A DNA stretch of 64,000 bases. It comes from Rubrivivax sp. (GTDB lineage Bacteria > Pseudomonadota > Gammaproteobacteria > Burkholderiales > Burkholderiaceae_C). Shown one piece after another: positions 1-64,000 of the stretch. The stretch is from the NCBI GenBank assembly GCA_027483705.1, contig JAIXTY010000045.1, positions 43,503-107,502 on the forward strand. The letters are read 5' to 3'. The number at the start of each line of letters is the position of its first letter. Within the stretch, counting starts at the first letter, position 1. The notes under the pieces were generated by a model. The model searched no databases. It was given only the letters and a program-made list of their open reading frames with translations, and was not told the DNA's origin. The translations under genes and the position numbers were made by a program.

Positions 1-105
1 AACCTGGTCGACGTGATCGTCGTCATCGGCGACAAGACCGTCACCAACTACCTGCACGCCACGACGCAGGTGCCGGTGGACTTCCCGGCAGCCCCAGCGC
101 TGTGA
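1..105 (+). CDS. 3' end of a carboxymuconolactone decarboxylase/AhpD-like protein (partial)
   Basis: Frame 1 reads NLVDVIVVIGDKTVTNYLHATTQVPVDFPAAPAL* (TGA 103-105). The 'NYL...VPVDFP' tail resembles CMD/AhpD-family C-termini. Confidence 0.6.
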   Translation, partial: NLVDVIVVIGDKTVTNYLHATTQVPVDFPAAPAL

Positions 106-133
106 CTGCCACCGCCGCGCCAGGAGCCGCACG

Positions 134-1072
134 ATGAACACCGCCACCCTGGCCGCGCCGGCCGCCCCTGCCGAGGCCCCGCGCCTGGCAGTGGGCATCG
201 CCGTCGGGCTGACCGCCGCCAGCATCGGCGCCCTCTACACGGTCTACGCCCGCTGGGGCATCGCGCAGGGCCTGCACGCCAGCGACCTGACGGCCCTGCG
301 CTTTGGCGTCGCGGGCCTGCTGATGCTGCCGCTGCTGCTGCACACGCTGCGCCAGAGGCGCGAGATGCTGCTGGGCCGCTGGCGCCTGTGGCTGGCGGTG
401 GCCGCGCTGGCGGGCACGCCCTTCGGGCTGCTGATGTTCGGCGCGCTGCAGTTTGCGCCGGCCAGCCACGCGGCGGTGTTTCCGTTTGCGGCGATGAGCC
501 TGGCCGGCCTCGTGCTTTCCGCTCTGGTGCTGGGCGACCGGCTCACGCCCCGCAAGGGCATCGGCATCGGCATCGTGCTGGGCGGGCTGGTGCTGCTCAG
601 CGGCGTGGAGGCGGCGTCGTTCAGCGGCCGCGCGCTGGCGGGCGATGCGATGTTCGTCGCCGCCGGCACGCTGTGGGCCGGCTTCGGCATCCTGCTGCGC
701 CGCCACCGGCTGGACCCGCTGCTGGCCACGGCCGTGATCTCGGTGTCGGCGCTGCTGACCTACGTGCCCGCGTACCTGGTGGTCGAGGGCGCGGCCCGCC
801 TGGCCGCCGCCAGCGCCACCGTGCTGTGGACCGAGGTGCTGGTGCAGGGCGCCATCGCCGGTGCCGGCACGCTCTTCACCTACGCCACCATGGTGCGCCT
901 GCTCGGGCCGGCGCGCGCGGCGGTCTTCCCGGCGCTGGCGCCGGGGCTGGCCGCGCTGATGGCGTGGCCGGTGCTCGGCCACGTGCCCACCGCCGCCGAA
1001 ACGGCCGGCCTCGTCATCGTGATGGCGGGCCTGATCCTCGCCGTCACCACATCCTCCAGGAGAACCGCATGA
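134..1072 (+). CDS. DMT/EamA family transporter
   Basis: 312 aa with about 10 hydrophobic segments in two EamA-like halves (LTALRFGVAG; LGPARAAVF..LAP). AGGAG RBS just upstream. Confidence 0.9.
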   Translation: MNTATLAAPAAPAEAPRLAVGIAVGLTAASIGALYTVYARWGIAQGLHASDLTALRFGVAGLLMLPLLLHTLRQRREMLLGRWRLWLAVAALAGTPFGLLMFGALQFAPASHAAVFPFAAMSLAGLVLSALVLGDRLTPRKGIGIGIVLGGLVLLSGVEAASFSGRALAGDAMFVAAGTLWAGFGILLRRHRLDPLLATAVISVSALLTYVPAYLVVEGAARLAAASATVLWTEVLVQGAIAGAGTLFTYATMVRLLGPARAAVFPALAPGLAALMAWPVLGHVPTAAETAGLVIVMAGLILAVTTSSRRTA

Positions 1073-1422
1073 ACCGCATCGCCGTCGTCATCCATTCCAA
1101 GCTCGAAGGCGCGGGCAAGTCGGCCGTCTACCGCGCCATGATGTTCGTCGACGAGCTGCGCCGCGGCGGCGACGACGTCGCACTGGTGTTCGACGGCGCC
1201 GGCACCACCGCGCTGGCCGAGATGCTGGTGCCGGGCAGCGACCTGCACCACAGCTGGAGCAAGGCCGCCCCGGCGCTGCGTGGCGCCTGCCGCTACTGCG
1301 CCAAGAGCTACGGCGTGCTCGACGCGCTGGAAGCCGCGCAGGTGCCGATGCTGGGCGACGACCGTGGCCACGCCAGCCTGCGCCAGCTGCTGCTGGAAGG
1401 GCGGCAGATCATCACGTTCTGA
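1069..1422 (+). CDS. DsrE-like sulfur relay/peroxiredoxin-like protein
   Basis: ATG at 1069 overlaps the EamA stop (ATGA), with CAGGAG RBS. 117 aa containing VALVFDGAGT and ACRYCA (CxxC) and ending QIITF. This is the C-terminal part of the track ORF 388..1422. Confidence 0.8.
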   Translation: MNRIAVVIHSKLEGAGKSAVYRAMMFVDELRRGGDDVALVFDGAGTTALAEMLVPGSDLHHSWSKAAPALRGACRYCAKSYGVLDALEAAQVPMLGDDRGHASLRQLLLEGRQIITF

Positions 1423-1432
1423 GCGGCGGCCG

Positions 1433-2146
1433 CTACAGCGGCCGGAACCAGCCGCCCACGTCGGGCGCCAGGCGCTCGGGCGGCACCGGCGCGAAGCCTT
1501 CGTCCTGCACCTGGAGCTGCGCGATGCCATCCAGCCGGAAGGTTCGGCCTTCGGCCGCGTCGCGGTCCAGCGCCAGCAGGTACCAGGCTGGATGGTTGAG
1601 CAGCAGGTACTGAGGCTCCACGCAGCGCCACGAGACGCGCTGGTCCCGGGCCTGGTAGCGGAAGCGCAGCACGCGCGACGCGATGAAGGCCTCCTGCAGC
1701 CGGCGCGTCTGGGCCGCTTCGGGCTCGTGCCACGAACGCCGCACCGCCTCGGACGCCGGCTGCCCGATCAGGATGCGCCGGCGCAGCCGGTGGACCTCGG
1801 CCCGCTCGGGCGGCGCGAAGGTGGCCGACAGCCGCGTGCGCAGGCCAGCGATGCCGCTGCCCAGCAGCGGCAGGCCCAGCGACTCGGCCACGGCCAGCGC
1901 AAACAGCAGGCCCAGGGCCTCGCGGTGCGAGAGCCGCAGGCGCGGCAGGGCACTGCGCGCACCCAGGCGCATGCCGCCGCCGCGGCCGACATCGGTGTCG
2001 ATGGCCACGCCGGACTCACGCAGCGTGGCCACCGCGCGCCGCACCGTGCGCAGGCTCACGCCGGCCTGCGCCGCCAGGGCGGGGCCCGTCCAGACCTGGC
2101 CGTCGGCGAGCAGGGCCAGGATGCGTTCGTCGGCGGATCGTGCCAC
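1433..2146 (-). CDS. YafY-family HTH-WYL transcriptional regulator
   Basis: N-terminal wHTH (LAAQAGVSLRTVRRAV..L..SGVAI....GRGGG) and WYL domain (RCVEPQYLL....WYLLA.D....GRTFRLDGI). Confidence 0.92.
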   Translation of the reverse strand: MARSADERILALLADGQVWTGPALAAQAGVSLRTVRRAVATLRESGVAIDTDVGRGGGMRLGARSALPRLRLSHREALGLLFALAVAESLGLPLLGSGIAGLRTRLSATFAPPERAEVHRLRRRILIGQPASEAVRRSWHEPEAAQTRRLQEAFIASRVLRFRYQARDQRVSWRCVEPQYLLLNHPAWYLLALDRDAAEGRTFRLDGIAQLQVQDEGFAPVPPERLAPDVGGWFRPL

Positions 2147-2154
2147 GCATCAAT

Positions 2155-2173
2155 GGTGCCATCTTCTGGCACC
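2155..2173. promoter_or_regulatory. Palindromic operator candidate for the WYL regulator
   Basis: Perfect inverted repeat GGTGCCA-N5-TGGCACC in the 71-bp divergent gap between the WYL gene and the ABM-like gene. Confidence 0.6.
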
Positions 2174-2217
2174 CATCGACACGAGGATGGCGACCTCCCA
2201 ACCCCATGGAGTCCGCC

Positions 2218-2523
2218 ATGAACGACACCGACCCCTGCTTCGAGATCGTCCACTTCGCCTTCGTGCCCGAGGTCTCGCCGGGCGACCAGCTCGCGGCGAT
2301 GAAGACGCTCGGCGAGTGGGCCGCCACGCAGCCGGGCTTCGTGGGCCGGCAGAGCTATCGCGATCCCGTCGCCGCCCGCTGGACCGACGTCGTCGAGTGG
2401 ACGAGCCTGCAGGCCGCCCAGGCGGCCATGGCGCGCAGCCAGCAGGCGCCGGCTCTGGCCGGCATCATGGCGCTGATCGACCCCGAGACCGTGCATGCCG
2501 GCCACTTCGAGCGAACACACTGA
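2218..2523 (+). CDS. Antibiotic biosynthesis monooxygenase-like (dimeric alpha/beta barrel) protein
   Basis: ATG at 2218 with GGAG RBS; 101 aa with QPGFVGR...WTDVVEWTSLQAAQAA, an ABM-like pattern. Confidence 0.7.
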   Translation: MNDTDPCFEIVHFAFVPEVSPGDQLAAMKTLGEWAATQPGFVGRQSYRDPVAARWTDVVEWTSLQAAQAAMARSQQAPALAGIMALIDPETVHAGHFERTH

Positions 2524-2821
2524 CCCTGACCCGCGGCCAGCCCCGGCCACGCTGCGCGCCTTGCCGGGCCTGGGGCCAAAGTCCGAGGCCATGCTTCGAA
2601 CGGCCGGCATCGGCTCGCCCGACGAGCTGCGGCGGCTGGGCGCGGCCCGGGCCTTCGTGCAGGTGCAGGCGGCCGGCCTGCGGCCCAGCCTGAACCTGTT
2701 GTGGGCCCTGGAGGGCGCCCTCACGGCCACGCCCTGGCGACACGTGGCGCACACCGAGCGCACGCGGCTGCTGCTCGAGGTGGACGAGCTGCGGTCGCAC
2801 GCGGGCCTGCGGCGGGGCTGA
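2495..2821 (+). CDS. TfoX/Sxy C-terminal domain protein
   Basis: LPGLGPKSEAML..AGI.S.DELRRLGA..AF......SLNLLWALEGAL...W matches TfoX_C. Start position uncertain. Confidence 0.8.
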   Translation: MPATSSEHTDPDPRPAPATLRALPGLGPKSEAMLRTAGIGSPDELRRLGAARAFVQVQAAGLRPSLNLLWALEGALTATPWRHVAHTERTRLLLEVDELRSHAGLRRG

Positions 2822-2870
2822 GGGCCGCGCAAGCCTTCCCAGGGCCAGGGCGACGTGTGATGCTTGCGGC

Positions 2871-3398
2871 ATGAGCGAGCGCTGCAAGCCCATCGTCCAC
2901 AAGGCGCTGGCCGTCGTGCGGCCGCAGTTCAGGTTGCACTTTGCGGGCGGCATCCACGGGCTGCCGCACTGGTCACGCGTGTGGTTTCATGGCCGGGCGC
3001 TGGCCGAGGCGGCGGATGTCGACCCGGCCGTGCTGGCCTGGTTCGCCTTTCTGCACGACAGCCAGCGGCACAACGACGGGCACGACCCGCTGCACGGCCG
3101 GCGTGCCGCCGACTTCGCGGTCCGGCTCCGGAAGGACGGTGTCATCACCGAGCTCGAGCCTTCCGCCTTCGAGCGCCTGTGCGAGGCGATGCGACTGCAC
3201 AGCGACGGGCACACGGAAGCAGACGCCGCGCTCCAGGCCTGCTGGGATGCCGACCGGCTCGATCTCGGCCGCGTGGGCATTCGCCCGCATCCGACACGGC
3301 TGTGCACGCCGCACGCGAAACGCGGTGACGTCATCGGCATGGCGGTGAGGATGTCTGAGGGGCGGGCGCGTTCGGTGCTGACGCACCGGAGTGCATAA
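2871..3398 (+). CDS. HD-domain metal-dependent phosphohydrolase
   Basis: IHGLPHWSRV, FAFLHDS, HGRRAA, LHSDG and CWDADRLDL motifs. Confidence 0.85.
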   Translation: MSERCKPIVHKALAVVRPQFRLHFAGGIHGLPHWSRVWFHGRALAEAADVDPAVLAWFAFLHDSQRHNDGHDPLHGRRAADFAVRLRKDGVITELEPSAFERLCEAMRLHSDGHTEADAALQACWDADRLDLGRVGIRPHPTRLCTPHAKRGDVIGMAVRMSEGRARSVLTHRSA

Positions 3399-3839
3399 GC
3401 GACCGAGCCCGATTGGGGCTGCGTGTCGTTTCGCACAGTCGGACAGGCCGGGCCGCCTCGAATGGCCTGAGTTCGGCACCGGCGTTCACTCCCGGCACCT
3501 GCGCCTCAGCCGCAGGCCCGCGAGAGACGGCATGCACCACGAAGTCAATCGGCGAAGGCAAACGAAGTCCACCCCGCAGGGACGCTGGATCTAATCAGTG
3601 GGGCAGATCAGAGACCCGTCACTCGCAGAACGCCAGGCACTTGGGGCACGAGTCCAGAGTCCGGGGAACTGGATTGAGCAGCCTGCTCGCACCGGATAAC
3701 CAGCGCCAATAGACTGGTTGCGGTTGACCAAGCGATGGGCGTTGCACATCCACTGGCGTCCGAATGTGAGACAACCGCTGAGCTGCGGAACGCAGCAGTT
3801 AGTGGGCCTTGATGCTGCTCTGATAACCTGGCGCGTGAC

Positions 3840-5831
3840 ATGGCACCCGCGACCCCGATTCGGCTACTCCAACGCGCTTGGTACGCTGCATCGTTCGATG
3901 TCTTCCATAGCCAATCGGACGACGAGATCATTGGCCAGCTCACGCAGCAAAGCAGTCACGCCGTCGAGTTGGAACAGCGCGAAGCGTGGCTGGCAGAAAT
4001 TGAACTGCTGCGGCGCTGGCTTAAGGGACGCAACGGCACCCTGCTGCTCGAGTTCAACATCCCGCGCATGGGCTTGCGGGCTGACGCGGTGCTGGTGATC
4101 GCTGGATGCATCGTCATCCTGGAGCTCAAGGTGGGCGACCCCACCGTTGGGCAAAGTGCGCTGAACCAGGTGTGGCAGTACGCGCTCGATACCAAGAACT
4201 TTCATGAAACCAGCCACGCGCTGCCGATCATTCCGGTGCTTGTTCCCACCGGGTTGGTGCTCAGCGAGCCAGCAGCGCCAAGCTACGCCAACGACAGGGT
4301 GAGCAACCCCATTGCGCTTGCTCCACAGCAGGTGCCCGGGTTGTTGGACGAGCTCAGCCATGAGTTTGCCAGCCCGATCGACTCAGAAGCCTGGCAAGCT
4401 GGGCGCTATCGCCCAACGCCGACCATCATCGAAGCGGCCCGGCACCTGTATGCAAAGCACGAGGTCACAGACATCGTGCGAACTGAAGCCGATGCCACCA
4501 ATCTGACCGACACCGCGCACCGTCTTGAAACGCTGATCCAGCGCGCCCAGCGACAAGGCGAGAAGCTGATCTGCTTTGTCACCGGCGTGCCGGGCGCAGG
4601 CAAGACCTTGGTCGGTCTGAATTTGGCCACCGCACGGCGCGACATCGGCGATTCGCACGCAGTGTTCTTGTCCGGCAACGGACCGTTGGTCTCCGTGTTG
4701 TGCGAGGCCCTGACACGCGACGACTTGCGGCGGCGCAGACAGGCGGGCGAGTCGGTCACCAAGGCCAGCGTATCCAAGCCCATCAAGGCCTTTATCCAGA
4801 ACGTCCACCACTTTCGAGATGAAGCTCTGCGCGCGCCGCAAGCGCCGGTGGATCGCATCGTGATCTTTGACGAGGCCCAGCGCGCCTGGAACTTGCAGAA
4901 GACCACGCTGTTCATGCGCCAGAAGAAGAACCAGCCCGACTTCAACCGATCAGAGCCGGAGTTTCTGATCGAGACCATGGATCGGCACCAAGGTTGGGCC
5001 GTGATCGTGTGCCTGGTAGGCGGCGGCCAGGAGATCCACACCGGCGAGGCGGGCATCGGCGCTTGGATCGACGCCTGCAGAGAGCGGTTTCCGCACTGGC
5101 GCATGTGCCTGTCTGACCAACTGCTGGAAGCCGAGTACGGTGCGGGCGAACCACTCAAGCGCGCCCGCGAAGGCACCCCAACCGAGCTCTATCCGGACCT
5201 GCACCTGTCGGTGTCGATGCGCTCGTTTCGCGCCGATAGCGTGTCAGCCTTCGTGAAGGCGCTCCTGGATGGGGACCAAGATGCCGCGCGGAACACGCTG
5301 AGCCAATTCAGAGACCGATACCCGATCGTCATCACCCGCGACCTGAAGGTCGCGAAGCAGTGGCTGAAGCGCCAGGCCCGAGCGAATGAGCGCTACGGCC
5401 TGCTCAGCTCATCGAAGGCCATGCGCCTGAAGCCGTACGCCGTGGATGTGCGACAGGCGGCCGACCCCATTCACTACTTTCTGGCTGAGCGCGAGGATGT
5501 TCGCTCCAGCTTCTACCTGGAGGAATGCGCCACCGAGTTCCAGGTTCAAGGATTGGAACTGGACTGGACCTGTGCGGCGTGGGATGCGGACTTGCGCATG
5601 ACTTCCGATGGGTGGCGCCACTACGACTTTGCCGGGAGCCAGTGGAAGAACATCCACAGCACTGAGAACCAGCGAAACCTGAAGAATGCCTATCGAGTGC
5701 TGCTGACTCGGGCGCGGCAGGGCATGGTGATCTTTGTGCCTGCTGGAGATAAGGAGGATCCGACCCGTGCTCCTGGTTACTACGCTCGGACGTTCGACTA
5801 CCTCCACGGACTTGGGCTTCGCGCGATCTAG
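3840..5831 (+). CDS. PD-(D/E)xK nuclease fused to a DUF2075 (Schlafen group 3-like) SF1 helicase
   Basis: N-terminal EFNIPR..RAD.....ILELK; Walker A GVPGAGKT; Walker B IFDEAQR; SMRSFR; QGLELD; YRVLLTRAR. Visibly more AT-rich codon usage than the flanks. Confidence 0.85.
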   Translation: MAPATPIRLLQRAWYAASFDVFHSQSDDEIIGQLTQQSSHAVELEQREAWLAEIELLRRWLKGRNGTLLLEFNIPRMGLRADAVLVIAGCIVILELKVGDPTVGQSALNQVWQYALDTKNFHETSHALPIIPVLVPTGLVLSEPAAPSYANDRVSNPIALAPQQVPGLLDELSHEFASPIDSEAWQAGRYRPTPTIIEAARHLYAKHEVTDIVRTEADATNLTDTAHRLETLIQRAQRQGEKLICFVTGVPGAGKTLVGLNLATARRDIGDSHAVFLSGNGPLVSVLCEALTRDDLRRRRQAGESVTKASVSKPIKAFIQNVHHFRDEALRAPQAPVDRIVIFDEAQRAWNLQKTTLFMRQKKNQPDFNRSEPEFLIETMDRHQGWAVIVCLVGGGQEIHTGEAGIGAWIDACRERFPHWRMCLSDQLLEAEYGAGEPLKRAREGTPTELYPDLHLSVSMRSFRADSVSAFVKALLDGDQDAARNTLSQFRDRYPIVITRDLKVAKQWLKRQARANERYGLLSSSKAMRLKPYAVDVRQAADPIHYFLAEREDVRSSFYLEECATEFQVQGLELDWTCAAWDADLRMTSDGWRHYDFAGSQWKNIHSTENQRNLKNAYRVLLTRARQGMVIFVPAGDKEDPTRAPGYYARTFDYLHGLGLRAI

Positions 5832-6020
5832 AGGGCGCCGTTTGCGCGATTTCAGCAGACGGAGTCATGAGACCGCCCTTGATCGGCGCCCTCGCCTGGT
5901 CGACAGCTTTTCGTCCTGACAAAACGAATCCGCGCACTTCCAGCCCTGACGACACGGAAGCCCGACCGCGCCCCGGAGCGATGGCGCCCGCAGGTCCCAC
6001 ACCCGCCCCAGCCCTCGGGT

Positions 6021-7238
6021 CTACGCACCCCCCCGGCCCACAGCCTCCACATCGGCCTCCGCCTCCGGCCACAACGCCGGGAAGTAGAAGCGCAGCGCAT
6101 GCAGGGGCAGACCGAAGCGCAGCTTGCCTTGCGGCGTATCGCTGCGCAGCAGCCCTCGCTTGACCAGTGCCGTCAACAGGTTCACCGCGGTGCGGTCGCC
6201 CAGCCCCGTCATCCGCTTGAACTCACCGCGCTCGATCTCCTGCCCGCTCAGGAACAGGTAGTGCAGCGGACGGAGCGCTTCGACCCGAACGCCTGAACGC
6301 AGGGTCTCCTGCTCGAAGGTCAGGCAGGCGGCGATGCGGCGCTCCATGCCGTCCAGGTTCAACAGGGACTGCATGAACTGAACCTGGTCCAGGCAGACAT
6401 CGAGCACGTAGTCAATCCACTCGACCAGCGCGGCCTCGCTGAGGTTGCCCCGCCCGTCGAGATCGCCACGCCGTGGCTCGTCGGCCGCGGCCAGCAGGGC
6501 GTAGTAGCGATCAACCGTTCTGGCAAAGCCGCGCAGTGGCGACCAGACACCACCGGTGTAGCCCAGCGCATGCAGCACGCCATGGGTGTGCAGGCGCATG
6601 ACGCGGCCATTGCCGTCGACGAAAGGGTGGATCCAGCCCAGGCGCTGGTGCGCAGCAGCCAGCGCCAGCAGCGACGCTTCGCCTCGCCGCACGCCACCGT
6701 ACACGGCAGCCCAACGGCCCAACAGCGTCGGCACGCTGTTCGCCGTGGGCGCCACATGCTGACCCACCCGGACTTCCTGGCTGCGCCACTGGCCCGGGAT
6801 GATCTCCACGCCTTCGCTCGACTTCAGGTCTTCGGCGGGCAGGCGGTCGAACAGCGTGCGGTGGATGTCGGCGACGGCTTCGATGGTGTACAGGGCCGAA
6901 GCCTGGGCCTCGCCACGATGGCGCGCTTCGAGATCGATCTCGGCGTCGATGTGGGCGATGGCCAGTCGCTGCCGGGCGGCCAGCGACGCGTCATGGGAGA
7001 AGTCCTTGCGGAGCGCCTGCTCGAGCTCGAGCGGACGGGTGTGCTGCCCCTCGATGCGGTTCGAGTAGTACGAGTTCATGGCCCGCAGGAGGCCACGCAG
7101 TTCAGGGGCGATCGGCAGCCCCGCCAGGCGGCCAGCAGCCCGGGCCAGGTCGTGGGCCTTGGCCAGAAGCGGCTCGGCCTGCCGCTCGGATGGCATCAGG
7201 GGCTCGAACTGGTGCGGGGCGTCGTACAGGGTCTTCAC
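6021..7238 (-). CDS. Fic family protein (AMPylase) with N-terminal inhibitory motif and C-terminal wHTH
   Basis: Canonical HPFVDGNGRVMR; SNRIEG matches (S/T)xxxE(G/N); C-terminal FKRMTGLGDRTAVNLLTALVKRGLL is HTH-like. Confidence 0.9.
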   Translation of the reverse strand: MKTLYDAPHQFEPLMPSERQAEPLLAKAHDLARAAGRLAGLPIAPELRGLLRAMNSYYSNRIEGQHTRPLELEQALRKDFSHDASLAARQRLAIAHIDAEIDLEARHRGEAQASALYTIEAVADIHRTLFDRLPAEDLKSSEGVEIIPGQWRSQEVRVGQHVAPTANSVPTLLGRWAAVYGGVRRGEASLLALAAAHQRLGWIHPFVDGNGRVMRLHTHGVLHALGYTGGVWSPLRGFARTVDRYYALLAAADEPRRGDLDGRGNLSEAALVEWIDYVLDVCLDQVQFMQSLLNLDGMERRIAACLTFEQETLRSGVRVEALRPLHYLFLSGQEIERGEFKRMTGLGDRTAVNLLTALVKRGLLRSDTPQGKLRFGLPLHALRFYFPALWPEAEADVEAVGRGGA

Positions 7239-7509
7239 TTTGCGAAGATAACATCAGACGCAAGGCTTTGTCCTGAAAGACTTTAGTTCGATTTCTGCGA
7301 GCTTATCTGCGAAGTTTGCTGCGCACCCGAAGCGAGCGTTGACGCCCTGCCGGGAGCCGTGGTGAGTGCGTGCGCACGACCAACCGATGCATGAACTGGG
7401 CTCATTCCACCGACACGCCGCCAACCGCACCCAAAGGCTTCAGTGGCCGGCCCGGCGCTGTGACGACACAGACCTCGTCACGAAGGTCATCACAGAGGCC
7501 CAGAAACGC

Positions 7510-7534
7510 CGAAGCCCGCACGGGGCGGGCTTCG
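7510..7534 (-). terminator. Stem-loop downstream of tRNA-fMet
   Basis: CGAAGCCCGC-ACGGG-GCGGGCTTCG forms a perfect 10-bp stem; only a weak T-run (GCGTTTCTG) follows on the minus strand. Confidence 0.5.
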
Positions 7535-7560
7535 TGAGTGCTGGTAGGCACTGGATTTCT

Positions 7561-7637
<77 letters not shown>

Positions 7638-7649
7638 ACAGAGCCTGAG

Positions 7650-7679
7650 ACTATAGCACGCTCGCCGGCGGCTTCAGAA
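7650..7679 (-). promoter_or_regulatory. Sigma70 promoter candidate for tRNA-fMet
   Basis: Extended -10 TGCTATAGT (7658-7650) lies 12 nt upstream of the tRNA. A weak -35 (TTCTGA) would overlap the stop codon of the upstream giant gene. Confidence 0.55.
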
Positions 7680-10600
7680 CTGCAGCGCTGGCTCGGGCCA
7701 CCATTGGGCAGCCGGCACCGGGGGCGGATGGGCGGCGGCGGTGGCCGACAGGGCGGCCGCGGCGTGGGCGCGGTCGGCCAGCACCGGCAGGCTGCTCTCG
7801 GCGGTGCCGCCCGTCATCACCCGCAGGTAGTCCAGCGTCGCGCGGCCCGGGGCCTCGTCGGCGGGCGCGGTGCGACCGATGCCACCCCACGGTGCCGCGT
7901 CCAGCCGCAGCGCCGCCAGCGGCAGCCAGCCGGCGCCCGCCGTGGCCAAGGTGGCCGCCGACAGCGCCCCCACGGCGTCGGCCGGCAGGGCCCCGCTGGC
8001 CTCGCGCGCCGGCGCGCCGGCCACGGCCACGGCCTGGTACAGCCGCTCGCCCACCAGCACGTTGAAGCGGGTGCGGCCGTCGGCGCCGCTGTCGCGCAGC
8101 ACGGTGCCGCCGGCCTGGTCGACGTCGACCCGCGCGGCCACCGCATCCAGCGTCGCGCCGGCCTCGCTCTGGCCCGCGCCGAGCTGCGGGCCCAGGCCGC
8201 GCAGCACCAGGCGGTCGGCGTAGACATCGGCCGCGGCGTCGCTGCCCTGCTCGCGCAGCGTGCCGCCGGCCTGCAGCGTGAGGGTCGCGCCGGTGTCACC
8301 GCTGCGGGTGTCGATGCGCGACACCACCAGATCGCCCGTCGCCGCCACGCTCACGTCGCCGCGCGCGGTGCTCAGGCCCGAGCCCGCGGCCATGCGCACG
8401 GCGTCGCCGGCCTGCAGCGCCGCGGTGGCGCCCGGCGTGGCCAGGGCCAGCACGCCGGTGAGGTCGATGTCGCCCGACGCCGCCAGCTCCACGCCGCGCG
8501 CCGGCGCCATCGCCGCCAGCAGCTCGCCCTGCACCGCCAGGTCGCCCGCCGGCGCGGCCACGCGCACCTGCTCGAAGCCGGTGAAGCGCGCCAGCAGCGC
8601 CGCGTCCAGCAGCAGGGCACCGCCCGCCGCCGGCCCGCTGCCCACGCGCACGCCGACACCCTCGCCCGCCGACTGCAGCACCAGCCGGGCCGCGCTGCCG
8701 CCGGAACCCACCGTGCCCAGCGCCACGATCGAATCGGCCGTGATCTCGACGTCGCCCGTGCCCAGCACGACGTTGCCGACAATCACCTGGCTCGCGCCGC
8801 GGATCACCAGCGAGCCGCCGGTCAGCTCCACGGGCCCGTCGAAGCGCACCACGCCGCTGGCCTCGACGCGCAGCTCGCCGCTCACGCGCACGGCCTCGGC
8901 AAAGCGCACGTCGCTGGCGCCGGCCACGAGCACGCGGTCGACGATCTGCGCGCCGCCGATCACGCCGCGCAGCGTGACGTCGCCGCCGTCGCTGCGCAGC
9001 TCCAGCACATCGGCCGCGCCGCCGGCGGTGCCGTCGATGGCGCCGCCGATGACGATGTCGCCATCACCGGCCGCGCCGCCCACGCCGGCCTGCAGCACGA
9101 AGGCGCCACCCAGCCGCAGCCCGCTGTCGAGCACGAAGGCGCCCGCCTGCTGCAGCGCCGAGGCGCCCGGCACGTCCAGCACAGCCCCGGCCCCACCCGG
9201 CTGCAGCCACACGCGCGCACCGCCAAAGGCCGTGACGGCGCGGCCGTCGGCCGGCGCGCTGCCGTCCGTGAGGTCGATGTCGCCGGCGCGTGTGAGCAGC
9301 GCCACCGTGCCCGCGCCGCCGGTGGTGACGAGGTCGCTCTGCGCCGCGTCGTCCACCGCCGTCGTCGTGCCGTCGGCGCCGACGCGGTTCACGCGCACGG
9401 CCACGTCGGCCACGCGGATGCCGTCGGCCTCGTCCAGCCACAGGGCGTCGCCGGCGCGCGCGCTGATCGCGCCCACGCGCAGCTCCAGGCGCTCGGCTTC
9501 GGTGCCGATGCCGGCGCCACTCACCAGCCGCAGGCCGGTGGCCGCGACCTCGGGCGCGTCGTCGCCGGTGCCCGTGCTGTCGGTCGCCTCGGTGATGGCG
9601 CCACCGGCCACGAGCGAGACATCGCCGTTGCCGGCGCCGACGCGCGCCACGGTGATGTCGCCGCCGGCCGCGATGCGCAGCGCGCCGTTGGTGGTGTCGA
9701 TGCCGGCCCCGGCCAGCTGCGCCACGCGGCCGCCGGCCTCGATGTCCAGCGTGCGGCCGGCGCGGGCCAGCGCGATGTCGGCGGCCAGCTGCACCTCGCC
9801 GGTGGCACGCAGCGTGGCGTGGCCGGCCGAAACGCGCAGCGCCGCGCCGCTCTCCAGGTAGACGCCGGCCACGGTGGGCCCGCCACCGGCGTCGAGCAGC
9901 AGGTTGCCGGTGCTGGCGATGCCCAGGCCGTCGGCGTCGCCATCGGCCACGCTCAGGGCGCCGCCGCTGCGCAGCACCACGTTGCCGGCGGATTCGATGT
10001 CGGCCAGCGCGGCGTCTGTCAGCGCCGCGCGCGTGCCGTCGGCCGCCACGCGCTGCACGGTGACGGGGCCGACGCGGTCGATGCGCAGCGCGTCGGTCTC
10101 CTGCACGAAGAGGCCCGCGGCGCCGGTGCCGGCCACGGTGGCGGCCAGGCGGTCGACGGTGGTCTGCAGCGGGGCCGCGCCGGTGCCCGCGCCGCCGCCC
10201 GTGGCCACGAGGCGCAGCGACTGCGCGCGCACGTCGACCTCGCTGCCGCCGCTGTCGGCGATGCTGCGCGCCAGCAGGCTGACGTCACCGCCGGCCACCA
10301 GCTCGCCCAGCGTCAGCGAGCCCGTGGCCTGCAGCCGCAGCGAGCCACCGGCGCTGACGACGACGCTGCCGTCGGCCATCAGCAGGTTGGCGCCGCTGGC
10401 CAGGTCGGCGCTGGCGTCACCGCTCAGCTGCACGCGGCCCGCGGCGGCGAAGGCCAGGTCGCCCAGCGCGCGCAGCGACAACGGCCCGGCGCCGAAGAGC
10501 CCCGAGTCGACGAACACACGGCCGCCTTCGGCCTGCAGCAGCACCGGCCCGCTGCCGGCCACCAGCGCCGATGCCGGCGTGGCGCTGCCGCCGCCCAGGC

Positions 10601-13600
10601 GCAGGTCGCCGCTGCGCAGCACCAGCGCCAGCGTGCCGCCCTCGGCCACGACCAGGTCTTCCTGCGACGGGGCGTCCAGGCGCGCGCTGCTGCCGTCGGC
10701 GGCCACGCGCTGCACCGCCACGGCGGTGGCGCCGATGGTCAGTGCATCGGCCTCGGCCAGCCACAGGCCCCCGGCGCCGGCCGCGGCCGACAGCGTGGTG
10801 GCGCGCGTTTCCAGTGCGTTGGCCGCGGCGCCGATGGCGTCGGTGGCCGCGAGCTGCAGCACGCCGGCGATCACGTCCACCTCGGCATCGCCATCGGCGT
10901 CGCCGTCGCTGATGCGCGCGGCCCGCAGCGCCACGGCGCCGGTGCCGGCCTGCACCGACTCCAGCACCAGCTCGCCGCCGGCACGCGCCAGCACGGCGCC
11001 GTTGTTCGTGAGCAGGCTGCCACCCTGGGCCAGCACGAGGCGGCCGCCGGCCTCGAGGTCGAGGCTGCGCGTGGCGCCGGCCAGCGCCACCTCGGTGAGC
11101 TCCAGGTCGGCGCCGGCCCGCAGCGTCGCGGCGCCGTCGGCCACGGCGATGCGCCCGCTCAGGCGCAGCGAGGCGGCGTCGCCGTCGGCCACCAGGCGCA
11201 GCGCGCCGGCGGCGCTCACGGCGCCGGCCCCGCTGATGCTGCCGCTGGCCTGCAGCAGCAGCGCGGCGCCGCTGGCCAGGCCGTCGATCACGACCGCACC
11301 GCGCTGCGCGATGGCGATGCCGCCGCCGCTCACATCGAGCGTCAGGCGACCGACGGCGGTTTCGATGGCGTCGGCCGGCGTGCCGAAGCCGCCGCCGCTG
11401 GGCGTGGCCAGCGTCGCGTTGAGCGAGGCGGCCGTGAGGTCGGCCGCGGGGTCGGCGTCGGCCACGATGTCGCGCAGCGCCGCGGCGGTGATCGCCAGCG
11501 CGCCGGCGCCGGCGTCCACACGCGACACCGTCAGCACGCCGCCGGCGGCCAGCGTGACGTCACCGCCGCCGCTGGCGAGCGCGCTGCCGTCGGCCATCGT
11601 CAGCGCCGACGTGGCCTGCAGCCGGGCCGCGCCGCCGCCGCTGGCCAGCTGCGCCGCGGCAGCCAGGTCGAGGCGGCCGTCGCTGCGCAGCTCGAGCCCG
11701 ACGCTGTCGACGCGGCCGTTGACGGCCAGGTCGCCGGCGGCCGAGAGCTGCAGCGCACCGCCCACGCTGGCGCTGGCCAGCGCCACGGCGCCGGCCCCGG
11801 CCAGCCAGGCGCCACCACCGGCGGCCAGCGTCAGCGTGGCGGCGTCGAACGCCAGCGCATCGCCCGCGGCGCCCACGGCGCCCCCGGCGGTGATGCTCAG
11901 CGCAGCGGCCTGCAGGTCGAGCGCGGTGTCGCCGTCGCGCAGCGCGCCGCCGGCCTGCAGCGTGAGCGTGGCGCCACGCGTGTCGACGGCGCCGAGGGCG
12001 ATGTCGCCACCGGCCTGCAGGCGGCTGTCGACGGCGCCGGTGACAACGCCGCCGCGCAGCGTGAGATCACGCCCCGCCTGCAGCTGGGCGCCGCCGGTGG
12101 CCGTGGCGTCGGCCTCGATCAGCAGGTCGCGGCCCGCCGACAAGGTCAGGGCGCCGGCGCTGCTGCTCAGCGGCGCGGCCAGGCTCAGGTCGGCGGCCGG
12201 GCCTTCGGCCGCCAACGTCAATGCCGTGGCGGCCGACACGGGCGTGGCCACCGTGCCCTGCACGCTGCCCGCGGCGCGCAGCTGCAGCGCGGCGGCGCTG
12301 GCCAGGCCGGCCAGCGTGGCCTCGGCCTCGCTGCGCACGGCGGCCACGCCGTCGCTGCCCACGCGGGCCGGCAGCGCCAGCGCGTCGAGCGAGGCCAGCG
12401 CCAGGCCGTCGGCCTCGGTGGCGAAGAGGCCGCCCGTGGTGCTGCGTGCGGCCAGCGTGTCGGCGGCCAGGCGCAGCGGGTCGGCGGCGCTGCCCAGCGA
12501 CGCGGCCTCCAGGCGCAGTGTGGTGCCGCGCAGCTCGGCGCCGCTGCCACTGAACACGGCCGTCAGTGCGCCAGGCGCCCGCAGGCTCAGGCTGCCGCCG
12601 GCCTCGACCTGGCCCAGCGCCAGCACGCCGCCACCCAGCACGCGCGCCGCGCCGGTGCTGGCCCAGCGCGTGCCGTCGGCGGCGATCACGTCGCCGCCGG
12701 CCTCGATGTCGAGCGTGGCCGCGGCAAGGTCGCCGGCCGCCGTGGCCGTGAGCGCCCCGGCCGCCAGCAGCGTGGCGCTGCCCGCGGCCGTGATGCTGGC
12801 GGCCAGCGACAGCGCGCCCGGCGCCTGCAGCCGCAGCGCGCCGCCCGCCGCCACGGGCTGCGCCACCCGCAGCTCGCCGCCGGCCAGCGCCAGCACGGCC
12901 GGCCCGCCGGCCGTCAGGCCCGCCAGTGCGGCATCGGCCGGGCCGGCGGCGGTGCTGCCATCGGCCGCCACGCGCTGCACCACCAGGCCGTCGACGCGAC
13001 CGATCTCGAAGCCGCTGCTGCCGGCGTCGGCCACGCTCACGAAGGCGCCGCCGCCTGCGGCCAGCGCCAGCCGCGCCGTGGCCACGCGCAGCGCGTCGCC
13101 CGCCAGCGCGATGCCGCCGCTGCCGCCGTCCAGGCGCAGGGCCGCGGCGCTGATGTCGGGCTGTGTCGGCGCGCCCGCGGCGGTGGCGATGCCGGTGGCG
13201 CCCCGCAGGCTGGCCGTGCCGGTGCCGGCATCGACGCGGCCCAGCGTCAGCGTGCCGCCGGCGTCGATGCGCACCGGGCCGTTGCTGGTCAGCACCTGGG
13301 CGTTGGCCCCGAAGCTGGCGTCGCCGCCGGCGCGGATGTCGACGCCCTGGCCGGCAGCCGCGGTGCGCAGCGCCACGGCGGCGGGCGCCGGCACCAGCAG
13401 CGCCTGCGCCGCGACGAGGCTCAGGTGTCCGGCCACCGCGCGCACCTCGGCGCCGATTGTCAGCGTGCCACCGGTGCCGCCGGCCTGCAGCAGTGCGTCG
13501 CTGCCGGCCTGCACGGCGCCCTGCACGTCGAGCGCGCCGGCCGCCGTCGTCACGGCCAGGTCGCCGCCCGCGCGCAGCCCGGCGCTGCCAATGGCCAGCG

Positions 13601-15578
13601 CGGTGGCCTCGGCCAGCAGCAGCGCGCCGCTGCCGGCATCAGCCACCAGCGTGCCGACGCTGCTGCGCAGCGGCGTGCCCGCGGCACCGATGCCGGTGGC
13701 GGCGTTGAGCGTCACGCTCGCGGCCTCGCCGCGCAGGTTGGCGTCGTCGCCGGCCCAGCCGTCGCGGATGGCGCCGGCGGTGCTGCGCAGCTCGATGGCG
13801 CTGCTGGCCGCCACCACGCCCACCGTGAGATCGCCGGTGCTGGTGAGCGCGATGCGGCCGCCGCTGCCGGCGTCGAGCGTGACGCCGGAGAGATCCAGCG
13901 CGCCGCCGCTGGTGAAGCTCACCGCCCCGCCCGCCGTCGTGACCGCAGCACCCAGCACCAGCCCGCCCGCGCCGGCCTCCAGCGTGATGGGCGCGGCGCC
14001 GCTGGCGGTGACGCTGCCGGCCGCCGTGCTCGACAGCGCATCGGCCGCGCGCAGCAGCACCGCGCCGCCGGCCACGCTGATGGGCGCCTGCACACGCAGG
14101 TCGCTGCCGCTGCCCAGGGCCTCGAGCGTGAGCGGGCCGCCGCCGGCGATGCTGGCGCCGCGGCCGTCGAGCACCAGGCTGCCGGCGGTGGTGGCGATGC
14201 GCGCCGCCGCGGTGGCGCCGGCGTCGGTCTGCTCCAGGCCGGTGACGGTGACGCTGCCGTCGATGACCGCGGCGTCGAAGCGTGTCGTGGTGCGCGCCGC
14301 ACCCACCGTGACGGCGATGTCGCCGGCGCCGCTGTTGACGACGTCGAGCTGCTGCACCTCCACGCGCGCCAGGCTCACCCCGGTGGCGGCGTCGATGTCG
14401 AGCACCAGCGCGCGCAGCGCCTCGCTGCTGCGGCCGTCGGTGGCGACGTCGAGCGACAGCACGCGGCCGCCGCTCGTGGCCAGCTCGATGCGGTCGGCCT
14501 CGATCTCGTTGGCGATGCGGATGTCGCCCGTGGCCTGCAGGCGCAGCGTGTCGCCCGGGCCGAGGCGCAGGATGGCGTCGCGGCTGCTGTAGTCGGCCAC
14601 GTCGATGCGGCCGCCCAGCACCGTCAGCGGGCCCGGCAGCGCCGTGCCGTCGACGTTGGGGTTGGCGCCCACGCTGACGAGACCGGTGCCGTCGGCGCGG
14701 CCCACGGTGAACTGCGCAAAGCCGTCGGCGAAGGCCGCCATCTCGGTGCGGTCGAGGCTCAGCGTGGTGGGCGTGTCGCTCACGCCGGCCGGGTTGAGCA
14801 GCGCCACCGCCTGCCCCACGCTCGCCGGCCGCAGCGTGACGCCGCCGCTGCCGACGATGAGCTCCTCGCCCATGCGCAGGTCGATCTCGTCGGCCTCGAT
14901 CAGCAGGTTGCCGGGCGTGGCCGCCGAACCGGTGGCCAGCGTGAGCCGGCTGCCCGGGCCGAAGAACACCTGCGTGGCGCCGGTGATGCTGAGGCTGCCG
15001 CCCTCGCGCAGCGTGACGCCGCCGTTGAAGCTGACGACGCCGCCGGCCGTGATGCTGAGCGGCCCGTCGAGCGTGACCTCGCGGTCGAAGGTGACGTCGT
15101 CGAAGGCGATGACCGTCAGCGCCGCCAGCGGGTCGGTGCCGGCCGTGCCGTCGCCGATGGCGCCGCGGAAGCGCACGTCGCCGGCCGGGGCGAGCACCGT
15201 CAGGCGGTCGGTCGTGGCGGCGCTGTTGCCGCCCACGTAGTCGGTGCTGTCGTTGCCGATGCTGGCGTTGCCGGCGGTGGCGGTGACGGTGACGTTGCCG
15301 ACCACGCGCACCGAGTTGACGAAGTTGACGTTCGCGTCGCTGAAGTCGGTGCTCAGCACCGTGGCGGGGTCGCTGAACGGCGTGATGCCGGCGGGCGCCA
15401 GCGCCGTGCTGCCGGCGTAGGCCTCGGCCAGCGCGGCGTCGTGCGGGTCGGGCGGCAGCAGCGCCAGCACCGCGGTGCCGACGGCGTCGGCCGACAGCAG
15501 CAGCCGCGGCTCGAGGGCTTCCAGTCCGAAGGTGGAACGGACGGTGCGGCGCTCGGGGCGCGGCCGGTCAGAGCGCAA
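7674..15578 (-). CDS. Large LEPRxLL-leader secreted repeat protein (~2,634 aa), FHA/beta-helix-like
   Basis: Open frame 7674..15608 with LEALEPRLLLSAD at 15486-15524 and Gly/Ala-rich repeats (L.A.GGIG...LET....L.A.A..GG.FL.EADGL). Start placed at TTG 15578 because GGGAGG lies 6 nt upstream; GTG 15608 is the alternative. Confidence 0.88.
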   Translation of the reverse strand: MRSDRPRPERRTVRSTFGLEALEPRLLLSADAVGTAVLALLPPDPHDAALAEAYAGSTALAPAGITPFSDPATVLSTDFSDANVNFVNSVRVVGNVTVTATAGNASIGNDSTDYVGGNSAATTDRLTVLAPAGDVRFRGAIGDGTAGTDPLAALTVIAFDDVTFDREVTLDGPLSITAGGVVSFNGGVTLREGGSLSITGATQVFFGPGSRLTLATGSAATPGNLLIEADEIDLRMGEELIVGSGGVTLRPASVGQAVALLNPAGVSDTPTTLSLDRTEMAAFADGFAQFTVGRADGTGLVSVGANPNVDGTALPGPLTVLGGRIDVADYSSRDAILRLGPGDTLRLQATGDIRIANEIEADRIELATSGGRVLSLDVATDGRSSEALRALVLDIDAATGVSLARVEVQQLDVVNSGAGDIAVTVGAARTTTRFDAAVIDGSVTVTGLEQTDAGATAAARIATTAGSLVLDGRGASIAGGGPLTLEALGSGSDLRVQAPISVAGGAVLLRAADALSSTAAGSVTASGAAPITLEAGAGGLVLGAAVTTAGGAVSFTSGGALDLSGVTLDAGSGGRIALTSTGDLTVGVVAASSAIELRSTAGAIRDGWAGDDANLRGEAASVTLNAATGIGAAGTPLRSSVGTLVADAGSGALLLAEATALAIGSAGLRAGGDLAVTTAAGALDVQGAVQAGSDALLQAGGTGGTLTIGAEVRAVAGHLSLVAAQALLVPAPAAVALRTAAAGQGVDIRAGGDASFGANAQVLTSNGPVRIDAGGTLTLGRVDAGTGTASLRGATGIATAAGAPTQPDISAAALRLDGGSGGIALAGDALRVATARLALAAGGGAFVSVADAGSSGFEIGRVDGLVVQRVAADGSTAAGPADAALAGLTAGGPAVLALAGGELRVAQPVAAGGALRLQAPGALSLAASITAAGSATLLAAGALTATAAGDLAAATLDIEAGGDVIAADGTRWASTGAARVLGGGVLALGQVEAGGSLSLRAPGALTAVFSGSGAELRGTTLRLEAASLGSAADPLRLAADTLAARSTTGGLFATEADGLALASLDALALPARVGSDGVAAVRSEAEATLAGLASAAALQLRAAGSVQGTVATPVSAATALTLAAEGPAADLSLAAPLSSSAGALTLSAGRDLLIEADATATGGAQLQAGRDLTLRGGVVTGAVDSRLQAGGDIALGAVDTRGATLTLQAGGALRDGDTALDLQAAALSITAGGAVGAAGDALAFDAATLTLAAGGGAWLAGAGAVALASASVGGALQLSAAGDLAVNGRVDSVGLELRSDGRLDLAAAAQLASGGGAARLQATSALTMADGSALASGGGDVTLAAGGVLTVSRVDAGAGALAITAAALRDIVADADPAADLTAASLNATLATPSGGGFGTPADAIETAVGRLTLDVSGGGIAIAQRGAVVIDGLASGAALLLQASGSISGAGAVSAAGALRLVADGDAASLRLSGRIAVADGAATLRAGADLELTEVALAGATRSLDLEAGGRLVLAQGGSLLTNNGAVLARAGGELVLESVQAGTGAVALRAARISDGDADGDAEVDVIAGVLQLAATDAIGAAANALETRATTLSAAAGAGGLWLAEADALTIGATAVAVQRVAADGSSARLDAPSQEDLVVAEGGTLALVLRSGDLRLGGGSATPASALVAGSGPVLLQAEGGRVFVDSGLFGAGPLSLRALGDLAFAAAGRVQLSGDASADLASGANLLMADGSVVVSAGGSLRLQATGSLTLGELVAGGDVSLLARSIADSGGSEVDVRAQSLRLVATGGGAGTGAAPLQTTVDRLAATVAGTGAAGLFVQETDALRIDRVGPVTVQRVAADGTRAALTDAALADIESAGNVVLRSGGALSVADGDADGLGIASTGNLLLDAGGGPTVAGVYLESGAALRVSAGHATLRATGEVQLAADIALARAGRTLDIEAGGRVAQLAGAGIDTTNGALRIAAGGDITVARVGAGNGDVSLVAGGAITEATDSTGTGDDAPEVAATGLRLVSGAGIGTEAERLELRVGAISARAGDALWLDEADGIRVADVAVRVNRVGADGTTTAVDDAAQSDLVTTGGAGTVALLTRAGDIDLTDGSAPADGRAVTAFGGARVWLQPGGAGAVLDVPGASALQQAGAFVLDSGLRLGGAFVLQAGVGGAAGDGDIVIGGAIDGTAGGAADVLELRSDGGDVTLRGVIGGAQIVDRVLVAGASDVRFAEAVRVSGELRVEASGVVRFDGPVELTGGSLVIRGASQVIVGNVVLGTGDVEITADSIVALGTVGSGGSAARLVLQSAGEGVGVRVGSGPAAGGALLLDAALLARFTGFEQVRVAAPAGDLAVQGELLAAMAPARGVELAASGDIDLTGVLALATPGATAALQAGDAVRMAAGSGLSTARGDVSVAATGDLVVSRIDTRSGDTGATLTLQAGGTLREQGSDAAADVYADRLVLRGLGPQLGAGQSEAGATLDAVAARVDVDQAGGTVLRDSGADGRTRFNVLVGERLYQAVAVAGAPAREASGALPADAVGALSAATLATAGAGWLPLAALRLDAAPWGGIGRTAPADEAPGRATLDYLRVMTGGTAESSLPVLADRAHAAAALSATAAAHPPPVPAAQWWPEPALQF

Positions 15579-18500
15579 GGCTGTCCTCCCAGTAGTCGTA
15601 TCGGTCACCGGCCGTCGGGGCGCCCGTGGCCGCCGGCTGGCGGTCGGCGGCGCCCAGCAGCCAGGCTTTCTCGAGGCGCGCCGCCAGGCCCCAGGCCTCG
15701 TCGGCGAGCAGTTCGCTGCGCGTGAGCTGCAGCACCGCGTCGCCGGCCAGCACCGGCGTGGGCAGCGCGGTCATCAAGGTCGCGAGGTAGCGCTCGGCCG
15801 CGGTGTCGGGCAGGCGCGGGGCATCGGCGGCGCGCGCGGCGGCCAGGGCCGTGGCGCGGTGCTCCTCGCGCACGTCGGCCAGCGGGCGCAGCGCGCTCCA
15901 CCAGGCCTCGGCCGTGCCGGCCCAGGCGGCGCTGTCGATGGCGCCGTCGGCGGCCGGCACCAGCGGGGCCGCCGCGCCGCGCTCGTGCGCGCCCACGACC
16001 TCGACCAGCGTGCGCAGCGTGCCGCCGGCCAGCAGGTTGTAGCGCGTGCGGCCGTCGGCGCCGGTGTCGCGCACCACGGTGCCGGCGGCGTCGACATCGA
16101 TGCGGTCGGCCCGCGCGTCGATGGCGCTGCCGGCCGACGCGGCGCCGATCGGCACGACCGGGCCCAGGCCGCGCAGCACCAGCAGGCCGGTGTCGACGTT
16201 GACGGCGCGGTCGGCCGCGGCGTCGCTGCCGTTCTCGCGCACGACACCGCCGGCGCTGACCAGCAGCACGCTGCCGGCGCCGGCTGCGCCGCGCGTGGCC
16301 AGCTGGCCTACGCGCAGCTCGCCCTCGGCCTGCACGCGCAGCTGCAGGTCGTCACCGGCCAGGCGCGCATCGGCGTCCATCAGCCAGCTGCCACCGGCCT
16401 GCAGCGACACCACCACGCCGGCCGCGGCCAGCTGCGTGCGGCCGGCCAGCGTGAAGCCGCCGCTGGACTGCAGCAGCAGACTCTCGGCCACCGCCAGCGT
16501 GCCCTCGCCGGCCAGCGCGAGCTGCGTGCCGGTGATGCGCAGCTCGTTCACGGCCAGCGCGGCCAGCGCGGCGGCGTCGAGCGCCACGGTGCCGCGGCCG
16601 TCGCCGAGCACGGCACGCTCGAAGCCACCCAGGCGCGACAGCGTCGCGGCGTCCAGCCGCAGCTCGCCGGCCGGCGCGGGCCCGTCGCCCACCACCAGCG
16701 CGGCGCCGCTGCCCAGGCCCTGCAGCTGCAGGCGATCGGCCGCGCCGTCGGCGCGCACCGTGCCGGCCAGCGTGAGCGAGCCGGCCTCGATGACGAGCTC
16801 GCCACCCAGCCCGGCACCGCCCAGCACCACGTCGCCCAGCACCACGCTGCCCGCGCCGCGCACCACGAGGCGGCCGCCGTCGAGCCGCAGGCCGGCATCG
16901 AAGCGCACCTCGCCGGTGGCCTCGATCACGAGTTCGCCGCGCAGGTGCACCTCGGCACCGAAGCGCACGTCGTCGGCACCGCGGATGCTCAGCGCCTCCA
17001 GCGGCTCGCCCAGGCCGACCGCGCCCTCGAAGCGCACGTCGCCACCGAGGCTGGTGATGTCGAGCCGGTCGACGGCGGCGGTGCCGCCCGCGGCGCGGCC
17101 GTCGATGGCGCCGCCGAAGCGGATGTCGCCGGCGCTCACCACCACCGTGCCGTCCAGGCGCAGCGCGCCGGGCAGGTCCAGCGGGCCGGTGCGCTCCAGC
17201 GTGCCGGCGGCGAGGTCGAGCACGCCGCCCGGCGCGGGCGTCAGCAGGATGGCGCCGCTGCCGTGCGCGTGCACCGCGCGGCCATCGGCCGGGGCCGTGC
17301 CGTCGTCGAGCGTGATGCCGCCGGCCAGCGTGGACAGCGCGATGCTGCCGTTGCCCGCCACGGTGACGAGGTCGCTCAGCGTCGCCTCGCGCCAGGTGGC
17401 CAGCACGCCGTCGCTGCCGACGCGCACGCCCGCGGCGGCGACGTCGCCCACGCGCACCGCGCCGTCGGCCACGAGCCAGATGCCGCCGCCGGCCGCGCGC
17501 GCGGCCACGGTGTCGGCGGTGACGGCCAGGCGGGCGTCGGCGCGGCCGATGCCGTCGGCCGCCACGGCGCGCAGCGTGGCCGATTCCAGCCGCGTGCCGT
17601 CGAGCGCGGTGATGGACTGGCCGGCCTGCAGCGCCAGGTTGGCCGGCGTCGTGACACGGCCCAGCACCAGGTTCTGCGCGGCGGCCAGGCGCACGTCGGC
17701 GCCGGCCTGCAGCGAGCCGGTGGCCGCAAAGGCCAGCGCGGCGCCGCTGCTGTCGAGGAAGGCGCTGCCGGCGCTGCGCACGGCCGCGGCCAGCGAGACA
17801 TCGCCGCTGGCCTGCAGCGTGACGGCGCTGCCGCCGTCGACATCGGCCGCCACCAGCAGCTGCGCCGCGGCCAGCCGCAGCGGGCCGGCCGCGGCCAGCG
17901 CGGCGTTGACCGTCAGCGACCCGGCCGCCTGCGCCACCAGCACGCCGCCGCTGCGGCCGCTGAACGCCAGGGCGCCGGCGTCCTGCAGCCAGGCGCCGGC
18001 CGCGCCGGCGTCGAGCACCAGGGTGTCGGCCTCGGTGTTCAGCGCCTGCGTGGCGCTGCCCACGCCCGCGGCCTGCAGCCGCAGCGCGGTGGCGCGCACG
18101 TCCACCGTCGTCGCGCTGTCGTCGCCGCGCAGCACGCCACCGGCCACCAGCGTGGCGTCGGACGCTTCCACGAGGCCGGCCAGCTGCAGCTCGCCCTCGG
18201 CCTGCAGCAGCAGCGTGCCCGCGCTGCGCGCGCCCAGCACGCGCAGCGAGCCGGTGTCGCGCAGCCAGGCCTCGGCGGCGTCGAGCTGCAGCTCGGCGAC
18301 GTCGATCTCGAGCGCATCGCCGGCCGCGCCCGCCGCGCCCACGCTGCGCAGCACCAGGCGCGCGGCCTGCACGTCGACGGCCGCGTCGCCGTCGAGCACC
18401 GCGCCGCCGGCCTGCAGCGTGACGGTGCCGGGGCTCGTGATGTGGCCGAGCTGCAGCGCCGCACCGCTGCTGGCCCGCACGTCGCCGCCGGCGGTGACGG

Positions 18501-21500
18501 TGTCCAGCGTCAGCGTGGCGGCGGCGTCCAGCTGCACCGCGCCGCCGGCCACGACCGCGGCCAGGCCCATCGCGCCACCGGCGCTCATCTGCACGGGACC
18601 ACCGGCCTGCACCGGCCCGGCGGTCAGCGAGCCCGCGGCGGTGAGGCGCAACTCGCCGCCGGCGGTGGCGCGGTCCAGCGTCAGCGCGCCGCCGGCACCG
18701 AGCTGCAGCGCGCCGCCGGCCTCGACCGTGCCCACCACCAGCGCGCCCGGCGCGGCCAGCCACAGGCCGCCGCCGGCAGTGGCGTCGACGCGGCCCGCAA
18801 GAACCTGCAGCGGCGCCACGCTGCTGCCGAGGTCGCCCGTGGCGGCCAGCTGCACACGGCCGCCGGCCAGGCTGCTGCCGGCCGCGCCGGTGACGCTGCC
18901 GCCCGCGGCGTTGAGCGACAGCGTGCCGCTGGTGGCCAGCGTGGCCGCCGCGCCGAGCTCGATGGCGCCCTGCGACACCAGGCTCACGGCGCCGCTGCCG
19001 CTGCCCACCGCGGCGTTGACGACCAGTGGCCCGCCGGTGCGCGCCGCCAGCGTCACGTCGCCGGCGCCCGCGGCCTGCACCGCGCCCGACACCAGCAGCT
19101 GGCCCGTGTGCGTGACGCCGCCTTCGATGCGGATGGCCTGGTCGGTGCCGCTGGCGGCGCCCACGAGTACGTCGATGGTGCCGATCTCCAGGCCGTTGGC
19201 CTCTCGGATGAAGACGCCACCGCGGCCGGCGCCGGCGGCCAGCAGCGACAGCGAGGTCTCCAGCGCATTGGCCTCGCGGCCGATGCCGTCCAGCGCCACG
19301 AGGCGTGCGCTGCCGGCGGTGATGTTGACGGTGGCCGGGTCGGCGTCGGCATCCGCATCGAGAAGCCGCGCGCCGGCGTCGATGCGCACCGCGCCGGTCG
19401 CCGCCGCGACCTGGCCGAGCACGATGTCGCCGCCGGCCTGCAGGCGCTGCGCGCCGCCGGCCGAGACCAGCCGCGCGTCGGCCGCCATCTGCAGCGCGCC
19501 GCCGGCGGTGATGTCGATGCCGGCCGTGCCGCGCACCTGCAGCCGCGAGCCGGCCAGCATCTGCACCGCATCGGCCGCCACCAGCGTGATCGTGCCGTCG
19601 GCGGTGGCGGCGCTGGCCACGACGATGTCGGCACCGGCGGCGCGTGTCTCGAAGCGCGCGGCGCCGCCACTGGTGACGGTCTGGTCCAGGCGCAGCGTGC
19701 CGGCGTCGAGCACCAACTCCAGGCGGCCGTCGCCGTTGACGAGGCCGCCGCTGGCCAGCGCCAGGCCGTCGCTCTCGCGCAGGAACACGCCGCCGATGCC
19801 GTTGCTGAGGCTCAGCGTGTCCAGCGCCAGCCGCAGCGCGGCGCCGTCGCCGCCGATGCCGGCGCCGGCCACCAGGCGCGCCGTCGGTGCGACGAGGTTG
19901 GGCGCGTTGCCGGCCAGGCCGTCGAGCAGGCGGCCCGTGGTGCTGCTCACGGCCAGGCTGGCGTCGGCGCGCAGGCGCGACAGCGTCACGTCGCCACCGG
20001 CCTGCAGCACGACACGGCGTGCGTCGGTGTCGACGCCGCCGGTCGACACGACCAGCGTGCCGCTGTCCATCGTCAGGCGGCCGCCGGCCTCGAGGGTAAC
20101 GAGGCCGCCGGCTGCCTCGACGTCGCCGCCGAGCTGCATGTCGCCGCCGGCGCGCAGCGTGAGCGCGCCGTTGCCGCTGAGCTGCACGCGGCCCGCGGCC
20201 AGCGACAGCAGGCCGTCGGCGGCCGTCAGCGTGGCGCGGCCGCCGGCCAGCTGCACGGCGGCTTCCAGGCGCAGGTCCGATCCACTGCCGCCGGCGTCGA
20301 CGCCGAGGTTGCCGCTGCCGGCCAGGCGCACGCCGCTGCCGGCCAGCGTGATGCCACCGCCCGCCGTCTTGAGCGTGATGCCGCCGCTGTCGCCGGCATC
20401 GGCCTGCTCCAGGCGCAGCACGCGCACGCTGCCGTCGATGAGCGAGGCCGGCAGCAGCACGCTGTCGCGCGCGGCCAGCACGCCCAGGTTGATGGCGCCG
20501 GCGCCGCGGTTGACGACGTCCAGCGTCGACACCTCCAGCGCCGCCAGGCCGACGCCGCCGCCGGCGTCGACGACGAGGTCACGCGTGCGCAGCGCCTCGC
20601 CCACGAGGCCGTCGATGGCGCTGTCCACCTGCTGCACGTTGCCCTCGGCCACGCGCAGCGTCACCGACGTGGCCTCCACGGCGTTGGCAATCTGGATCAG
20701 GCCGACGGCGTTGATGGTGAGCGAGGCGCCCTCGGCCAGCCGCAGCACCGCCGCCGGCTCGCCGGAGTCGGCCACGACCACGGTGCTGCCGTACAGCCAG
20801 GTGCTGTCGCGGAAGGTGACGCTGTCGAGATCGGTGCGCGCGCCCGCGGTGAGCACGCCGCTGCCGGCCACCGCGCGGCCGTCGCTGCCGGCGTGGCCGA
20901 TGGTGACGCCGGCAAAGCCGTCGGCCAGCGCGCGCAGCTCGGCCATGTCGAGGTTGAGCACGCCGCTGGTGGCCGCGCCGGCCGGCGAGGCCACGGCGAT
21001 GGACGCCGACACGGTGCTGGGCCGCAGCGTGATCCAGCCGCTGCCCACCAGCTGCTCCTCGCCCATCAGCAGGTCGATCTCGTCGGCCTCGATGACGATG
21101 TCGCCGCCGGCGCCGCCCAGCAATGAAGCGCTGAGCACCACGCCGCTGCGCAGCACCACCTGCTCGGCGCCGCGGATGACGAGGTCGCCGCCGTTGCGCA
21201 GGGTGATGTTGCCGCTGAACACCACCACGCCGCCGGCCTCGATGACGAGGTCGCCGTCGACGGTGACGGCCTGCTCGAACACCACGTCGCGCGCGGCGCG
21301 CACCGTCAGCGAGGCCAGCGCGTCGCTGCCGTCGTCGCCGCCGCCCACGGTGCCGGTGAAACGCACGCTGCCGGCCTCGGCCACGACGGTGAGGCGGTCG
21401 TCGAGCACGCCGTCGCCGCCCAGCCAGTGCACGTTGGTGCCGCCCAGCAGCACGCTGCCGCTGGCGCGCAGCTCGCGCTCGCCGGCCACGCGGATGGCGT

Positions 21501-24500
21501 CGCCGATGGTCAGGTCGCCGGCCACGGCCGACACGTTGGCGGCCACGCGCGTGGTCTCGCCGCTGCCGAAGATGGTGAGCGAGGGCGCGTCGAAGTCGGT
21601 CTCGAACAGCACCGCGCCGCCGGAGCCGTCGGTGAGGAACACGACGTCGTCGCGCAGGCTCACGCCGCTGGTGCCCATCACCATGATGCGGTTGCTGGAG
21701 CCTGCCGCGCCGAAAACGATCTGGCTGAAGCCGTCGCGCAGGTTCAGCAGGTCGGCGCCGTCCAGCGCCATCACGTCCTCGGCATCGAGGCTGGCGGCGA
21801 ACGACGACGCCATGCGACCGGCCGCGGCGAGCTCGCCGAGCACGATGCCGCGCGAGGGATCGATGGTGCGGAAGCTGAGCGTGCCGCCGACGCTGCGCAC
21901 CGAGGCCGAGATGTCGACGTCGTCGGCGGCGATGCCGACGTCGTCGCCGTTGGCGTCGAGCGCGCGGCTCAGCGTCTGGCGGCCGGCCAGGCTGATGACC
22001 TCGGTGCTGCCGCCGCGCGAGCCGCTGCCGCTGCCGGCGCCCACCGTCACGGCGCCGGCGGCCACCACGGCTACCGTCTCGCGCTCGGCGCTGGTGGCGA
22101 CGACGCTGCGCGCGTCGATGAACACCGCCAGCGGGCTGACCTTGAAGCCGGTCACCGCCTGGCCCACCTCGCCCAGCGCGGTGAGCGTGATCGCGCCGCC
22201 CTTGCTCTGCAGGTAGGCGCCGCCGGCGGCACGCAGCACGTCGCCGTTGGCGATGCCGCTGACCGCGGCCTCTTCGTCCGTCAGGCCGGCGGCCACCACG
22301 GCACCGGTGGCATCGTTGATGGTGAAGCGGCCGCGCGTCAGCACGAACTCGAGGTCGGCGTCGAAGCCCGTGCCTTCGGTGCGCCAGTTGGCGGCGTCGG
22401 GGTCGACGACGATGTCGCCCTGCACCGCGCGCAGCACGATGGCACCGCCGGCGCGCGTGTCGACGCTGGCGCCGGCCTGGATGCCGGCGTTGAGCACGAG
22501 ATCGTTGCCGCCGCCGTCCACGCCCTCGGCCGTCAGGCGCACGTCGCCGCCGTCGGTGCGGATGCTGTTGTCCAGGCGCAGGCCGGCGCGGCCGGCGTAG
22601 AGGCTCACGTCGGTGCCGGCGCTGGTGACGACGATGCCGCCGGTGGCACCGGCATCGCCGGTGATCGCACGCGCCGTGGTGGCGTCGGCCACCGTGATGG
22701 CGCCGGCGCGCGTGGCGATGGCCACCTCGCCCGCGGCCGTCTGCGACACGCGCACGATGACGAGGTCGTCGACCTCCTCGATGGCGATGGCGCCCGAGCC
22801 GCTGTTGACGAGGTCGATGGCGCGCACCTGCACCTCAACCGGGTTGGATGCCTGCCCGATGCCGGCGGTGGAGCGGATGACCAGCAGCGACTCGGGGGCG
22901 ATGATGTCGGTGTCGCCTTCGCCGCCGTCGATGACGCCGCCGGCCACGAAGCGCGACACCGGCAGCGGCGCGCCGTCGACCGCCGGCGCGTCGCTGCGGA
23001 ACTTGCCCAGGCGGATGTTGCCGTCGGCGCTGATGTCCAGCGTGCCGGTGCCGGCGAGCACGTAGGTCTCGGCCGTCATCACCAGGCTGCCGGTGCCGGC
23101 CGCCAGCGTGATGCGGCCGCCTTCGCTGGCGAGGTCGGCGTTGGCGCCCAACTCCAGCCCGGCGGCGCCGCGGATGGTGATGTCGCCGCCACGCACGGCC
23201 GTGCCCTTGAGCGCGGTGATGGCCTCTTCGAGGCGCAGCGCGCCGCTGTCGGTGACGATGCTGACGGCGTTGCCGTCGATGGTGCGCACGCGGCCGAGCA
23301 CGGTGGTCTCGGTCGTCGAGCCGCCGGCCCGCACGTCGACGCGGCCCCCGGCGGTGGTGTCGACGGCGTGGATGGTGATGGCGTCGCGCTCGGCCACGCG
23401 GATGGCGTTGCGGGCGGTGAGCGTGAGCTCGTCGGCGTCGAGCACCACATCGGCGCCACCGCCGCTGACGTCGATGACGACGGTGCGGCTGGTGGCGGTG
23501 CCGGCCAGGCCGCGGTCGGCCAGCGTGCTGTCGCCGATGACCAGCGAGCCGCCGGTGAGGCGGATGGTGAGCGTGCCGACGCTGCCGCGCAGGCTTTCGA
23601 TGGTGAGGTCGCCATCGACCTCGAGCGTGACGTCGCCGCCGGCCATCACCAGGTTCGCGATGCGCAGGTCGCCGGTCTGGCGCAGCGTGAAGTCGCTGGC
23701 GCCGCCGGTCAGCGTCACGTTCATCACGTTGACGGCGGTGGTGAGCGACAGGTCGTCGCCGGCCGCGACGTCGAGCCGGTTGGCGGTGACGGTGCCGCCC
23801 AGCGTCAGCGAGCCCGCGGCCTGCACGTTGATGCTGCCGGTGGAGCCGACGTTCAGCGGCGACACCACCACCAGCGACTCGCCGGCGCGGAAGGTGAGCC
23901 GGTCGCCCAGCAGCGTGGGGAACTGCACGACCGTGAGGTCGCCGGTGGCGGCGTAGCTCAGCGTGCCGGCGCTCGTGCTGCTGCGCGACGGGATCACGAT
24001 GACGTAGTCGCCGGTCAGCGAGACGTTGGTGCCGGCGTCGGCGCGGCGCGCCACGGCGGCGATGTCCAGTGTCTCGTTGGGCGTGGCCGCGGTGAGCAGC
24101 AGGCTGCGGGCGCCGGTGTCGATGGCCACGCTGCCGATGAGGCCGGTGCCCGTGGCGCGTGCGCTGAGCGCGCCCAGCACGCTGGCCCAGGTGGCTGCGA
24201 CGCCGCCCTCGCCCACCACCACCGGCGCGATCGACGCCGTGCCCACGGTGAGCTGGAACACCTGGCCGGCCCGCGGCAGCTCGTCGGCGAAGGTGAGCCG
24301 CGTGACCTGCGTGCGCAGCGTGCCCGGCTCCTGCAGCACGGTGTCGGCCTCGTCGAAGTCCGGGGCCGCGACCTGCGCCGCGTCGAGGATGCTCAGGCCG
24401 CTGACGTCGAACGGCGCGTTCGCCGCGTCGGCCCGCAGCGTCAGGCGGCGCGTCGCGGCGTCGATGGCGCTCACCGTGACGGGCAGCGGGTCGGCACCGC

Positions 24501-27500
24501 CGCCGGTGCCGGTGACGGCGTTGATCTGCCGGCGCAGGTCGGCCAGCACCTCGCCCCAGGTGTCGAGCGTGCCGCCGATGGTGGTGCTGAAGCTGCGGTC
24601 CTCGACGGTGATGCGCACCTCGTCGCCGGCGGCCAGCGGGTGGGCGCTGAACGTCACCGTGACCTGCTGCGTGCGGCTGTCGCCCGCCGGCTGCACCGGC
24701 GTGCCCGGGCTGCCGACGACGAGGCCGCTGGTCGAGCGGGCCGCCGTCAGCGTGACGTCGAACGGCAGTTCGGGGGCGGTGGCGGTCAGGCGCACGCGGC
24801 CGGCGCCGTCGGTGGCGGCGGACACCTGCGTCTGCAGAGTGTCGGCGGCGATGGCGGCGACGAGCGCGTCGCGCAGTTCGTTGCGCGTGGGGTCGCCGTC
24901 GGCGTCGATGTTGTAGGTGCGGCCACCCACTTCCACCACGTAGCGCCCGCCGGCCAGCGGCGACGACGAGAACGTGAGCACCGTCTGCTGCGCGACGCTG
25001 GGCGCGGGCGGCACGTCGCGGGCCTGCAGCACCTGGTCGGTCACGGTCACCGCGCCCACCGAGAACGCCGTGTTCACGACCTCGCCCTCGAGGCGGAGCA
25101 CGCGGCCGGCATCGGCGTCCACCGTGCCGCCGACGCTGCTGAGGCCGGCGCCGCCGGGCACGCGCGTCAGCGCCACCACCGCGCCGTCGGCAAAGGCTGC
25201 GAGGCTGCCGGTGCCGTCGATCAGGCGGGCGAGGCCGCGCGCCACGGTTTCCCAGGTGTCGCCGTTCACGGCGCCGCCGGGGATCGGCACGCCGTCGGCG
25301 TCGACCGCGATCTGGCGCACCGCCGTGTACTCGAACACGCGTGTGCCGATGGTGATGCTGTAGACCGCGCCGTCGGCCGGCGTGCCGCTGCGCACGAAGC
25401 TGACACTGCGCTCGGCGGCCTGGATGGGCTGGCCGCCCTCGATGTCCGCACCCAGGCTGCGCAGCGCGGCGGCCCAGTCGCCGGCGGGCACCGTGCTGCC
25501 GTCCACGCTGTACTCGATGCCGTTGACGACCACCGAGTACGACTTGTGGGCGTCCAGCGCCAGGCCGCTGGCGAAGACGATGCGGCTGCGCTGTGCCGCG
25601 TCCTGCCCGGGGGTGATGTCGGTGCTGCTGGTGCTGCCGACGACCTCCGTCAACGCGTACTCGGTGACGCTGACGGTGGCGTCGAAGGCGATGTTGTCGC
25701 GCTGCGCCGTGACGCGCAGCGTGTTGTCGTCGTTGATCGTGACGCCGTACTGGGCGTCGCGCTCGATCGCGGTCTTCAGGCGGCCCAGGAGGGTGTCGAT
25801 CTCGCCGGGCGTGGCCGCGCGGCCGCCATCGATGCCGCCGGTGATGTCGGTGAGCCGCTCGGTGAAGGCCACGGTGGCACCGCCCAGCGGGTTGGGCAGC
25901 GAGACCGTGAAGAACTGGCCCAGCAGCGGCGTGCCGCCGAAGTCGACCAGGCGCACCTGCGGCCGGCTCACCCCGGCCGCGGTGACCGGCGTGATGGTGG
26001 CGTTCTGCACGCCGTCGCCGGCGGCGATGACGCTGCTCTCGCTGATGAGCGTGGTCGGGTTGCGCAGCGCATCGGCGGCGCCGGAGACCACGCGCACCTC
26101 GAGGTCGTCGCCCGTGCCGGCATCGCGCGCACTGGGCAGCGTCTTCAGCGCGGCCGTGCCGCGCACCTCGACCTTGAAGGCGTAGAGGTCGATCTCGCGC
26201 TGCTCGGCCAGGTCGGCGGCGGTGAGCGGGCTGCCGGGCTCGCGCTGCAGCCATTCGGTCACGCCCAGGCGGCCATCGACGACGATGCGGCCTGCGGTCT
26301 TCTGCGCGCCGGCGGTCGCCTGGGACTCGATGTGGTCGATCAGCAGCCGGCCGCTGGCGTTGACGACGATGTCGCGGCCGCCGGTGTAGTTGACGATCTC
26401 GCGCACCTTCACATCGCCACCGGCGTCGACCGTCACGCCGCCGGTGCGCGTGCTGATCAACGTGACCTCCAGGCCGTCGGCCTCCTTCACGCGGATGTCG
26501 CGGTCGGTGGTGTCGCCGAGGCCGGTGCTGGTGCCGGTGCTCACGGCGGTCAGCTTGGACACCAGCGTGTTCACCTGGATCGCATCACGCGCCTGCACGT
26601 CCAGCGCCTGCGCGATGAACACCGAGGCCGGGTCGGTGGCCAGCGTGGTGGCACGCACGGTGATGGTGCCGGTGCCGGTGTCGGCGCCGACGATGCCACC
26701 GCGCAGCGTGAGCGCGCCGGTGACGTCGATGCGCACGTTGGCCGCCGGGTCGAAGCCCTGCAGGCCGCCGACGAAGCCGGTGAGCACGAGGTCGCGCACC
26801 GGGCCGCCGCTGCCGGCGTCGAGCGACACGTGCACGTCGCGCCGTGCGCGCAGCTCGAAGTTGGCCACCGGCAGGTTGCTCGTCAGGCGCAGCGTCAGGT
26901 CGCCGCTGGCCGAGCGCACGGCGGCCTCGGACAGCAGCGTCGAGGTGTCCAGCACGCCGTCGCGGTTGAGGTCGATGCCCAGCTGCGCCTCGGTGAAGGT
27001 GTCGGTGAGGTCGGGCGTGCCGTCGGGGTTGAGGTCCTGGTTGAAGTTGATGGCCTGCACCCGATCGACATCGCCACGCGCCACGATGCGCAGCGTGTCG
27101 ATCAGGCCATCGGCGTCGGTGCTGCCGTCGAAGCGCGTGCCCTTGTGCTGCACGACGCCGGTGACGATGACGTCCTGCTTCGAGATCAGCTCCAGGCGGC
27201 GGTTGGCCGACAGCGTGCCGTCGATGGCCAGCGTGCCGCCGCTCTCGAAGATCAGCGTGTCCGAGCGCAGCAGGCTGGGCAGCGTGCGCTCGTAGGTGCC
27301 GGTGACGGCGTCGCGGAACGCGAAGTAGTCGCCGGCGCGGTACTCCATCAGCTGCGGCGCGGCGAAGAAGCGGTACAGCTCCACGCGCTCGGCGGCGGTG
27401 AAGGCCACGCCGCGCGTGTACTGCAGCGTGTCGGTGCTGGCGTCGCCGGCCACGTAGCCGGTGGGCAGCGCCACCAGCACGCTGCCGGTGTCGCTGGAAA

Positions 27501-30500
27501 GGCGCAGCGTGTCACCCCGCACCAGCGCGGCGGGGCCGACGCGCAGGTCGCCTTCGGCGCGCAGCGACACGGTGCTGCCGGCGGCCGAAACGCTGGCGGC
27601 CAGCGGCGCGCTGGCACGCTGCACGTCCAGGCCGGCAAAGGACTCGGCCACGCCGTCGAGGTCGGCCAGCTCGATGCCGCTGCCGGCCGCGCGCGTGATC
27701 GCGTCGAGCCGGTTGGCGGCGATCTCCAGGCCGCTGATGCCATTGGCGGCGTCGAGCACCAGGCGGTCGGCCACAAGGTCGGGCTCGGCGTCGACGAAGG
27801 TCTCGGCGATGCGCCCGCCGCTGGTGATGACGATGTCGCCGGCCGAGCTGAAGCGGGTGACGAGCGCCCCGCTGGCGTCACGCACCACCGGCACATCGGC
27901 GGGGTTGCGGATGTACAGCCCGGCCTCGACCGAGCGCACCAGAACGTCGCCCGCGGCGGTGATGGTGACGTCGTTGGCCGCGCTGTTGCCGCCCAGGCGG
28001 ATGCTGGCCAGATCGACCGCGCCGCCGGCCGTGAGCGTGAAGGCGCCGTTGACGAGCTGCGTGCGGTCCACCACCAGGCGCTGGGTGTCCTGCGTGACGG
28101 TGGTGCTGCCCGGCGTGCGCTGCACCACGGCCAGCGTCTGCGCCGACAGCACGAGCGAGATGCTCCCGGGGCTGGTGATGGCCACGTCGTTCACCGAGCC
28201 GGCCGCGACATCGACGACATCGGCCACCAGGCGACCACCGTCGCGCATGGCCACGGAACCCTGCACGTCGAGCACGATGTCGCCGCGGCCGGTGGTGGAC
28301 AGCGCGCCGAGCAGCACGCTCGCGCGGTCGGCACCGAGCTGCCGCGTGGTGATCTCGATGTCGTTGCCGTCGGTGCCGCCGCGCGTGCTGGCCGCCAGCA
28401 GCTCGAGCGTGCCGCTGACGGCCAGGCGCACGTAGCCGTCCTGCGCGGCCAGGCGGTCGGCGACGAGGTCGCCGCGCTGCTGGATCTCGATGTTGCCGAT
28501 GCCGGTGGTCTGCGCGTCGACGACGCGGCCCACCTCGGTGGCCAGCACGATGCCGGCCTCGGCGCGCACCTGCAGCTCGCGGCCCGAGACCAGGCCGTTG
28601 ACGACGAAGGCGCCGCTGACGCCATCGACCGGCCGTGTGCTCTGGATGACCTGGCCCGAGTCGGCCACCAGCACCACGCGGCCCTCGGGTGCGGCCAGCA
28701 GGCTGCCGTCCAGGCGCACGCTGCCGCCGTAGCGGCCGGCGCTGATCTCCAGGTTGCCGGTGGTGGCCGTGAAGGCGGTGTCGCCGTCGGCGCGCACGGT
28801 GCCCGAGCCGGTGCCGGTGAGCACCTCGCCGGCGCCGTCGAAGGTGGCGAAGCCGGCCTGCACCGAGATGTTCTCGGCGGTGGCGCGGCCCGACAGCGTG
28901 ACATCGCGCCAGGCCTCCAGCCGCAGGCTGGCCAGCGCGGCCTCGCCGTCGGCACGCGCCTCGCCGCCGAACAGCAGCTCGCCGGTGGAGCCGACGCGGA
29001 TGGTGGCCGCGTCCTGGCCGTCGGCCTGCGTGCCCAGCAGCAGGGCCGAGTCGTCCAGGCGCACGCCGGTGCCGCCGCTGAGCACGATGCGGTTGGCCGC
29101 CAGTTCGGTGGACAGCGGCGAGCCGCCGGCCTGGCGCTCGCCGCGCAGCGTGAGCTCGCTGCCGGCGCTGATCTCCAGCCCATCGGTGGCCTCGACGCGG
29201 CCCGAGAGCTGCACCGCCCCGCCGGCCACGATGCGCACCTGCTGGCCGCTGACCGAGGCGTCGACGCCGGCCATCGTGGCGCCCAGGTCGACGGTGACGA
29301 TCTCGGTGCGGTACACCGGCACGGCGATGGTCTCGGGCACGTCCTTCCACACCGTGACGGTGCGGTCGACGACGGTGCTCACTTCGACCGTGTTGGTCTG
29401 GTAGATCGGCCGCCAGTCGTTGATCGGCGTGTCTTGCGTCGTCACCTTGTAGAAGACCTGCACGCGCTGGTCGCGGATCAGGTCGTCGGTGCTGGTCCAG
29501 CGGTAGGTGACGTTCTTGAACTGCTCGCTGACGTAGCCCCAGGCGCGGAACGAGGTGATCTGGTCGTTGATGCCGTCGCCGACGTTGCTGATGCTCGAGA
29601 AGTACGTGCGCTCGAAGCCCGACTGCGTGCCGAACTTGTTGTAGTTGATGTGCTGGTAAGCCACCAGCTTGGCCAGGCCGCTCTGGAACTGGATGGCGGT
29701 GATCTCGTCGTTGAAGGTGTCGCCGACGTAGCCGACGTTGCCTTCGAAGGACCTGTTGCCGCCGCGGTAGCCGCTGTCGATGTAGACGGTGTAGTCGGCA
29801 TTGCTGGCCCCTTCGCGGATGCCGACGAGGCGGGAGCCGGACACCGTCTGGGACAGGTACTCGAGGTTGGCGGTGCCGTTGGGCTGACTCAGGTCGGTCT
29901 GCGCGAGCTGTCTCCAGAAGTCCAGCTCGACGGACAACAGGTTGTTTCCGCGCTTGCCGTCGGCTCCCTGGTCGCCCACGTATCGGGTCGCCCACTCGGC
30001 CGGGTCATCGAGCTGCAGGTAGGCATCCTCCACCCAGGCCCACGCCGGCTGCCAGGCGCGGCTCACGGCCGCCACGGTGCTCGCGTCCGGCACCGTCTGG
30101 CTGGTCAGGTTGAAGAAGCGCGTGCCGGCACCTTCGATGGCTTCCTTCACCACCCAGCGGCCGCCGCGATTGTCCCAGTCGTCAACGGTGAGGTGGCCCC
30201 GGACCATGGCACTGTCGACGAGATTCGAGCTGTCCTGCTGGTAGAGCACGTTGGCCTGGTCGCGGAAGCGGCCGACGAGTTCGCCTCGCGGTTCAGCCAG
30301 TGTCCGGTCGTTGTACCTTTCGAGCGAGATCCATTCACCGTTGTTGACGCCGTTCAGGACGCGGTCGCCCACCAGGTACAGCGGCGAGGACGAGGTCGTC
30401 ACCGACAGGATCGCCTCCTGCGCGCCTTCGGGCATCAGCACGTACTTGTCGCGCCAGCCCGCCACGTCGACGAAGTACACGCGGTCGGGGTTGGTCTTCC

Positions 30501-33500
30501 ACGGCGGCACGTACAGCGCGCCGCCCGGGCCCGGCACGTTGTCGTCGAGCACCGTGCGCGCGCCGTTGATGTCGCGGTAGAGCTTGGCGTCGGTGTACGA
30601 GAAGTCGTACAGCGGCTTGAAGCCGGTGTGGTTGAGCACGGCCCAGCGCTCGTCATCGCCGAGCTGCTGGAAGCTCTTGTAGGCCGTCGACCGGTAGTCG
30701 GCGGTGATCGCCGGCACGCTGCGGATCGGTGTCTGCTCGTCGCCGGCGTTGTTCCAGTCGACGGCGGCGTTGGAGTAGTCCACGCCCTCGATGAGCACCT
30801 CGCGGAACTGGCGCGTCACCGGGTTGTAGTAGCCGATCTGCTCCAGTTGCACCTCGTACTCGGCGAACTGGCGGCCCACCTGCACGAGCTCGCTGCCGAC
30901 CTGCTCGGTCACGGTCGTCAGCGTGGTCGTCACCTCGGGCACGGTGACGGTGCCCACGGCCTCGCGGCGCACGGTGCCGGTGTAGACCTGCACGAGGTCG
31001 GTCACGGTGCGCGTGAACTGCACCGCGAGGTCGCGCCCGTCGTCGAGCACGGCGTCGGCGTCGAGCACCACGTTGTCGCCGGCACGCAGCGTCACCTGCC
31101 CGCCAGCGCGCACGACGGCGCTGCCGCGGATGACGAGCTCGCCACCCACGAGGCGGTTGTCGGGCAGCGCCGACTCCAACGTCTCGCGGCCCCAGGCGAG
31201 CTCGATGCCGACGTTGACGTCGAGCGCGCCGGCCGCATCGACGAGGCCGCCGATCTCGACGCGGCGCTCGCCCGACAGCAGCACGCGGCCCTCGGCGCTG
31301 GTGGCGCGGATGAAACCGTCAACCACCATCTCCGGCGCGGCCAGGTGCGTCAGCAGGCCCGACGAGATGATGGCGCGCGGCGTGGTGCCGGTGGCCGTGG
31401 CCAGCGGCCCGGCGGCGCGCAGCTCGTTGCGGGCCTCGATGTAGACGCGACTGTCGTCAGCCAGCGCAAACACGTGCGCGCCGGCCAGGATGCGCGGCGA
31501 GCCGCCCAGCACCACGGCCTCGTCGCCGGCGTTGATCTCGCGGCCGAGCGTGATGTCGCCGGCGGCCGACTCCACCGTCACCACCGCCACCTGGCCCTCG
31601 CCACCGAGGTCGTTCTGGCCGACCACGCCCTCGATCAGCACGCCGTCGATGGCGGCCAGCGTGATGCGGCCGCCCTCGTCGGTGTCGATGTCGCCGCCGC
31701 TGACGTAGTCACCGCCCGCCGAGACGTAGCGCTCGACCACCAGGCCCAGGCGGCTGGCGTCGGTGCCGCCGAGGATGTCGACGGCCGCCTGCGCCTTGAC
31801 GATGCCGCCCACCAGCACCTGCGATCGCGCCAGGATGTCCACCTTCGCGCCGCTGTCGAGCGCCTGCACCAGGCCGCGCAGCTGCACGTCGCCATCGGCA
31901 CGCACGCGCACCAGGCCGTCGCCGCGCTCGGCCGTGGCGCCGGTGCTGCCGCTCCAGGTGGGCGTGGGCACGCCGTCGACGTCGCGCGTGCCGGCGGCGT
32001 CGGCGGTGATCGACGACTCGCGGCTCGTTCGCAGCGAGACGCCGCTGACCGCATCGGCCCCGGCGCGCAGCTCGACGCGGCCGGTGGCCAGCAGCTCGCC
32101 GCCCAGGCCGCCGGCGAGGTTGCCGATGACGATGTCGCGCACGGCCTCGATGTCGATGGCCGCGGCGCGGCCGCTGAACGTGAAGCTGCTCGACAGCCGG
32201 TCGGGCTGCGTGGCGCCGGCGCGCAGCGCGCCGGCGATCTCCACGCGGCCGCCGGCCAGCTGGATGCGGCTGTCTTCGCCGCTGGTCATCAGCGTGCCGC
32301 CGAGCGCCACCGTCAGCGTGCCACCCGCGGTGGCCTCCAGGCGCTGCGCGGCCAGCACCAGCGCGGCGCCGTCGCTGAGCGTGGCGTCGCCGATGTCCAG
32401 CGCGTCGCCGGCCACCAGCGTGATGCGCTGGCCCTCGGCATTGGCGCGCAGGCTGGTGCCCACGATGCGCAGGTCGTCGCCCGCCGTGGCGCGCAGCGAG
32501 CCGGCCAGCGAGAAGCTGCCCGAGAGCGTGAGGTCGCGCGTGGCGCGGATCGTCACCTCGTCGTCGTAGCTGGCTGGCGTGGCGGTGGCGCTGCGCACCG
32601 TGCCGGCGACGACGACGTCGCGGCCCGAGATCTCGATGGCCGCGCCCGTCTCGACGATGCCGGACTCGCGCTCGATGCTCAGCGTGCCCTCGCGCGAGGC
32701 CAGCTGCACCAGCGCCAGCGCCGGGTTGCCGGTGCCGATGCTGCTGTTGATGCGAACGTCGTTCAGGCCCGCCACGACGATGCGGCCGCCAGCGTCCAGC
32801 GTCGTCAGCGTGCTGGTGCCGTAGGTGGCGATGCTCAGCTCGCCGGCGCGCACCGTGCTGCCGGCGCTGACGAGGATGTCGCGCTGCGCGGTGAGGTCGC
32901 CGCGCAGCTCCAGCGTGCCCTTCGCGGCGATGACGATGTCGGCGTCGGTGCCACGCGCCACCAGTTCGCCGCGCAGCACGAAGTGGCCGGCCGGGTCGAG
33001 CCGCATGCCGCCGGCGAGCGTCTCGATGCGGCCGCTCTCGGTGAGCGTCACGGCCAGCAGGCCGCTGCCGCTGCCCGACGTGAACACCACGCCGCTGTGG
33101 GCGCGGATGGCGCCGCTGACGGTGATGTCGCCGCCGGCCACGCCGGCACGGCCGATGGTCACCACCGAGCCGGTGCCGCTGGCGTCGATGGCCCAGGGCC
33201 GCGCCGAGGCCGTGGGTCCGGCCGTGGCGGCGCTGCTGCCGGCCACCTGCGTGAAGCCCAGCCGTTCTGCACCGCCGGCCTCGGCCGCGGCGAGGCTGAA
33301 GCGGTGGTTGGAGGTCAGCAGCAGCCGGCCGTCGTCCAGCCGCACCGCCAGGTCGCCGGCGGCCAGCGACACCGTGCTGCCCACGGCCGGGCCGGCCGGT
33401 GACAGCGTCACGACGAAGGCCGTGGCCAGGATGGCGTCGAGCAGATCCTGCCGCAGGCTCGCCAGGCCGCTGTTGCCCACCGTGGCCGAGGCCGGCAGCA

Positions 33501-36500
33501 CGACCGTGCCGCGCACCGTGTGGGTGGGCAGTTCGACCGTCAGCACGAAGCGCGCGTCGCCCGTCAGCACGCCGCTGGCGAACTCGGCGAAGCCGTCGGC
33601 ACGCAGCTCCTCCCGCCAGGCCGGCGCCAGCAGGCCCATGGCGCCGGCGGCACTGACGGCGATGGTGCTGTCGTCCTGCCAGGTGCTCAGGCCCACGGTG
33701 CCGCCGAGCAGCAGGCCGTAGGCGCTGAACGGGTCGGCCGGGTCGGCCGGTGTGTCGGCCACCCCGCCGCGCACGTCGATCAGGCGGCCGGCGGCCAGGT
33801 CGCGCGTCAGGCGCACGGCGCCGGCGGCCTCGACGGTGATGCTGGAGTGCCCGTCGAAGGGCACCAGCGTGCCGCCGAGCGTGAAGCCGGCGGCGTCGCG
33901 CGTTTCCACCCACTCGGCGCCGGCAGCGACGATGCCGTCGATCAGGGCCGCCGAGGCCGAGCGCAGCACGATGGCGCCGTCGGGATCGGCCACCACCACG
34001 CGCGACGCGCCCGGCAGCACCAGGCCGGCCGCCGCGAAGCCCGTGCCCTCGCCACGGCCGCCGGCGAGCTCGATGCGGCTGGCGGCCAGCACGCTGCCGC
34101 CGACCGTGACGAAGCCGCCGCTCACGGCGGGCACGCTCATCGACAGGTCGAGCACGCCACCGGCGCTGATGCGCGCCGTGCCGCCTTCGGCCGACCAGGT
34201 GATGGTCTCGCCGAGCACCTCGCCACCCGCGCCCAGCGTGAAGGCCGGCGTGCCGCCGGCGATGACACGCCCGCCGATCTGCGCGCCGCCGAAGACGTTG
34301 ATGTCGACGAGGCCGCCGCTGCCGCTGCTGGTGCTGCCCGCCACGTTCAGGCCCGCGGCCGGCGACAGGCGCAGCGAGAGGCCGGCGTCGTCGGCGCCCG
34401 GGGCGGCGCTGGTGCTCAGGCGGATCGAGGCCGCGGCGTTGAGCGAGCTCTCCAGGCGGATCTGCTCGCCGGCACGCACCGTGATGGCCGAGTCGGGCCC
34501 GGCGAACACCGTGCCGGTGTCGGTGCTGCGGCCACCGGCGATCAGCGCGCCGAAGACCTCGACGTCGCGCGCGCCGTCGAGCGTGATGCTGCTACCCGCG
34601 GCCTGCGTCACCAACGTCGAGGTCGGGTGCACGTAGATGCTGGTGCCGGCGCCGGGCTTGCCGGCCTCGGGCGCGCCGCGGCCGGTGAGCGACAGGTTGC
34701 CGTTGATCTCGGCCGTGCCCTGCCAGTAGACCCAGCGGTCGGAGGCCAGCGAGAGGTCGCTGCCGGCGCCGCGCAGCAGCAGGTTGCCCTGCACGATGAC
34801 GTCGCCGTCGCTGTCGACCACGAAGTCCGCGTCGGGCTCGAGCGTGAACACCGTGCCGCGCAGCAGGAAGCCGGCGCCGCGCTGGCCCACCAGCGGGTGC
34901 GCGTCCTGCACCTCGAGGCGGTCGATCACGCCGTCGGCCTCGGCATCGCGCGCCACCAGCATCACGCGGCCGGCTTCGCCGTTGTCCAGCAGCCAGCGCG
35001 TGACGACGCTGATGCCGGCACCGCCGTTGGTGTAGTCGCTGCCCAGCGAGAAGCTGGTGCGCAGCGGCTCGGCCACGCCGGCCGCCGGGTTGTGGAACAC
35101 CGGCTGCTCGTAGCGCTCGAAGCCGCTGGACAGCAGCACCCGCTGCTGCTGCGCCGCCGTGAGTTCGGCAAAGGGCGTGCCGGCCGCGGGCACCGGCACC
35201 GTCGACCAGCTGACGTCGGCGTTGCGGTAGTCGACGCCCTCGACCAGGCCGATGCGCAGGCGGTTGGCCGGCGTGGCGTCGTCGTTGGCGTAGACCAGCC
35301 CGTTGAAGCGCGAGTAGGCCAGCACCGCGAGCACGCGGTTCTGCTGCTCGCCGGTGAGATCGACCCAGGCCGTGCCCGGCGCGGCGGGGGCCACGCCGGC
35401 CCAGTCGAGCGTCAGCGCGTTGTAGTCGCGGCCCTCGCCCTCGACCAGGGCCTCGACGACGCGGCGCGCGGCGTCGCTGGCACCCGGGTTCACCAGCACC
35501 TCGCGGTCCACCACGTCGTAGCCCAGGTCCTGCAGCAGCGCATCGCGCTGGGCCGGCGTCAGCCGCTCGAAGGGCGTGCCCGCGGCCGGCGCCACGGCGC
35601 CGCCCCAGTCGACGAGGGCCGGGTCGTAGTCGGCGCCGCCGGCGCCCAGCGCGGCCGTGAAGCCGGCCACCACGCGCAGGCCCTCGGGGGCATCGGCCTT
35701 CACGAACAGGCGGCCGTCGATGCGTTCGTAACCCAGCGCCGAGGCCACCACCTGCTGCTGTGCCGCGCTCAGCGCCGCAAACGGCGTGCCGTCGGCGGGC
35801 CGTGCGGTCGTGCCCCAGTAGATGTCGGCATTGGCGTAGTCGACCGGCCCGCCCTGGCGGAAGTCGGTCACCAGCTTGCGGTCGGGCGCGGCGTCGTGGT
35901 TGTAGAACTCCAGGCGCACCGGCACGGGCAGCGCCAGCTCGCGCTCGATGGAGCGCACCACCGCCGCGCGGTCGGCGGCCGAGAGCCCGCGCCAGTCGGC
36001 ATCGGTGGCGGGGCGCACGGCGGCGTCGACGACCTCGCGCTGGTCCTGCGACAGCTCGCCGTAGGCCGTGCCGGCCGCCGGCACGAAGTCGATCAGCCGG
36101 TCGACCACCGCCCGCTGCGCCGGCGTGAGATCGGCGTAGGCCGTGGCCGGCGCGGGCACCGGCACACCGCCCCATTCGGCGGCGCTGATGAGGTTGGCGT
36201 AGTTGCCGTTGAAGCCGGCGATCCAGGTCTCGCGCGGGATGCTGGCGTAGTCCAGCGGGCGCAGCGCCAGGAAGTCCTCGGTCGGCACGCGGTTGAGGTC
36301 CACCTTCCAGCCCAGCGTGTAGGCCACCAGCAGCTTCTGCGCCACGCCCAGGCTCGCGAACGGCGTGCCCGCGGCCAGGGCCGGCAGGCCGGCGCCGGCC
36401 CAGTCGATGGCGCTGTTGTCGTAGTCGCTGGTGCGGCCCTCGATGAAGCCGCGCAGCACCGTGTCGCCGTCGACATACACCGGCCCGCTGACGACGCTGT

Positions 36501-39500
36501 AGCCCAGGTGCGCCGCCACCGCAGCCTGCTGCGCCGGCGTCAGCGCACCGAAGGCCGTGCCCGCGGCCGGCGCGCCGGCATCGCCCCAGGCCACGGCGGC
36601 GGGGTCGTAGCCGACGGCGAAGCCCGGCGTCAGCTCGGGGCGGAAGACGTTGCGCGCCGCGTCGAAGAAGCCGCCGTCGCGCCAGGGCGTGTAGCCCAGG
36701 CTCGCGGCGACGATGTCCTGCTCGGCCTCGGAGAGCTCGGCAAAGCCGCGCAGGTCGTCGACGGCGACGACGCGCGTGCCGCTGCCGACGACGAAGCCCT
36801 GCGAGGCCAGCAGCGCGCGCAGTTCGGCGTTCAGCGTGCCGGCGCGCAGCGCCTCAAGCTGCGCCGCGATGAACGACGGTTCGCTGCGGCTGGTGAGCAG
36901 CCGGCCGTCGAGGCGGTCGAAGTAGTCGGCCAGGCCATCGACCGCCGCGCCGCCCTGCAGTTGCAGGCCGCCGCCGGCGGCCACCAGGCCGTCGAGCAGC
37001 AGCGAGCCGGCGGTGACGACACGCAGCGACGCGTCGCGGCCGGTGAGGAAGGGCTCGGTGCCGGCCGGCGGGAAGTCGGCACCCGACAGCACCACGCTGC
37101 CCGAGGCCAGCTGCAGCGAGCGCGTGGCCTCGACGTCGATGCGGCTGTTGTCGCCCAGGGCCTGCCACTGACCGAACTGCAGCAGGCGCAGCGCATCGGC
37201 CGTGCGCACGGTGATGGTGGCGCCGTCGCCGTTGGCGATCAGGCCGCCGGCCATGAAGATGGAGCCGCTGGCGCTGAGGTTCAGCCGCCCGCCGTCGGCG
37301 CGCACGATGACGGCGCTGCCGTTGTCGCTGGTGAAGCTGTTCGGGCCGGCGCTGCCGTAGGTGACCATCGCCCCGACGCCGGTGCTGGCGGTGACGCGCA
37401 GGTCGACCGAGCGCTCGCCGATGATCCAGCCGCTGGCGGTGATCTGCTCCTCGACCGTGGCGTCGATCTCGGCGGCCGTCAGGCCCGAGTCGGGCCCGCC
37501 GAGCGGCGTGCGCAGGTTGCCACGGTCGATGTCGAGCAGCCGCGCCACCAGCTCCAGCCGCCCGCTGGCCTGCACGTCGCCCTGCACGTTGATGCGCTCG
37601 GCCACCAGGCGCACGGGGTCGTCGAAGCGGGCCGAGAAGGCCTCGCCGCCCAGCACGGTGTCCTCGATGTCGCCCAGCGTCATCTCGACGCCGGCCGCGC
37701 GGTGGCCGATGGCGATGGCCGAGAAGCCGTTGCGCAGCGCCGAGAGGTCGCGCATGCCGAGGTGCATCGAGCCGGCCACGTTGGCGGTGGACTGGTCGAC
37801 GCCGACGAAGTTCTGCCCCGCCGCGCCCAGCCGGTAGTCCTGCGTGTCGTCGGTGGCGCGGATGTCCAGGCGGCCGCTGCCGCGCACGGTGTTGGCGCCG
37901 GCGGCGAAGTCGATGTCGTCGGCGTGCAGCACCATGTCGCGGCCCGCGCCACCGGCCGCCAGCTGGCCGCTGGCCAGCGTGAGCAGCGCCTCGTCGCCGG
38001 CCAGGCGCACATCGATGCCGCCGGCGGCCGCCACGAGGCCACCGCCGCTGCGGCCGTCGGCCACCAGCACCAGGCTGTCGGCTTCGCGCACGACGATGTC
38101 GGCGGTGGCCGCGCCGGCCGTGCCGCGGTTGAGCACCGACAGCTCGGCCAGCCGCGTGTCGAGCACACCGTCGACGCCGGCCGCCGACACGCTGAACAGC
38201 GAGCCGGGCGCGTCGAGCCGCGCGCCCTGCACGTCGAGCACGCCAGCGAGCTCGAACACGAGGTCGGTGCCGTCCCAGGCCGCCGTGGCGTCGGGCCGGA
38301 ATGCCGTGCGCACGGCGTTGGTGTCGGCGAGCTCGATGCGGTCGACGCCGGCGTCGAAGACGATGCTGCGCGCGCCGGCGGCGCTGGTGAGCGTGAGCGT
38401 GCTGCCGGCCAGGCCGATGGGCGCGGTGGAGGCGATCGGCGCCACGACGACACGGTCCTTGCCGTCGCCGCCGACGATCTCCACCCGGCCGATGCCGCTC
38501 ACCTGCACGAGGTCGTCACCGGCTCCGGCCTCGACGCGGTTGTTGCCGGCGCCGACGACGATGGTGTCGCGGCCGCCATTGGCGCGGATCAGGTTCGCGC
38601 CCGGGCCCATGTCGATGAACTCGCCGCCGTCGCCGCCGGTGAACTGGTCGTTGCCGTCGCCGCCGAAGTAGCGGATGCCGTTGACCGGGCCGCCGACCAG
38701 CTTGTCGTCGCCGGCGCCGGTGCGCACGGTGCTGCCGGCGGCGCTGCCCAGGATGAGCACGCTGTCCTTGCCGTCGCCGAGATCGATGTCGAGCACCGCC
38801 TCGATGCCCGAGCCGATGTAGACCGAGTCGTTGCCGCGCCCGCCGATGGCCACGATGCGGCGCACGCTGTTGGTGGCGTAGGTCTCGCTGAAGCCCAGCG
38901 ACTGCACGGTGATCGTGCCGCCGTCACGCTCGACCGAGAACGACTCGTTGGTGACGTCGTCGAAGGCGTCGCGGCCGTAGCGCCCGCTGGCATCGCCCAT
39001 GTGCAGGAAGAGCGTGCCGTCGGCGGCGAGGTGGCTGATGTCGGGCGGGTCGCCCAGACTCCACAGCTTGCTGCCCGACACGGTGATGCCCATCACCGTG
39101 ACCTTGGCCGCCAGGTAGGCGCTGATGGGCGTGATGTCGATCTCGCCGCGGAAGCCGGCGATCGTGAAGTCGATCGTGAACAGGCCGACGTCGAGCTCGA
39201 AGTCCAGCGAGCCGTAGGCGCTGGCCGCAAAGCGCGGCCGGCTCGACAGCAGCAGGCTGACGCCGGCCTCCAGGTGCAGCGGGCCCAGGCGCAGGTCGAG
39301 CTCGGCACTGCCGCGGATCTCGAAGTCGCCCTCGCTGGTGACGTAGCCGCCGACCTCGATGTCGAGCACGCCGAAGAAGTCGAGGCTGCCGTCGAACTCG
39401 AGCTTGAAGACCTCGTCGACGATGCTGATGCGGCCACCGAACTCCACCTCGAAGGCCAGCAGCTTGAAGCCGCCGTCGAGCGCCAGGTCGAACAGCGTGT

Positions 39501-42500
39501 TGCCGGCGATCGTGAAGCCGTCCAGCGTCCGGTAGGCCTGGCTGGAGGTGTTGATCTGCAGCGTGGCTTCGGCGTTCACGTTCATGAAGCCGATGCCGAA
39601 CTCGACGTCGGAGCGCACGCGCAGCGCGAAGAACGGCGTGCCGGTCGAGTCGATGGCAAAGGCCGCGGCGAGCTCGAAGTCGATCTCGCCGAAGTCGCCC
39701 AGGTCCAGGCTCACGCTGCCGGCGGCCTGCACGCCGGACTCGTCGATCAGCAGGTCGACGGCGCCCTCCAGCGAGATCGGCCCGACGTTGATGGACGCGC
39801 GGCCCGACAGCCGCAGCAGGTTGGGGTCGACGTTGACGAGGATCGGCCGGCCGCTGCTGTCGAACACGTTGCCGGAGGCGTCGCGCCCGCGCACCTGCTG
39901 CACGTCGTTCGTGGTGTTGATCTGCAGCAGGAACAGGCCGGTGACGTTGAACGCGTCGCCGCCGTCGATGATGCGGCCCTCGGGGCCGCTGCCGCCGATG
40001 GCGAGGCTGCCGTAGAGGCCGCCGGCGACGATGCCCAGCGTGCCCGTCACCGACAGCGGTTCCAGCACCGGGAGGTCGACCTGCGCCGTGACGCCGAGTT
40101 CCAGCCCGCTGCTGGAAATGATGATGACGAAGTCGCCCTGCGCCTCGAGCAGGCCGTCGAGCAGGTTCAGCCGGCCCTCGCCGGCCAGCGCCAGGTACGG
40201 GCCCGTCCAGTCGGGGCGGCCGGGCGGCGTGGCGGGGATCGTGTAGACCGGGAAGTCGACGATGTCGGAGAAGGCCTCGGGCACCTCGTAGACGATCTCG
40301 GTGCCGAAGGTGTTGAGCGTGACCTCGAAGCTCGCCTCCAGCTGCGCCGCGCTGCCGAAGTCGATGCTGCGCTCCAGCTCCAGCCGCATCGCGATGCCGT
40401 CGCGGATGACGAGCAGGCCCGTGGCCGTGGTCTCGAGCAGCGGCGCAGACGCCGGCCCCACGCGCATGTTGACGTTGACGAACAGCTGCAGCCCCTGGCT
40501 CGCGCTGGCGCGCAGGTCCACCGCGCCCGACAGCGCCACAAGGCCCGCGACCTCGATGTCGAGCGCGCCGAAGAGGCGCAGGAACTGCTCGTCGTAGTCC
40601 AGCACGATGGGCTGGTCGGGGTTGCCGGTCTCGATGGCGTAGCCGGGGCTCACGACGCCGGCCGAGTTGGCCCAGGTGGCGCGCGAGAAGTCGATGACCT
40701 CGAACGACGCCGCCACGCTCACGCCGTCGGCGATGGACACCGCGCCGCTGCCGGCGTCGCGCGTGAACTCGCCGGTGCCGATCTGGAAGCGCAGGCCGGT
40801 GTTCACCTGCAGCAGCAGGTCGGTCGCGTCCATCCTGACGCCATCGACGCCCACCAGTCGCAGCGAGTCGATGTCGGCATAGGCCGCGACGTACACGCCG
40901 ATGCTTGCGCCCTGCGCCGTGATCACCAGTTCCTTGGCGACGATCAGGCCGAGGTCCAGGTCTTCGAGCGCGATGCCGATGGCGCTGGTGTCGGGCGTGT
41001 CGTCCTCGTCGATGCGGCCGTCGCCGTTGCTGTCGCGCCAGTACGGGCCGTCGCCGATGAAGCCGTAGGCGTCGTTGATGCCGATGGCCAGCGAGGTGAC
41101 GATGGTCTCGTCGCCGCCGGCCAGGATCACCGTCTCGGCGCCGCGCTTCGTGAAGGCCATCGAGGCCGACAGCTGCACGAAGCCGCCGAGGTTGATGCTG
41201 GCGTAGCCGACCTTGGCCTGGATGATCTCCTCGGTGAAGTCGATGAACACCGAGCGCCCGCCGCCGGCCGGCAGCGCGAAGCCGGCGCTGTCGATCAGGC
41301 CGTTGCTGTTGGCGTCTTCGCCGGCGTCGAGCCGCCCGTTGTTGTTGGCGTCCTCGGTGTAGTCGACGAAGCTCGGGCTCGTCTTCCAGTTGATCGAGGG
41401 CGGGCCGAACAGCTGGATGGCCGCCTGCACCGGCCCGGGGGCCGAGGGCAGGTAGAAGCTGTTGATGTTGATGGCGATGTCTTCGGCCCGCACGTCGAGC
41501 ACATCGCGGTCCACGCCCACGAGGCCGGCGAAGTCCACCGTGGCCTTGGCCGCCACGAAGCGCGGCGCGTACTGCTCCAGGCTCGGGATGGCCGCGCCGA
41601 TGGCCGGCGTCATCATCGCGAAGCCGAAGTCGACGTTGTCGATGAGCAGGCCGACCGCGCCTTCGTTGATGCTGTCGAGCAGGCCGTCGTCGTTGGCGTC
41701 CTCGCCAAAGCGGTAGGGCCCGCCGATGCCGGCGAAGCCGCTCAAGTTGGCGCCGCCCAGGGTGAGCGCCTTCACCTGCAGCGGGAAGTTGCCGGGCAAA
41801 TCCAGGCTTTCGAGCAGCGGCCGCAGGCCGCCGGCATCGACCGTGACGGTGTAGACCTCACCCTGGCGGAAGGCCAGCGAGCCGCGCAGGAACAGGAAGT
41901 CGGCCACCGCGATCTCGGCCAGGCCGATGTCGAGGCCGAGGATCTCACTGCCAGTGAAGTTGAGGTAGACCGGCATGCCGCCGGTGCGGATCTTCAGGCC
42001 CGTCACCGGGTTGCCGTCGTCGTCGGTGCCTTCGATGCTGCTGTAGTCGGCGGTGGCGCGCATCAGGCCGCCGAAGAGCTTGCCGCCGGTGTTGACGTCG
42101 ACGCGCACGTCGCTGGCGCGGATGGTCAGCGTGTCGCCGAAGCCGAAGCTGCCCAAGGTGTCGGCCGAGACGGTGAGCGAGAAGAAGCTCTCCGTCGGCA
42201 GGCCCAGCAGGCTGGCCTTGAACACGCCCAGGCCGATGTCGACGTTCTGCACGCCGAAGCCGACCAGGTCTTCCTGCTCGGCGAAGGGGCGTGAGAAATC
42301 GGGCCCGCCGGTGCCGACGAAGAGGTTCACGTCCGAGGCGCCGAAGCTCAGGCCCTGGAAGCTGACACCCGACAGCCGCGAGTAGTCGTCCGACAGCCCG
42401 CCGATGCTGCGCAGGATGCCCAGGATGCGCCCGGCCTGGTCGCCCAGCAGGCCCTCGATCAGGCTCAGCTCGCGCGGCAGCCCGGTGTACATGTCGGCGG

Positions 42501-45500
42501 TGAAGCTCTCGCCGATGGTCAGCCGGAAGTCGCCGTTGAGGTAGACGAAGTCGCCCAGGTTGATCGTCAGGTCCGGGATCTCGATCGAGCCCAGGATGAC
42601 CGGCCGGCCCAGCGAGGGGTCGAAGCCGATCGACAGATCGAAGTTGCGGAAGAAGCCGGCGAAGTCTTCGAGCCAGCTGAATTCGGGGCTCAGGTCGGGC
42701 ACGAAGTCCAGCAGGCGCGACAGGCTGATGGTCGGGATCAGGCTGCCGGTGTCGGGCAGCTCGAACTCGAAGTCGATGTCGGCCGAGACCTCGAAAAGGT
42801 CGAACACGCCCAGCGTGGCATCGAGCGCGATGCGCAGGCGGTTGGCGTCGAAGTCCAGGCGCAGCGCGTCGGCGTCGCTGCCGATCGGGATGCTGAGCGC
42901 GCCGCCGGGCAGCGCCGAGAAGTCGACGTAGGCCCCCGGCACCGGCACCTTGCCGGCGAAGGCGCCGTTGAACTCCAGCGCCACGTCGCGGGCCTCGAGC
43001 GTGATGTAGGGGTCGGTGCCCACCAGCCCGGCGAAGGCGGCGCTGGCCGACAGGCCCAGGAAGCGCCCGGGCAGCGTCACGCCGCTGGTGGCCGTGGGCG
43101 TGAGCAGCGCGAGCGCGAAGTCGAGGTCGTCGATGGCAAAGCCGATGGCGTCGTCGCTGGGCGGGTCGTCGTCGTCGATGTCGCCGTCGCCGTCGACGTC
43201 CGTCCGGTAGGGGCCGTTGATGCCGGCGAAGGCGCGCACGTCCAGGCCGGCCACCACCAGCGCCTCGGCGTCGGCCTGCAGCGTGACACCCGGCAGCACG
43301 AAGCTGACGTCCTCGACGACGCGCTTCTCGAAGGTGAAGCCGCCCTGCAGCGACAGGATGCCGGCCACGCGCGCCGTGGCCTGGCCCACGGTGGCCGAGA
43401 TGCTGCGGTTGGCAAAGTCCAGCAGCACCGGCTCGCCGCCGGTGGCGATCTCGTAGCCGGGCAGCGTGCCGCCCTGCGTGAAGTCGGCCACGAAGGCCGG
43501 GTTCGACGAGGTGTTCACCGCGACGGCCAGGTCGTTCAGCGAGAACTCGACGATGTCGCTGAAGCCGACGAAGCCGATGCCCGCGGCGCTGGCCTTCAGC
43601 GCCGTGAAGCGCGCACCCACCGGCACGGCGGCGTTTTCGGGGTTGAGCGGGTCGGCCAGCACCTTGAAGAGGCCGAGGCCGAAGTCGAGGTCGTCGATCA
43701 CCAGGCCCACGGCCTGGTCGTTGACGAGGCGGTCGTCGGCGTCGACATCGTCGTCGCCGTCGACGTCGGTGCTGGCCGGGCGCGAATACGGGCCGCCGGC
43801 CCCGACGAAGGCGTTGACGTTGGCCGCGCCGATCTCGATGCTCTGCGTCTTGACGTTGCTGAACTCGGTGCCCAGCGGGCCCTTGACGCCGATGCCCTCG
43901 GACTCGCCCTTGGCGAACGAGAAGCTGCCCTCGATGTGCACGAACTCCGAGATCGACAGCACCGCGCCCGACATCGAGGCACCCACCACCGGGCCGGTGA
44001 AGTCGATGAGCACCGGCTCGGCGCCGGTGGGCACCTCGTAGCCGCCGGTGCTGCGGAAGCTGGCCACCCAGTCGATGGGGCGGTTGGTGCCGCTGGCGGT
44101 GTTGAGCGTGACCGTCAGGCCCTGCACCGAGAGCTGGAAGTCGGCCGGGTCGACGCCGAGCACGCTCACCTCGTCGGCACTGGCCTTGACGGCGGTGTAG
44201 TTCACGCCGCCGGCCTTGACGATGACCAGGCCCAGGTCGACGCCGTCCACCCCCAGGCCGAAGAGGCCGGGCTGCGCGGACAGCGGCACCTCGGGGTCGA
44301 CCGGGTTCTCGGCATAGCCGACGAAGACGTCCAGGTCGCTGGCACCGACGCTGAAGGCGCGTGCGTTCAGGATGGGCAGGCCCAGCGTGTTGCGCAGCCC
44401 GGTGAGCGTGTTCTTCTGGAAGCCGAGTGCGCCCTGCACGTGCACGAAGCTGCTCACCGACAGCGTGGCCAGGCCGGTGAACAGGCCCAGGCGCTCGCCC
44501 TTGAAGTCGAGCAGCACGTCCTCGCCGCCGGTGCGCACGGCCAGCGGGCCGCCGCCGGTCGCGTCGGTGAAGTCCAGCGGCCGCACGATGCCGCCCGGGC
44601 CGGGCGTGGTGCTGTTGAACTGGATGCGCAGGTCTTCGGCGCGCAGCTGGAAGTCGGCCGGGTCGATGCCGTACAGCGCCACCGTGTCGGCCTGGCTGGT
44701 GAGCGCGCGGTAGGTCTTGCCGCCGGCGTCGCGCAGGTTCACGAAGCCGAAGTCCAAGCCCTCGACGCCGAAGCCGTAGAGCCGGCTGGACTGGGCGCTG
44801 AAGCTGCGCGAGGTGTCGAGCTCGCCGTCGACGTAGCCCACGAAGGCGTCGATGTTGCTGCCGCCGATGGCGAAGCCGCGCGCACCGGTGACGATGCCCG
44901 CCAGCCCCGGGCCGGTTCGCAGCGTGTTGCCGTAGTCGGCCTTCTCGAAGCCGATGCCGCCGCGGAAGTACAGGAAGTCGGAGATCTTCAGCACCGCCTC
45001 TTCGGCGAACACGCCGATGCGGTCGCCGGCGCCGAAATCGATGACCACCGCGCCGCCGATGCCCAGCGCGAGGCCACCCTCGCCGAAGCTGGCGCCGAAG
45101 TCGATGGTGCGGCCCAGCGCGTCGGCGCGGTTGACCTCGATGCTGAGGTTGGTCACCGAGAGCTGGAAGTCCTCACCCGAGAACCCGTACAGCTCGAAGC
45201 GGCCGATGTTGGCCTTGGCGGTGGTGAAGCTCTGGCCGCCGGCCTTGGTGAGCAGCAGCGCAAACGACGCGTCCTCGGCGCCGAAGCCGTAGAGGCGGTC
45301 GCGCTGCTCGGTGAAGGGCACGTCGAGGTCGAGGCCGCCGTCGGCAAAGCCCACGAACAGGTCGATGTCGCGGCCGGTGATGGCCAGCATCGAGGTGGCC
45401 GCCACCCGGGTGGTGATGCCGCGGCTGTCGACCAGCGCGAGCGGCTGCGACGGCGTGAACTTCTCGAAACCGAGGCGCCCGCTGAAGTAGGCGAACTCCG

Positions 45501-48500
45501 AGATCGAGAAGCTCACCAGGCCTTCGGCGCGGATCACCTCGCCGGCGCCGCCGTCGAGCTCGATCGTCATCGAGCTGCCGGGCCCGGTGGGCAGCTCCAG
45601 CGGGCTGGCGGCGAAGTCGACCACGGCGTCGCGCACGCGGCCGGCCTGGTTGACCTGCACCTGCAGCTCGCGGAAGTCGGGCACGATGTCCGACACGCCC
45701 ACGAGGCCCACGCGCTCGACGTCGGCCTGCACCGCCGTCCACTTGCGGCCCGGCGTGTCCTTGGCCGTGAGCAGCGCCACGCCCAGCGTGACGCCCTCGA
45801 TCGACAGGCCGATGGCATCGGGCGTGCCGCCGTTCACGCCGGCAAAGGCCGTCAGGCCGCTGGCGCCGATGGTGAGCACGTTGACCGCCACCGTCTCGGG
45901 CTCGGCGTCGCCGACCGCGGCCAGCGTGACCTCGGTGCTCTTCTTCTCGACCGCGACGTCGCCGCTGATCTGCAGGAAGCCGAAGGCGTTGATCGTCAGC
46001 TCGCCCTCGGCACGCAGCAGCGCGCCGCTGTCGCCGTCGATGGCGATGGGCAGCGTGGTGCCGGTGCCGGTGGTGATGGCCAGCGCGGTGGCCGGGGCCG
46101 TGCTGGTGCCGACGTAGTCGATGACCGCGCCGCCCGCGGTGGCGGCGCTGTTCACCTGCACCAGCAGATCGTTGGCGCGCGCCTCGAAGCCCTCGATGCC
46201 GACCAGCTCCACGCGCGTGGCGCTGGCCTGCGCGGTGGTCCACTTGCGCGGTGTGGTCACACCGGTTTCGGTGGCCAGTGCGACGCCGAAGTTCACGCCC
46301 TCGAGCTCCAGGCCGATGCGGTCGGCCGCGGCGGCATCGGTGCCGACGAAGGCCTCGATGCCCTGGCCGCCGATGGTCAGCAGGTCGGCCGTCACCACCT
46401 CGCCACCGGCCAGCACCAGGCTCTGGCTGCGCTGCTCGAACGCGAAGTCGCCCTGCACGCGCAGGAAGCCGAACACGTCGAGCGTCAGGTTGCCGCTGGC
46501 GCGCGTCAGGGCGCCAGCGGCGCCGTCCATGTCGAAGCGGAAGTCGGTGTCGACGCCGATCGGCACCACCAGCTCGGTGGCGCCTTCGGCGAAGTCCACC
46601 ACCGCGTCGTCGGCCTGGCTGAAGCGGTTGATGGCGACATCCAGGCCCTCGCCCGAAAGCTCGAAGCCCTCGATGCCCACCAGGCGCAGCGCCTCGGCAC
46701 CGCCCTGCAGCGCCGTCCAGGTGCGCGCGGGGTCGGCGCGGCTGCTGAGCAGCGCCAGCTCGAACTGCGCCCCGGTGAGCTCGACGCCGAGGCGGCCGTC
46801 GCCCTCGCCGACGCCGACGAAGGCGTCGATGTTGCTGCCGCCCATGGCCAGCACGTCCACCAGCACGCCGTCGACGGCGTCGTCCTCGCCGGAGGAAGCG
46901 ACATCGGCCGCGAGCTTGACGGTGGCGCTGCGCGACTCGAAGGCGAACTCGCCGGTGAGCGTGACGAAGCCGAAGAGGTTGAGATCCAGCTCGCCGCGGG
47001 CGCGCAGCAGCTGGCCGAGCTGGCCGTCGAGCGCCAGCGTGCGCTCGCTGTCGGGGCCGGTGGCCACCGTCAGCGGTGCGGCAGCGTAGTCGGCCACGAG
47101 GTCGGGCGCGCCGCCGGTGCCGGCGACGCCGCGGTTGATCTGCACCTGCAGCTGCCGGGCCTCGACCTCGAGACCGTCGATGCCGGTGAAGCCCACGCGC
47201 TGGGCCCCGGCCTCCAGCGTGGTGAACTGGCGGCCCGGCGTCGTGCTGCCGGCCGCCACGGTCTCGGTGGCGAGCACCAGCGCGAAGCCGGCGTCCTCCA
47301 GCGTCAGGCCCACCGGGTTGGCGCCGCCGCCGCCGACGCCGGCGAACACGTCCACGCCGGCACCGCCGATGCTGAGCAGCCGTGCGTCGATCTCGCTGCC
47401 GTCGGACAGCGTCACCGCGCCGCTCTTCGACTCCAGCGCGAAGTCGCCGGTGATCTCGACGAAGCCGAAGGCCTTGAGCTCCAGGCTGCCGCGGGCGCGC
47501 AGCAGGTCGCCGTCGGCGCCGTCCATGGTGAGCGTCAGCGTGTCGGCCGGCCCGGTGTCCAGCGTCAGCGGCCGCGCGGCGAAGTCGATGACGGCGTCGC
47601 CGGCGCGCCCGGCGCGGTTGACCTCGACGGTGATCGCGGAGACACGCGCCGTGAAGCCGTCGATGCCCTGCAGCCCGGCCGTGCCCACCGAGGCCTGCAG
47701 CGCCGTCCAGCTGCGCGTGGGATCGGCCTTGCTGGTGGCCAGCGCGAGGCCGAACTCGATGGCGTCCAGGCCCAGGCCCACGGCCTCGGGCGTGCCGCCG
47801 CCGACACCGACGAAGGCCGAGCCGCCGGTGGCGCCCACCGTCAGCAGGCTCACCGCGGTGGGCGCGGTGTCGCCGGCCAGCTGCACCTCGCCGTCGCTGC
47901 GCACCAGCGCGAAGTCGGTGCGCAGCTGCACGAAGCCGAAGACGTCGAGCCCCAGCGTGCCGCGGGCGCGCATCAGCTCGCCGGCGCTGCCGGCCTGGTC
48001 GAAGGTGATGCGGCTGGCCGGGCCGGTGGCCACCTCGAGCGGCCGCGCGGCGTGGTCGATGACGACATCGCCGGCGCGGCCGGCCTGGTTGAGCTCGACG
48101 CGCAGGTTCTCGCCGCCGATCTCCAGGCCCTCGACACCATCGAAGCCGGCGCGCGCCACGGTGGCCTGCAGCGTCGTCCAGCTGCGCGTGGGGTCGGCCC
48201 GGCTGGTGGCCAGCGCCAGCGCGAACTCCACGCCCTCCAGGCCCAGGCCGATGGCGTCGTCGGTGCCCGCGCCGACGCCGGCGAAGGCCTCGCCCACCGT
48301 GGCGCCGATGGTCAGCAGGCCGACGTCGGTGAGCGTGCTCTCGCCGGCCAGCTGCACCTGCGCGTCGCGGCGCTCCACCGCGAAGGTGGCGTCGGCGTGG
48401 AAGAAGCCGAAGAGGCCCAGCTCCAGCCCGCCGCGCACGCGGAGCAGCTCGCCTTCGCTGCCGGCGATGTTCAGCGCCAGCGGCGTGGCCGCGCCGGTGC

Positions 48501-51500
48501 CGATGGGCAGCGGGCGCGCCGCGTGGTCGACGACGACGTCCCCGACGCGCGAGGCCTGGTTGAGCTGCAGCGACAGGTTGCTGCCGGCCAGCGTGACGCC
48601 GCTGATGCCGGTGAACGAGGCGGTGCCGACGTTGGCCTGCACGGAGGTCCAGCTGCGCGTGGGCTCGGCCTTGCTGCTGATGAGCGCCAGGCCGAACTCC
48701 ACGCCGCCGAGCGACAGGCCCAGCGGGTTGGCGCTGCCATGGCCCACGCCCACGAAGGCGCTGCCGATCGTGGCGCCCACCGTGAGCAGCCCCACCTCGG
48801 TGGGCGCGCTGTCGCCCTGCAGCACGACCTGCCCGTCCTGGCGTGCGACCTCGATCGTGGCGCTGGCGTTGAAGAAGTCGAACAGGCCGATGTCGAGCGC
48901 ACCGCGCGCCAGCAGCAGCGCCCCGCGGCTGCCGGCCAGGTTGAGCGTGAGGTCGCCGCCGGTGCCGGTGTCCAGCGTGCGCGGCGCCGCGGCCCAGTCG
49001 ACGACGGCATCGCCGGCCCGCGCCGCGCGGTTGATCTCGATGCCGAGGTTGCTGCCGTCCAGACGCACGCCGCTGATGCCGGTGAACGACACCGTGGCGG
49101 CCGTGGCCTGCAGCGTCGTCCAGCTGCGCGCCGGCTCGGCCTTGCTGCTGGCGATGGCCAGGCCCAGCTCGACGCCGGTGAGCGACAGACCCAGCGCCTC
49201 GGGCGTGCCGCCGTTCAGGCCGGCAAAGGCGCGCGTGATGGTGGCGCCCAGCGTCAGCAGCGAGACCTCGGTGTCGGCCGCCGCGCCAGCCAGGCGCACC
49301 GTGCCGTCCTCGCGCCGCAGCTCGAAACCCGCCTCGGCCTGGAAGAAGCCGAACAGGCCGATGTCGAGCACGCCGCTGGCCAGCAGCGTCTCGCCGCGGT
49401 TGCCGGCGAGGTCGATGCGCAGGCCGCTGGGCGTGCCGGTGTCCAGCACGATGGGCGCGGCGGCGTGGTCGATGACGCGGTCGCCGGCGCGCGAGGCCTG
49501 GTTCAGCTCGATGGCGATGTTGCGGCCCGCGAGCGTGAGGCCGTCGATGCCGTCGAAGGCCACGCGGTCGGCGGCGGCCTTCAGCGTCGTCCAGCTGCGC
49601 GCCGGCTCGGCGCTGCTGGTGGCCAGAACGAGGCCGAATTCCACACCGGTGAGATCCAGCCCCACTGGCGACGGGCTGTCGATGCCGGCGCCGGCGAAGG
49701 CCGTGCCGATGCGCGCGCCGATGCTCAGCAGCTCGACGTCGACGCCCTCGCCGCCGTCGAGCGTGACGCGGCCCTCGCCCTTCTCGAGCACGAAGCGGCT
49801 CTCGGCGACGAAGAAGTCGAACAGGCGCAACTCGATCGTGCCCGCCACCTGCAGCAGCGGGCCGCCGAAGTCGAGCCGGATGTCGGTGCCGCCGGTGGCC
49901 ACCGCCAGCGGCGTGCTGGCGAAGTCGAGCACCGCCGCGCCCGGCGTGGCCGCGCGGTTGAGCTGCAGCGACAGCGTGTTCGCGCTGAGTTCGACGCCGG
50001 GCAGGCCGACGAAGCCGATGCCGGCGGCGCTGGCCGCCAGCGCCGTCCAGCTGCGCGTGGCGTCGGCGCGGTCCTGCGCGAGGACGAGGCCGAAGTCGAG
50101 ATCGCGGATGCGCAGGCCCAGCTCGGCCGCGCTGCCGGCGTTCAGGCCGGCGAAGGCCGAGACGTCCTGCGCGCCCACGCGCAGCAGGTCGGCGTCGACC
50201 GTGCCGCCGCCGGCCAGGGCCAGCGTGGCGCGGTCCTTCGTGAAAGCGAAGCGGCCGTCGAGGCGGAAGAAGTCGAACAGGTCCAGCTGCAGCCGGCCGC
50301 CGGCCTGCACGAGCGCGCGGTCCATCGCAAAGCTCACCGGGGCGGCTCCGGTGGCGACCTGAAGCGCCGTGCCGCCCTCGCCGAAGCGCACCACGGCATC
50401 GCCGGCGCGGCTGGCGCTGTTGAGGTTGACGAAGAGCTCGCGGCCGCTCAGCTCCACGCCGGGCAGCCCGGCCATCGAGACGCTGGCGGCGCTGGCCTGC
50501 ACCGCCGTCCAGCTGCGTGTGGGGTCGGTGCGCGACGACAGCAGCGCCACCGCGAAGTTGGCCCCGGCAAAGGCCAGCTCGGGGCCGCCGGGGATGCCGG
50601 CGCGCGCGTTCAGGCCGCTGGCGCCGAGCGTGAGCGCGTCGACCAGCACGCCGCTCGTGGCCTCGGGCTCGGGCGCGCCGGCCGCCAGCACGGCGGTGAG
50701 CGAGCGGCGCTCGAAGGCCAGGTTGCCGTCGACGCTGAAGAAGTCGCCCACCGTGAGCCGCGCGCCGGCGAGCGACACCTGCTGCAGGCCGGGCGTGAAG
50801 TCGGCGCCGAAGGTGTAGCTCTGGCCGGCGACATCGATCGTGCGGCCGCTGGCATCGGTGGTGCCGGCGTTCCAGCGCAGTGCGGCGCGGTCGGCGCCGG
50901 CGCTGACGGCGCTGCCGAGATCGGCCTGCAGCCGGCCCGAGGCCTCCACCAGCTGCACCGCGCTGGTGGCGGGGTCGAGCAGCAGCGCCACGCGCGTGTC
51001 GGCCACGCCCAGCGTCAGGCCGCCGGCGCGCAGCTGCACGCCGGCGTCGCGCGCGAGCAGCTCGATGCCGCCGCTGGTGGCGTCGCGCTCGAAGGCGAAG
51101 TCGCCCTGCAGCTCGAAGGCCGTGCCGATGCGCGCGCGCAGGTCGTCGATGGTCACGGCCGGCGTGGCCGACACCGGCATCGCGGTGAAGGCGTAGCTCG
51201 TGTCGCCGGCGCGCAGCGTCTGGCCGGAGAGATCGGCGGCCGTGGTGTTGAGCCGCACCGACGAGGCGCCGCCGCTCTGCAGGCTGAAGCCGGCACCCGA
51301 CAGGAAGGCGGCGCCGCGGGCCTCGATCGCGGTGCCGCCAGCGGTGGGCAGGAACACGCCGAAGGCGGCGTCGGAGACGCCGGCCTCGAAGCCGCCACCG
51401 CCGCCCAGCCGCGCCTCGATGTCGCGGCCCACGAGCACGAGGCCGGCCTCGGTGCGCGAGAAGCCCATCGTGCCCGTCAGGCTGACGGCGCCGGTGCTGA

Positions 51501-52848
51501 AGGTGGCGCTGCCCGAGGCGGCGACGAACTCGCCGTCGCTGCCGTCGCCGTCGAAGCGCAGCAGGGTGCCGGCGACGTCGAGCTCCACCGGCCGTGCCGA
51601 GAGATCGATGCCGCGGTCGTTGGCCACGCCGCCGAGCGTGCCCAAGCCGAGGCCGAAGTCGAGCGCGAGGCCGCTGCCCGACAGCGTGAGCGCGCTGCCC
51701 AGCCCGGTGAGGCCGATGCCGTCGGCGCGGCCGGTGGCGAGCAGGAAGCCCATGTCGACCGCGCTCTCGCCGGCCACGGGGCGGGCGTCGAGCAGCAGCA
51801 CGGCGGCGCTGACGCCGTCGAGCGCGAAACCGATGCCACCGCTGCCGAGGGCGGCGCTGGCGCCGGCCACGCCGATCTTGAAGGCGTCGAAGCTGCGCAG
51901 CGTGCCGGCGGGATCAGCCAGCGCGATGCCGGCCTCGTAGCCCACGCTCACGCTGCCGGCGAGGCTGAAGCCCTGCCCCAGCGCCAGCGAGCCGGTGTAG
52001 CTGAACGAGGAGCCGTCGGCGAAGTAGCCGAAGTTGAGCCACTCGCCGATGCGGTCGGTCAGGTCGCCGGCCACGGCGCCGGCGCCGGCGGCCAGCAGCT
52101 GCACCACCGTGCCGGTGGAATCGTCGAGCACGTGCGACACCAGCGACAGCGTCTTCGCGGCGGCGTCGACCTTGACCTCGAAGAACACGCCGTCGGCCAG
52201 CTGCAGCAGGCCCAGGCCGTCGGCGAAACGGCCGCTGAGCGTGCCGCCCCAGCGCAGGATCTCGAAGGTGGCGCCATCGGTGGGGCGGAAGCCGCCATCC
52301 AGGCTGATGCTGAGCTTGCCGTCCAGGCGCACGTCGTTGGCGACGACGATGTTGTCGAAGCCGCTGCCCGGCGTGCTGCCGCCGATGGCGAAGCGCGTGG
52401 TATCGGCGGGGGTGAGCGTGAGCGAGTCGACGCTGCGGGTGTCGGTGGGGCCGGCGTCGATCAGGCTGTCGAAGGCGCCGGCGCTGGCCAGCCGGCGCTT
52501 GCCCTCGAACACCGCGCCGACCTCGAAGGTGGCGGCGTTGGCGGCCTCGGCGTCGGCCGGCGCGATGTGCCGCAGCGCGACGAGGTCGTGGGCGCCGAAG
52601 GTGGGCAGGCCGTCGGCGCCGCCGTAGGCATCGGCCAGCGGGTCGCCGTCGCCGGGGTGCGGCAGGAAGGCCTGCGCGGCGCCGAGCACCGGATCGGCCG
52701 ACAGCAGCACGCGCGGCTCCAGCGCCTCCAGGCGCCAGGCGTCGGCCACGGGCGAGCGACGACCCGGGCGACCCTGAGCCCAGGCTCGCCGCACCGCACG
52801 GCCGAGATTGCGCAACGCCGTCACCGGATCCTGCCCCCTGCTGGCCAC
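15568..52848 (-). CDS. Giant LEPRxLL-leader multidomain surface protein/adhesin (~12,420 aa)
   Basis: Uninterrupted 37.3-kb frame with coding-type codon bias. LEALEPRVLLSAD at 52693-52731; contains RTX nonapeptides, DxDxDG loops, several repeat arrays and a beta/gamma-crystallin domain. Start is probably GTG 52848 or 52824; the track start 53091 overlaps sapC. Confidence 0.92.
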   Translation of the reverse strand: MASRGQDPVTALRNLGRAVRRAWAQGRPGRRSPVADAWRLEALEPRVLLSADPVLGAAQAFLPHPGDGDPLADAYGGADGLPTFGAHDLVALRHIAPADAEAANAATFEVGAVFEGKRRLASAGAFDSLIDAGPTDTRSVDSLTLTPADTTRFAIGGSTPGSGFDNIVVANDVRLDGKLSISLDGGFRPTDGATFEILRWGGTLSGRFADGLGLLQLADGVFFEVKVDAAAKTLSLVSHVLDDSTGTVVQLLAAGAGAVAGDLTDRIGEWLNFGYFADGSSFSYTGSLALGQGFSLAGSVSVGYEAGIALADPAGTLRSFDAFKIGVAGASAALGSGGIGFALDGVSAAVLLLDARPVAGESAVDMGFLLATGRADGIGLTGLGSALTLSGSGLALDFGLGLGTLGGVANDRGIDLSARPVELDVAGTLLRFDGDGSDGEFVAASGSATFSTGAVSLTGTMGFSRTEAGLVLVGRDIEARLGGGGGFEAGVSDAAFGVFLPTAGGTAIEARGAAFLSGAGFSLQSGGASSVRLNTTAADLSGQTLRAGDTSYAFTAMPVSATPAVTIDDLRARIGTAFELQGDFAFERDATSGGIELLARDAGVQLRAGGLTLGVADTRVALLLDPATSAVQLVEASGRLQADLGSAVSAGADRAALRWNAGTTDASGRTIDVAGQSYTFGADFTPGLQQVSLAGARLTVGDFFSVDGNLAFERRSLTAVLAAGAPEPEATSGVLVDALTLGASGLNARAGIPGGPELAFAGANFAVALLSSRTDPTRSWTAVQASAASVSMAGLPGVELSGRELFVNLNSASRAGDAVVRFGEGGTALQVATGAAPVSFAMDRALVQAGGRLQLDLFDFFRLDGRFAFTKDRATLALAGGGTVDADLLRVGAQDVSAFAGLNAGSAAELGLRIRDLDFGLVLAQDRADATRSWTALAASAAGIGFVGLPGVELSANTLSLQLNRAATPGAAVLDFASTPLAVATGGTDIRLDFGGPLLQVAGTIELRLFDFFVAESRFVLEKGEGRVTLDGGEGVDVELLSIGARIGTAFAGAGIDSPSPVGLDLTGVEFGLVLATSSAEPARSWTTLKAAADRVAFDGIDGLTLAGRNIAIELNQASRAGDRVIDHAAAPIVLDTGTPSGLRIDLAGNRGETLLASGVLDIGLFGFFQAEAGFELRREDGTVRLAGAAADTEVSLLTLGATITRAFAGLNGGTPEALGLSLTGVELGLAIASSKAEPARSWTTLQATAATVSFTGISGVRLDGSNLGIEINRAARAGDAVVDWAAAPRTLDTGTGGDLTLNLAGSRGALLLARGALDIGLFDFFNASATIEVARQDGQVVLQGDSAPTEVGLLTVGATIGSAFVGVGHGSANPLGLSLGGVEFGLALISSKAEPTRSWTSVQANVGTASFTGISGVTLAGSNLSLQLNQASRVGDVVVDHAARPLPIGTGAATPLALNIAGSEGELLRVRGGLELGLFGFFHADATFAVERRDAQVQLAGESTLTDVGLLTIGATVGEAFAGVGAGTDDAIGLGLEGVEFALALATSRADPTRSWTTLQATVARAGFDGVEGLEIGGENLRVELNQAGRAGDVVIDHAARPLEVATGPASRITFDQAGSAGELMRARGTLGLDVFGFVQLRTDFALVRSDGEVQLAGDTAPTAVSLLTVGATGGSAFVGVGGGTPEAVGLGLDAIEFGLALATSKADPTRSWTALQASVGTAGLQGIDGFTARVSAITVEVNRAGRAGDAVIDFAARPLTLDTGPADTLTLTMDGADGDLLRARGSLELKAFGFVEITGDFALESKSGAVTLSDGSEIDARLLSIGGAGVDVFAGVGGGGANPVGLTLEDAGFALVLATETVAAGSTTPGRQFTTLEAGAQRVGFTGIDGLEVEARQLQVQINRGVAGTGGAPDLVADYAAAPLTVATGPDSERTLALDGQLGQLLRARGELDLNLFGFVTLTGEFAFESRSATVKLAADVASSGEDDAVDGVLVDVLAMGGSNIDAFVGVGEGDGRLGVELTGAQFELALLSSRADPARTWTALQGGAEALRLVGIEGFELSGEGLDVAINRFSQADDAVVDFAEGATELVVPIGVDTDFRFDMDGAAGALTRASGNLTLDVFGFLRVQGDFAFEQRSQSLVLAGGEVVTADLLTIGGQGIEAFVGTDAAAADRIGLELEGVNFGVALATETGVTTPRKWTTAQASATRVELVGIEGFEARANDLLVQVNSAATAGGAVIDYVGTSTAPATALAITTGTGTTLPIAIDGDSGALLRAEGELTINAFGFLQISGDVAVEKKSTEVTLAAVGDAEPETVAVNVLTIGASGLTAFAGVNGGTPDAIGLSIEGVTLGVALLTAKDTPGRKWTAVQADVERVGLVGVSDIVPDFRELQVQVNQAGRVRDAVVDFAASPLELPTGPGSSMTIELDGGAGEVIRAEGLVSFSISEFAYFSGRLGFEKFTPSQPLALVDSRGITTRVAATSMLAITGRDIDLFVGFADGGLDLDVPFTEQRDRLYGFGAEDASFALLLTKAGGQSFTTAKANIGRFELYGFSGEDFQLSVTNLSIEVNRADALGRTIDFGASFGEGGLALGIGGAVVIDFGAGDRIGVFAEEAVLKISDFLYFRGGIGFEKADYGNTLRTGPGLAGIVTGARGFAIGGSNIDAFVGYVDGELDTSRSFSAQSSRLYGFGVEGLDFGFVNLRDAGGKTYRALTSQADTVALYGIDPADFQLRAEDLRIQFNSTTPGPGGIVRPLDFTDATGGGPLAVRTGGEDVLLDFKGERLGLFTGLATLSVSSFVHVQGALGFQKNTLTGLRNTLGLPILNARAFSVGASDLDVFVGYAENPVDPEVPLSAQPGLFGLGVDGVDLGLVIVKAGGVNYTAVKASADEVSVLGVDPADFQLSVQGLTVTLNTASGTNRPIDWVASFRSTGGYEVPTGAEPVLIDFTGPVVGASMSGAVLSISEFVHIEGSFSFAKGESEGIGVKGPLGTEFSNVKTQSIEIGAANVNAFVGAGGPYSRPASTDVDGDDDVDADDRLVNDQAVGLVIDDLDFGLGLFKVLADPLNPENAAVPVGARFTALKASAAGIGFVGFSDIVEFSLNDLAVAVNTSSNPAFVADFTQGGTLPGYEIATGGEPVLLDFANRSISATVGQATARVAGILSLQGGFTFEKRVVEDVSFVLPGVTLQADAEALVVAGLDVRAFAGINGPYRTDVDGDGDIDDDDPPSDDAIGFAIDDLDFALALLTPTATSGVTLPGRFLGLSASAAFAGLVGTDPYITLEARDVALEFNGAFAGKVPVPGAYVDFSALPGGALSIPIGSDADALRLDFDANRLRIALDATLGVFDLFEVSADIDFEFELPDTGSLIPTISLSRLLDFVPDLSPEFSWLEDFAGFFRNFDLSIGFDPSLGRPVILGSIEIPDLTINLGDFVYLNGDFRLTIGESFTADMYTGLPRELSLIEGLLGDQAGRILGILRSIGGLSDDYSRLSGVSFQGLSFGASDVNLFVGTGGPDFSRPFAEQEDLVGFGVQNVDIGLGVFKASLLGLPTESFFSLTVSADTLGSFGFGDTLTIRASDVRVDVNTGGKLFGGLMRATADYSSIEGTDDDGNPVTGLKIRTGGMPVYLNFTGSEILGLDIGLAEIAVADFLFLRGSLAFRQGEVYTVTVDAGGLRPLLESLDLPGNFPLQVKALTLGGANLSGFAGIGGPYRFGEDANDDGLLDSINEGAVGLLIDNVDFGFAMMTPAIGAAIPSLEQYAPRFVAAKATVDFAGLVGVDRDVLDVRAEDIAININSFYLPSAPGPVQAAIQLFGPPSINWKTSPSFVDYTEDANNNGRLDAGEDANSNGLIDSAGFALPAGGGRSVFIDFTEEIIQAKVGYASINLGGFVQLSASMAFTKRGAETVILAGGDETIVTSLAIGINDAYGFIGDGPYWRDSNGDGRIDEDDTPDTSAIGIALEDLDLGLIVAKELVITAQGASIGVYVAAYADIDSLRLVGVDGVRMDATDLLLQVNTGLRFQIGTGEFTRDAGSGAVSIADGVSVAASFEVIDFSRATWANSAGVVSPGYAIETGNPDQPIVLDYDEQFLRLFGALDIEVAGLVALSGAVDLRASASQGLQLFVNVNMRVGPASAPLLETTATGLLVIRDGIAMRLELERSIDFGSAAQLEASFEVTLNTFGTEIVYEVPEAFSDIVDFPVYTIPATPPGRPDWTGPYLALAGEGRLNLLDGLLEAQGDFVIIISSSGLELGVTAQVDLPVLEPLSVTGTLGIVAGGLYGSLAIGGSGPEGRIIDGGDAFNVTGLFLLQINTTNDVQQVRGRDASGNVFDSSGRPILVNVDPNLLRLSGRASINVGPISLEGAVDLLIDESGVQAAGSVSLDLGDFGEIDFELAAAFAIDSTGTPFFALRVRSDVEFGIGFMNVNAEATLQINTSSQAYRTLDGFTIAGNTLFDLALDGGFKLLAFEVEFGGRISIVDEVFKLEFDGSLDFFGVLDIEVGGYVTSEGDFEIRGSAELDLRLGPLHLEAGVSLLLSSRPRFAASAYGSLDFELDVGLFTIDFTIAGFRGEIDITPISAYLAAKVTVMGITVSGSKLWSLGDPPDISHLAADGTLFLHMGDASGRYGRDAFDDVTNESFSVERDGGTITVQSLGFSETYATNSVRRIVAIGGRGNDSVYIGSGIEAVLDIDLGDGKDSVLILGSAAGSTVRTGAGDDKLVGGPVNGIRYFGGDGNDQFTGGDGGEFIDMGPGANLIRANGGRDTIVVGAGNNRVEAGAGDDLVQVSGIGRVEIVGGDGKDRVVVAPIASTAPIGLAGSTLTLTSAAGARSIVFDAGVDRIELADTNAVRTAFRPDATAAWDGTDLVFELAGVLDVQGARLDAPGSLFSVSAAGVDGVLDTRLAELSVLNRGTAGAATADIVVREADSLVLVADGRSGGGLVAAAGGIDVRLAGDEALLTLASGQLAAGGAGRDMVLHADDIDFAAGANTVRGSGRLDIRATDDTQDYRLGAAGQNFVGVDQSTANVAGSMHLGMRDLSALRNGFSAIAIGHRAAGVEMTLGDIEDTVLGGEAFSARFDDPVRLVAERINVQGDVQASGRLELVARLLDIDRGNLRTPLGGPDSGLTAAEIDATVEEQITASGWIIGERSVDLRVTASTGVGAMVTYGSAGPNSFTSDNGSAVIVRADGGRLNLSASGSIFMAGGLIANGDGATITVRTADALRLLQFGQWQALGDNSRIDVEATRSLQLASGSVVLSGADFPPAGTEPFLTGRDASLRVVTAGSLLLDGLVAAGGGLQLQGGAAVDGLADYFDRLDGRLLTSRSEPSFIAAQLEALRAGTLNAELRALLASQGFVVGSGTRVVAVDDLRGFAELSEAEQDIVAASLGYTPWRDGGFFDAARNVFRPELTPGFAVGYDPAAVAWGDAGAPAAGTAFGALTPAQQAAVAAHLGYSVVSGPVYVDGDTVLRGFIEGRTSDYDNSAIDWAGAGLPALAAGTPFASLGVAQKLLVAYTLGWKVDLNRVPTEDFLALRPLDYASIPRETWIAGFNGNYANLISAAEWGGVPVPAPATAYADLTPAQRAVVDRLIDFVPAAGTAYGELSQDQREVVDAAVRPATDADWRGLSAADRAAVVRSIERELALPVPVRLEFYNHDAAPDRKLVTDFRQGGPVDYANADIYWGTTARPADGTPFAALSAAQQQVVASALGYERIDGRLFVKADAPEGLRVVAGFTAALGAGGADYDPALVDWGGAVAPAAGTPFERLTPAQRDALLQDLGYDVVDREVLVNPGASDAARRVVEALVEGEGRDYNALTLDWAGVAPAAPGTAWVDLTGEQQNRVLAVLAYSRFNGLVYANDDATPANRLRIGLVEGVDYRNADVSWSTVPVPAAGTPFAELTAAQQQRVLLSSGFERYEQPVFHNPAAGVAEPLRTSFSLGSDYTNGGAGISVVTRWLLDNGEAGRVMLVARDAEADGVIDRLEVQDAHPLVGQRGAGFLLRGTVFTLEPDADFVVDSDGDVIVQGNLLLRGAGSDLSLASDRWVYWQGTAEINGNLSLTGRGAPEAGKPGAGTSIYVHPTSTLVTQAAGSSITLDGARDVEVFGALIAGGRSTDTGTVFAGPDSAITVRAGEQIRLESSLNAAASIRLSTSAAPGADDAGLSLRLSPAAGLNVAGSTSSGSGGLVDINVFGGAQIGGRVIAGGTPAFTLGAGGEVLGETITWSAEGGTARISAGGVLDLSMSVPAVSGGFVTVGGSVLAASRIELAGGRGEGTGFAAAGLVLPGASRVVVADPDGAIVLRSASAALIDGIVAAGAEWVETRDAAGFTLGGTLVPFDGHSSITVEAAGAVRLTRDLAAGRLIDVRGGVADTPADPADPFSAYGLLLGGTVGLSTWQDDSTIAVSAAGAMGLLAPAWREELRADGFAEFASGVLTGDARFVLTVELPTHTVRGTVVLPASATVGNSGLASLRQDLLDAILATAFVVTLSPAGPAVGSTVSLAAGDLAVRLDDGRLLLTSNHRFSLAAAEAGGAERLGFTQVAGSSAATAGPTASARPWAIDASGTGSVVTIGRAGVAGGDITVSGAIRAHSGVVFTSGSGSGLLAVTLTESGRIETLAGGMRLDPAGHFVLRGELVARGTDADIVIAAKGTLELRGDLTAQRDILVSAGSTVRAGELSIATYGTSTLTTLDAGGRIVVAGLNDVRINSSIGTGNPALALVQLASREGTLSIERESGIVETGAAIEISGRDVVVAGTVRSATATPASYDDEVTIRATRDLTLSGSFSLAGSLRATAGDDLRIVGTSLRANAEGQRITLVAGDALDIGDATLSDGAALVLAAQRLEATAGGTLTVALGGTLMTSGEDSRIQLAGGRVEIAGALRAGATQPDRLSSSFTFSGRAAAIDIEAVRDIVIGNLAGGLGGELLATGRVELRAGADAVSGVSLRTSRESSITADAAGTRDVDGVPTPTWSGSTGATAERGDGLVRVRADGDVQLRGLVQALDSGAKVDILARSQVLVGGIVKAQAAVDILGGTDASRLGLVVERYVSAGGDYVSGGDIDTDEGGRITLAAIDGVLIEGVVGQNDLGGEGQVAVVTVESAAGDITLGREINAGDEAVVLGGSPRILAGAHVFALADDSRVYIEARNELRAAGPLATATGTTPRAIISSGLLTHLAAPEMVVDGFIRATSAEGRVLLSGERRVEIGGLVDAAGALDVNVGIELAWGRETLESALPDNRLVGGELVIRGSAVVRAGGQVTLRAGDNVVLDADAVLDDGRDLAVQFTRTVTDLVQVYTGTVRREAVGTVTVPEVTTTLTTVTEQVGSELVQVGRQFAEYEVQLEQIGYYNPVTRQFREVLIEGVDYSNAAVDWNNAGDEQTPIRSVPAITADYRSTAYKSFQQLGDDERWAVLNHTGFKPLYDFSYTDAKLYRDINGARTVLDDNVPGPGGALYVPPWKTNPDRVYFVDVAGWRDKYVLMPEGAQEAILSVTTSSSPLYLVGDRVLNGVNNGEWISLERYNDRTLAEPRGELVGRFRDQANVLYQQDSSNLVDSAMVRGHLTVDDWDNRGGRWVVKEAIEGAGTRFFNLTSQTVPDASTVAAVSRAWQPAWAWVEDAYLQLDDPAEWATRYVGDQGADGKRGNNLLSVELDFWRQLAQTDLSQPNGTANLEYLSQTVSGSRLVGIREGASNADYTVYIDSGYRGGNRSFEGNVGYVGDTFNDEITAIQFQSGLAKLVAYQHINYNKFGTQSGFERTYFSSISNVGDGINDQITSFRAWGYVSEQFKNVTYRWTSTDDLIRDQRVQVFYKVTTQDTPINDWRPIYQTNTVEVSTVVDRTVTVWKDVPETIAVPVYRTEIVTVDLGATMAGVDASVSGQQVRIVAGGAVQLSGRVEATDGLEISAGSELTLRGERQAGGSPLSTELAANRIVLSGGTGVRLDDSALLLGTQADGQDAATIRVGSTGELLFGGEARADGEAALASLRLEAWRDVTLSGRATAENISVQAGFATFDGAGEVLTGTGSGTVRADGDTAFTATTGNLEISAGRYGGSVRLDGSLLAAPEGRVVLVADSGQVIQSTRPVDGVSGAFVVNGLVSGRELQVRAEAGIVLATEVGRVVDAQTTGIGNIEIQQRGDLVADRLAAQDGYVRLAVSGTLELLAASTRGGTDGNDIEITTRQLGADRASVLLGALSTTGRGDIVLDVQGSVAMRDGGRLVADVVDVAAGSVNDVAITSPGSISLVLSAQTLAVVQRTPGSTTVTQDTQRLVVDRTQLVNGAFTLTAGGAVDLASIRLGGNSAANDVTITAAGDVLVRSVEAGLYIRNPADVPVVRDASGALVTRFSSAGDIVITSGGRIAETFVDAEPDLVADRLVLDAANGISGLEIAANRLDAITRAAGSGIELADLDGVAESFAGLDVQRASAPLAASVSAAGSTVSLRAEGDLRVGPAALVRGDTLRLSSDTGSVLVALPTGYVAGDASTDTLQYTRGVAFTAAERVELYRFFAAPQLMEYRAGDYFAFRDAVTGTYERTLPSLLRSDTLIFESGGTLAIDGTLSANRRLELISKQDVIVTGVVQHKGTRFDGSTDADGLIDTLRIVARGDVDRVQAINFNQDLNPDGTPDLTDTFTEAQLGIDLNRDGVLDTSTLLSEAAVRSASGDLTLRLTSNLPVANFELRARRDVHVSLDAGSGGPVRDLVLTGFVGGLQGFDPAANVRIDVTGALTLRGGIVGADTGTGTITVRATTLATDPASVFIAQALDVQARDAIQVNTLVSKLTAVSTGTSTGLGDTTDRDIRVKEADGLEVTLISTRTGGVTVDAGGDVKVREIVNYTGGRDIVVNASGRLLIDHIESQATAGAQKTAGRIVVDGRLGVTEWLQREPGSPLTAADLAEQREIDLYAFKVEVRGTAALKTLPSARDAGTGDDLEVRVVSGAADALRNPTTLISESSVIAAGDGVQNATITPVTAAGVSRPQVRLVDFGGTPLLGQFFTVSLPNPLGGATVAFTERLTDITGGIDGGRAATPGEIDTLLGRLKTAIERDAQYGVTINDDNTLRVTAQRDNIAFDATVSVTEYALTEVVGSTSSTDITPGQDAAQRSRIVFASGLALDAHKSYSVVVNGIEYSVDGSTVPAGDWAAALRSLGADIEGGQPIQAAERSVSFVRSGTPADGAVYSITIGTRVFEYTAVRQIAVDADGVPIPGGAVNGDTWETVARGLARLIDGTGSLAAFADGAVVALTRVPGGAGLSSVGGTVDADAGRVLRLEGEVVNTAFSVGAVTVTDQVLQARDVPPAPSVAQQTVLTFSSSPLAGGRYVVEVGGRTYNIDADGDPTRNELRDALVAAIAADTLQTQVSAATDGAGRVRLTATAPELPFDVTLTAARSTSGLVVGSPGTPVQPAGDSRTQQVTVTFSAHPLAAGDEVRITVEDRSFSTTIGGTLDTWGEVLADLRRQINAVTGTGGGADPLPVTVSAIDAATRRLTLRADAANAPFDVSGLSILDAAQVAAPDFDEADTVLQEPGTLRTQVTRLTFADELPRAGQVFQLTVGTASIAPVVVGEGGVAATWASVLGALSARATGTGLIGSVAIDTGARSLLLTAATPNETLDIAAVARRADAGTNVSLTGDYVIVIPSRSSTSAGTLSYAATGDLTVVQFPTLLGDRLTFRAGESLVVVSPLNVGSTGSINVQAAGSLTLGGTVTANRLDVAAGDDLSLTTAVNVMNVTLTGGASDFTLRQTGDLRIANLVMAGGDVTLEVDGDLTIESLRGSVGTLTIRLTGGSLVIGDSTLADRGLAGTATSRTVVIDVSGGGADVVLDADELTLTARNAIRVAERDAITIHAVDTTAGGRVDVRAGGSTTETTVLGRVRTIDGNAVSIVTDSGALRLEEAITALKGTAVRGGDITIRGAAGLELGANADLASEGGRITLAAGTGSLVMTAETYVLAGTGTLDISADGNIRLGKFRSDAPAVDGAPLPVSRFVAGGVIDGGEGDTDIIAPESLLVIRSTAGIGQASNPVEVQVRAIDLVNSGSGAIAIEEVDDLVIVRVSQTAAGEVAIATRAGAITVADATTARAITGDAGATGGIVVTSAGTDVSLYAGRAGLRLDNSIRTDGGDVRLTAEGVDGGGNDLVLNAGIQAGASVDTRAGGAIVLRAVQGDIVVDPDAANWRTEGTGFDADLEFVLTRGRFTINDATGAVVAAGLTDEEAAVSGIANGDVLRAAGGAYLQSKGGAITLTALGEVGQAVTGFKVSPLAVFIDARSVVATSAERETVAVVAAGAVTVGAGSGSGSRGGSTEVISLAGRQTLSRALDANGDDVGIAADDVDISASVRSVGGTLSFRTIDPSRGIVLGELAAAGRMASSFAASLDAEDVMALDGADLLNLRDGFSQIVFGAAGSSNRIMVMGTSGVSLRDDVVFLTDGSGGAVLFETDFDAPSLTIFGSGETTRVAANVSAVAGDLTIGDAIRVAGERELRASGSVLLGGTNVHWLGGDGVLDDRLTVVAEAGSVRFTGTVGGGDDGSDALASLTVRAARDVVFEQAVTVDGDLVIEAGGVVVFSGNITLRNGGDLVIRGAEQVVLRSGVVLSASLLGGAGGDIVIEADEIDLLMGEEQLVGSGWITLRPSTVSASIAVASPAGAATSGVLNLDMAELRALADGFAGVTIGHAGSDGRAVAGSGVLTAGARTDLDSVTFRDSTWLYGSTVVVADSGEPAAVLRLAEGASLTINAVGLIQIANAVEATSVTLRVAEGNVQQVDSAIDGLVGEALRTRDLVVDAGGGVGLAALEVSTLDVVNRGAGAINLGVLAARDSVLLPASLIDGSVRVLRLEQADAGDSGGITLKTAGGGITLAGSGVRLAGSGNLGVDAGGSGSDLRLEAAVQLAGGRATLTAADGLLSLAAGRVQLSGNGALTLRAGGDMQLGGDVEAAGGLVTLEAGGRLTMDSGTLVVSTGGVDTDARRVVLQAGGDVTLSRLRADASLAVSSTTGRLLDGLAGNAPNLVAPTARLVAGAGIGGDGAALRLALDTLSLSNGIGGVFLRESDGLALASGGLVNGDGRLELVLDAGTLRLDQTVTSGGAARFETRAAGADIVVASAATADGTITLVAADAVQMLAGSRLQVRGTAGIDITAGGALQMAADARLVSAGGAQRLQAGGDIVLGQVAAATGAVRIDAGARLLDADADADPATVNITAGSARLVALDGIGREANALETSLSLLAAGAGRGGVFIREANGLEIGTIDVLVGAASGTDQAIRIEGGVTHTGQLLVSGAVQAAGAGDVTLAARTGGPLVVNAAVGSGSGAVSLVSQGAIELGAAATLATSGTLSLNAAGGSVTGAAGSSLAGGRVQLAATGDLGSSVAPLQVLAGRVDATAGGGLWLAAPGALVVGTVEAGGALQLGAGGALTLDRATAGGELRLTAAGSLTAGPVQAGGPVQMSAGGAMGLAAVVAGGAVQLDAAATLTLDTVTAGGDVRASSGAALQLGHITSPGTVTLQAGGAVLDGDAAVDVQAARLVLRSVGAAGAAGDALEIDVAELQLDAAEAWLRDTGSLRVLGARSAGTLLLQAEGELQLAGLVEASDATLVAGGVLRGDDSATTVDVRATALRLQAAGVGSATQALNTEADTLVLDAGAAGAWLQDAGALAFSGRSGGVLVAQAAGSLTVNAALAAAGPLRLAAAQLLVAADVDGGSAVTLQASGDVSLAAAVRSAGSAFLDSSGAALAFAATGSLQAGADVRLAAAQNLVLGRVTTPANLALQAGQSITALDGTRLESATLRAVAADGIGRADARLAVTADTVAARAAGGGIWLVADGAVRVGDVAAAGVRVGSDGVLATWREATLSDLVTVAGNGSIALSTLAGGITLDDGTAPADGRAVHAHGSGAILLTPAPGGVLDLAAGTLERTGPLDLPGALRLDGTVVVSAGDIRFGGAIDGRAAGGTAAVDRLDITSLGGDVRFEGAVGLGEPLEALSIRGADDVRFGAEVHLRGELVIEATGEVRFDAGLRLDGGRLVVRGAGSVVLGDVVLGGAGLGGELVIEAGSLTLAGTVRADGAADRLQLQGLGSGAALVVGDGPAPAGELRLDAATLSRLGGFERAVLGDGRGTVALDAAALAALAVNELRITGTQLALAGEGTLAVAESLLLQSSGGFTLAGRTQLAAAGVVVSLQAGGSWLMDADARLAGDDLQLRVQAEGELRVGQLATRGAAGAGSVLLVSAGGVVRENGSDAAADRAVNVDTGLLVLRGLGPVVPIGAASAGSAIDARADRIDVDAAGTVVRDTGADGRTRYNLLAGGTLRTLVEVVGAHERGAAAPLVPAADGAIDSAAWAGTAEAWWSALRPLADVREEHRATALAAARAADAPRLPDTAAERYLATLMTALPTPVLAGDAVLQLTRSELLADEAWGLAARLEKAWLLGAADRQPAATGAPTAGDRYDYWEDSLAL
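24055..25966 (-). repeat. Six ~100-aa alpha/beta repeat domains within the giant protein
   Basis: Recurring Q..T.TF.....AG..Y...V....Y.....TW..V...L...I....V......L.LTA...N..F.V. Confidence 0.7.
29539..29793 (-). other. Beta/gamma-crystallin domain within the giant protein
   Basis: YTVYIDSGYRG...FNDEITAI...LVAYQHINY....INDQITSFR: two Greek-key motifs with ND-x-I-T-S/A calcium-site-like signatures. Confidence 0.75.
35110..36750 (-). repeat. About 10 copies of a DW...PAAGTPF..LT.AQQ..V...LGY repeat
   Basis: Examples: AVAWGDAGAPAAGTAFGALTPAQQAAVAAHLGY, LVDWGGAVAPAAGTPFERLTPAQRDALLQDLGY, DVSWSTVPVPAAGTPFAELTAAQQQRVLLSSGF. Confidence 0.85.
38455..38844 (-). repeat. RTX-type Ca2+-binding nonapeptide repeats
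   Basis: GGRGNDSVY, LGDGKDSVL, TGAGDDKLV, GGDGNDQFT, AGAGDDLVQ, GGDGKDRVV. Confidence 0.85.
40560..50760 (-). repeat. About 19 tandem ~157-aa all-beta repeats
   Basis: RSWT motif codons at about 50506, 50044, 49588, 49117, 48646, 48175 and 47704 (exact 471-bp spacing for the last five), followed by more diverged copies (RQFT, RTWT, RKWT, KTYR, ...) down to about 40890. Confidence 0.88.
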
Positions 52849-53026
52849 CCATGCGGCCCTTGCCGATGCCGGCGACCACCGCCAGCTTCGCCAAGATGAG
52901 TGGACCCAATGTAGGCGCTGGTTCCCGCCTCGACACTGGAATTTTCCCGTTGGCCCTGGCGAGCCGCAGGCAGTACGCTCAACCGCATCTTCCCTGCCTT
53001 GCGCGGCCTCGTGCCGCCCCATCGCC

Positions 53027-53773
53027 ATGTTTGAAAAGGTCGTCCCCATCAACCGCGAACGGCATGCCTCGACCCGGGTCAAGGACATCACCAGCTTCGC
53101 GTTCGCGTCGTCGTTCCACGTGGCCTACGTGACGCTGCACGAGTTCTCGCGTGCCGCGGGCGTCTACCCGGTGGTGTTCGTGGAAGACAAGGACAAGGAC
53201 CAGTTCCGCCCGGTGGCGCTGCTGGGCCTGGAGGCCGGCGAGAACCTGTTCATCGGCGCCGGCGGGCGCTGGGAGGCGGGCTACGTGCCGGCGATCATCC
53301 GCCGCTACCCCTTCGCGCTGGCCGGCACCGGCGAAGAGGGCCGCTACACGATCTGCATCGACGAGGGCAGCGAGCTGGTCTCGCAGACCGAGGGCCAGCC
53401 CCTCTTCGACGCGAAGGGCGAGCCCACGGCCGTCATCGACAACGTCAAGCGCTACCTCTCCGAGCTGCAGCAGATGGACCTGCTCACGCGCGAGTTCACG
53501 CAGTACCTGAGCGCCCACAACATGCTCACGCCGCTGAACATGCGGGTGCGCGAGAACGACAAGGTCAAGAACATCGCCGGCTGCTGGGTGGTGAACGAGG
53601 AGCGCCTGAACGGCCTGTCGGACGAGCGCTTCCTGGAGCTGCGCACGAAGCGCTTCCTGCCGGCCATCTACGCCCACCTGGTGTCGCTGTCGCAGATCGA
53701 GCGCCTGGTGACGCTGAAGGACAAGCGGCATGGCTCGCCGGCAGCGCCGATGGCGAATGCCGCCGCGGCGTGA
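53027..53773 (+). CDS. sapC: SapC family protein
   Basis: MFEKVVPINRERH..., EFSRAAGVYPVVF, PVALLGL..GENLF, W...YVPAIIRRYPF, V.EERL..LSDE, IYAHLVSL. Confidence 0.9.
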   Translation: MFEKVVPINRERHASTRVKDITSFAFASSFHVAYVTLHEFSRAAGVYPVVFVEDKDKDQFRPVALLGLEAGENLFIGAGGRWEAGYVPAIIRRYPFALAGTGEEGRYTICIDEGSELVSQTEGQPLFDAKGEPTAVIDNVKRYLSELQQMDLLTREFTQYLSAHNMLTPLNMRVRENDKVKNIAGCWVVNEERLNGLSDERFLELRTKRFLPAIYAHLVSLSQIERLVTLKDKRHGSPAAPMANAAAA

Positions 53774-55334
53774 GCTGAGGCCGCTGCGCGCCCTGGTCGC
53801 TGCGCTCGGGTTGCTGATGGCGCCCGTGGCCGCGTTCGCCGACGACGCCGCGCCGGCCGCCGTGGAGCGCCCGCGCGTCGCGGCGCTGGAGCCGCGCACG
53901 CTGCTGCAGCTGGCCCTGCTGCACAACAGCGACGTGCTGTTCGCGCGGGCGCAGGCGCGCATTGCCGGCGAAGGCCGCCAGGCCGAGGAGGGGCTGTACG
54001 AGCCGGTGGCCTACGCCAGCCTCAAGCGCGACGGCCGCGACCGCCAGCGCACCGTGGAGGAGCGCCTGACCGCGGCGCTGGGCGGGCTGACGCGGCTCGA
54101 CGAGAACGGCAAGGCTGCCGAGGCCGGGCTGCGCGTGCGCACGCCCAGCGGCGGCGAGGCCTCGATGGCCTGGCGCGCCGGTGTGCGCATCAGCAACGTC
54201 ATCCGCTCGGCGCCGTTTGCGCAGACCGACAGCGAAGGCACCGGCGCCTTCGTGCTGACGCTGCGCCAGCCGCTGCTGCGCGGCTTCGGGCGCGGCATCA
54301 CCGAGACCGACCGCCGCGTCGCCGAGGCCGAGGCCGCCATCGGCCGCTGGCAGCTGCGCCAGCAGGTGCTGCGCGTGGCCAGCGACGCGCTCTCGGCCTA
54401 CTGGCAGCTGCAGCGCGCCGCGGAGTCGCAGGCGTGGCGGCGCGAGGCCGCCGAGGCCGCCGAGCGGCTGCTGGTCGACACCCGGCTGCGCATCGCCGGC
54501 GGCCGCCTGCCGCCGGCCGCGCTGGAGGAGGCCGAGGCCAACCTCGCGTCGCGCCAGGCCGAGCTGGCGCGCGGCCGCCTCACGCTGGCCGAGGCCGAGG
54601 CGCGCGTGCGCGTGCTGCTCGACCTGCCGCCCGACGACGGCGGCTGGCGCCTGACCGCGCCGCGCGACGACACCGTGGCAGCGTCGGCCGTCGCACCGGC
54701 GCCCACCGCCATCGGCGAGCGGCTCACCGTGGCGCTGGCGATGTGGCCGGCGCTGCGCATCGCCGAGCTCAAGCGCGACCAGGCGCTCGACCGCCTCGAC
54801 TTCGCGCGCAACCGCACGCTGCCGGGGCTGGACGCGCAGCTGTCGTGGAGCTCCAACGCGCTCAACACCAGCGGCTGGAAGGCGCTGCAGGACGCGCCGC
54901 GCGGCCGCAACCCAGACTGGAGCGTGTCGATGCAGCTCGAGCTGCCGCTGGGCGGCGACCGCCGCGCCAGCGCGCAGGCACGCGCGCAGGCGCTGCGGGT
55001 GGAGCAGAGCCGGCTGGAGATCCACGCCGTGCGCCAGGCGCTGGCCAGCGACCTGGTCAGCCGCGCCGCGCAGCTGGACGCCGCGCGCGCCGAGCTGGCG
55101 CTGTGGCGGCGCGACCTCGACGCCCGCCAGGCCCTGCTGGCCGCCGAGCGTGCGCAGTTCGACAACGGCAGCGGCACGCTGGCGCGGCTGCTGCGCCGGC
55201 AGACCGAGCTGCTCGACGCGCGCCAGCGCCACGGCGAGGCGCTCACGCGCGTGGAACTCGCGCGGCTGGCGCTGCAGCTCGCCGACGGCACGCTGCTCGA
55301 CCACCATGAGATCCGGCTCGACGATGAATCCTGA
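53757..55334 (+). CDS. TolC family outer membrane channel
   Basis: Signal peptide (..ALVAALGLLMAPVAAFA|DD), LALLHNSD, LTLRQPLLRGFG, NRTLPGLD, WSVSMQLELPLG, C-terminal LQLADGTLL. Overlaps the sapC stop. Confidence 0.88.
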   Translation: MPPRRELRPLRALVAALGLLMAPVAAFADDAAPAAVERPRVAALEPRTLLQLALLHNSDVLFARAQARIAGEGRQAEEGLYEPVAYASLKRDGRDRQRTVEERLTAALGGLTRLDENGKAAEAGLRVRTPSGGEASMAWRAGVRISNVIRSAPFAQTDSEGTGAFVLTLRQPLLRGFGRGITETDRRVAEAEAAIGRWQLRQQVLRVASDALSAYWQLQRAAESQAWRREAAEAAERLLVDTRLRIAGGRLPPAALEEAEANLASRQAELARGRLTLAEAEARVRVLLDLPPDDGGWRLTAPRDDTVAASAVAPAPTAIGERLTVALAMWPALRIAELKRDQALDRLDFARNRTLPGLDAQLSWSSNALNTSGWKALQDAPRGRNPDWSVSMQLELPLGGDRRASAQARAQALRVEQSRLEIHAVRQALASDLVSRAAQLDAARAELALWRRDLDARQALLAAERAQFDNGSGTLARLLRRQTELLDARQRHGEALTRVELARLALQLADGTLLDHHEIRLDDES

Positions 55335-56172
55335 AGCCCCCACCACCCGCGGCCTGCTGCGAGGCCTGCTGCCCGACCTGATGCTGCTGGCCGCGGGCCT
55401 GGCGCTGGCCGGTACGGCCGCGGCGCAGGAGTTCGTCGGCATCGTGCACGCCCGCCACGCGCTGACGCTGACGACCTCGACACCCGGCCTCGTGGCCAAG
55501 GTGCTGGTCGAGCCCGGCCGGCGCGTCGAGGCCGGGGCCACGCTGATCCAGCTCGACGACCGGCTGCAGGCCACCGAGGAGCAGCGCCGCCGCGTCATCG
55601 CGCAGGACGACAGCGAGCTGCGCGCCACCGAGCAGCGGCTGAAGATCGTCGAGCCGCTGGCCGAGGACGCGCGGCGCCTGGGCAGCACGCCCGGCGCGCT
55701 GTCGCGCGAGGACGCGGCGCGCACGGAGCTGGACCTCGTCGCCACGCGCGGCCGCCTCGCGCAGCTGCAGGCACAGAAGGCGCGCGAGCAGCTGGAGCTG
55801 GCCGCCGCCGAGCAGGAGCGCGCGCAGCGCCGCGTGATCGCGCCGGTGGCCGGGGTCGTCGTCAAGATCGACATCGACGCCGGCGAATGGGCGCGCCCCG
55901 GCGAACCGCTGGTGCAGCTGGTGGACGCCAGCGTGCTGCACCTGCGCGTCAACCTGCCGGCTGCGGTGGCGCGCACGCTGCGCGAGGGGCAGGCGCTGAA
56001 CGTCGGCTTCGAGCCGACGCTGGGCCTGCCGCCGCAGCCGGGGCAGGTGAGCTTCGTCTCGCCGGCGGTCGACGCCGCCAGCGGCCTGGCCGAGGTGCGC
56101 GTGCGCTTCGCCAACCCGGGCGGCCGCGTGCCGCCGGGCATCAAGGGCCTCGTCAAGTTGGGGGCGCGGTGA
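55324..56172 (+). CDS. Periplasmic adaptor/membrane fusion protein (HlyD/RND MFP) with predicted signal peptide
   Basis: Lipoyl halves GLVAKVLVEPGRRVEAGATLIQLDD and IAPVAGVV, central coiled coil, VSPAVDAASG..EVRVRFANP..RVPPG. Confidence 0.88.
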   Translation: MNPEAPTTRGLLRGLLPDLMLLAAGLALAGTAAAQEFVGIVHARHALTLTTSTPGLVAKVLVEPGRRVEAGATLIQLDDRLQATEEQRRRVIAQDDSELRATEQRLKIVEPLAEDARRLGSTPGALSREDAARTELDLVATRGRLAQLQAQKAREQLELAAAEQERAQRRVIAPVAGVVVKIDIDAGEWARPGEPLVQLVDASVLHLRVNLPAAVARTLREGQALNVGFEPTLGLPPQPGQVSFVSPAVDAASGLAEVRVRFANPGGRVPPGIKGLVKLGAR

Positions 56173-58079
56173 ACGCCGAGCGCCCGCGCCCGCTCGACCA
56201 CGCGCTGCCCGGCGGCGTGCGCGAGATGAGCGCGCTGGAGCTGATCGCGGCGTTGCAGCGGCTGCGCCATGCGTCGATGGCCGACGACGCCGCGCGAGCC
56301 GCCGTCTGGGCCGAGCTGACCGCCGGCGTGATGCGGCTGGCGCGAGCGCGCAGCGCCTGGCTGCTCGACGGCGAGGTGCTGCTGGCCCACGCGGGCGAGG
56401 CCGCCGACGGCACGCTCGCCGACGAGTCCTGGGCCCCCGAGCTGCCGGCGCTGCTGGCGCGCGCCGCGGCGCAGGGCTTTGCCACGATGCCGGCGCGCAG
56501 CCGCGCCGGCACCGCGCAGTGGCTGGCGGCCGTGCGCCAGAGCCGGCTGCCGGCGGGCTGGATGCTGCTGGCCATCCCCGACAGCGAACGGCCGCAGCTC
56601 AACGAGCTGCTGCTGCGCGCGCAGCTGGTGGCCGACCTGCCCGCGCTCTCGGCCGCACCGGCGGCGGCGGAGGCCGCTGTCACGCCGCCGCCCGTGGCCG
56701 ACGCCGCGGCGGCCGACCCGCTGGCCGAGGTCGGCCAGCAGCTGGCGCGGCAGACGCAGTTCGGCGCCGCCGCCATCGCGCTTGTCAACACGCTGGCGCA
56801 GGCGCTGGGCGCCGAGCAGGTGCTGCTGGCCTGGCGCGGCGCGGCCGGCAGCCTGGCCACGGTGGCCATCAGCCACCGCGAGCGCTTCGATCGCTTTGCG
56901 CACCCGGTGGTGCTGAGCGAAGACGCGCTCGAAGAGGCGCTGCACCACGACGGCGGCGTGCTCGTCGTGGCCGGCACCGCGCCCGAGCACCTGGTGCAGA
57001 CGCCGGCCCACGGCCTGCTGCAGGAGGAGCTCGGCGCGCGCCACCTGCTGACGCTGCCGCTGGCCCGCCACGACGAGGCCCCGGTGGCCGCGCTGCTGCT
57101 GGTGTTCGACGGCACGCAGCCGCCGCCCGAGCCGGCGGCGGTGGCGCGGCTGCAGCAGGCGCTGGCGGCGCAGCTGCCGTGGCTGCAGACGCTGCAGCAG
57201 CAGGGCCAGCCCTGGCCGGCGCGGCTGCTGGCCGCGGCGCGCGAGCGCGCGGCCCTGTGGCTCGGGCCCGGGCGCCTGGGCTTCAAGCTCGGAGCCCTGG
57301 TGCTCGGCCTGGCGCTGCTGTACGGCATGTTCGCGAGCTGGGAGTACCGCGTCAGCGCCAGCGCGCAGCTGGCCACGGACAGCATGCGCGTGCTCGGCGC
57401 CATGTTCGACGGCCGCGTCGAGGAGGCGCGCGCCAGCGCCGGCGACGCCGTGGCCGAAGGCCAGCTGCTGGCGCGGCTGGACACGCGCGAGCTGCGCCAG
57501 CAGGAGAGCGACGCCGCCGCCGAGCTCAAGCGCCACGTCGCCGAGGCCGACAAGGCCCGCGCCGGCGGTGCACTGGCCGACCTGGAGGTGTCGGCGGCGC
57601 GTGCCGCGCAGGCCGAGGCGCGGCTGGCGCGCGTGCGCGAGCAGATCGCGCAGGCCGAGTCGGTGGCGCCGTTTGCCGGCGTCGTCGTCGAGGGCGAGCG
57701 CAAGGAGCTGCAGGGCGCCCCGGTGCGCAAGGGCGACAAGCTCTACCGCGTCGCCCGCGTCGAGGGCCTGTACGCCACGCTGCAGGTGGGCGAGCGCGAC
57801 GCGGCCCGCGTGCGCGTGGGCGCCACCGGCGAGCTGGTGCTGCTGGCGCGGCCCGACGAGCGCATGGCGCTGAAGGTGGTGTCGGTGGTGCCGGTGGCGC
57901 AGACCAAGGGCACCGAGGGCAACCACTTCCTCGTGCGCGCCGAAATCGCCGGCACCCCGGCCGCCTGGTGGCGCCCGGGCATGAGCGGCAATGCGCGCAT
58001 CGACGGCGGGCACGAGCCGGTGATCTGGATCCTCACGCACCGCGTCATCGACACGATGCGTCTGTGGCTCTGGTGGTGA
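56169..58079 (+). CDS. GAF-like domain + TM + HlyD-type membrane fusion protein
   Basis: GTG at 56169 overlaps the previous stop (GTGA). Cytoplasmic GAF-like region (LLTLPL...PVAALLL), one TM (LGALVLGLALLYGMF), MFP (AMFDGRV...GDAV.EGQLLARLD; APFAGVV; WRPGMSG.A.I). Confidence 0.82.
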   Translation: MNAERPRPLDHALPGGVREMSALELIAALQRLRHASMADDAARAAVWAELTAGVMRLARARSAWLLDGEVLLAHAGEAADGTLADESWAPELPALLARAAAQGFATMPARSRAGTAQWLAAVRQSRLPAGWMLLAIPDSERPQLNELLLRAQLVADLPALSAAPAAAEAAVTPPPVADAAAADPLAEVGQQLARQTQFGAAAIALVNTLAQALGAEQVLLAWRGAAGSLATVAISHRERFDRFAHPVVLSEDALEEALHHDGGVLVVAGTAPEHLVQTPAHGLLQEELGARHLLTLPLARHDEAPVAALLLVFDGTQPPPEPAAVARLQQALAAQLPWLQTLQQQGQPWPARLLAAARERAALWLGPGRLGFKLGALVLGLALLYGMFASWEYRVSASAQLATDSMRVLGAMFDGRVEEARASAGDAVAEGQLLARLDTRELRQQESDAAAELKRHVAEADKARAGGALADLEVSAARAAQAEARLARVREQIAQAESVAPFAGVVVEGERKELQGAPVRKGDKLYRVARVEGLYATLQVGERDAARVRVGATGELVLLARPDERMALKVVSVVPVAQTKGTEGNHFLVRAEIAGTPAAWWRPGMSGNARIDGGHEPVIWILTHRVIDTMRLWLWW

Positions 58080-58086
58080 CGCCGCG

Positions 58087-60255
58087 ATGAGCAGCGCCAC
58101 TGTGCTCTCCGACACCTGGTACCAGGTGGCCGACGCGCGCGTGGCGCTGCTGCCCACGGTGCGGGCGCAGCCGCAGGTCTACCGCGGCCAGCGCTGGATG
58201 GTGCTCGAAGACCCGTACAGCAACCGCTTCTTCCGCGTCACGCCCGAGGCCTGGGCCTTTCTGCGCGCGCTGGAACGCGGCAAGAGCGTGGGCCAGACCT
58301 GGCTGGAGCGCGCCGCCGCGCAGCCCGAGAGCACGCCGGGGCAGGACGACGTGGTGCGGCTGCTCTCGCAGCTGCACGTGGCGAGCCTGCTGCAGTTCGA
58401 CGAGGCACCGCAGCACGAGGCCATCTTCGAGCGTGCGCAGACCACGAAGCGGCGCGAGCGCCTGGGCAAGCTGCTGGCCTTTCTGTACGTGCGCGTGCCG
58501 CTGTGGAGCCCCGACCGCTGGCTCGACGGCCTGGCGCCGCTGATCCGCCTGTGCACGGGCCGCGCCGCGGCGCTGGTGTGGCTGGGCGTGGTGCTGGCCG
58601 GCGTGGCCGCGGTGGTGCAGCGGCCCGAGGCGCTCAGCGCCGCCGGCCAGGGCCTGCTGTCGGTGGCCAACCTGCCGTGGCTGTACCTCTCGCTGGCCCT
58701 CGTGAAGGTGCTGCACGAGCTGGCGCACGCCTTCGTCTGCAAGCGCCACGGCGGGCATGTGCCGAGTGCCGGCGTGATGTTCCTGATCTTCACGCCGCTG
58801 CCCTATGTGGACGCCAGCGCCAGCTGGGGCCTGCGCAGCAAGTGGCAGCGCGCCTTCGTCGGCGCCGCCGGCATGCTGATGGAGCTGTTCCTGGCGGCCA
58901 TCGGCGCGCTGGTGTGGGCCGCCACCGGCGAGGGCCTGGTCAACAGCCTGGCCTTCAACGTGATGGTCGTCGGCTCGGTGAGCAGCCTGCTGTTCAACGG
59001 CAACCCGCTGCTGCGCTTCGACGCGTACTACATCCTGTCCGACCTGGTGGAGATGCCCAACCTGTACCAGAAGGCGCAGGCGCAGTGGCTGCACTACGGC
59101 AACCGCTTCATCCTGGGCCTGAAGGACAGCGTCGAGCCGGCCACCGACGCCACCGAGCGCCGCTGGTACGTGGTCTACGGCGCGCTGGCCTTCTTCTACC
59201 GCATGCTGATCACGGTGACGGTGCTGCTGTTCGTGCTCGACCAGTGGTTCGCCGTCGGCGTGCTGATGGCCTTCACGACGCTGGTGATGCTGGTGCTGAT
59301 GCCGGCCTCCAAGCTGCGCACGCACCTGGCCTCGCCGGCCTTCGAGCGCGCGCGTACGAGGGCGCTGGCCGGCGTGGTGGCGGTCGTGGGGCTGGCCTGG
59401 GCGGTGGTGGCGCTGCTGCCGCTGCCGCACGCGGTGCGCCTGCCCGGCGTGCTGGAGGCCGAGCGCAGCCAGCCCTACTACGCGCTGACGCCCGGGGTGC
59501 TGGTGGAACTGGCCGTGCGCCACGGCCAGACGGTGGCGCGCGGCGAGCTCATCGCGCGGCTGGTGAACCCCGATCTCGAGCACGCCATCGCCACGACGCG
59601 GCTGCAGATCGCCGAGACCGAGGCGCTGCAGCGCGCCGCGCTGACGCGCACCCCCTCCGAGCTGGCGCCGCTGGCCGGGCGGCTGGCCGCGCTGCAGGAG
59701 CGCGTCGGCGAGCTGCAGGCCATCGCCGCGCAGCTGGAGCTGCGCGCCGCCCACGACGGCGAATGGGTCGCGCCCGCGCTGCACGAGCGCCGCGGCGGCT
59801 GGATCGACCGCGGCCAGCCGCTGGGCGAGCTGGTCGACCGCTCGCGCTGGCGCTTCACGGCCGTGTTGCCGCAGAGCCAGGCGGCCGAGCTGTTCGGCCC
59901 GGTGCGGCCCGACGCGATGGGTGGCGCCGAGCTGCGCCTGGCCAGCCGCCGCGGCGAGTCCATCGGCGTGGCGCGCCTCGTCGTCGTGCCCTACCAGCGC
60001 CAGCGGCTGGCCTCGCCGGCGCTGGGCTTCGGCGGCGGCGGCGAGGTGGCCACGCTGCCGACCGACGCCAGCGGCCTGACGGCCAGCGAGCCCTTCTTCG
60101 AGATCCGCGCCGAGCTCGCCGAGCCGCGGCTGCCCGAGGCGCTGGCCTACCAGGGCCTGTCGGGCGTGCTGCGCGTACCGGTGGCGCCGCGGCCGCTGGG
60201 CGACCGCCTTGGCGACGCCTGGCGGCAGATGCTGCAGAAGAGGTACGCGCTGTGA
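58087..60255 (+). CDS. PqqD/RRE-like domain + M50 (site-2) intramembrane peptidase + HlyD-type MFP fusion
   Basis: HELAH (58714-58728), AAG..MEL, FNGNPLLRFDAYY (58996-59030), several TM segments and C-terminal lipoyl/MFP motifs. N-terminal WMVLEDP...FFRV...AW.FL..L...DVVRLLSQL...SLL. Confidence 0.85.
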   Translation: MSSATVLSDTWYQVADARVALLPTVRAQPQVYRGQRWMVLEDPYSNRFFRVTPEAWAFLRALERGKSVGQTWLERAAAQPESTPGQDDVVRLLSQLHVASLLQFDEAPQHEAIFERAQTTKRRERLGKLLAFLYVRVPLWSPDRWLDGLAPLIRLCTGRAAALVWLGVVLAGVAAVVQRPEALSAAGQGLLSVANLPWLYLSLALVKVLHELAHAFVCKRHGGHVPSAGVMFLIFTPLPYVDASASWGLRSKWQRAFVGAAGMLMELFLAAIGALVWAATGEGLVNSLAFNVMVVGSVSSLLFNGNPLLRFDAYYILSDLVEMPNLYQKAQAQWLHYGNRFILGLKDSVEPATDATERRWYVVYGALAFFYRMLITVTVLLFVLDQWFAVGVLMAFTTLVMLVLMPASKLRTHLASPAFERARTRALAGVVAVVGLAWAVVALLPLPHAVRLPGVLEAERSQPYYALTPGVLVELAVRHGQTVARGELIARLVNPDLEHAIATTRLQIAETEALQRAALTRTPSELAPLAGRLAALQERVGELQAIAAQLELRAAHDGEWVAPALHERRGGWIDRGQPLGELVDRSRWRFTAVLPQSQAAELFGPVRPDAMGGAELRLASRRGESIGVARLVVVPYQRQRLASPALGFGGGGEVATLPTDASGLTASEPFFEIRAELAEPRLPEALAYQGLSGVLRVPVAPRPLGDRLGDAWRQMLQKRYAL

Positions 60256-61883
60256 TGCCGGCCGACGCGCGCATCGCCACCGCCGCGGCCACGCTGCGCG
60301 CCGCCGGCACGCCCGTCGACGCGGCCGTCGAGGCCGCGGCCCGGCAGCTGTGCCGCCGCGGCGCGGTGGCGCTGGTGCGCGCGCACGACCGGGCGCTCGC
60401 GCTCGCGCTGGCCGCCGTGGCCTGGGCCGCCGAGGTGCACCCGGTGCACCTGGTGGCCGCCAGCGACGACGAGGCCCTGGCCCTGGGCGGCCGCGTGGCG
60501 CCCTGGCTGCGCAGCTGTGGCGTGCCCGACGGCGCCGTCGAGCCGACGACGCTGCGCCGCCTGGCCGCCGCCCGCACGCAGGCCGAGCGCGCGCTGCGCA
60601 AGCCCGGTGGCGAGCCGGCGGCACGGCCACCCACACACGCGCTGCTGATGGACGACCTCGACCGCCTGCTCATCGACGAGGCCGCCGCCTCCATCACGCT
60701 GGCCGTGCCCGACGACGCCACGGGCCTGGTGCCGGCACTCGCGTGCGCCGCCGCGCTGGCGCGCGAGCTGCGGCCCGACGATCCCGGCGACGACACGCTG
60801 CAGCCGCACGAGCTCGCCGCGCTCGACGCCGCGGCGGCCAGCCTGCCGCCGGTGTGGCGCTCGCGCGAGCGGCGCGAACGGCTGCTGCGCCAGGCCTGGC
60901 ACGTGCGGCGCCTGCGCCGCGGCACCGACTACGATCTCGCGCCGCAGGGCCAGCTGCTGTTCGACGACGCCCTGATGGCGCGCCTGCCCGACCGCGGCTT
61001 CGCCAGCGGCCTGACGCAGGCGCTGCAGCTGCACCTGGGCCTCGCGCCGTCGCCGGTGGCGCGCACCGTGGGCCGGCTGCACGTCGACCTGCTGCTCGAG
61101 CCCTACCCGCGGCTGGGTGGCGTGGCGCCGTCGCTGCACGGGCTGGCGCGCGAACTCGCGGCGCGCCACCGGCTGCGGGTGCATGACTCGCCCCCCGACA
61201 CGTCCGACGCACCCGTGCCGTGGCCCTGGCGCTGGTGCGCCGGGCACGCCGAGGCCGAGGCGCAGATCGACGCCTGGCTGCAGGCCGCGGTGGACGCCGG
61301 GCCGGCCGGTGCATCGCGGCTGCTCGTGCTGCGGCGCGCCCAGGCGCTGGTGCACTGGGCGCCGCGCGTGGCGGCGCTGCGCGCCCTGGGCCTGGCCGTC
61401 GGCGTGGCCGTCGACGGCCACCACTCGCCGCTGCCGCCGGCACTGGCGCTGCGCGAACTGCCGGCCGGCCAGCCGTTGGCGCTGCTGTTCGCCGAGCCGC
61501 TGGAATCGCTGCGCGCCGAGCGCGCCTGGCAGGCCCGCGCCGCCGAGCAGGCCGGCCCCGTGACCGAAGCCGTGCAGCTGCTGGTGCCGCCGCTGGCGCT
61601 GGTGCGCGAGCAGCTGCCCGTGCTGGCCGCCGCCCTGCCGCTGCTCGACCGGCTGCTCGCCCCCGTCGGCGCCCCGCGCCGCACGCTGCACGGGCTGGCC
61701 TTGCGCCTGGCCCGCCGGGTCGCGGCCTGGCGCGGCGGCCGCCTGCGCCGCCAGCAGGGCGAGCGGGAACGCCGGCTCGGCCAGCAGCTGAGCTTCACCA
61801 CCGGCCAGCGCAGCGCCACCCCGGTGGCCCCGTGGCGCCCGGGGCCCGCCCTGGCCGCCGAGGCGCCGCCGTCCCAGCCTTGA
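60255..61883 (+). CDS. Degenerate SecA-like protein (SecA_DEAD paralog, 542 aa)
   Basis: ATG in a TGATG overlap. LLMDDLDRLLIDEA resembles IVDEADSILIDEA; RRGTDY..., RLPDRGFASGLTQAL, YPRLGG and ESLRAERAWQARAAEQ align with SecA segments. No Walker A. This is the C-terminal part of the track ORF 58503..61883. Confidence 0.72.
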   Translation: MPADARIATAAATLRAAGTPVDAAVEAAARQLCRRGAVALVRAHDRALALALAAVAWAAEVHPVHLVAASDDEALALGGRVAPWLRSCGVPDGAVEPTTLRRLAAARTQAERALRKPGGEPAARPPTHALLMDDLDRLLIDEAAASITLAVPDDATGLVPALACAAALARELRPDDPGDDTLQPHELAALDAAAASLPPVWRSRERRERLLRQAWHVRRLRRGTDYDLAPQGQLLFDDALMARLPDRGFASGLTQALQLHLGLAPSPVARTVGRLHVDLLLEPYPRLGGVAPSLHGLARELAARHRLRVHDSPPDTSDAPVPWPWRWCAGHAEAEAQIDAWLQAAVDAGPAGASRLLVLRRAQALVHWAPRVAALRALGLAVGVAVDGHHSPLPPALALRELPAGQPLALLFAEPLESLRAERAWQARAAEQAGPVTEAVQLLVPPLALVREQLPVLAAALPLLDRLLAPVGAPRRTLHGLALRLARRVAAWRGGRLRRQQGERERRLGQQLSFTTGQRSATPVAPWRPGPALAAEAPPSQP

Positions 61884-61909
61884 TCACCGCCCTGAACCAG
61901 GAGCGCACC

Positions 61910-63397
61910 ATGACCGCATCCACCGTCCACCGGCCCCGCCTCCCGCTCCGCGCCCTGCCGCTGCGCCGCTGGCGCTGGGCCGCCGCCGGCACGCTGCTGG
62001 CCCTGGCCGCCGGCTGCGGCGGCGGGGGCGGCGGCGGCGACCCGGTCCCGCCGACGCTCGGGCCGCTGGCCGTGGCGGTGTCGGACACCGCCGCCGGCAG
62101 CGGCACGCTGACCGTGCGCCTCACGCTGCCGGCCAACGCCGCCGGCCGCAGCGTGACGCTGCCCTGGCGCACCGCCGAGCTCGGCAGCGGCACCGGCTTT
62201 GCCCGCGGCGGCGCGGCCTGCGGCGGTGACGTCGACTTCGTGGCGGTCGCGGCCGGCAGCCTGCAGCCGCCCGCGCTCGACGCCACCGTGACGGTGACGC
62301 TGTGCCCGAACGCCACGCTCGAGCCCGACGAGCGCTTCGAGATCCAGTTCGACTGGAACGGCGCCACGCAGCGCGTGGAGGCGCTGATCGTCAACGACGC
62401 GCCAGGCGGCCTGAACGACACCGGTGTGGCGATCTGCCTCGACGAGACCGGCGCCGTGGTCAGCTGCAGCGTCACGCGGCTGGCGGGCCAGGACGCCGTG
62501 CTCGGCCGCGACGCGCGCGCGCTCACCAGCGGCGCGGCCGACGGCCGCCTGGGCTTTGCCTACGAGGCCGTGGGCGGCTGCACGCGCGACCGCGTCACCG
62601 GCCTCGTGTGGGACGCCGCCAGCAGCGCCACCACGGCCGCGGCGGCCGAGGCCGCGGTGGCCGCGGCCAACGCCGCCGCGCGCTGCGGCGCCACCGACTG
62701 GCGGCTGCCCACGGTGGCCGAGCTGGCCTCGCTGGTGGACAGCGGCGCCGCCGCGGCGCCCTACATCGGCGCCGCGCTCGGCAGCACGCCGTCGGCGGCG
62801 CACTGGAGCGCCGAGGCCTACGCCGGCGACACCCGCGCACGCTGGGTGGTGAACTTCGAGAACGCCGCCATCGGCTTCGAGACCGCCACCAACCCGCTGG
62901 CCAAGCCGGCGGCCGTGCGCCCGGTGCGCGGCGGCACGGCCGCGGCCGCGCCCGGCTGCACCGACGCCAGCCCGGCGCGCTACGTGGACCACGGCAACGG
63001 CACCGTCACCGACACCGGCACCGGGCTGATGTGGATGCAGTGCACCGAGGGCCTCTCGGGCAGCGCCTGCGCCACCGGCAGCGCCACCGCCTACCGCAGC
63101 TTCGGCGACGCGCTGTCGCGGGCCCAGGCCGTCAACGCCGACCGCGCCGGCGCCGGCCGCGGCTTCGGCGACTGGCGCGTGCCCAACCGCAACGAGCTGG
63201 CCTCGCTGGTGCTGCGCAGCTGCCATGCCCCGGCGATCCAGCGCACGCGCTTCCCCGGCACGCCCGCGCTCAGCGCCTGGAGCAGCAGCGCGGCACGCGC
63301 CGGCTTCGCCTGGTACGTCGACTTCGCCGACGGCAGCGTGGCGCCCGGCGGCGTCAGCGGCGACCGCGTGCTGCGCCTGGTGCGCGCCGGCAACTGA
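61910..63397 (+). CDS. Lipoprotein with a Calx-beta-like domain and two DUF1566 (Lcl C-terminal) domains
   Basis: CAGGAG RBS; lipobox LAAG-C followed by poly-Gly; ATLEPDERFEI...IVND; RDRVTGLVW..DWRLPTVAELASL and DHGNGTVTDTGTGLMWMQC..DWRVPNRNELASL..LRLVR. Confidence 0.88.
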   Translation: MTASTVHRPRLPLRALPLRRWRWAAAGTLLALAAGCGGGGGGGDPVPPTLGPLAVAVSDTAAGSGTLTVRLTLPANAAGRSVTLPWRTAELGSGTGFARGGAACGGDVDFVAVAAGSLQPPALDATVTVTLCPNATLEPDERFEIQFDWNGATQRVEALIVNDAPGGLNDTGVAICLDETGAVVSCSVTRLAGQDAVLGRDARALTSGAADGRLGFAYEAVGGCTRDRVTGLVWDAASSATTAAAAEAAVAAANAAARCGATDWRLPTVAELASLVDSGAAAAPYIGAALGSTPSAAHWSAEAYAGDTRARWVVNFENAAIGFETATNPLAKPAAVRPVRGGTAAAAPGCTDASPARYVDHGNGTVTDTGTGLMWMQCTEGLSGSACATGSATAYRSFGDALSRAQAVNADRAGAGRGFGDWRVPNRNELASLVLRSCHAPAIQRTRFPGTPALSAWSSSAARAGFAWYVDFADGSVAPGGVSGDRVLRLVRAGN

Positions 63398-63431
63398 GCC
63401 GCTGTGAACGAAGCCGGCGCGGCCGGCGCGC

Positions 63432-64000
63432 TCAGAGGTAGTCGTTGACCAGCGCCTCCAGCCACTCCTGCTTGCCGGAGCGCGGCTGCGGATCGAGCTG
63501 GTGCTTGTGCGCCAGCGCGGCCAGCTCGTCGAGGCTGCGCTTGCCACCCAGGATGGCGCGGCCGAGCTTGCCGTCCCAGCCGGCGTAGCGCTCGGCCACG
63601 AAGCGCGCGAGCGCGCCGTCGGCGATCATCTTCTCGGCCACCAGCAGCGCACGCGCGCACAGATCCATCGCGGTGGCATGGCCGATGACCAGGTCGTCGG
63701 GGTCGATCGACTGGCGGCGGATCTTGGCGTCGAAGTTCAGGCCGCCGGTCGTGAAGCCGCCGCCCTGGACGATGTGGTACAGCGCCAGCGCCATCTGCGG
63801 CAGGTTGTTCGGGAACTGGTCGGTGTCCCAGCCCAGCAGCTCGTCGCCGCGGTTCATGTCGATGGAGCCGAAGATGCCCAGCGCCTGCGCCGTGACGATC
63901 TCGTGCTCGAAGCTGTGGCCGGCCAGCAGCGCGTGGTTCTGCTCGATGTTGACGGCGACTTCCTTCTCCAGGCCGAAGCGCTGGAGGAAGCCGTAGACGG
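63432..64000 (-). CDS. xylA: Xylose isomerase, C-terminal part (runs off the window)
   Basis: [56 protein letters not shown]: class II XylA motifs. Confidence 0.95.

Follow-up and report, generated by a model that had tools for sequence, protein, structure and literature searches.

The two giant proteins encoded in a 64,000-nt stretch of Rubrivivax sp. DNA (hereafter the window, whose positions are used for all coordinates below) are, on balance, probably handled by an export and maturation machine of their own, guided by a leader and encoded next to them. In this machine an RRE domain would bind the LEPR-XLL leader of both giants, a fused M50 protease would cut it, and periplasmic adaptors (MFPs) together with TolC would provide the exit, with no ABC pump involved. 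The cassette as such is already known from computational work of 2015 (PMC4452313), where the sections available to us give it no cargo; the co-occurrence with the leader tag, a model of the RRE-bound tag and the loss of the SecA motifs are added here.

Two giant proteins diverge from a compact operon

All nine open reading frames of the locus are intact, including one of 37 kb. Giant A (minus strand, 15568-52824, about 12,418 aa) likely starts at GTG 52824 within the longest frame (15568-53091), and giant B (minus strand, 7674-15578, about 2,634 aa; frame 7674-15608) likely starts at TTG 15578 behind a GGAGG. Both frames have a GC3 of 0.96 and both are real. Each giant features an N-terminal LEPR-XLL leader motif (minus strand, 52672-52737 in giant A and 15465-15530 in giant B, the latter at 58967-59032 of contig C98) that matches the LEPR-8K profile NF012209 above the cut-off (E 2e-8 and 7e-8), with no further NF012209 match in the rest of the genome. 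Cysteine is absent from both proteins, and the peak 19-residue hydropathy within their first 80 residues is 0.92 and 1.38, too low for a Sec-type core. Giant B is a Gly/Ala-rich repeat protein that is paralogous to the C-terminal portion of giant A, at 43% over 522 aa and 39% over 619 aa; giant A contains a few RTX-like nonapeptides and ends in an aromatic-acidic motif. This motif is shared by 8 of 33 C-termini and could be a second signal. The bodies of the giants gave almost no Pfam or NCBIfam matches. Both giants are likely cargo of the cassette.

Divergent from the giants, on the plus strand, lies an operon with intergenic gaps of -17, -11, -4, +7, -1 and +26 nt, an arrangement that bears out the initial annotation, which had described two giants without a Sec-type signal opposite a tightly coupled operon. 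The operon opens with a SapC family protein (53027-53773; SapC, E 7e-74), a TolC/OEP outer-membrane channel whose N-terminus bears a hydrophobic signal (53757-55334; OEP, E 4e-35) and a short RND-type periplasmic adaptor with an N-terminal hydrophobic segment at residues 11-29 (55324-56172). These are followed by a protein combining one or more GAF-like domains, one TM segment (residues 370-388) and an MFP (56169-58079), by the RRE-M50-MFP protein (58087-60255; Peptidase_M50, E 1e-7), which joins an RRE (about residues 8-106) to an M50/site-2 protease and an MFP (445-700) and is the predicted leader receptor and leader peptidase, by a SecA-fold protein predicted to be a pseudo-ATPase (60255-61883), and by an Lcl_C (DUF1566) double-domain putative lipoprotein (61910-63397; Lcl_C, E 7e-51). 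A profile scan of the operon, proposed earlier, recovered SapC, OEP, three HlyD-type MFPs, Peptidase_M50 and Lcl_C. The earlier labels GAF-like and SecA-like found no direct profile match but hold through homologues, and for SecA also through a structural model: the GAF-MFP has no Pfam GAF match in a direct search but is 32% identical over 503 aa to a homologue in which the matching stretch is Pfam GAF. SapC is present in 29 and the Lcl lipoprotein in 13 of 80 related loci, whose flanks are often short, and both look accessory rather than core. A promoter scan of the locus returned no sites, and terminators were not in excess.

The leader tag and the cassette occur together

We scored a family sample of 400 genomes and a phylum sample of 300 Pseudomonadota genomes weighted to a few genera, both of which include kin that are not independent. 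In the family sample, with M50-MFP taken from the best two candidates per genome, LEPR-8K was found among the matches listed in 51 of 67 genomes with a close M50-MFP versus 4 of 333 without, the remaining 16 close-M50 genomes having no LEPR match. Conversely, a LEPR-positive genome also has some M50-MFP in 54 of 55 cases, the exception being one genome (G380) in which no M50 was found. In the phylum sample all 31 LEPR-positive genomes have an M50-MFP and none of 230 M50-negative genomes has LEPR, so that the co-occurrence put forward as a test in the initial annotation is strongly confirmed. The M50-MFP gene is present in 70 of the 300 Pseudomonadota genomes, and related loci extend across several phyla. 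The two are also linked: for at least 50 of 69 LEPR matches, the same contig has a listed M50-MFP no more than 70 kb away, and three more lie beside cassettes found later. Among 41 loci of at least 15 kb, 15 have no giant within their 10-kb flanks. A pattern of secondary SecA genes travelling alone with orphan LEPR genes was rejected, as the three complete cases are full cassettes, missed at first because scoring covered just two candidates per genome.

The earlier claim that the locus has no ABC transporter stands for the contig, which has none of the genome's six ABC_membrane matches, and extends to the 80 related loci, where no ABC exporter was found and the three ABC matches lack a membrane domain. 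No RND, MFS or ABC pump and no regulator was found in the related loci. Against TIGR01843 (T1SS HlyD; cut-off 209) the three cassette adaptors score 18-34 bits, and the short one passes RND_mfp TIGR01730. Elsewhere in the genome, contig C310 encodes an LssB-type T1SS ABC transporter with its own HlyD. Taking the best 21 candidates per genome, a T1SS adaptor passes the cut-off in 61 of 68 cassette genomes and 5 of 68 lack a match at E 1e-30; 4 of these 5 (98-100% complete) carry LEPR giants.

The RRE-M50-MFP protein is predicted to grip the leader

The zinc ligands of the M50 domain are intact (HELAH at 210-214 and NGNPLLRFD at 304-312, representing HExxH and NxxPxxxxD in a multi-TM domain), and a strict pattern still recognises them in 119 of 120 close and 144 of 150 distant homologues. 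The modelled N-terminal domain has the three-strand/three-helix PqqD fold and resembles a leader-binding RRE for a lasso peptide (6jx3; Z 8.7, rmsd 3.6, 84 of 85 residues aligned); PF05402 is matched on some homologues. The modelled middle part resembles RseP (7w6z; Z 9.4, rmsd 3.2, 132 residues aligned), and SpoIVFB was matched as well. The best NCBIfam match of the protein is the daptide RRE-M50 protease NF041824 (E 3e-48), with a score of 165 that lies below the cut-off of 300, and an Atlas query with an M50-MFP homologue returned its own family only. We know of no M50 structure that forms a through-pore for a polypeptide.

We modelled the leader together with RRE-M50. The complex scored 0.82, compared to 0.02 for the best control, with alignments of our own and a zinc that both lie outside the calibration of the score, and since complexes of an RRE with a leader and of SpoIVFB with a substrate have already been solved, the value may partly reflect that likeness. 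The mark used for this score is reached by 116 of 157 solved pairs versus 2 of 215 mismatched pairs. Model runs share at least 82% of contacts, with a partner pLDDT of 58-59. The model places the L-E-A-L of the giant A leader (52720-52731) against the RRE strand at residues 47-51 and the residues after the tag in the intact M50 active site. The leader is accordingly modelled, and predicted, to bind by beta-addition to strand 3 of the RRE.

The SecA-like protein keeps its fold and lacks the ATPase motifs

The SecA-like protein of the window has no Pfam or NCBIfam match; its homologues carry PF07517, and its model (pLDDT 90.6) has exclusively SecA proteins as top Foldseek matches (best E 3e-18, TM 0.63). 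Walker A (GEGKT), the Walker B (DExD) glutamate and motifs V and VI are all absent. Among 67 SecA proteins of related loci, Walker A is found in 63, Walker B in 63 and motif VI in 60. The window's protein is therefore predicted from its alignment to be a pseudo-ATPase, a state overlooked when it was listed simply as SecA-like, although the preprotein cross-linking region is retained. The ATPase motifs are also lost in a Roseovarius copy, and the loss appears to have occurred twice, separately in this clade and in Roseovarius; this independence rests on the M50 tree and receives no support from the SecA tree, in which the Roseovarius copy has a very long branch and groups with other dead copies.

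The secA-like gene is the fastest-diverging gene of its clade (32-40% identity versus 56-65% for M50). At least 12 sequences of one clade (32-80% identity) retain the dead form with its reading frame open, and 20 of the 35 differences in relatives on a partial, noisy list fall at third codon positions (p 0.003). In 58 of 59 loci whose flank is long enough, the gene after M50-MFP is of the SecA family, and no secA-like gene was found in the 31 genomes that have the distant M50-MFP subfamily only, a SecA-free sister subfamily that retains the same core. The best reading is that protease, adaptors and TolC make up the core and that the ATPase is dispensable.

Comparison with known systems

Kamneva, Poudel and Ward (2015; PMC4452313) described a secondary SecA_DEAD cassette computationally, proposing the M50 protein as pore and SecA_DEAD as ATPase; the paper, to which the initial annotation referred, had itself suggested M50 as the inner-membrane pore. 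Their module shares with the window a SecA_DEAD, Peptidase_M50-HlyD, GAF-HlyD and HlyD core, the lack of an ABC transporter and occasional TolC and SapC, but it is computational only, names no cargo, leader or RRE in the sections available to us, and includes a SecA that is dead here, which in this lineage contradicts the energiser role given to SecA. The paper describes secondary SecA as missing most of the wing/scaffold region with which SecA engages SecY (PMC4452313). The window's protein likewise lacks this region, going by its modelled SecA fold and its alignment with intact family members.

The cassette also occurs in two tractable hosts, Methylobacterium extorquens AM1 and Ruegeria pomeroyi DSS-3 (SPO2713-2718, with a transposon mutant in the secA2 gene). 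The literature covered, which included few subscription papers, contains no experimental study of the cassette and no secretion, cleavage or knockout data for the locus, its sole match being a small co-culture fitness defect (-0.42 log2) of the R. pomeroyi SPO2713 secA2 mutant. In Synechococcus WH8102, SwmB reportedly needs transporter genes downstream of swmB (SYNW0958/0960), which might be this cassette. An export motif of planctomycetes was reportedly described by Studholme in 2004. The motif RRLxxExLExRxLLA (PF07595) has long been proposed as a novel export signal and in Tuwongella is found on 52 proteins, including 8 of the 10 longest (PMC8567305). It is the same as the LEPR-XLL tag, and the parts of that article available assign it no receptor or machine.

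The Chlorobium chlorochromatii giants (Cag_663, Cag_665) are LEPRxLL proteins that are exported and passed to the partner cell (Kuzyk et al. 2026, bioRxiv 10.64898/2026.03.19.712371). They are reported to be retained in the periplasm before export, for which the authors propose a T1SS-like, C-terminus-first route through SapC, TolC and HlyD, stating that no transport signal is known for them; the term M50 does not occur in the main text. Shared with the window are the paired LEPRxLL giants with a common C-terminal beta-helix and the adjoining sapC and tolC, whereas the helper genes are, from what is reported, scattered in the Chlorobium genome, which belongs to Kamneva's set.

The fusion of an RRE to an intramembrane site-2 protease is known from daptide MpaP and epipeptide EpeP (bioRxiv 10.1101/2023.03.08.531785, PMC10885120). 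Daptide precursors have a leader with ELExMEAP that is removed by the RRE-protease (10.1101/2023.03.08.531785), and EpeP is thought to cleave and export (PMC10885120). Leader cutting by such a fusion is predicted here as well, but MpaP and EpeP, as described in those sources, act on short RiPP precursors and come with neither an MFP fusion nor TolC, and ABC transporters belong to the daptide clusters. The operon in the window has no modification enzymes and its leaders sit on giant proteins, unlike a daptide or RiPP cluster. With classical T1SS (HlyB/HlyD/TolC, LapBCE, Campylobacter fetus SapCDEF) the locus shares TolC, adaptors, SapC and large, Cys-free, signal-less cargo; it differs in that an ABC transporter is absent, the three adaptors are RND-like, a membrane protease is present and the signal is N- rather than C-terminal.

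A proposed export route and its alternatives

In the proposed mechanism, LExL would extend the RRE sheet through its i and i+3 leucines, as a beta-strand added to strand 47-51, and the residues that come next (EPRVLLSADPV...) would occupy the M50 site and be cut near R/VLLS, by analogy with daptide leaders. Entry at the inner membrane may be formed by M50-MFP and GAF-MFP, whose TM segments would oligomerise beneath the adaptor tunnel, from where the chain would pass N-terminus first through the three adaptors and then TolC. The dead SecA-like subunit may serve as a holdase or targeting adaptor, or may be fading, and the drive could, speculatively, come from co-translational feeding, the proton-motive force or extracellular folding of the beta-repeats. 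The initial annotation had likewise proposed a separate route with M50-MFP as inner-membrane component: co-occurrence and the lack of ABC exporters in 80 loci speak for it, whereas M50-MFP as a pore is still conjecture and an LssB-type ABC exists on C310. More tentatively, and with somewhat less than even confidence, we suggest a widespread, so far undescribed class of Gram-negative secretion that borrows RiPP logic, in which an RRE-protease would read and clip an N-terminal LExLExR leader and megadalton proteins would leave N-terminus first through adaptors and TolC, with no ABC, RND or MFS pump, no dedicated ATPase, given that the SecA-like one can die or vanish, and possibly co-translationally.

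A two-step route, in which SecYEG and the housekeeping SecA, helped by the SecA-like adaptor, carry the giants across the inner membrane, with RRE-M50 as their private leader peptidase and with adaptors and TolC serving the step from periplasm to outside only, seems to us unlikely. The near-constant SecA-family gene after M50-MFP, the cross-linking region kept beside a dead ATPase and the reported periplasmic holding of the Chlorobium giants are consistent with it, and a new pore would be unnecessary, but the leaders have no hydrophobic core, secondary SecA is reported to lack most of the wing/scaffold for SecY, and the SecA-free subfamily retains the same core. It further counts against such a route that the normal point of loading for a TolC-adaptor tunnel is the inner-membrane face. 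Rather doubtful, and a little more so, is export C-terminus first by an ABC T1SS in trans, with RRE-M50 only tethering the leader until cleavage releases the protein, in the manner of the LapA/LapG retention/release switch. The C310 ABC transporter that might do this already has its own HlyD; T1SS adaptors are present in most cassette genomes, yet four genomes with LEPR giants gave no match at E 1e-30 among the 21 candidates scored, and by score the adaptors of the cassette are RND-type and not T1SS HlyD. What such a route would explain is the Cys-free, Gly/Asp-rich cargo with some RTX-like repeats and the common C-terminal motif, and it agrees with the C-first export put forward by Kuzyk et al.

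We consider it very improbable that the cassette is there for sensing or processing, by regulated intramembrane proteolysis or small-molecule efflux, and matures or monitors giants that leave by another route. M50 proteins such as the matched RseP and SpoIVFB are classic regulated-proteolysis enzymes, the GAF domain suggests sensing and the adaptors resemble efflux MFPs; the loci nevertheless hold no pump or regulator, fusion or linkage joins protease, adaptors and TolC beside the cargo, and the cargo has no other export signal. Least credible of all is a decaying locus whose lost ATPase motifs mark a non-working system: rapid divergence and long tree branches of the SecA-like gene would fit, but the nine intact reading frames, the dead form kept open across its clade and the excess of third-position differences on the partial, noisy list argue against it.

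Implications

Under the proposed leader-guided machine, the planctomycete/LEPR-XLL tag, an export motif that has been an orphan for 20 years, gains a candidate receptor and peptidase in RRE-M50-MFP, and the orphan cassette of 2015 gains a candidate cargo. With SecA dead or absent, the source of power for export becomes a more pressing question. For some of the largest proteins of bacteria, the giants of the Chlorobium symbiosis among them, the finding suggests a way in which they could exit the cell.

Two tagged giants diverge from a seven-gene cassette

The window's contig measures 140 kb and belongs to a genome that is 88% complete. Two minus-strand open reading frames of 12,507 and 2,644 codons, the end of one overlapping the start of the next, have probable starts at 52824 (giant A, 15568..52824, 12,418 aa) and 15578 (giant B, 7674..15578, 2,634 aa). 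Both have a GC3 of 0.96, contain no cysteine and match the LEPR-8K profile above cut-off, the only two matches in the whole genome; a search for a hydrophobic signal at either giant found none. The C-terminal part of giant A resembles giant B (43% over 522 aa, 39% over 619 aa). Divergent from them lie seven tightly coupled genes (53027..63397, plus strand) for SapC, TolC, an MFP, a GAF-like-MFP, an RRE-M50-MFP, a SecA-like protein and an Lcl_C lipoprotein. The initial annotation's picture of two giants without a Sec-type signal facing a coupled operon was thus borne out, and an HMM scan recovered the families as SapC, TolC, MFPs, M50 and Lcl_C.

Giants of the close clade carry a C-terminal [FY][DE]xW.E.L.L-type motif, aromatic and acidic in character. 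It stands at 15568-15610 (minus strand) in giant A, at locus L156 and at 8 of the 33 C-termini listed, and giant B ends in a looser form (related loci L027, L031, L037, L038, L042, L048, L055, L067 and L156). A role as second signal, anchor or chaperone site is conceivable. The far side of giant B is directly flanked by a Fic-domain gene and by a Schlafen group-3 helicase gene whose GC is lower, at about 63% (3840-7238), a neighbourhood as at an island edge or a defence/toxin-antitoxin spot.

The M50-MFP gene is present in one copy in this genome. Among the best 80 of at least 586 related loci, many on short contigs, homologues of the GAF-MFP occur at 78, of the SecA-like protein at 70 (58 of 59 where at least 2.2 kb lies downstream), of the MFP at 59, TolC at 46, SapC at 29 and Lcl at 13. 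Judged by record titles, hosts among the loci listed include Pseudomonadota, Thermodesulfobacteriota, Campylobacterota, Verrucomicrobiota, Planctomycetota and others; matches also came from 15 plasmid records. Forty-one loci are 15 kb or longer; a LEPR motif or long ORF lies inside the 10-kb flanks of 26, and 15 show neither there. Two further SapC-family genes lie away from the cassette (G000:C98:128300-128953 and G000:C284:4869-5540). Because one unlinked SapC gene follows what we take to be a TonB-receptor-like gene amid halogenase-like genes, SapC is unspecific for secretion.

The tag and the M50-MFP co-occur

In 400 same-family genomes, a close M50-MFP (E<1e-98) is found in 67, a distant one alone in 31 and LEPR-8K in 55, with the close form and the tag together in 51. 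Some M50-MFP is present in 54 of the 55 tagged genomes (in G380 none was found beside the LEPR match), and LEPR-8K was unmatched in 16 close-M50 genomes, at up to 20 candidates scored per genome and with several genomes fragmented. The median LEPR reading frame is 4,018 aa. A listed M50-MFP lies within 70 kb of 50 of 69 LEPR matches, and three more adjoin cassettes outside that listing; two LEPR giants have no cassette across the 20 kb examined and one elsewhere in the same genomes. In a phylum sample of 300 genomes, M50-MFP occurs in 70, which include all 31 LEPR-positive genomes (close 23/27, distant-only 8/43, M50-negative 0/230). The co-occurrence predicted for tag and cassette therefore held in both samples; Fisher values overstate it, since kin are non-independent, few genera dominate the phylum sample and its 12 same-family genomes were drawn from the first. 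The planctomycete genome of locus L083 (G689) has 13 LEPR-8K matches on proteins of 234-10,137 aa, which is consistent with cargo served in trans and suggests a single machine for many cargoes.

A predicted leader receptor fused to a protease

The M50-MFP model (pLDDT 90.1) places an N-terminal RRE fold (Z 8.7, rmsd 3.6 and 84 aligned against 6jx3, which binds a lasso-peptide leader) before a protease part similar to RseP (Z 9.4) and SpoIVFB (Z 8.7), Z near 8-9 being modest, and a MexA/MacA-like adaptor part (Z 14.8). Zinc ligands are kept in 119/120 and 144/150 homologues. Residues 1-420, modelled together with zinc and a 45-residue stretch of the leader, gave a complex score of 0.82, the best control 0.02, by a mark attained by 116 of 157 solved pairs and 2 of 215 mismatched pairs; runs agreed at 82% or more, with partner pLDDT 58-59. 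The surest predicted contacts pair L-E-A-L of the leader with strand 47-51 of the RRE; HELAH and NGNPLLRFD also belong to the predicted interface. The modelling supports binding of the LEPR leader by RRE-M50, and the score may partly echo solved RRE-leader complexes.

Daptide clusters, in the available text of their report, fuse an RRE to a site-2 protease and have an ELExMEAP leader; recognition by the MpaB RRE requires L(-7) and M(-4) of that leader (bioRxiv 10.1101/2023.03.08.531785). The leucine pair of the LEPR tag is spaced identically. In the text available, EpeP is considered both to cleave and to export its peptide (PMC10885120). These systems are a close precedent.

The SecA-like motor is dispensable

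The 542-aa SecA-like protein has a SecA fold by predicted model and retains the preprotein cross-linking region, but Walker A, motifs V and VI and the glutamate of Walker B are all replaced; judged from these motifs, the motor is dead in the window. Among 67 related proteins, Walker A is present in 63 and motif VI in 60. In the M50 phylogeny, the clade of the window (support 100%; six dead copies plus a truncated locus) sits within loci of intact SecA, and a second loss, in Roseovarius marisflavi (L098:12806-14596), falls in a distant clade. The dead copies are still open frames at 32-80% identity. An Omnitrophota locus (L093) has no SecA-like gene downstream of its M50-MFP. The housekeeping secA of the window's genome is split over two contig ends (C120, C152) by an assembly break, with Walker A intact.

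The distant M50-MFP subfamily has its own cassette. Seven loci of it (L140-L147; genomes G157, G266, G258, G003, G118, G356 and G126) encode a large repeat protein, TolC, MFP, short MFP and M50-MFP in order, beside DUF4347, cadherin or Ig proteins, and neither SecA nor an ABC transporter was seen near them. ALEPRxx(F/L)D is present at each of the three N-termini of cargo available, and two of these proteins have DUF4347. This type occurs alone in 43 of the 300 phylum-sample genomes and is common in Pseudomonadota. A secondary SecA was found in 0 of 31 distant-only genomes. Of the 67 close-M50 genomes, 47 were tested, and 46 of these have an extra SecA-family match. From the dead copies and the SecA-free sisters it follows that protease-adaptor, adaptors and TolC are the invariant core and the ATPase is optional.

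Proposed export without a dedicated ABC transporter

The operon indeed lacks an ABC transporter: none of six ABC_membrane matches genome-wide is on the window's contig, and the best 80 of at least 586 loci gave three ABC matches only, soluble or importer ATPases without a membrane domain. The claim of a distinct non-ABC route stands in that the system is real and outside type I by definition; it is weakened by one of the six, an LssB-type T1SS ABC with its own HlyD on another contig (G000:C310:5007-10346). That pair adjoins a 620-aa gene of unassigned type, and no gene for a large cargo appears before the contig ends. An ABC transporter acting in trans gains from a T1SS adaptor above cut-off in 61 of 68 cassette genomes, but five of the 68 have none at 1e-30 (21 candidates scored each), and four of these, 98-100% complete, carry LEPR giants. 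This argues weakly for independence from an ABC T1SS, and we regard action in trans as improbable. Leader-guided export and maturation through RRE-M50-MFP, adaptors and TolC, without an ABC pump, is the best mechanism and somewhat probable; a Sec-first route is unlikely, a cassette for sensing only very unlikely, and a decaying locus slightly more so.

The linkage of T1SS-like genes to SecA_DEAD, cited in the initial annotation as lacking a mechanism, exists, and roles had been proposed: in the available text, Kamneva et al. (2015; PMC4452313) described the module, remarked that it has no ABC, and suggested that M50 forms the pore and SecA_DEAD is the ATPase; that text holds no cargo or experiment for it. 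Their genome set includes the organism of Kuzyk et al. (2026; bioRxiv 10.64898/2026.03.19.712371), whose available text reports LEPRxLL giants adjoining sapC and tolC as exported and passed between species, their transport signal stated as not known. The motif was put forward in 2004 as a planctomycete export signal (via PMC8567305, accessible portion), and West-Roberts et al. (2023; accessible portion) describe other giants with SecA domains inside the proteins themselves. Literature searches found no paper uniting tag, RRE-M50 and cassette. We class the system as a variant of the module described computationally, one that has a predicted leader receptor/peptidase and can dispense with its motor; downstream of the inner membrane it likely works like type I.
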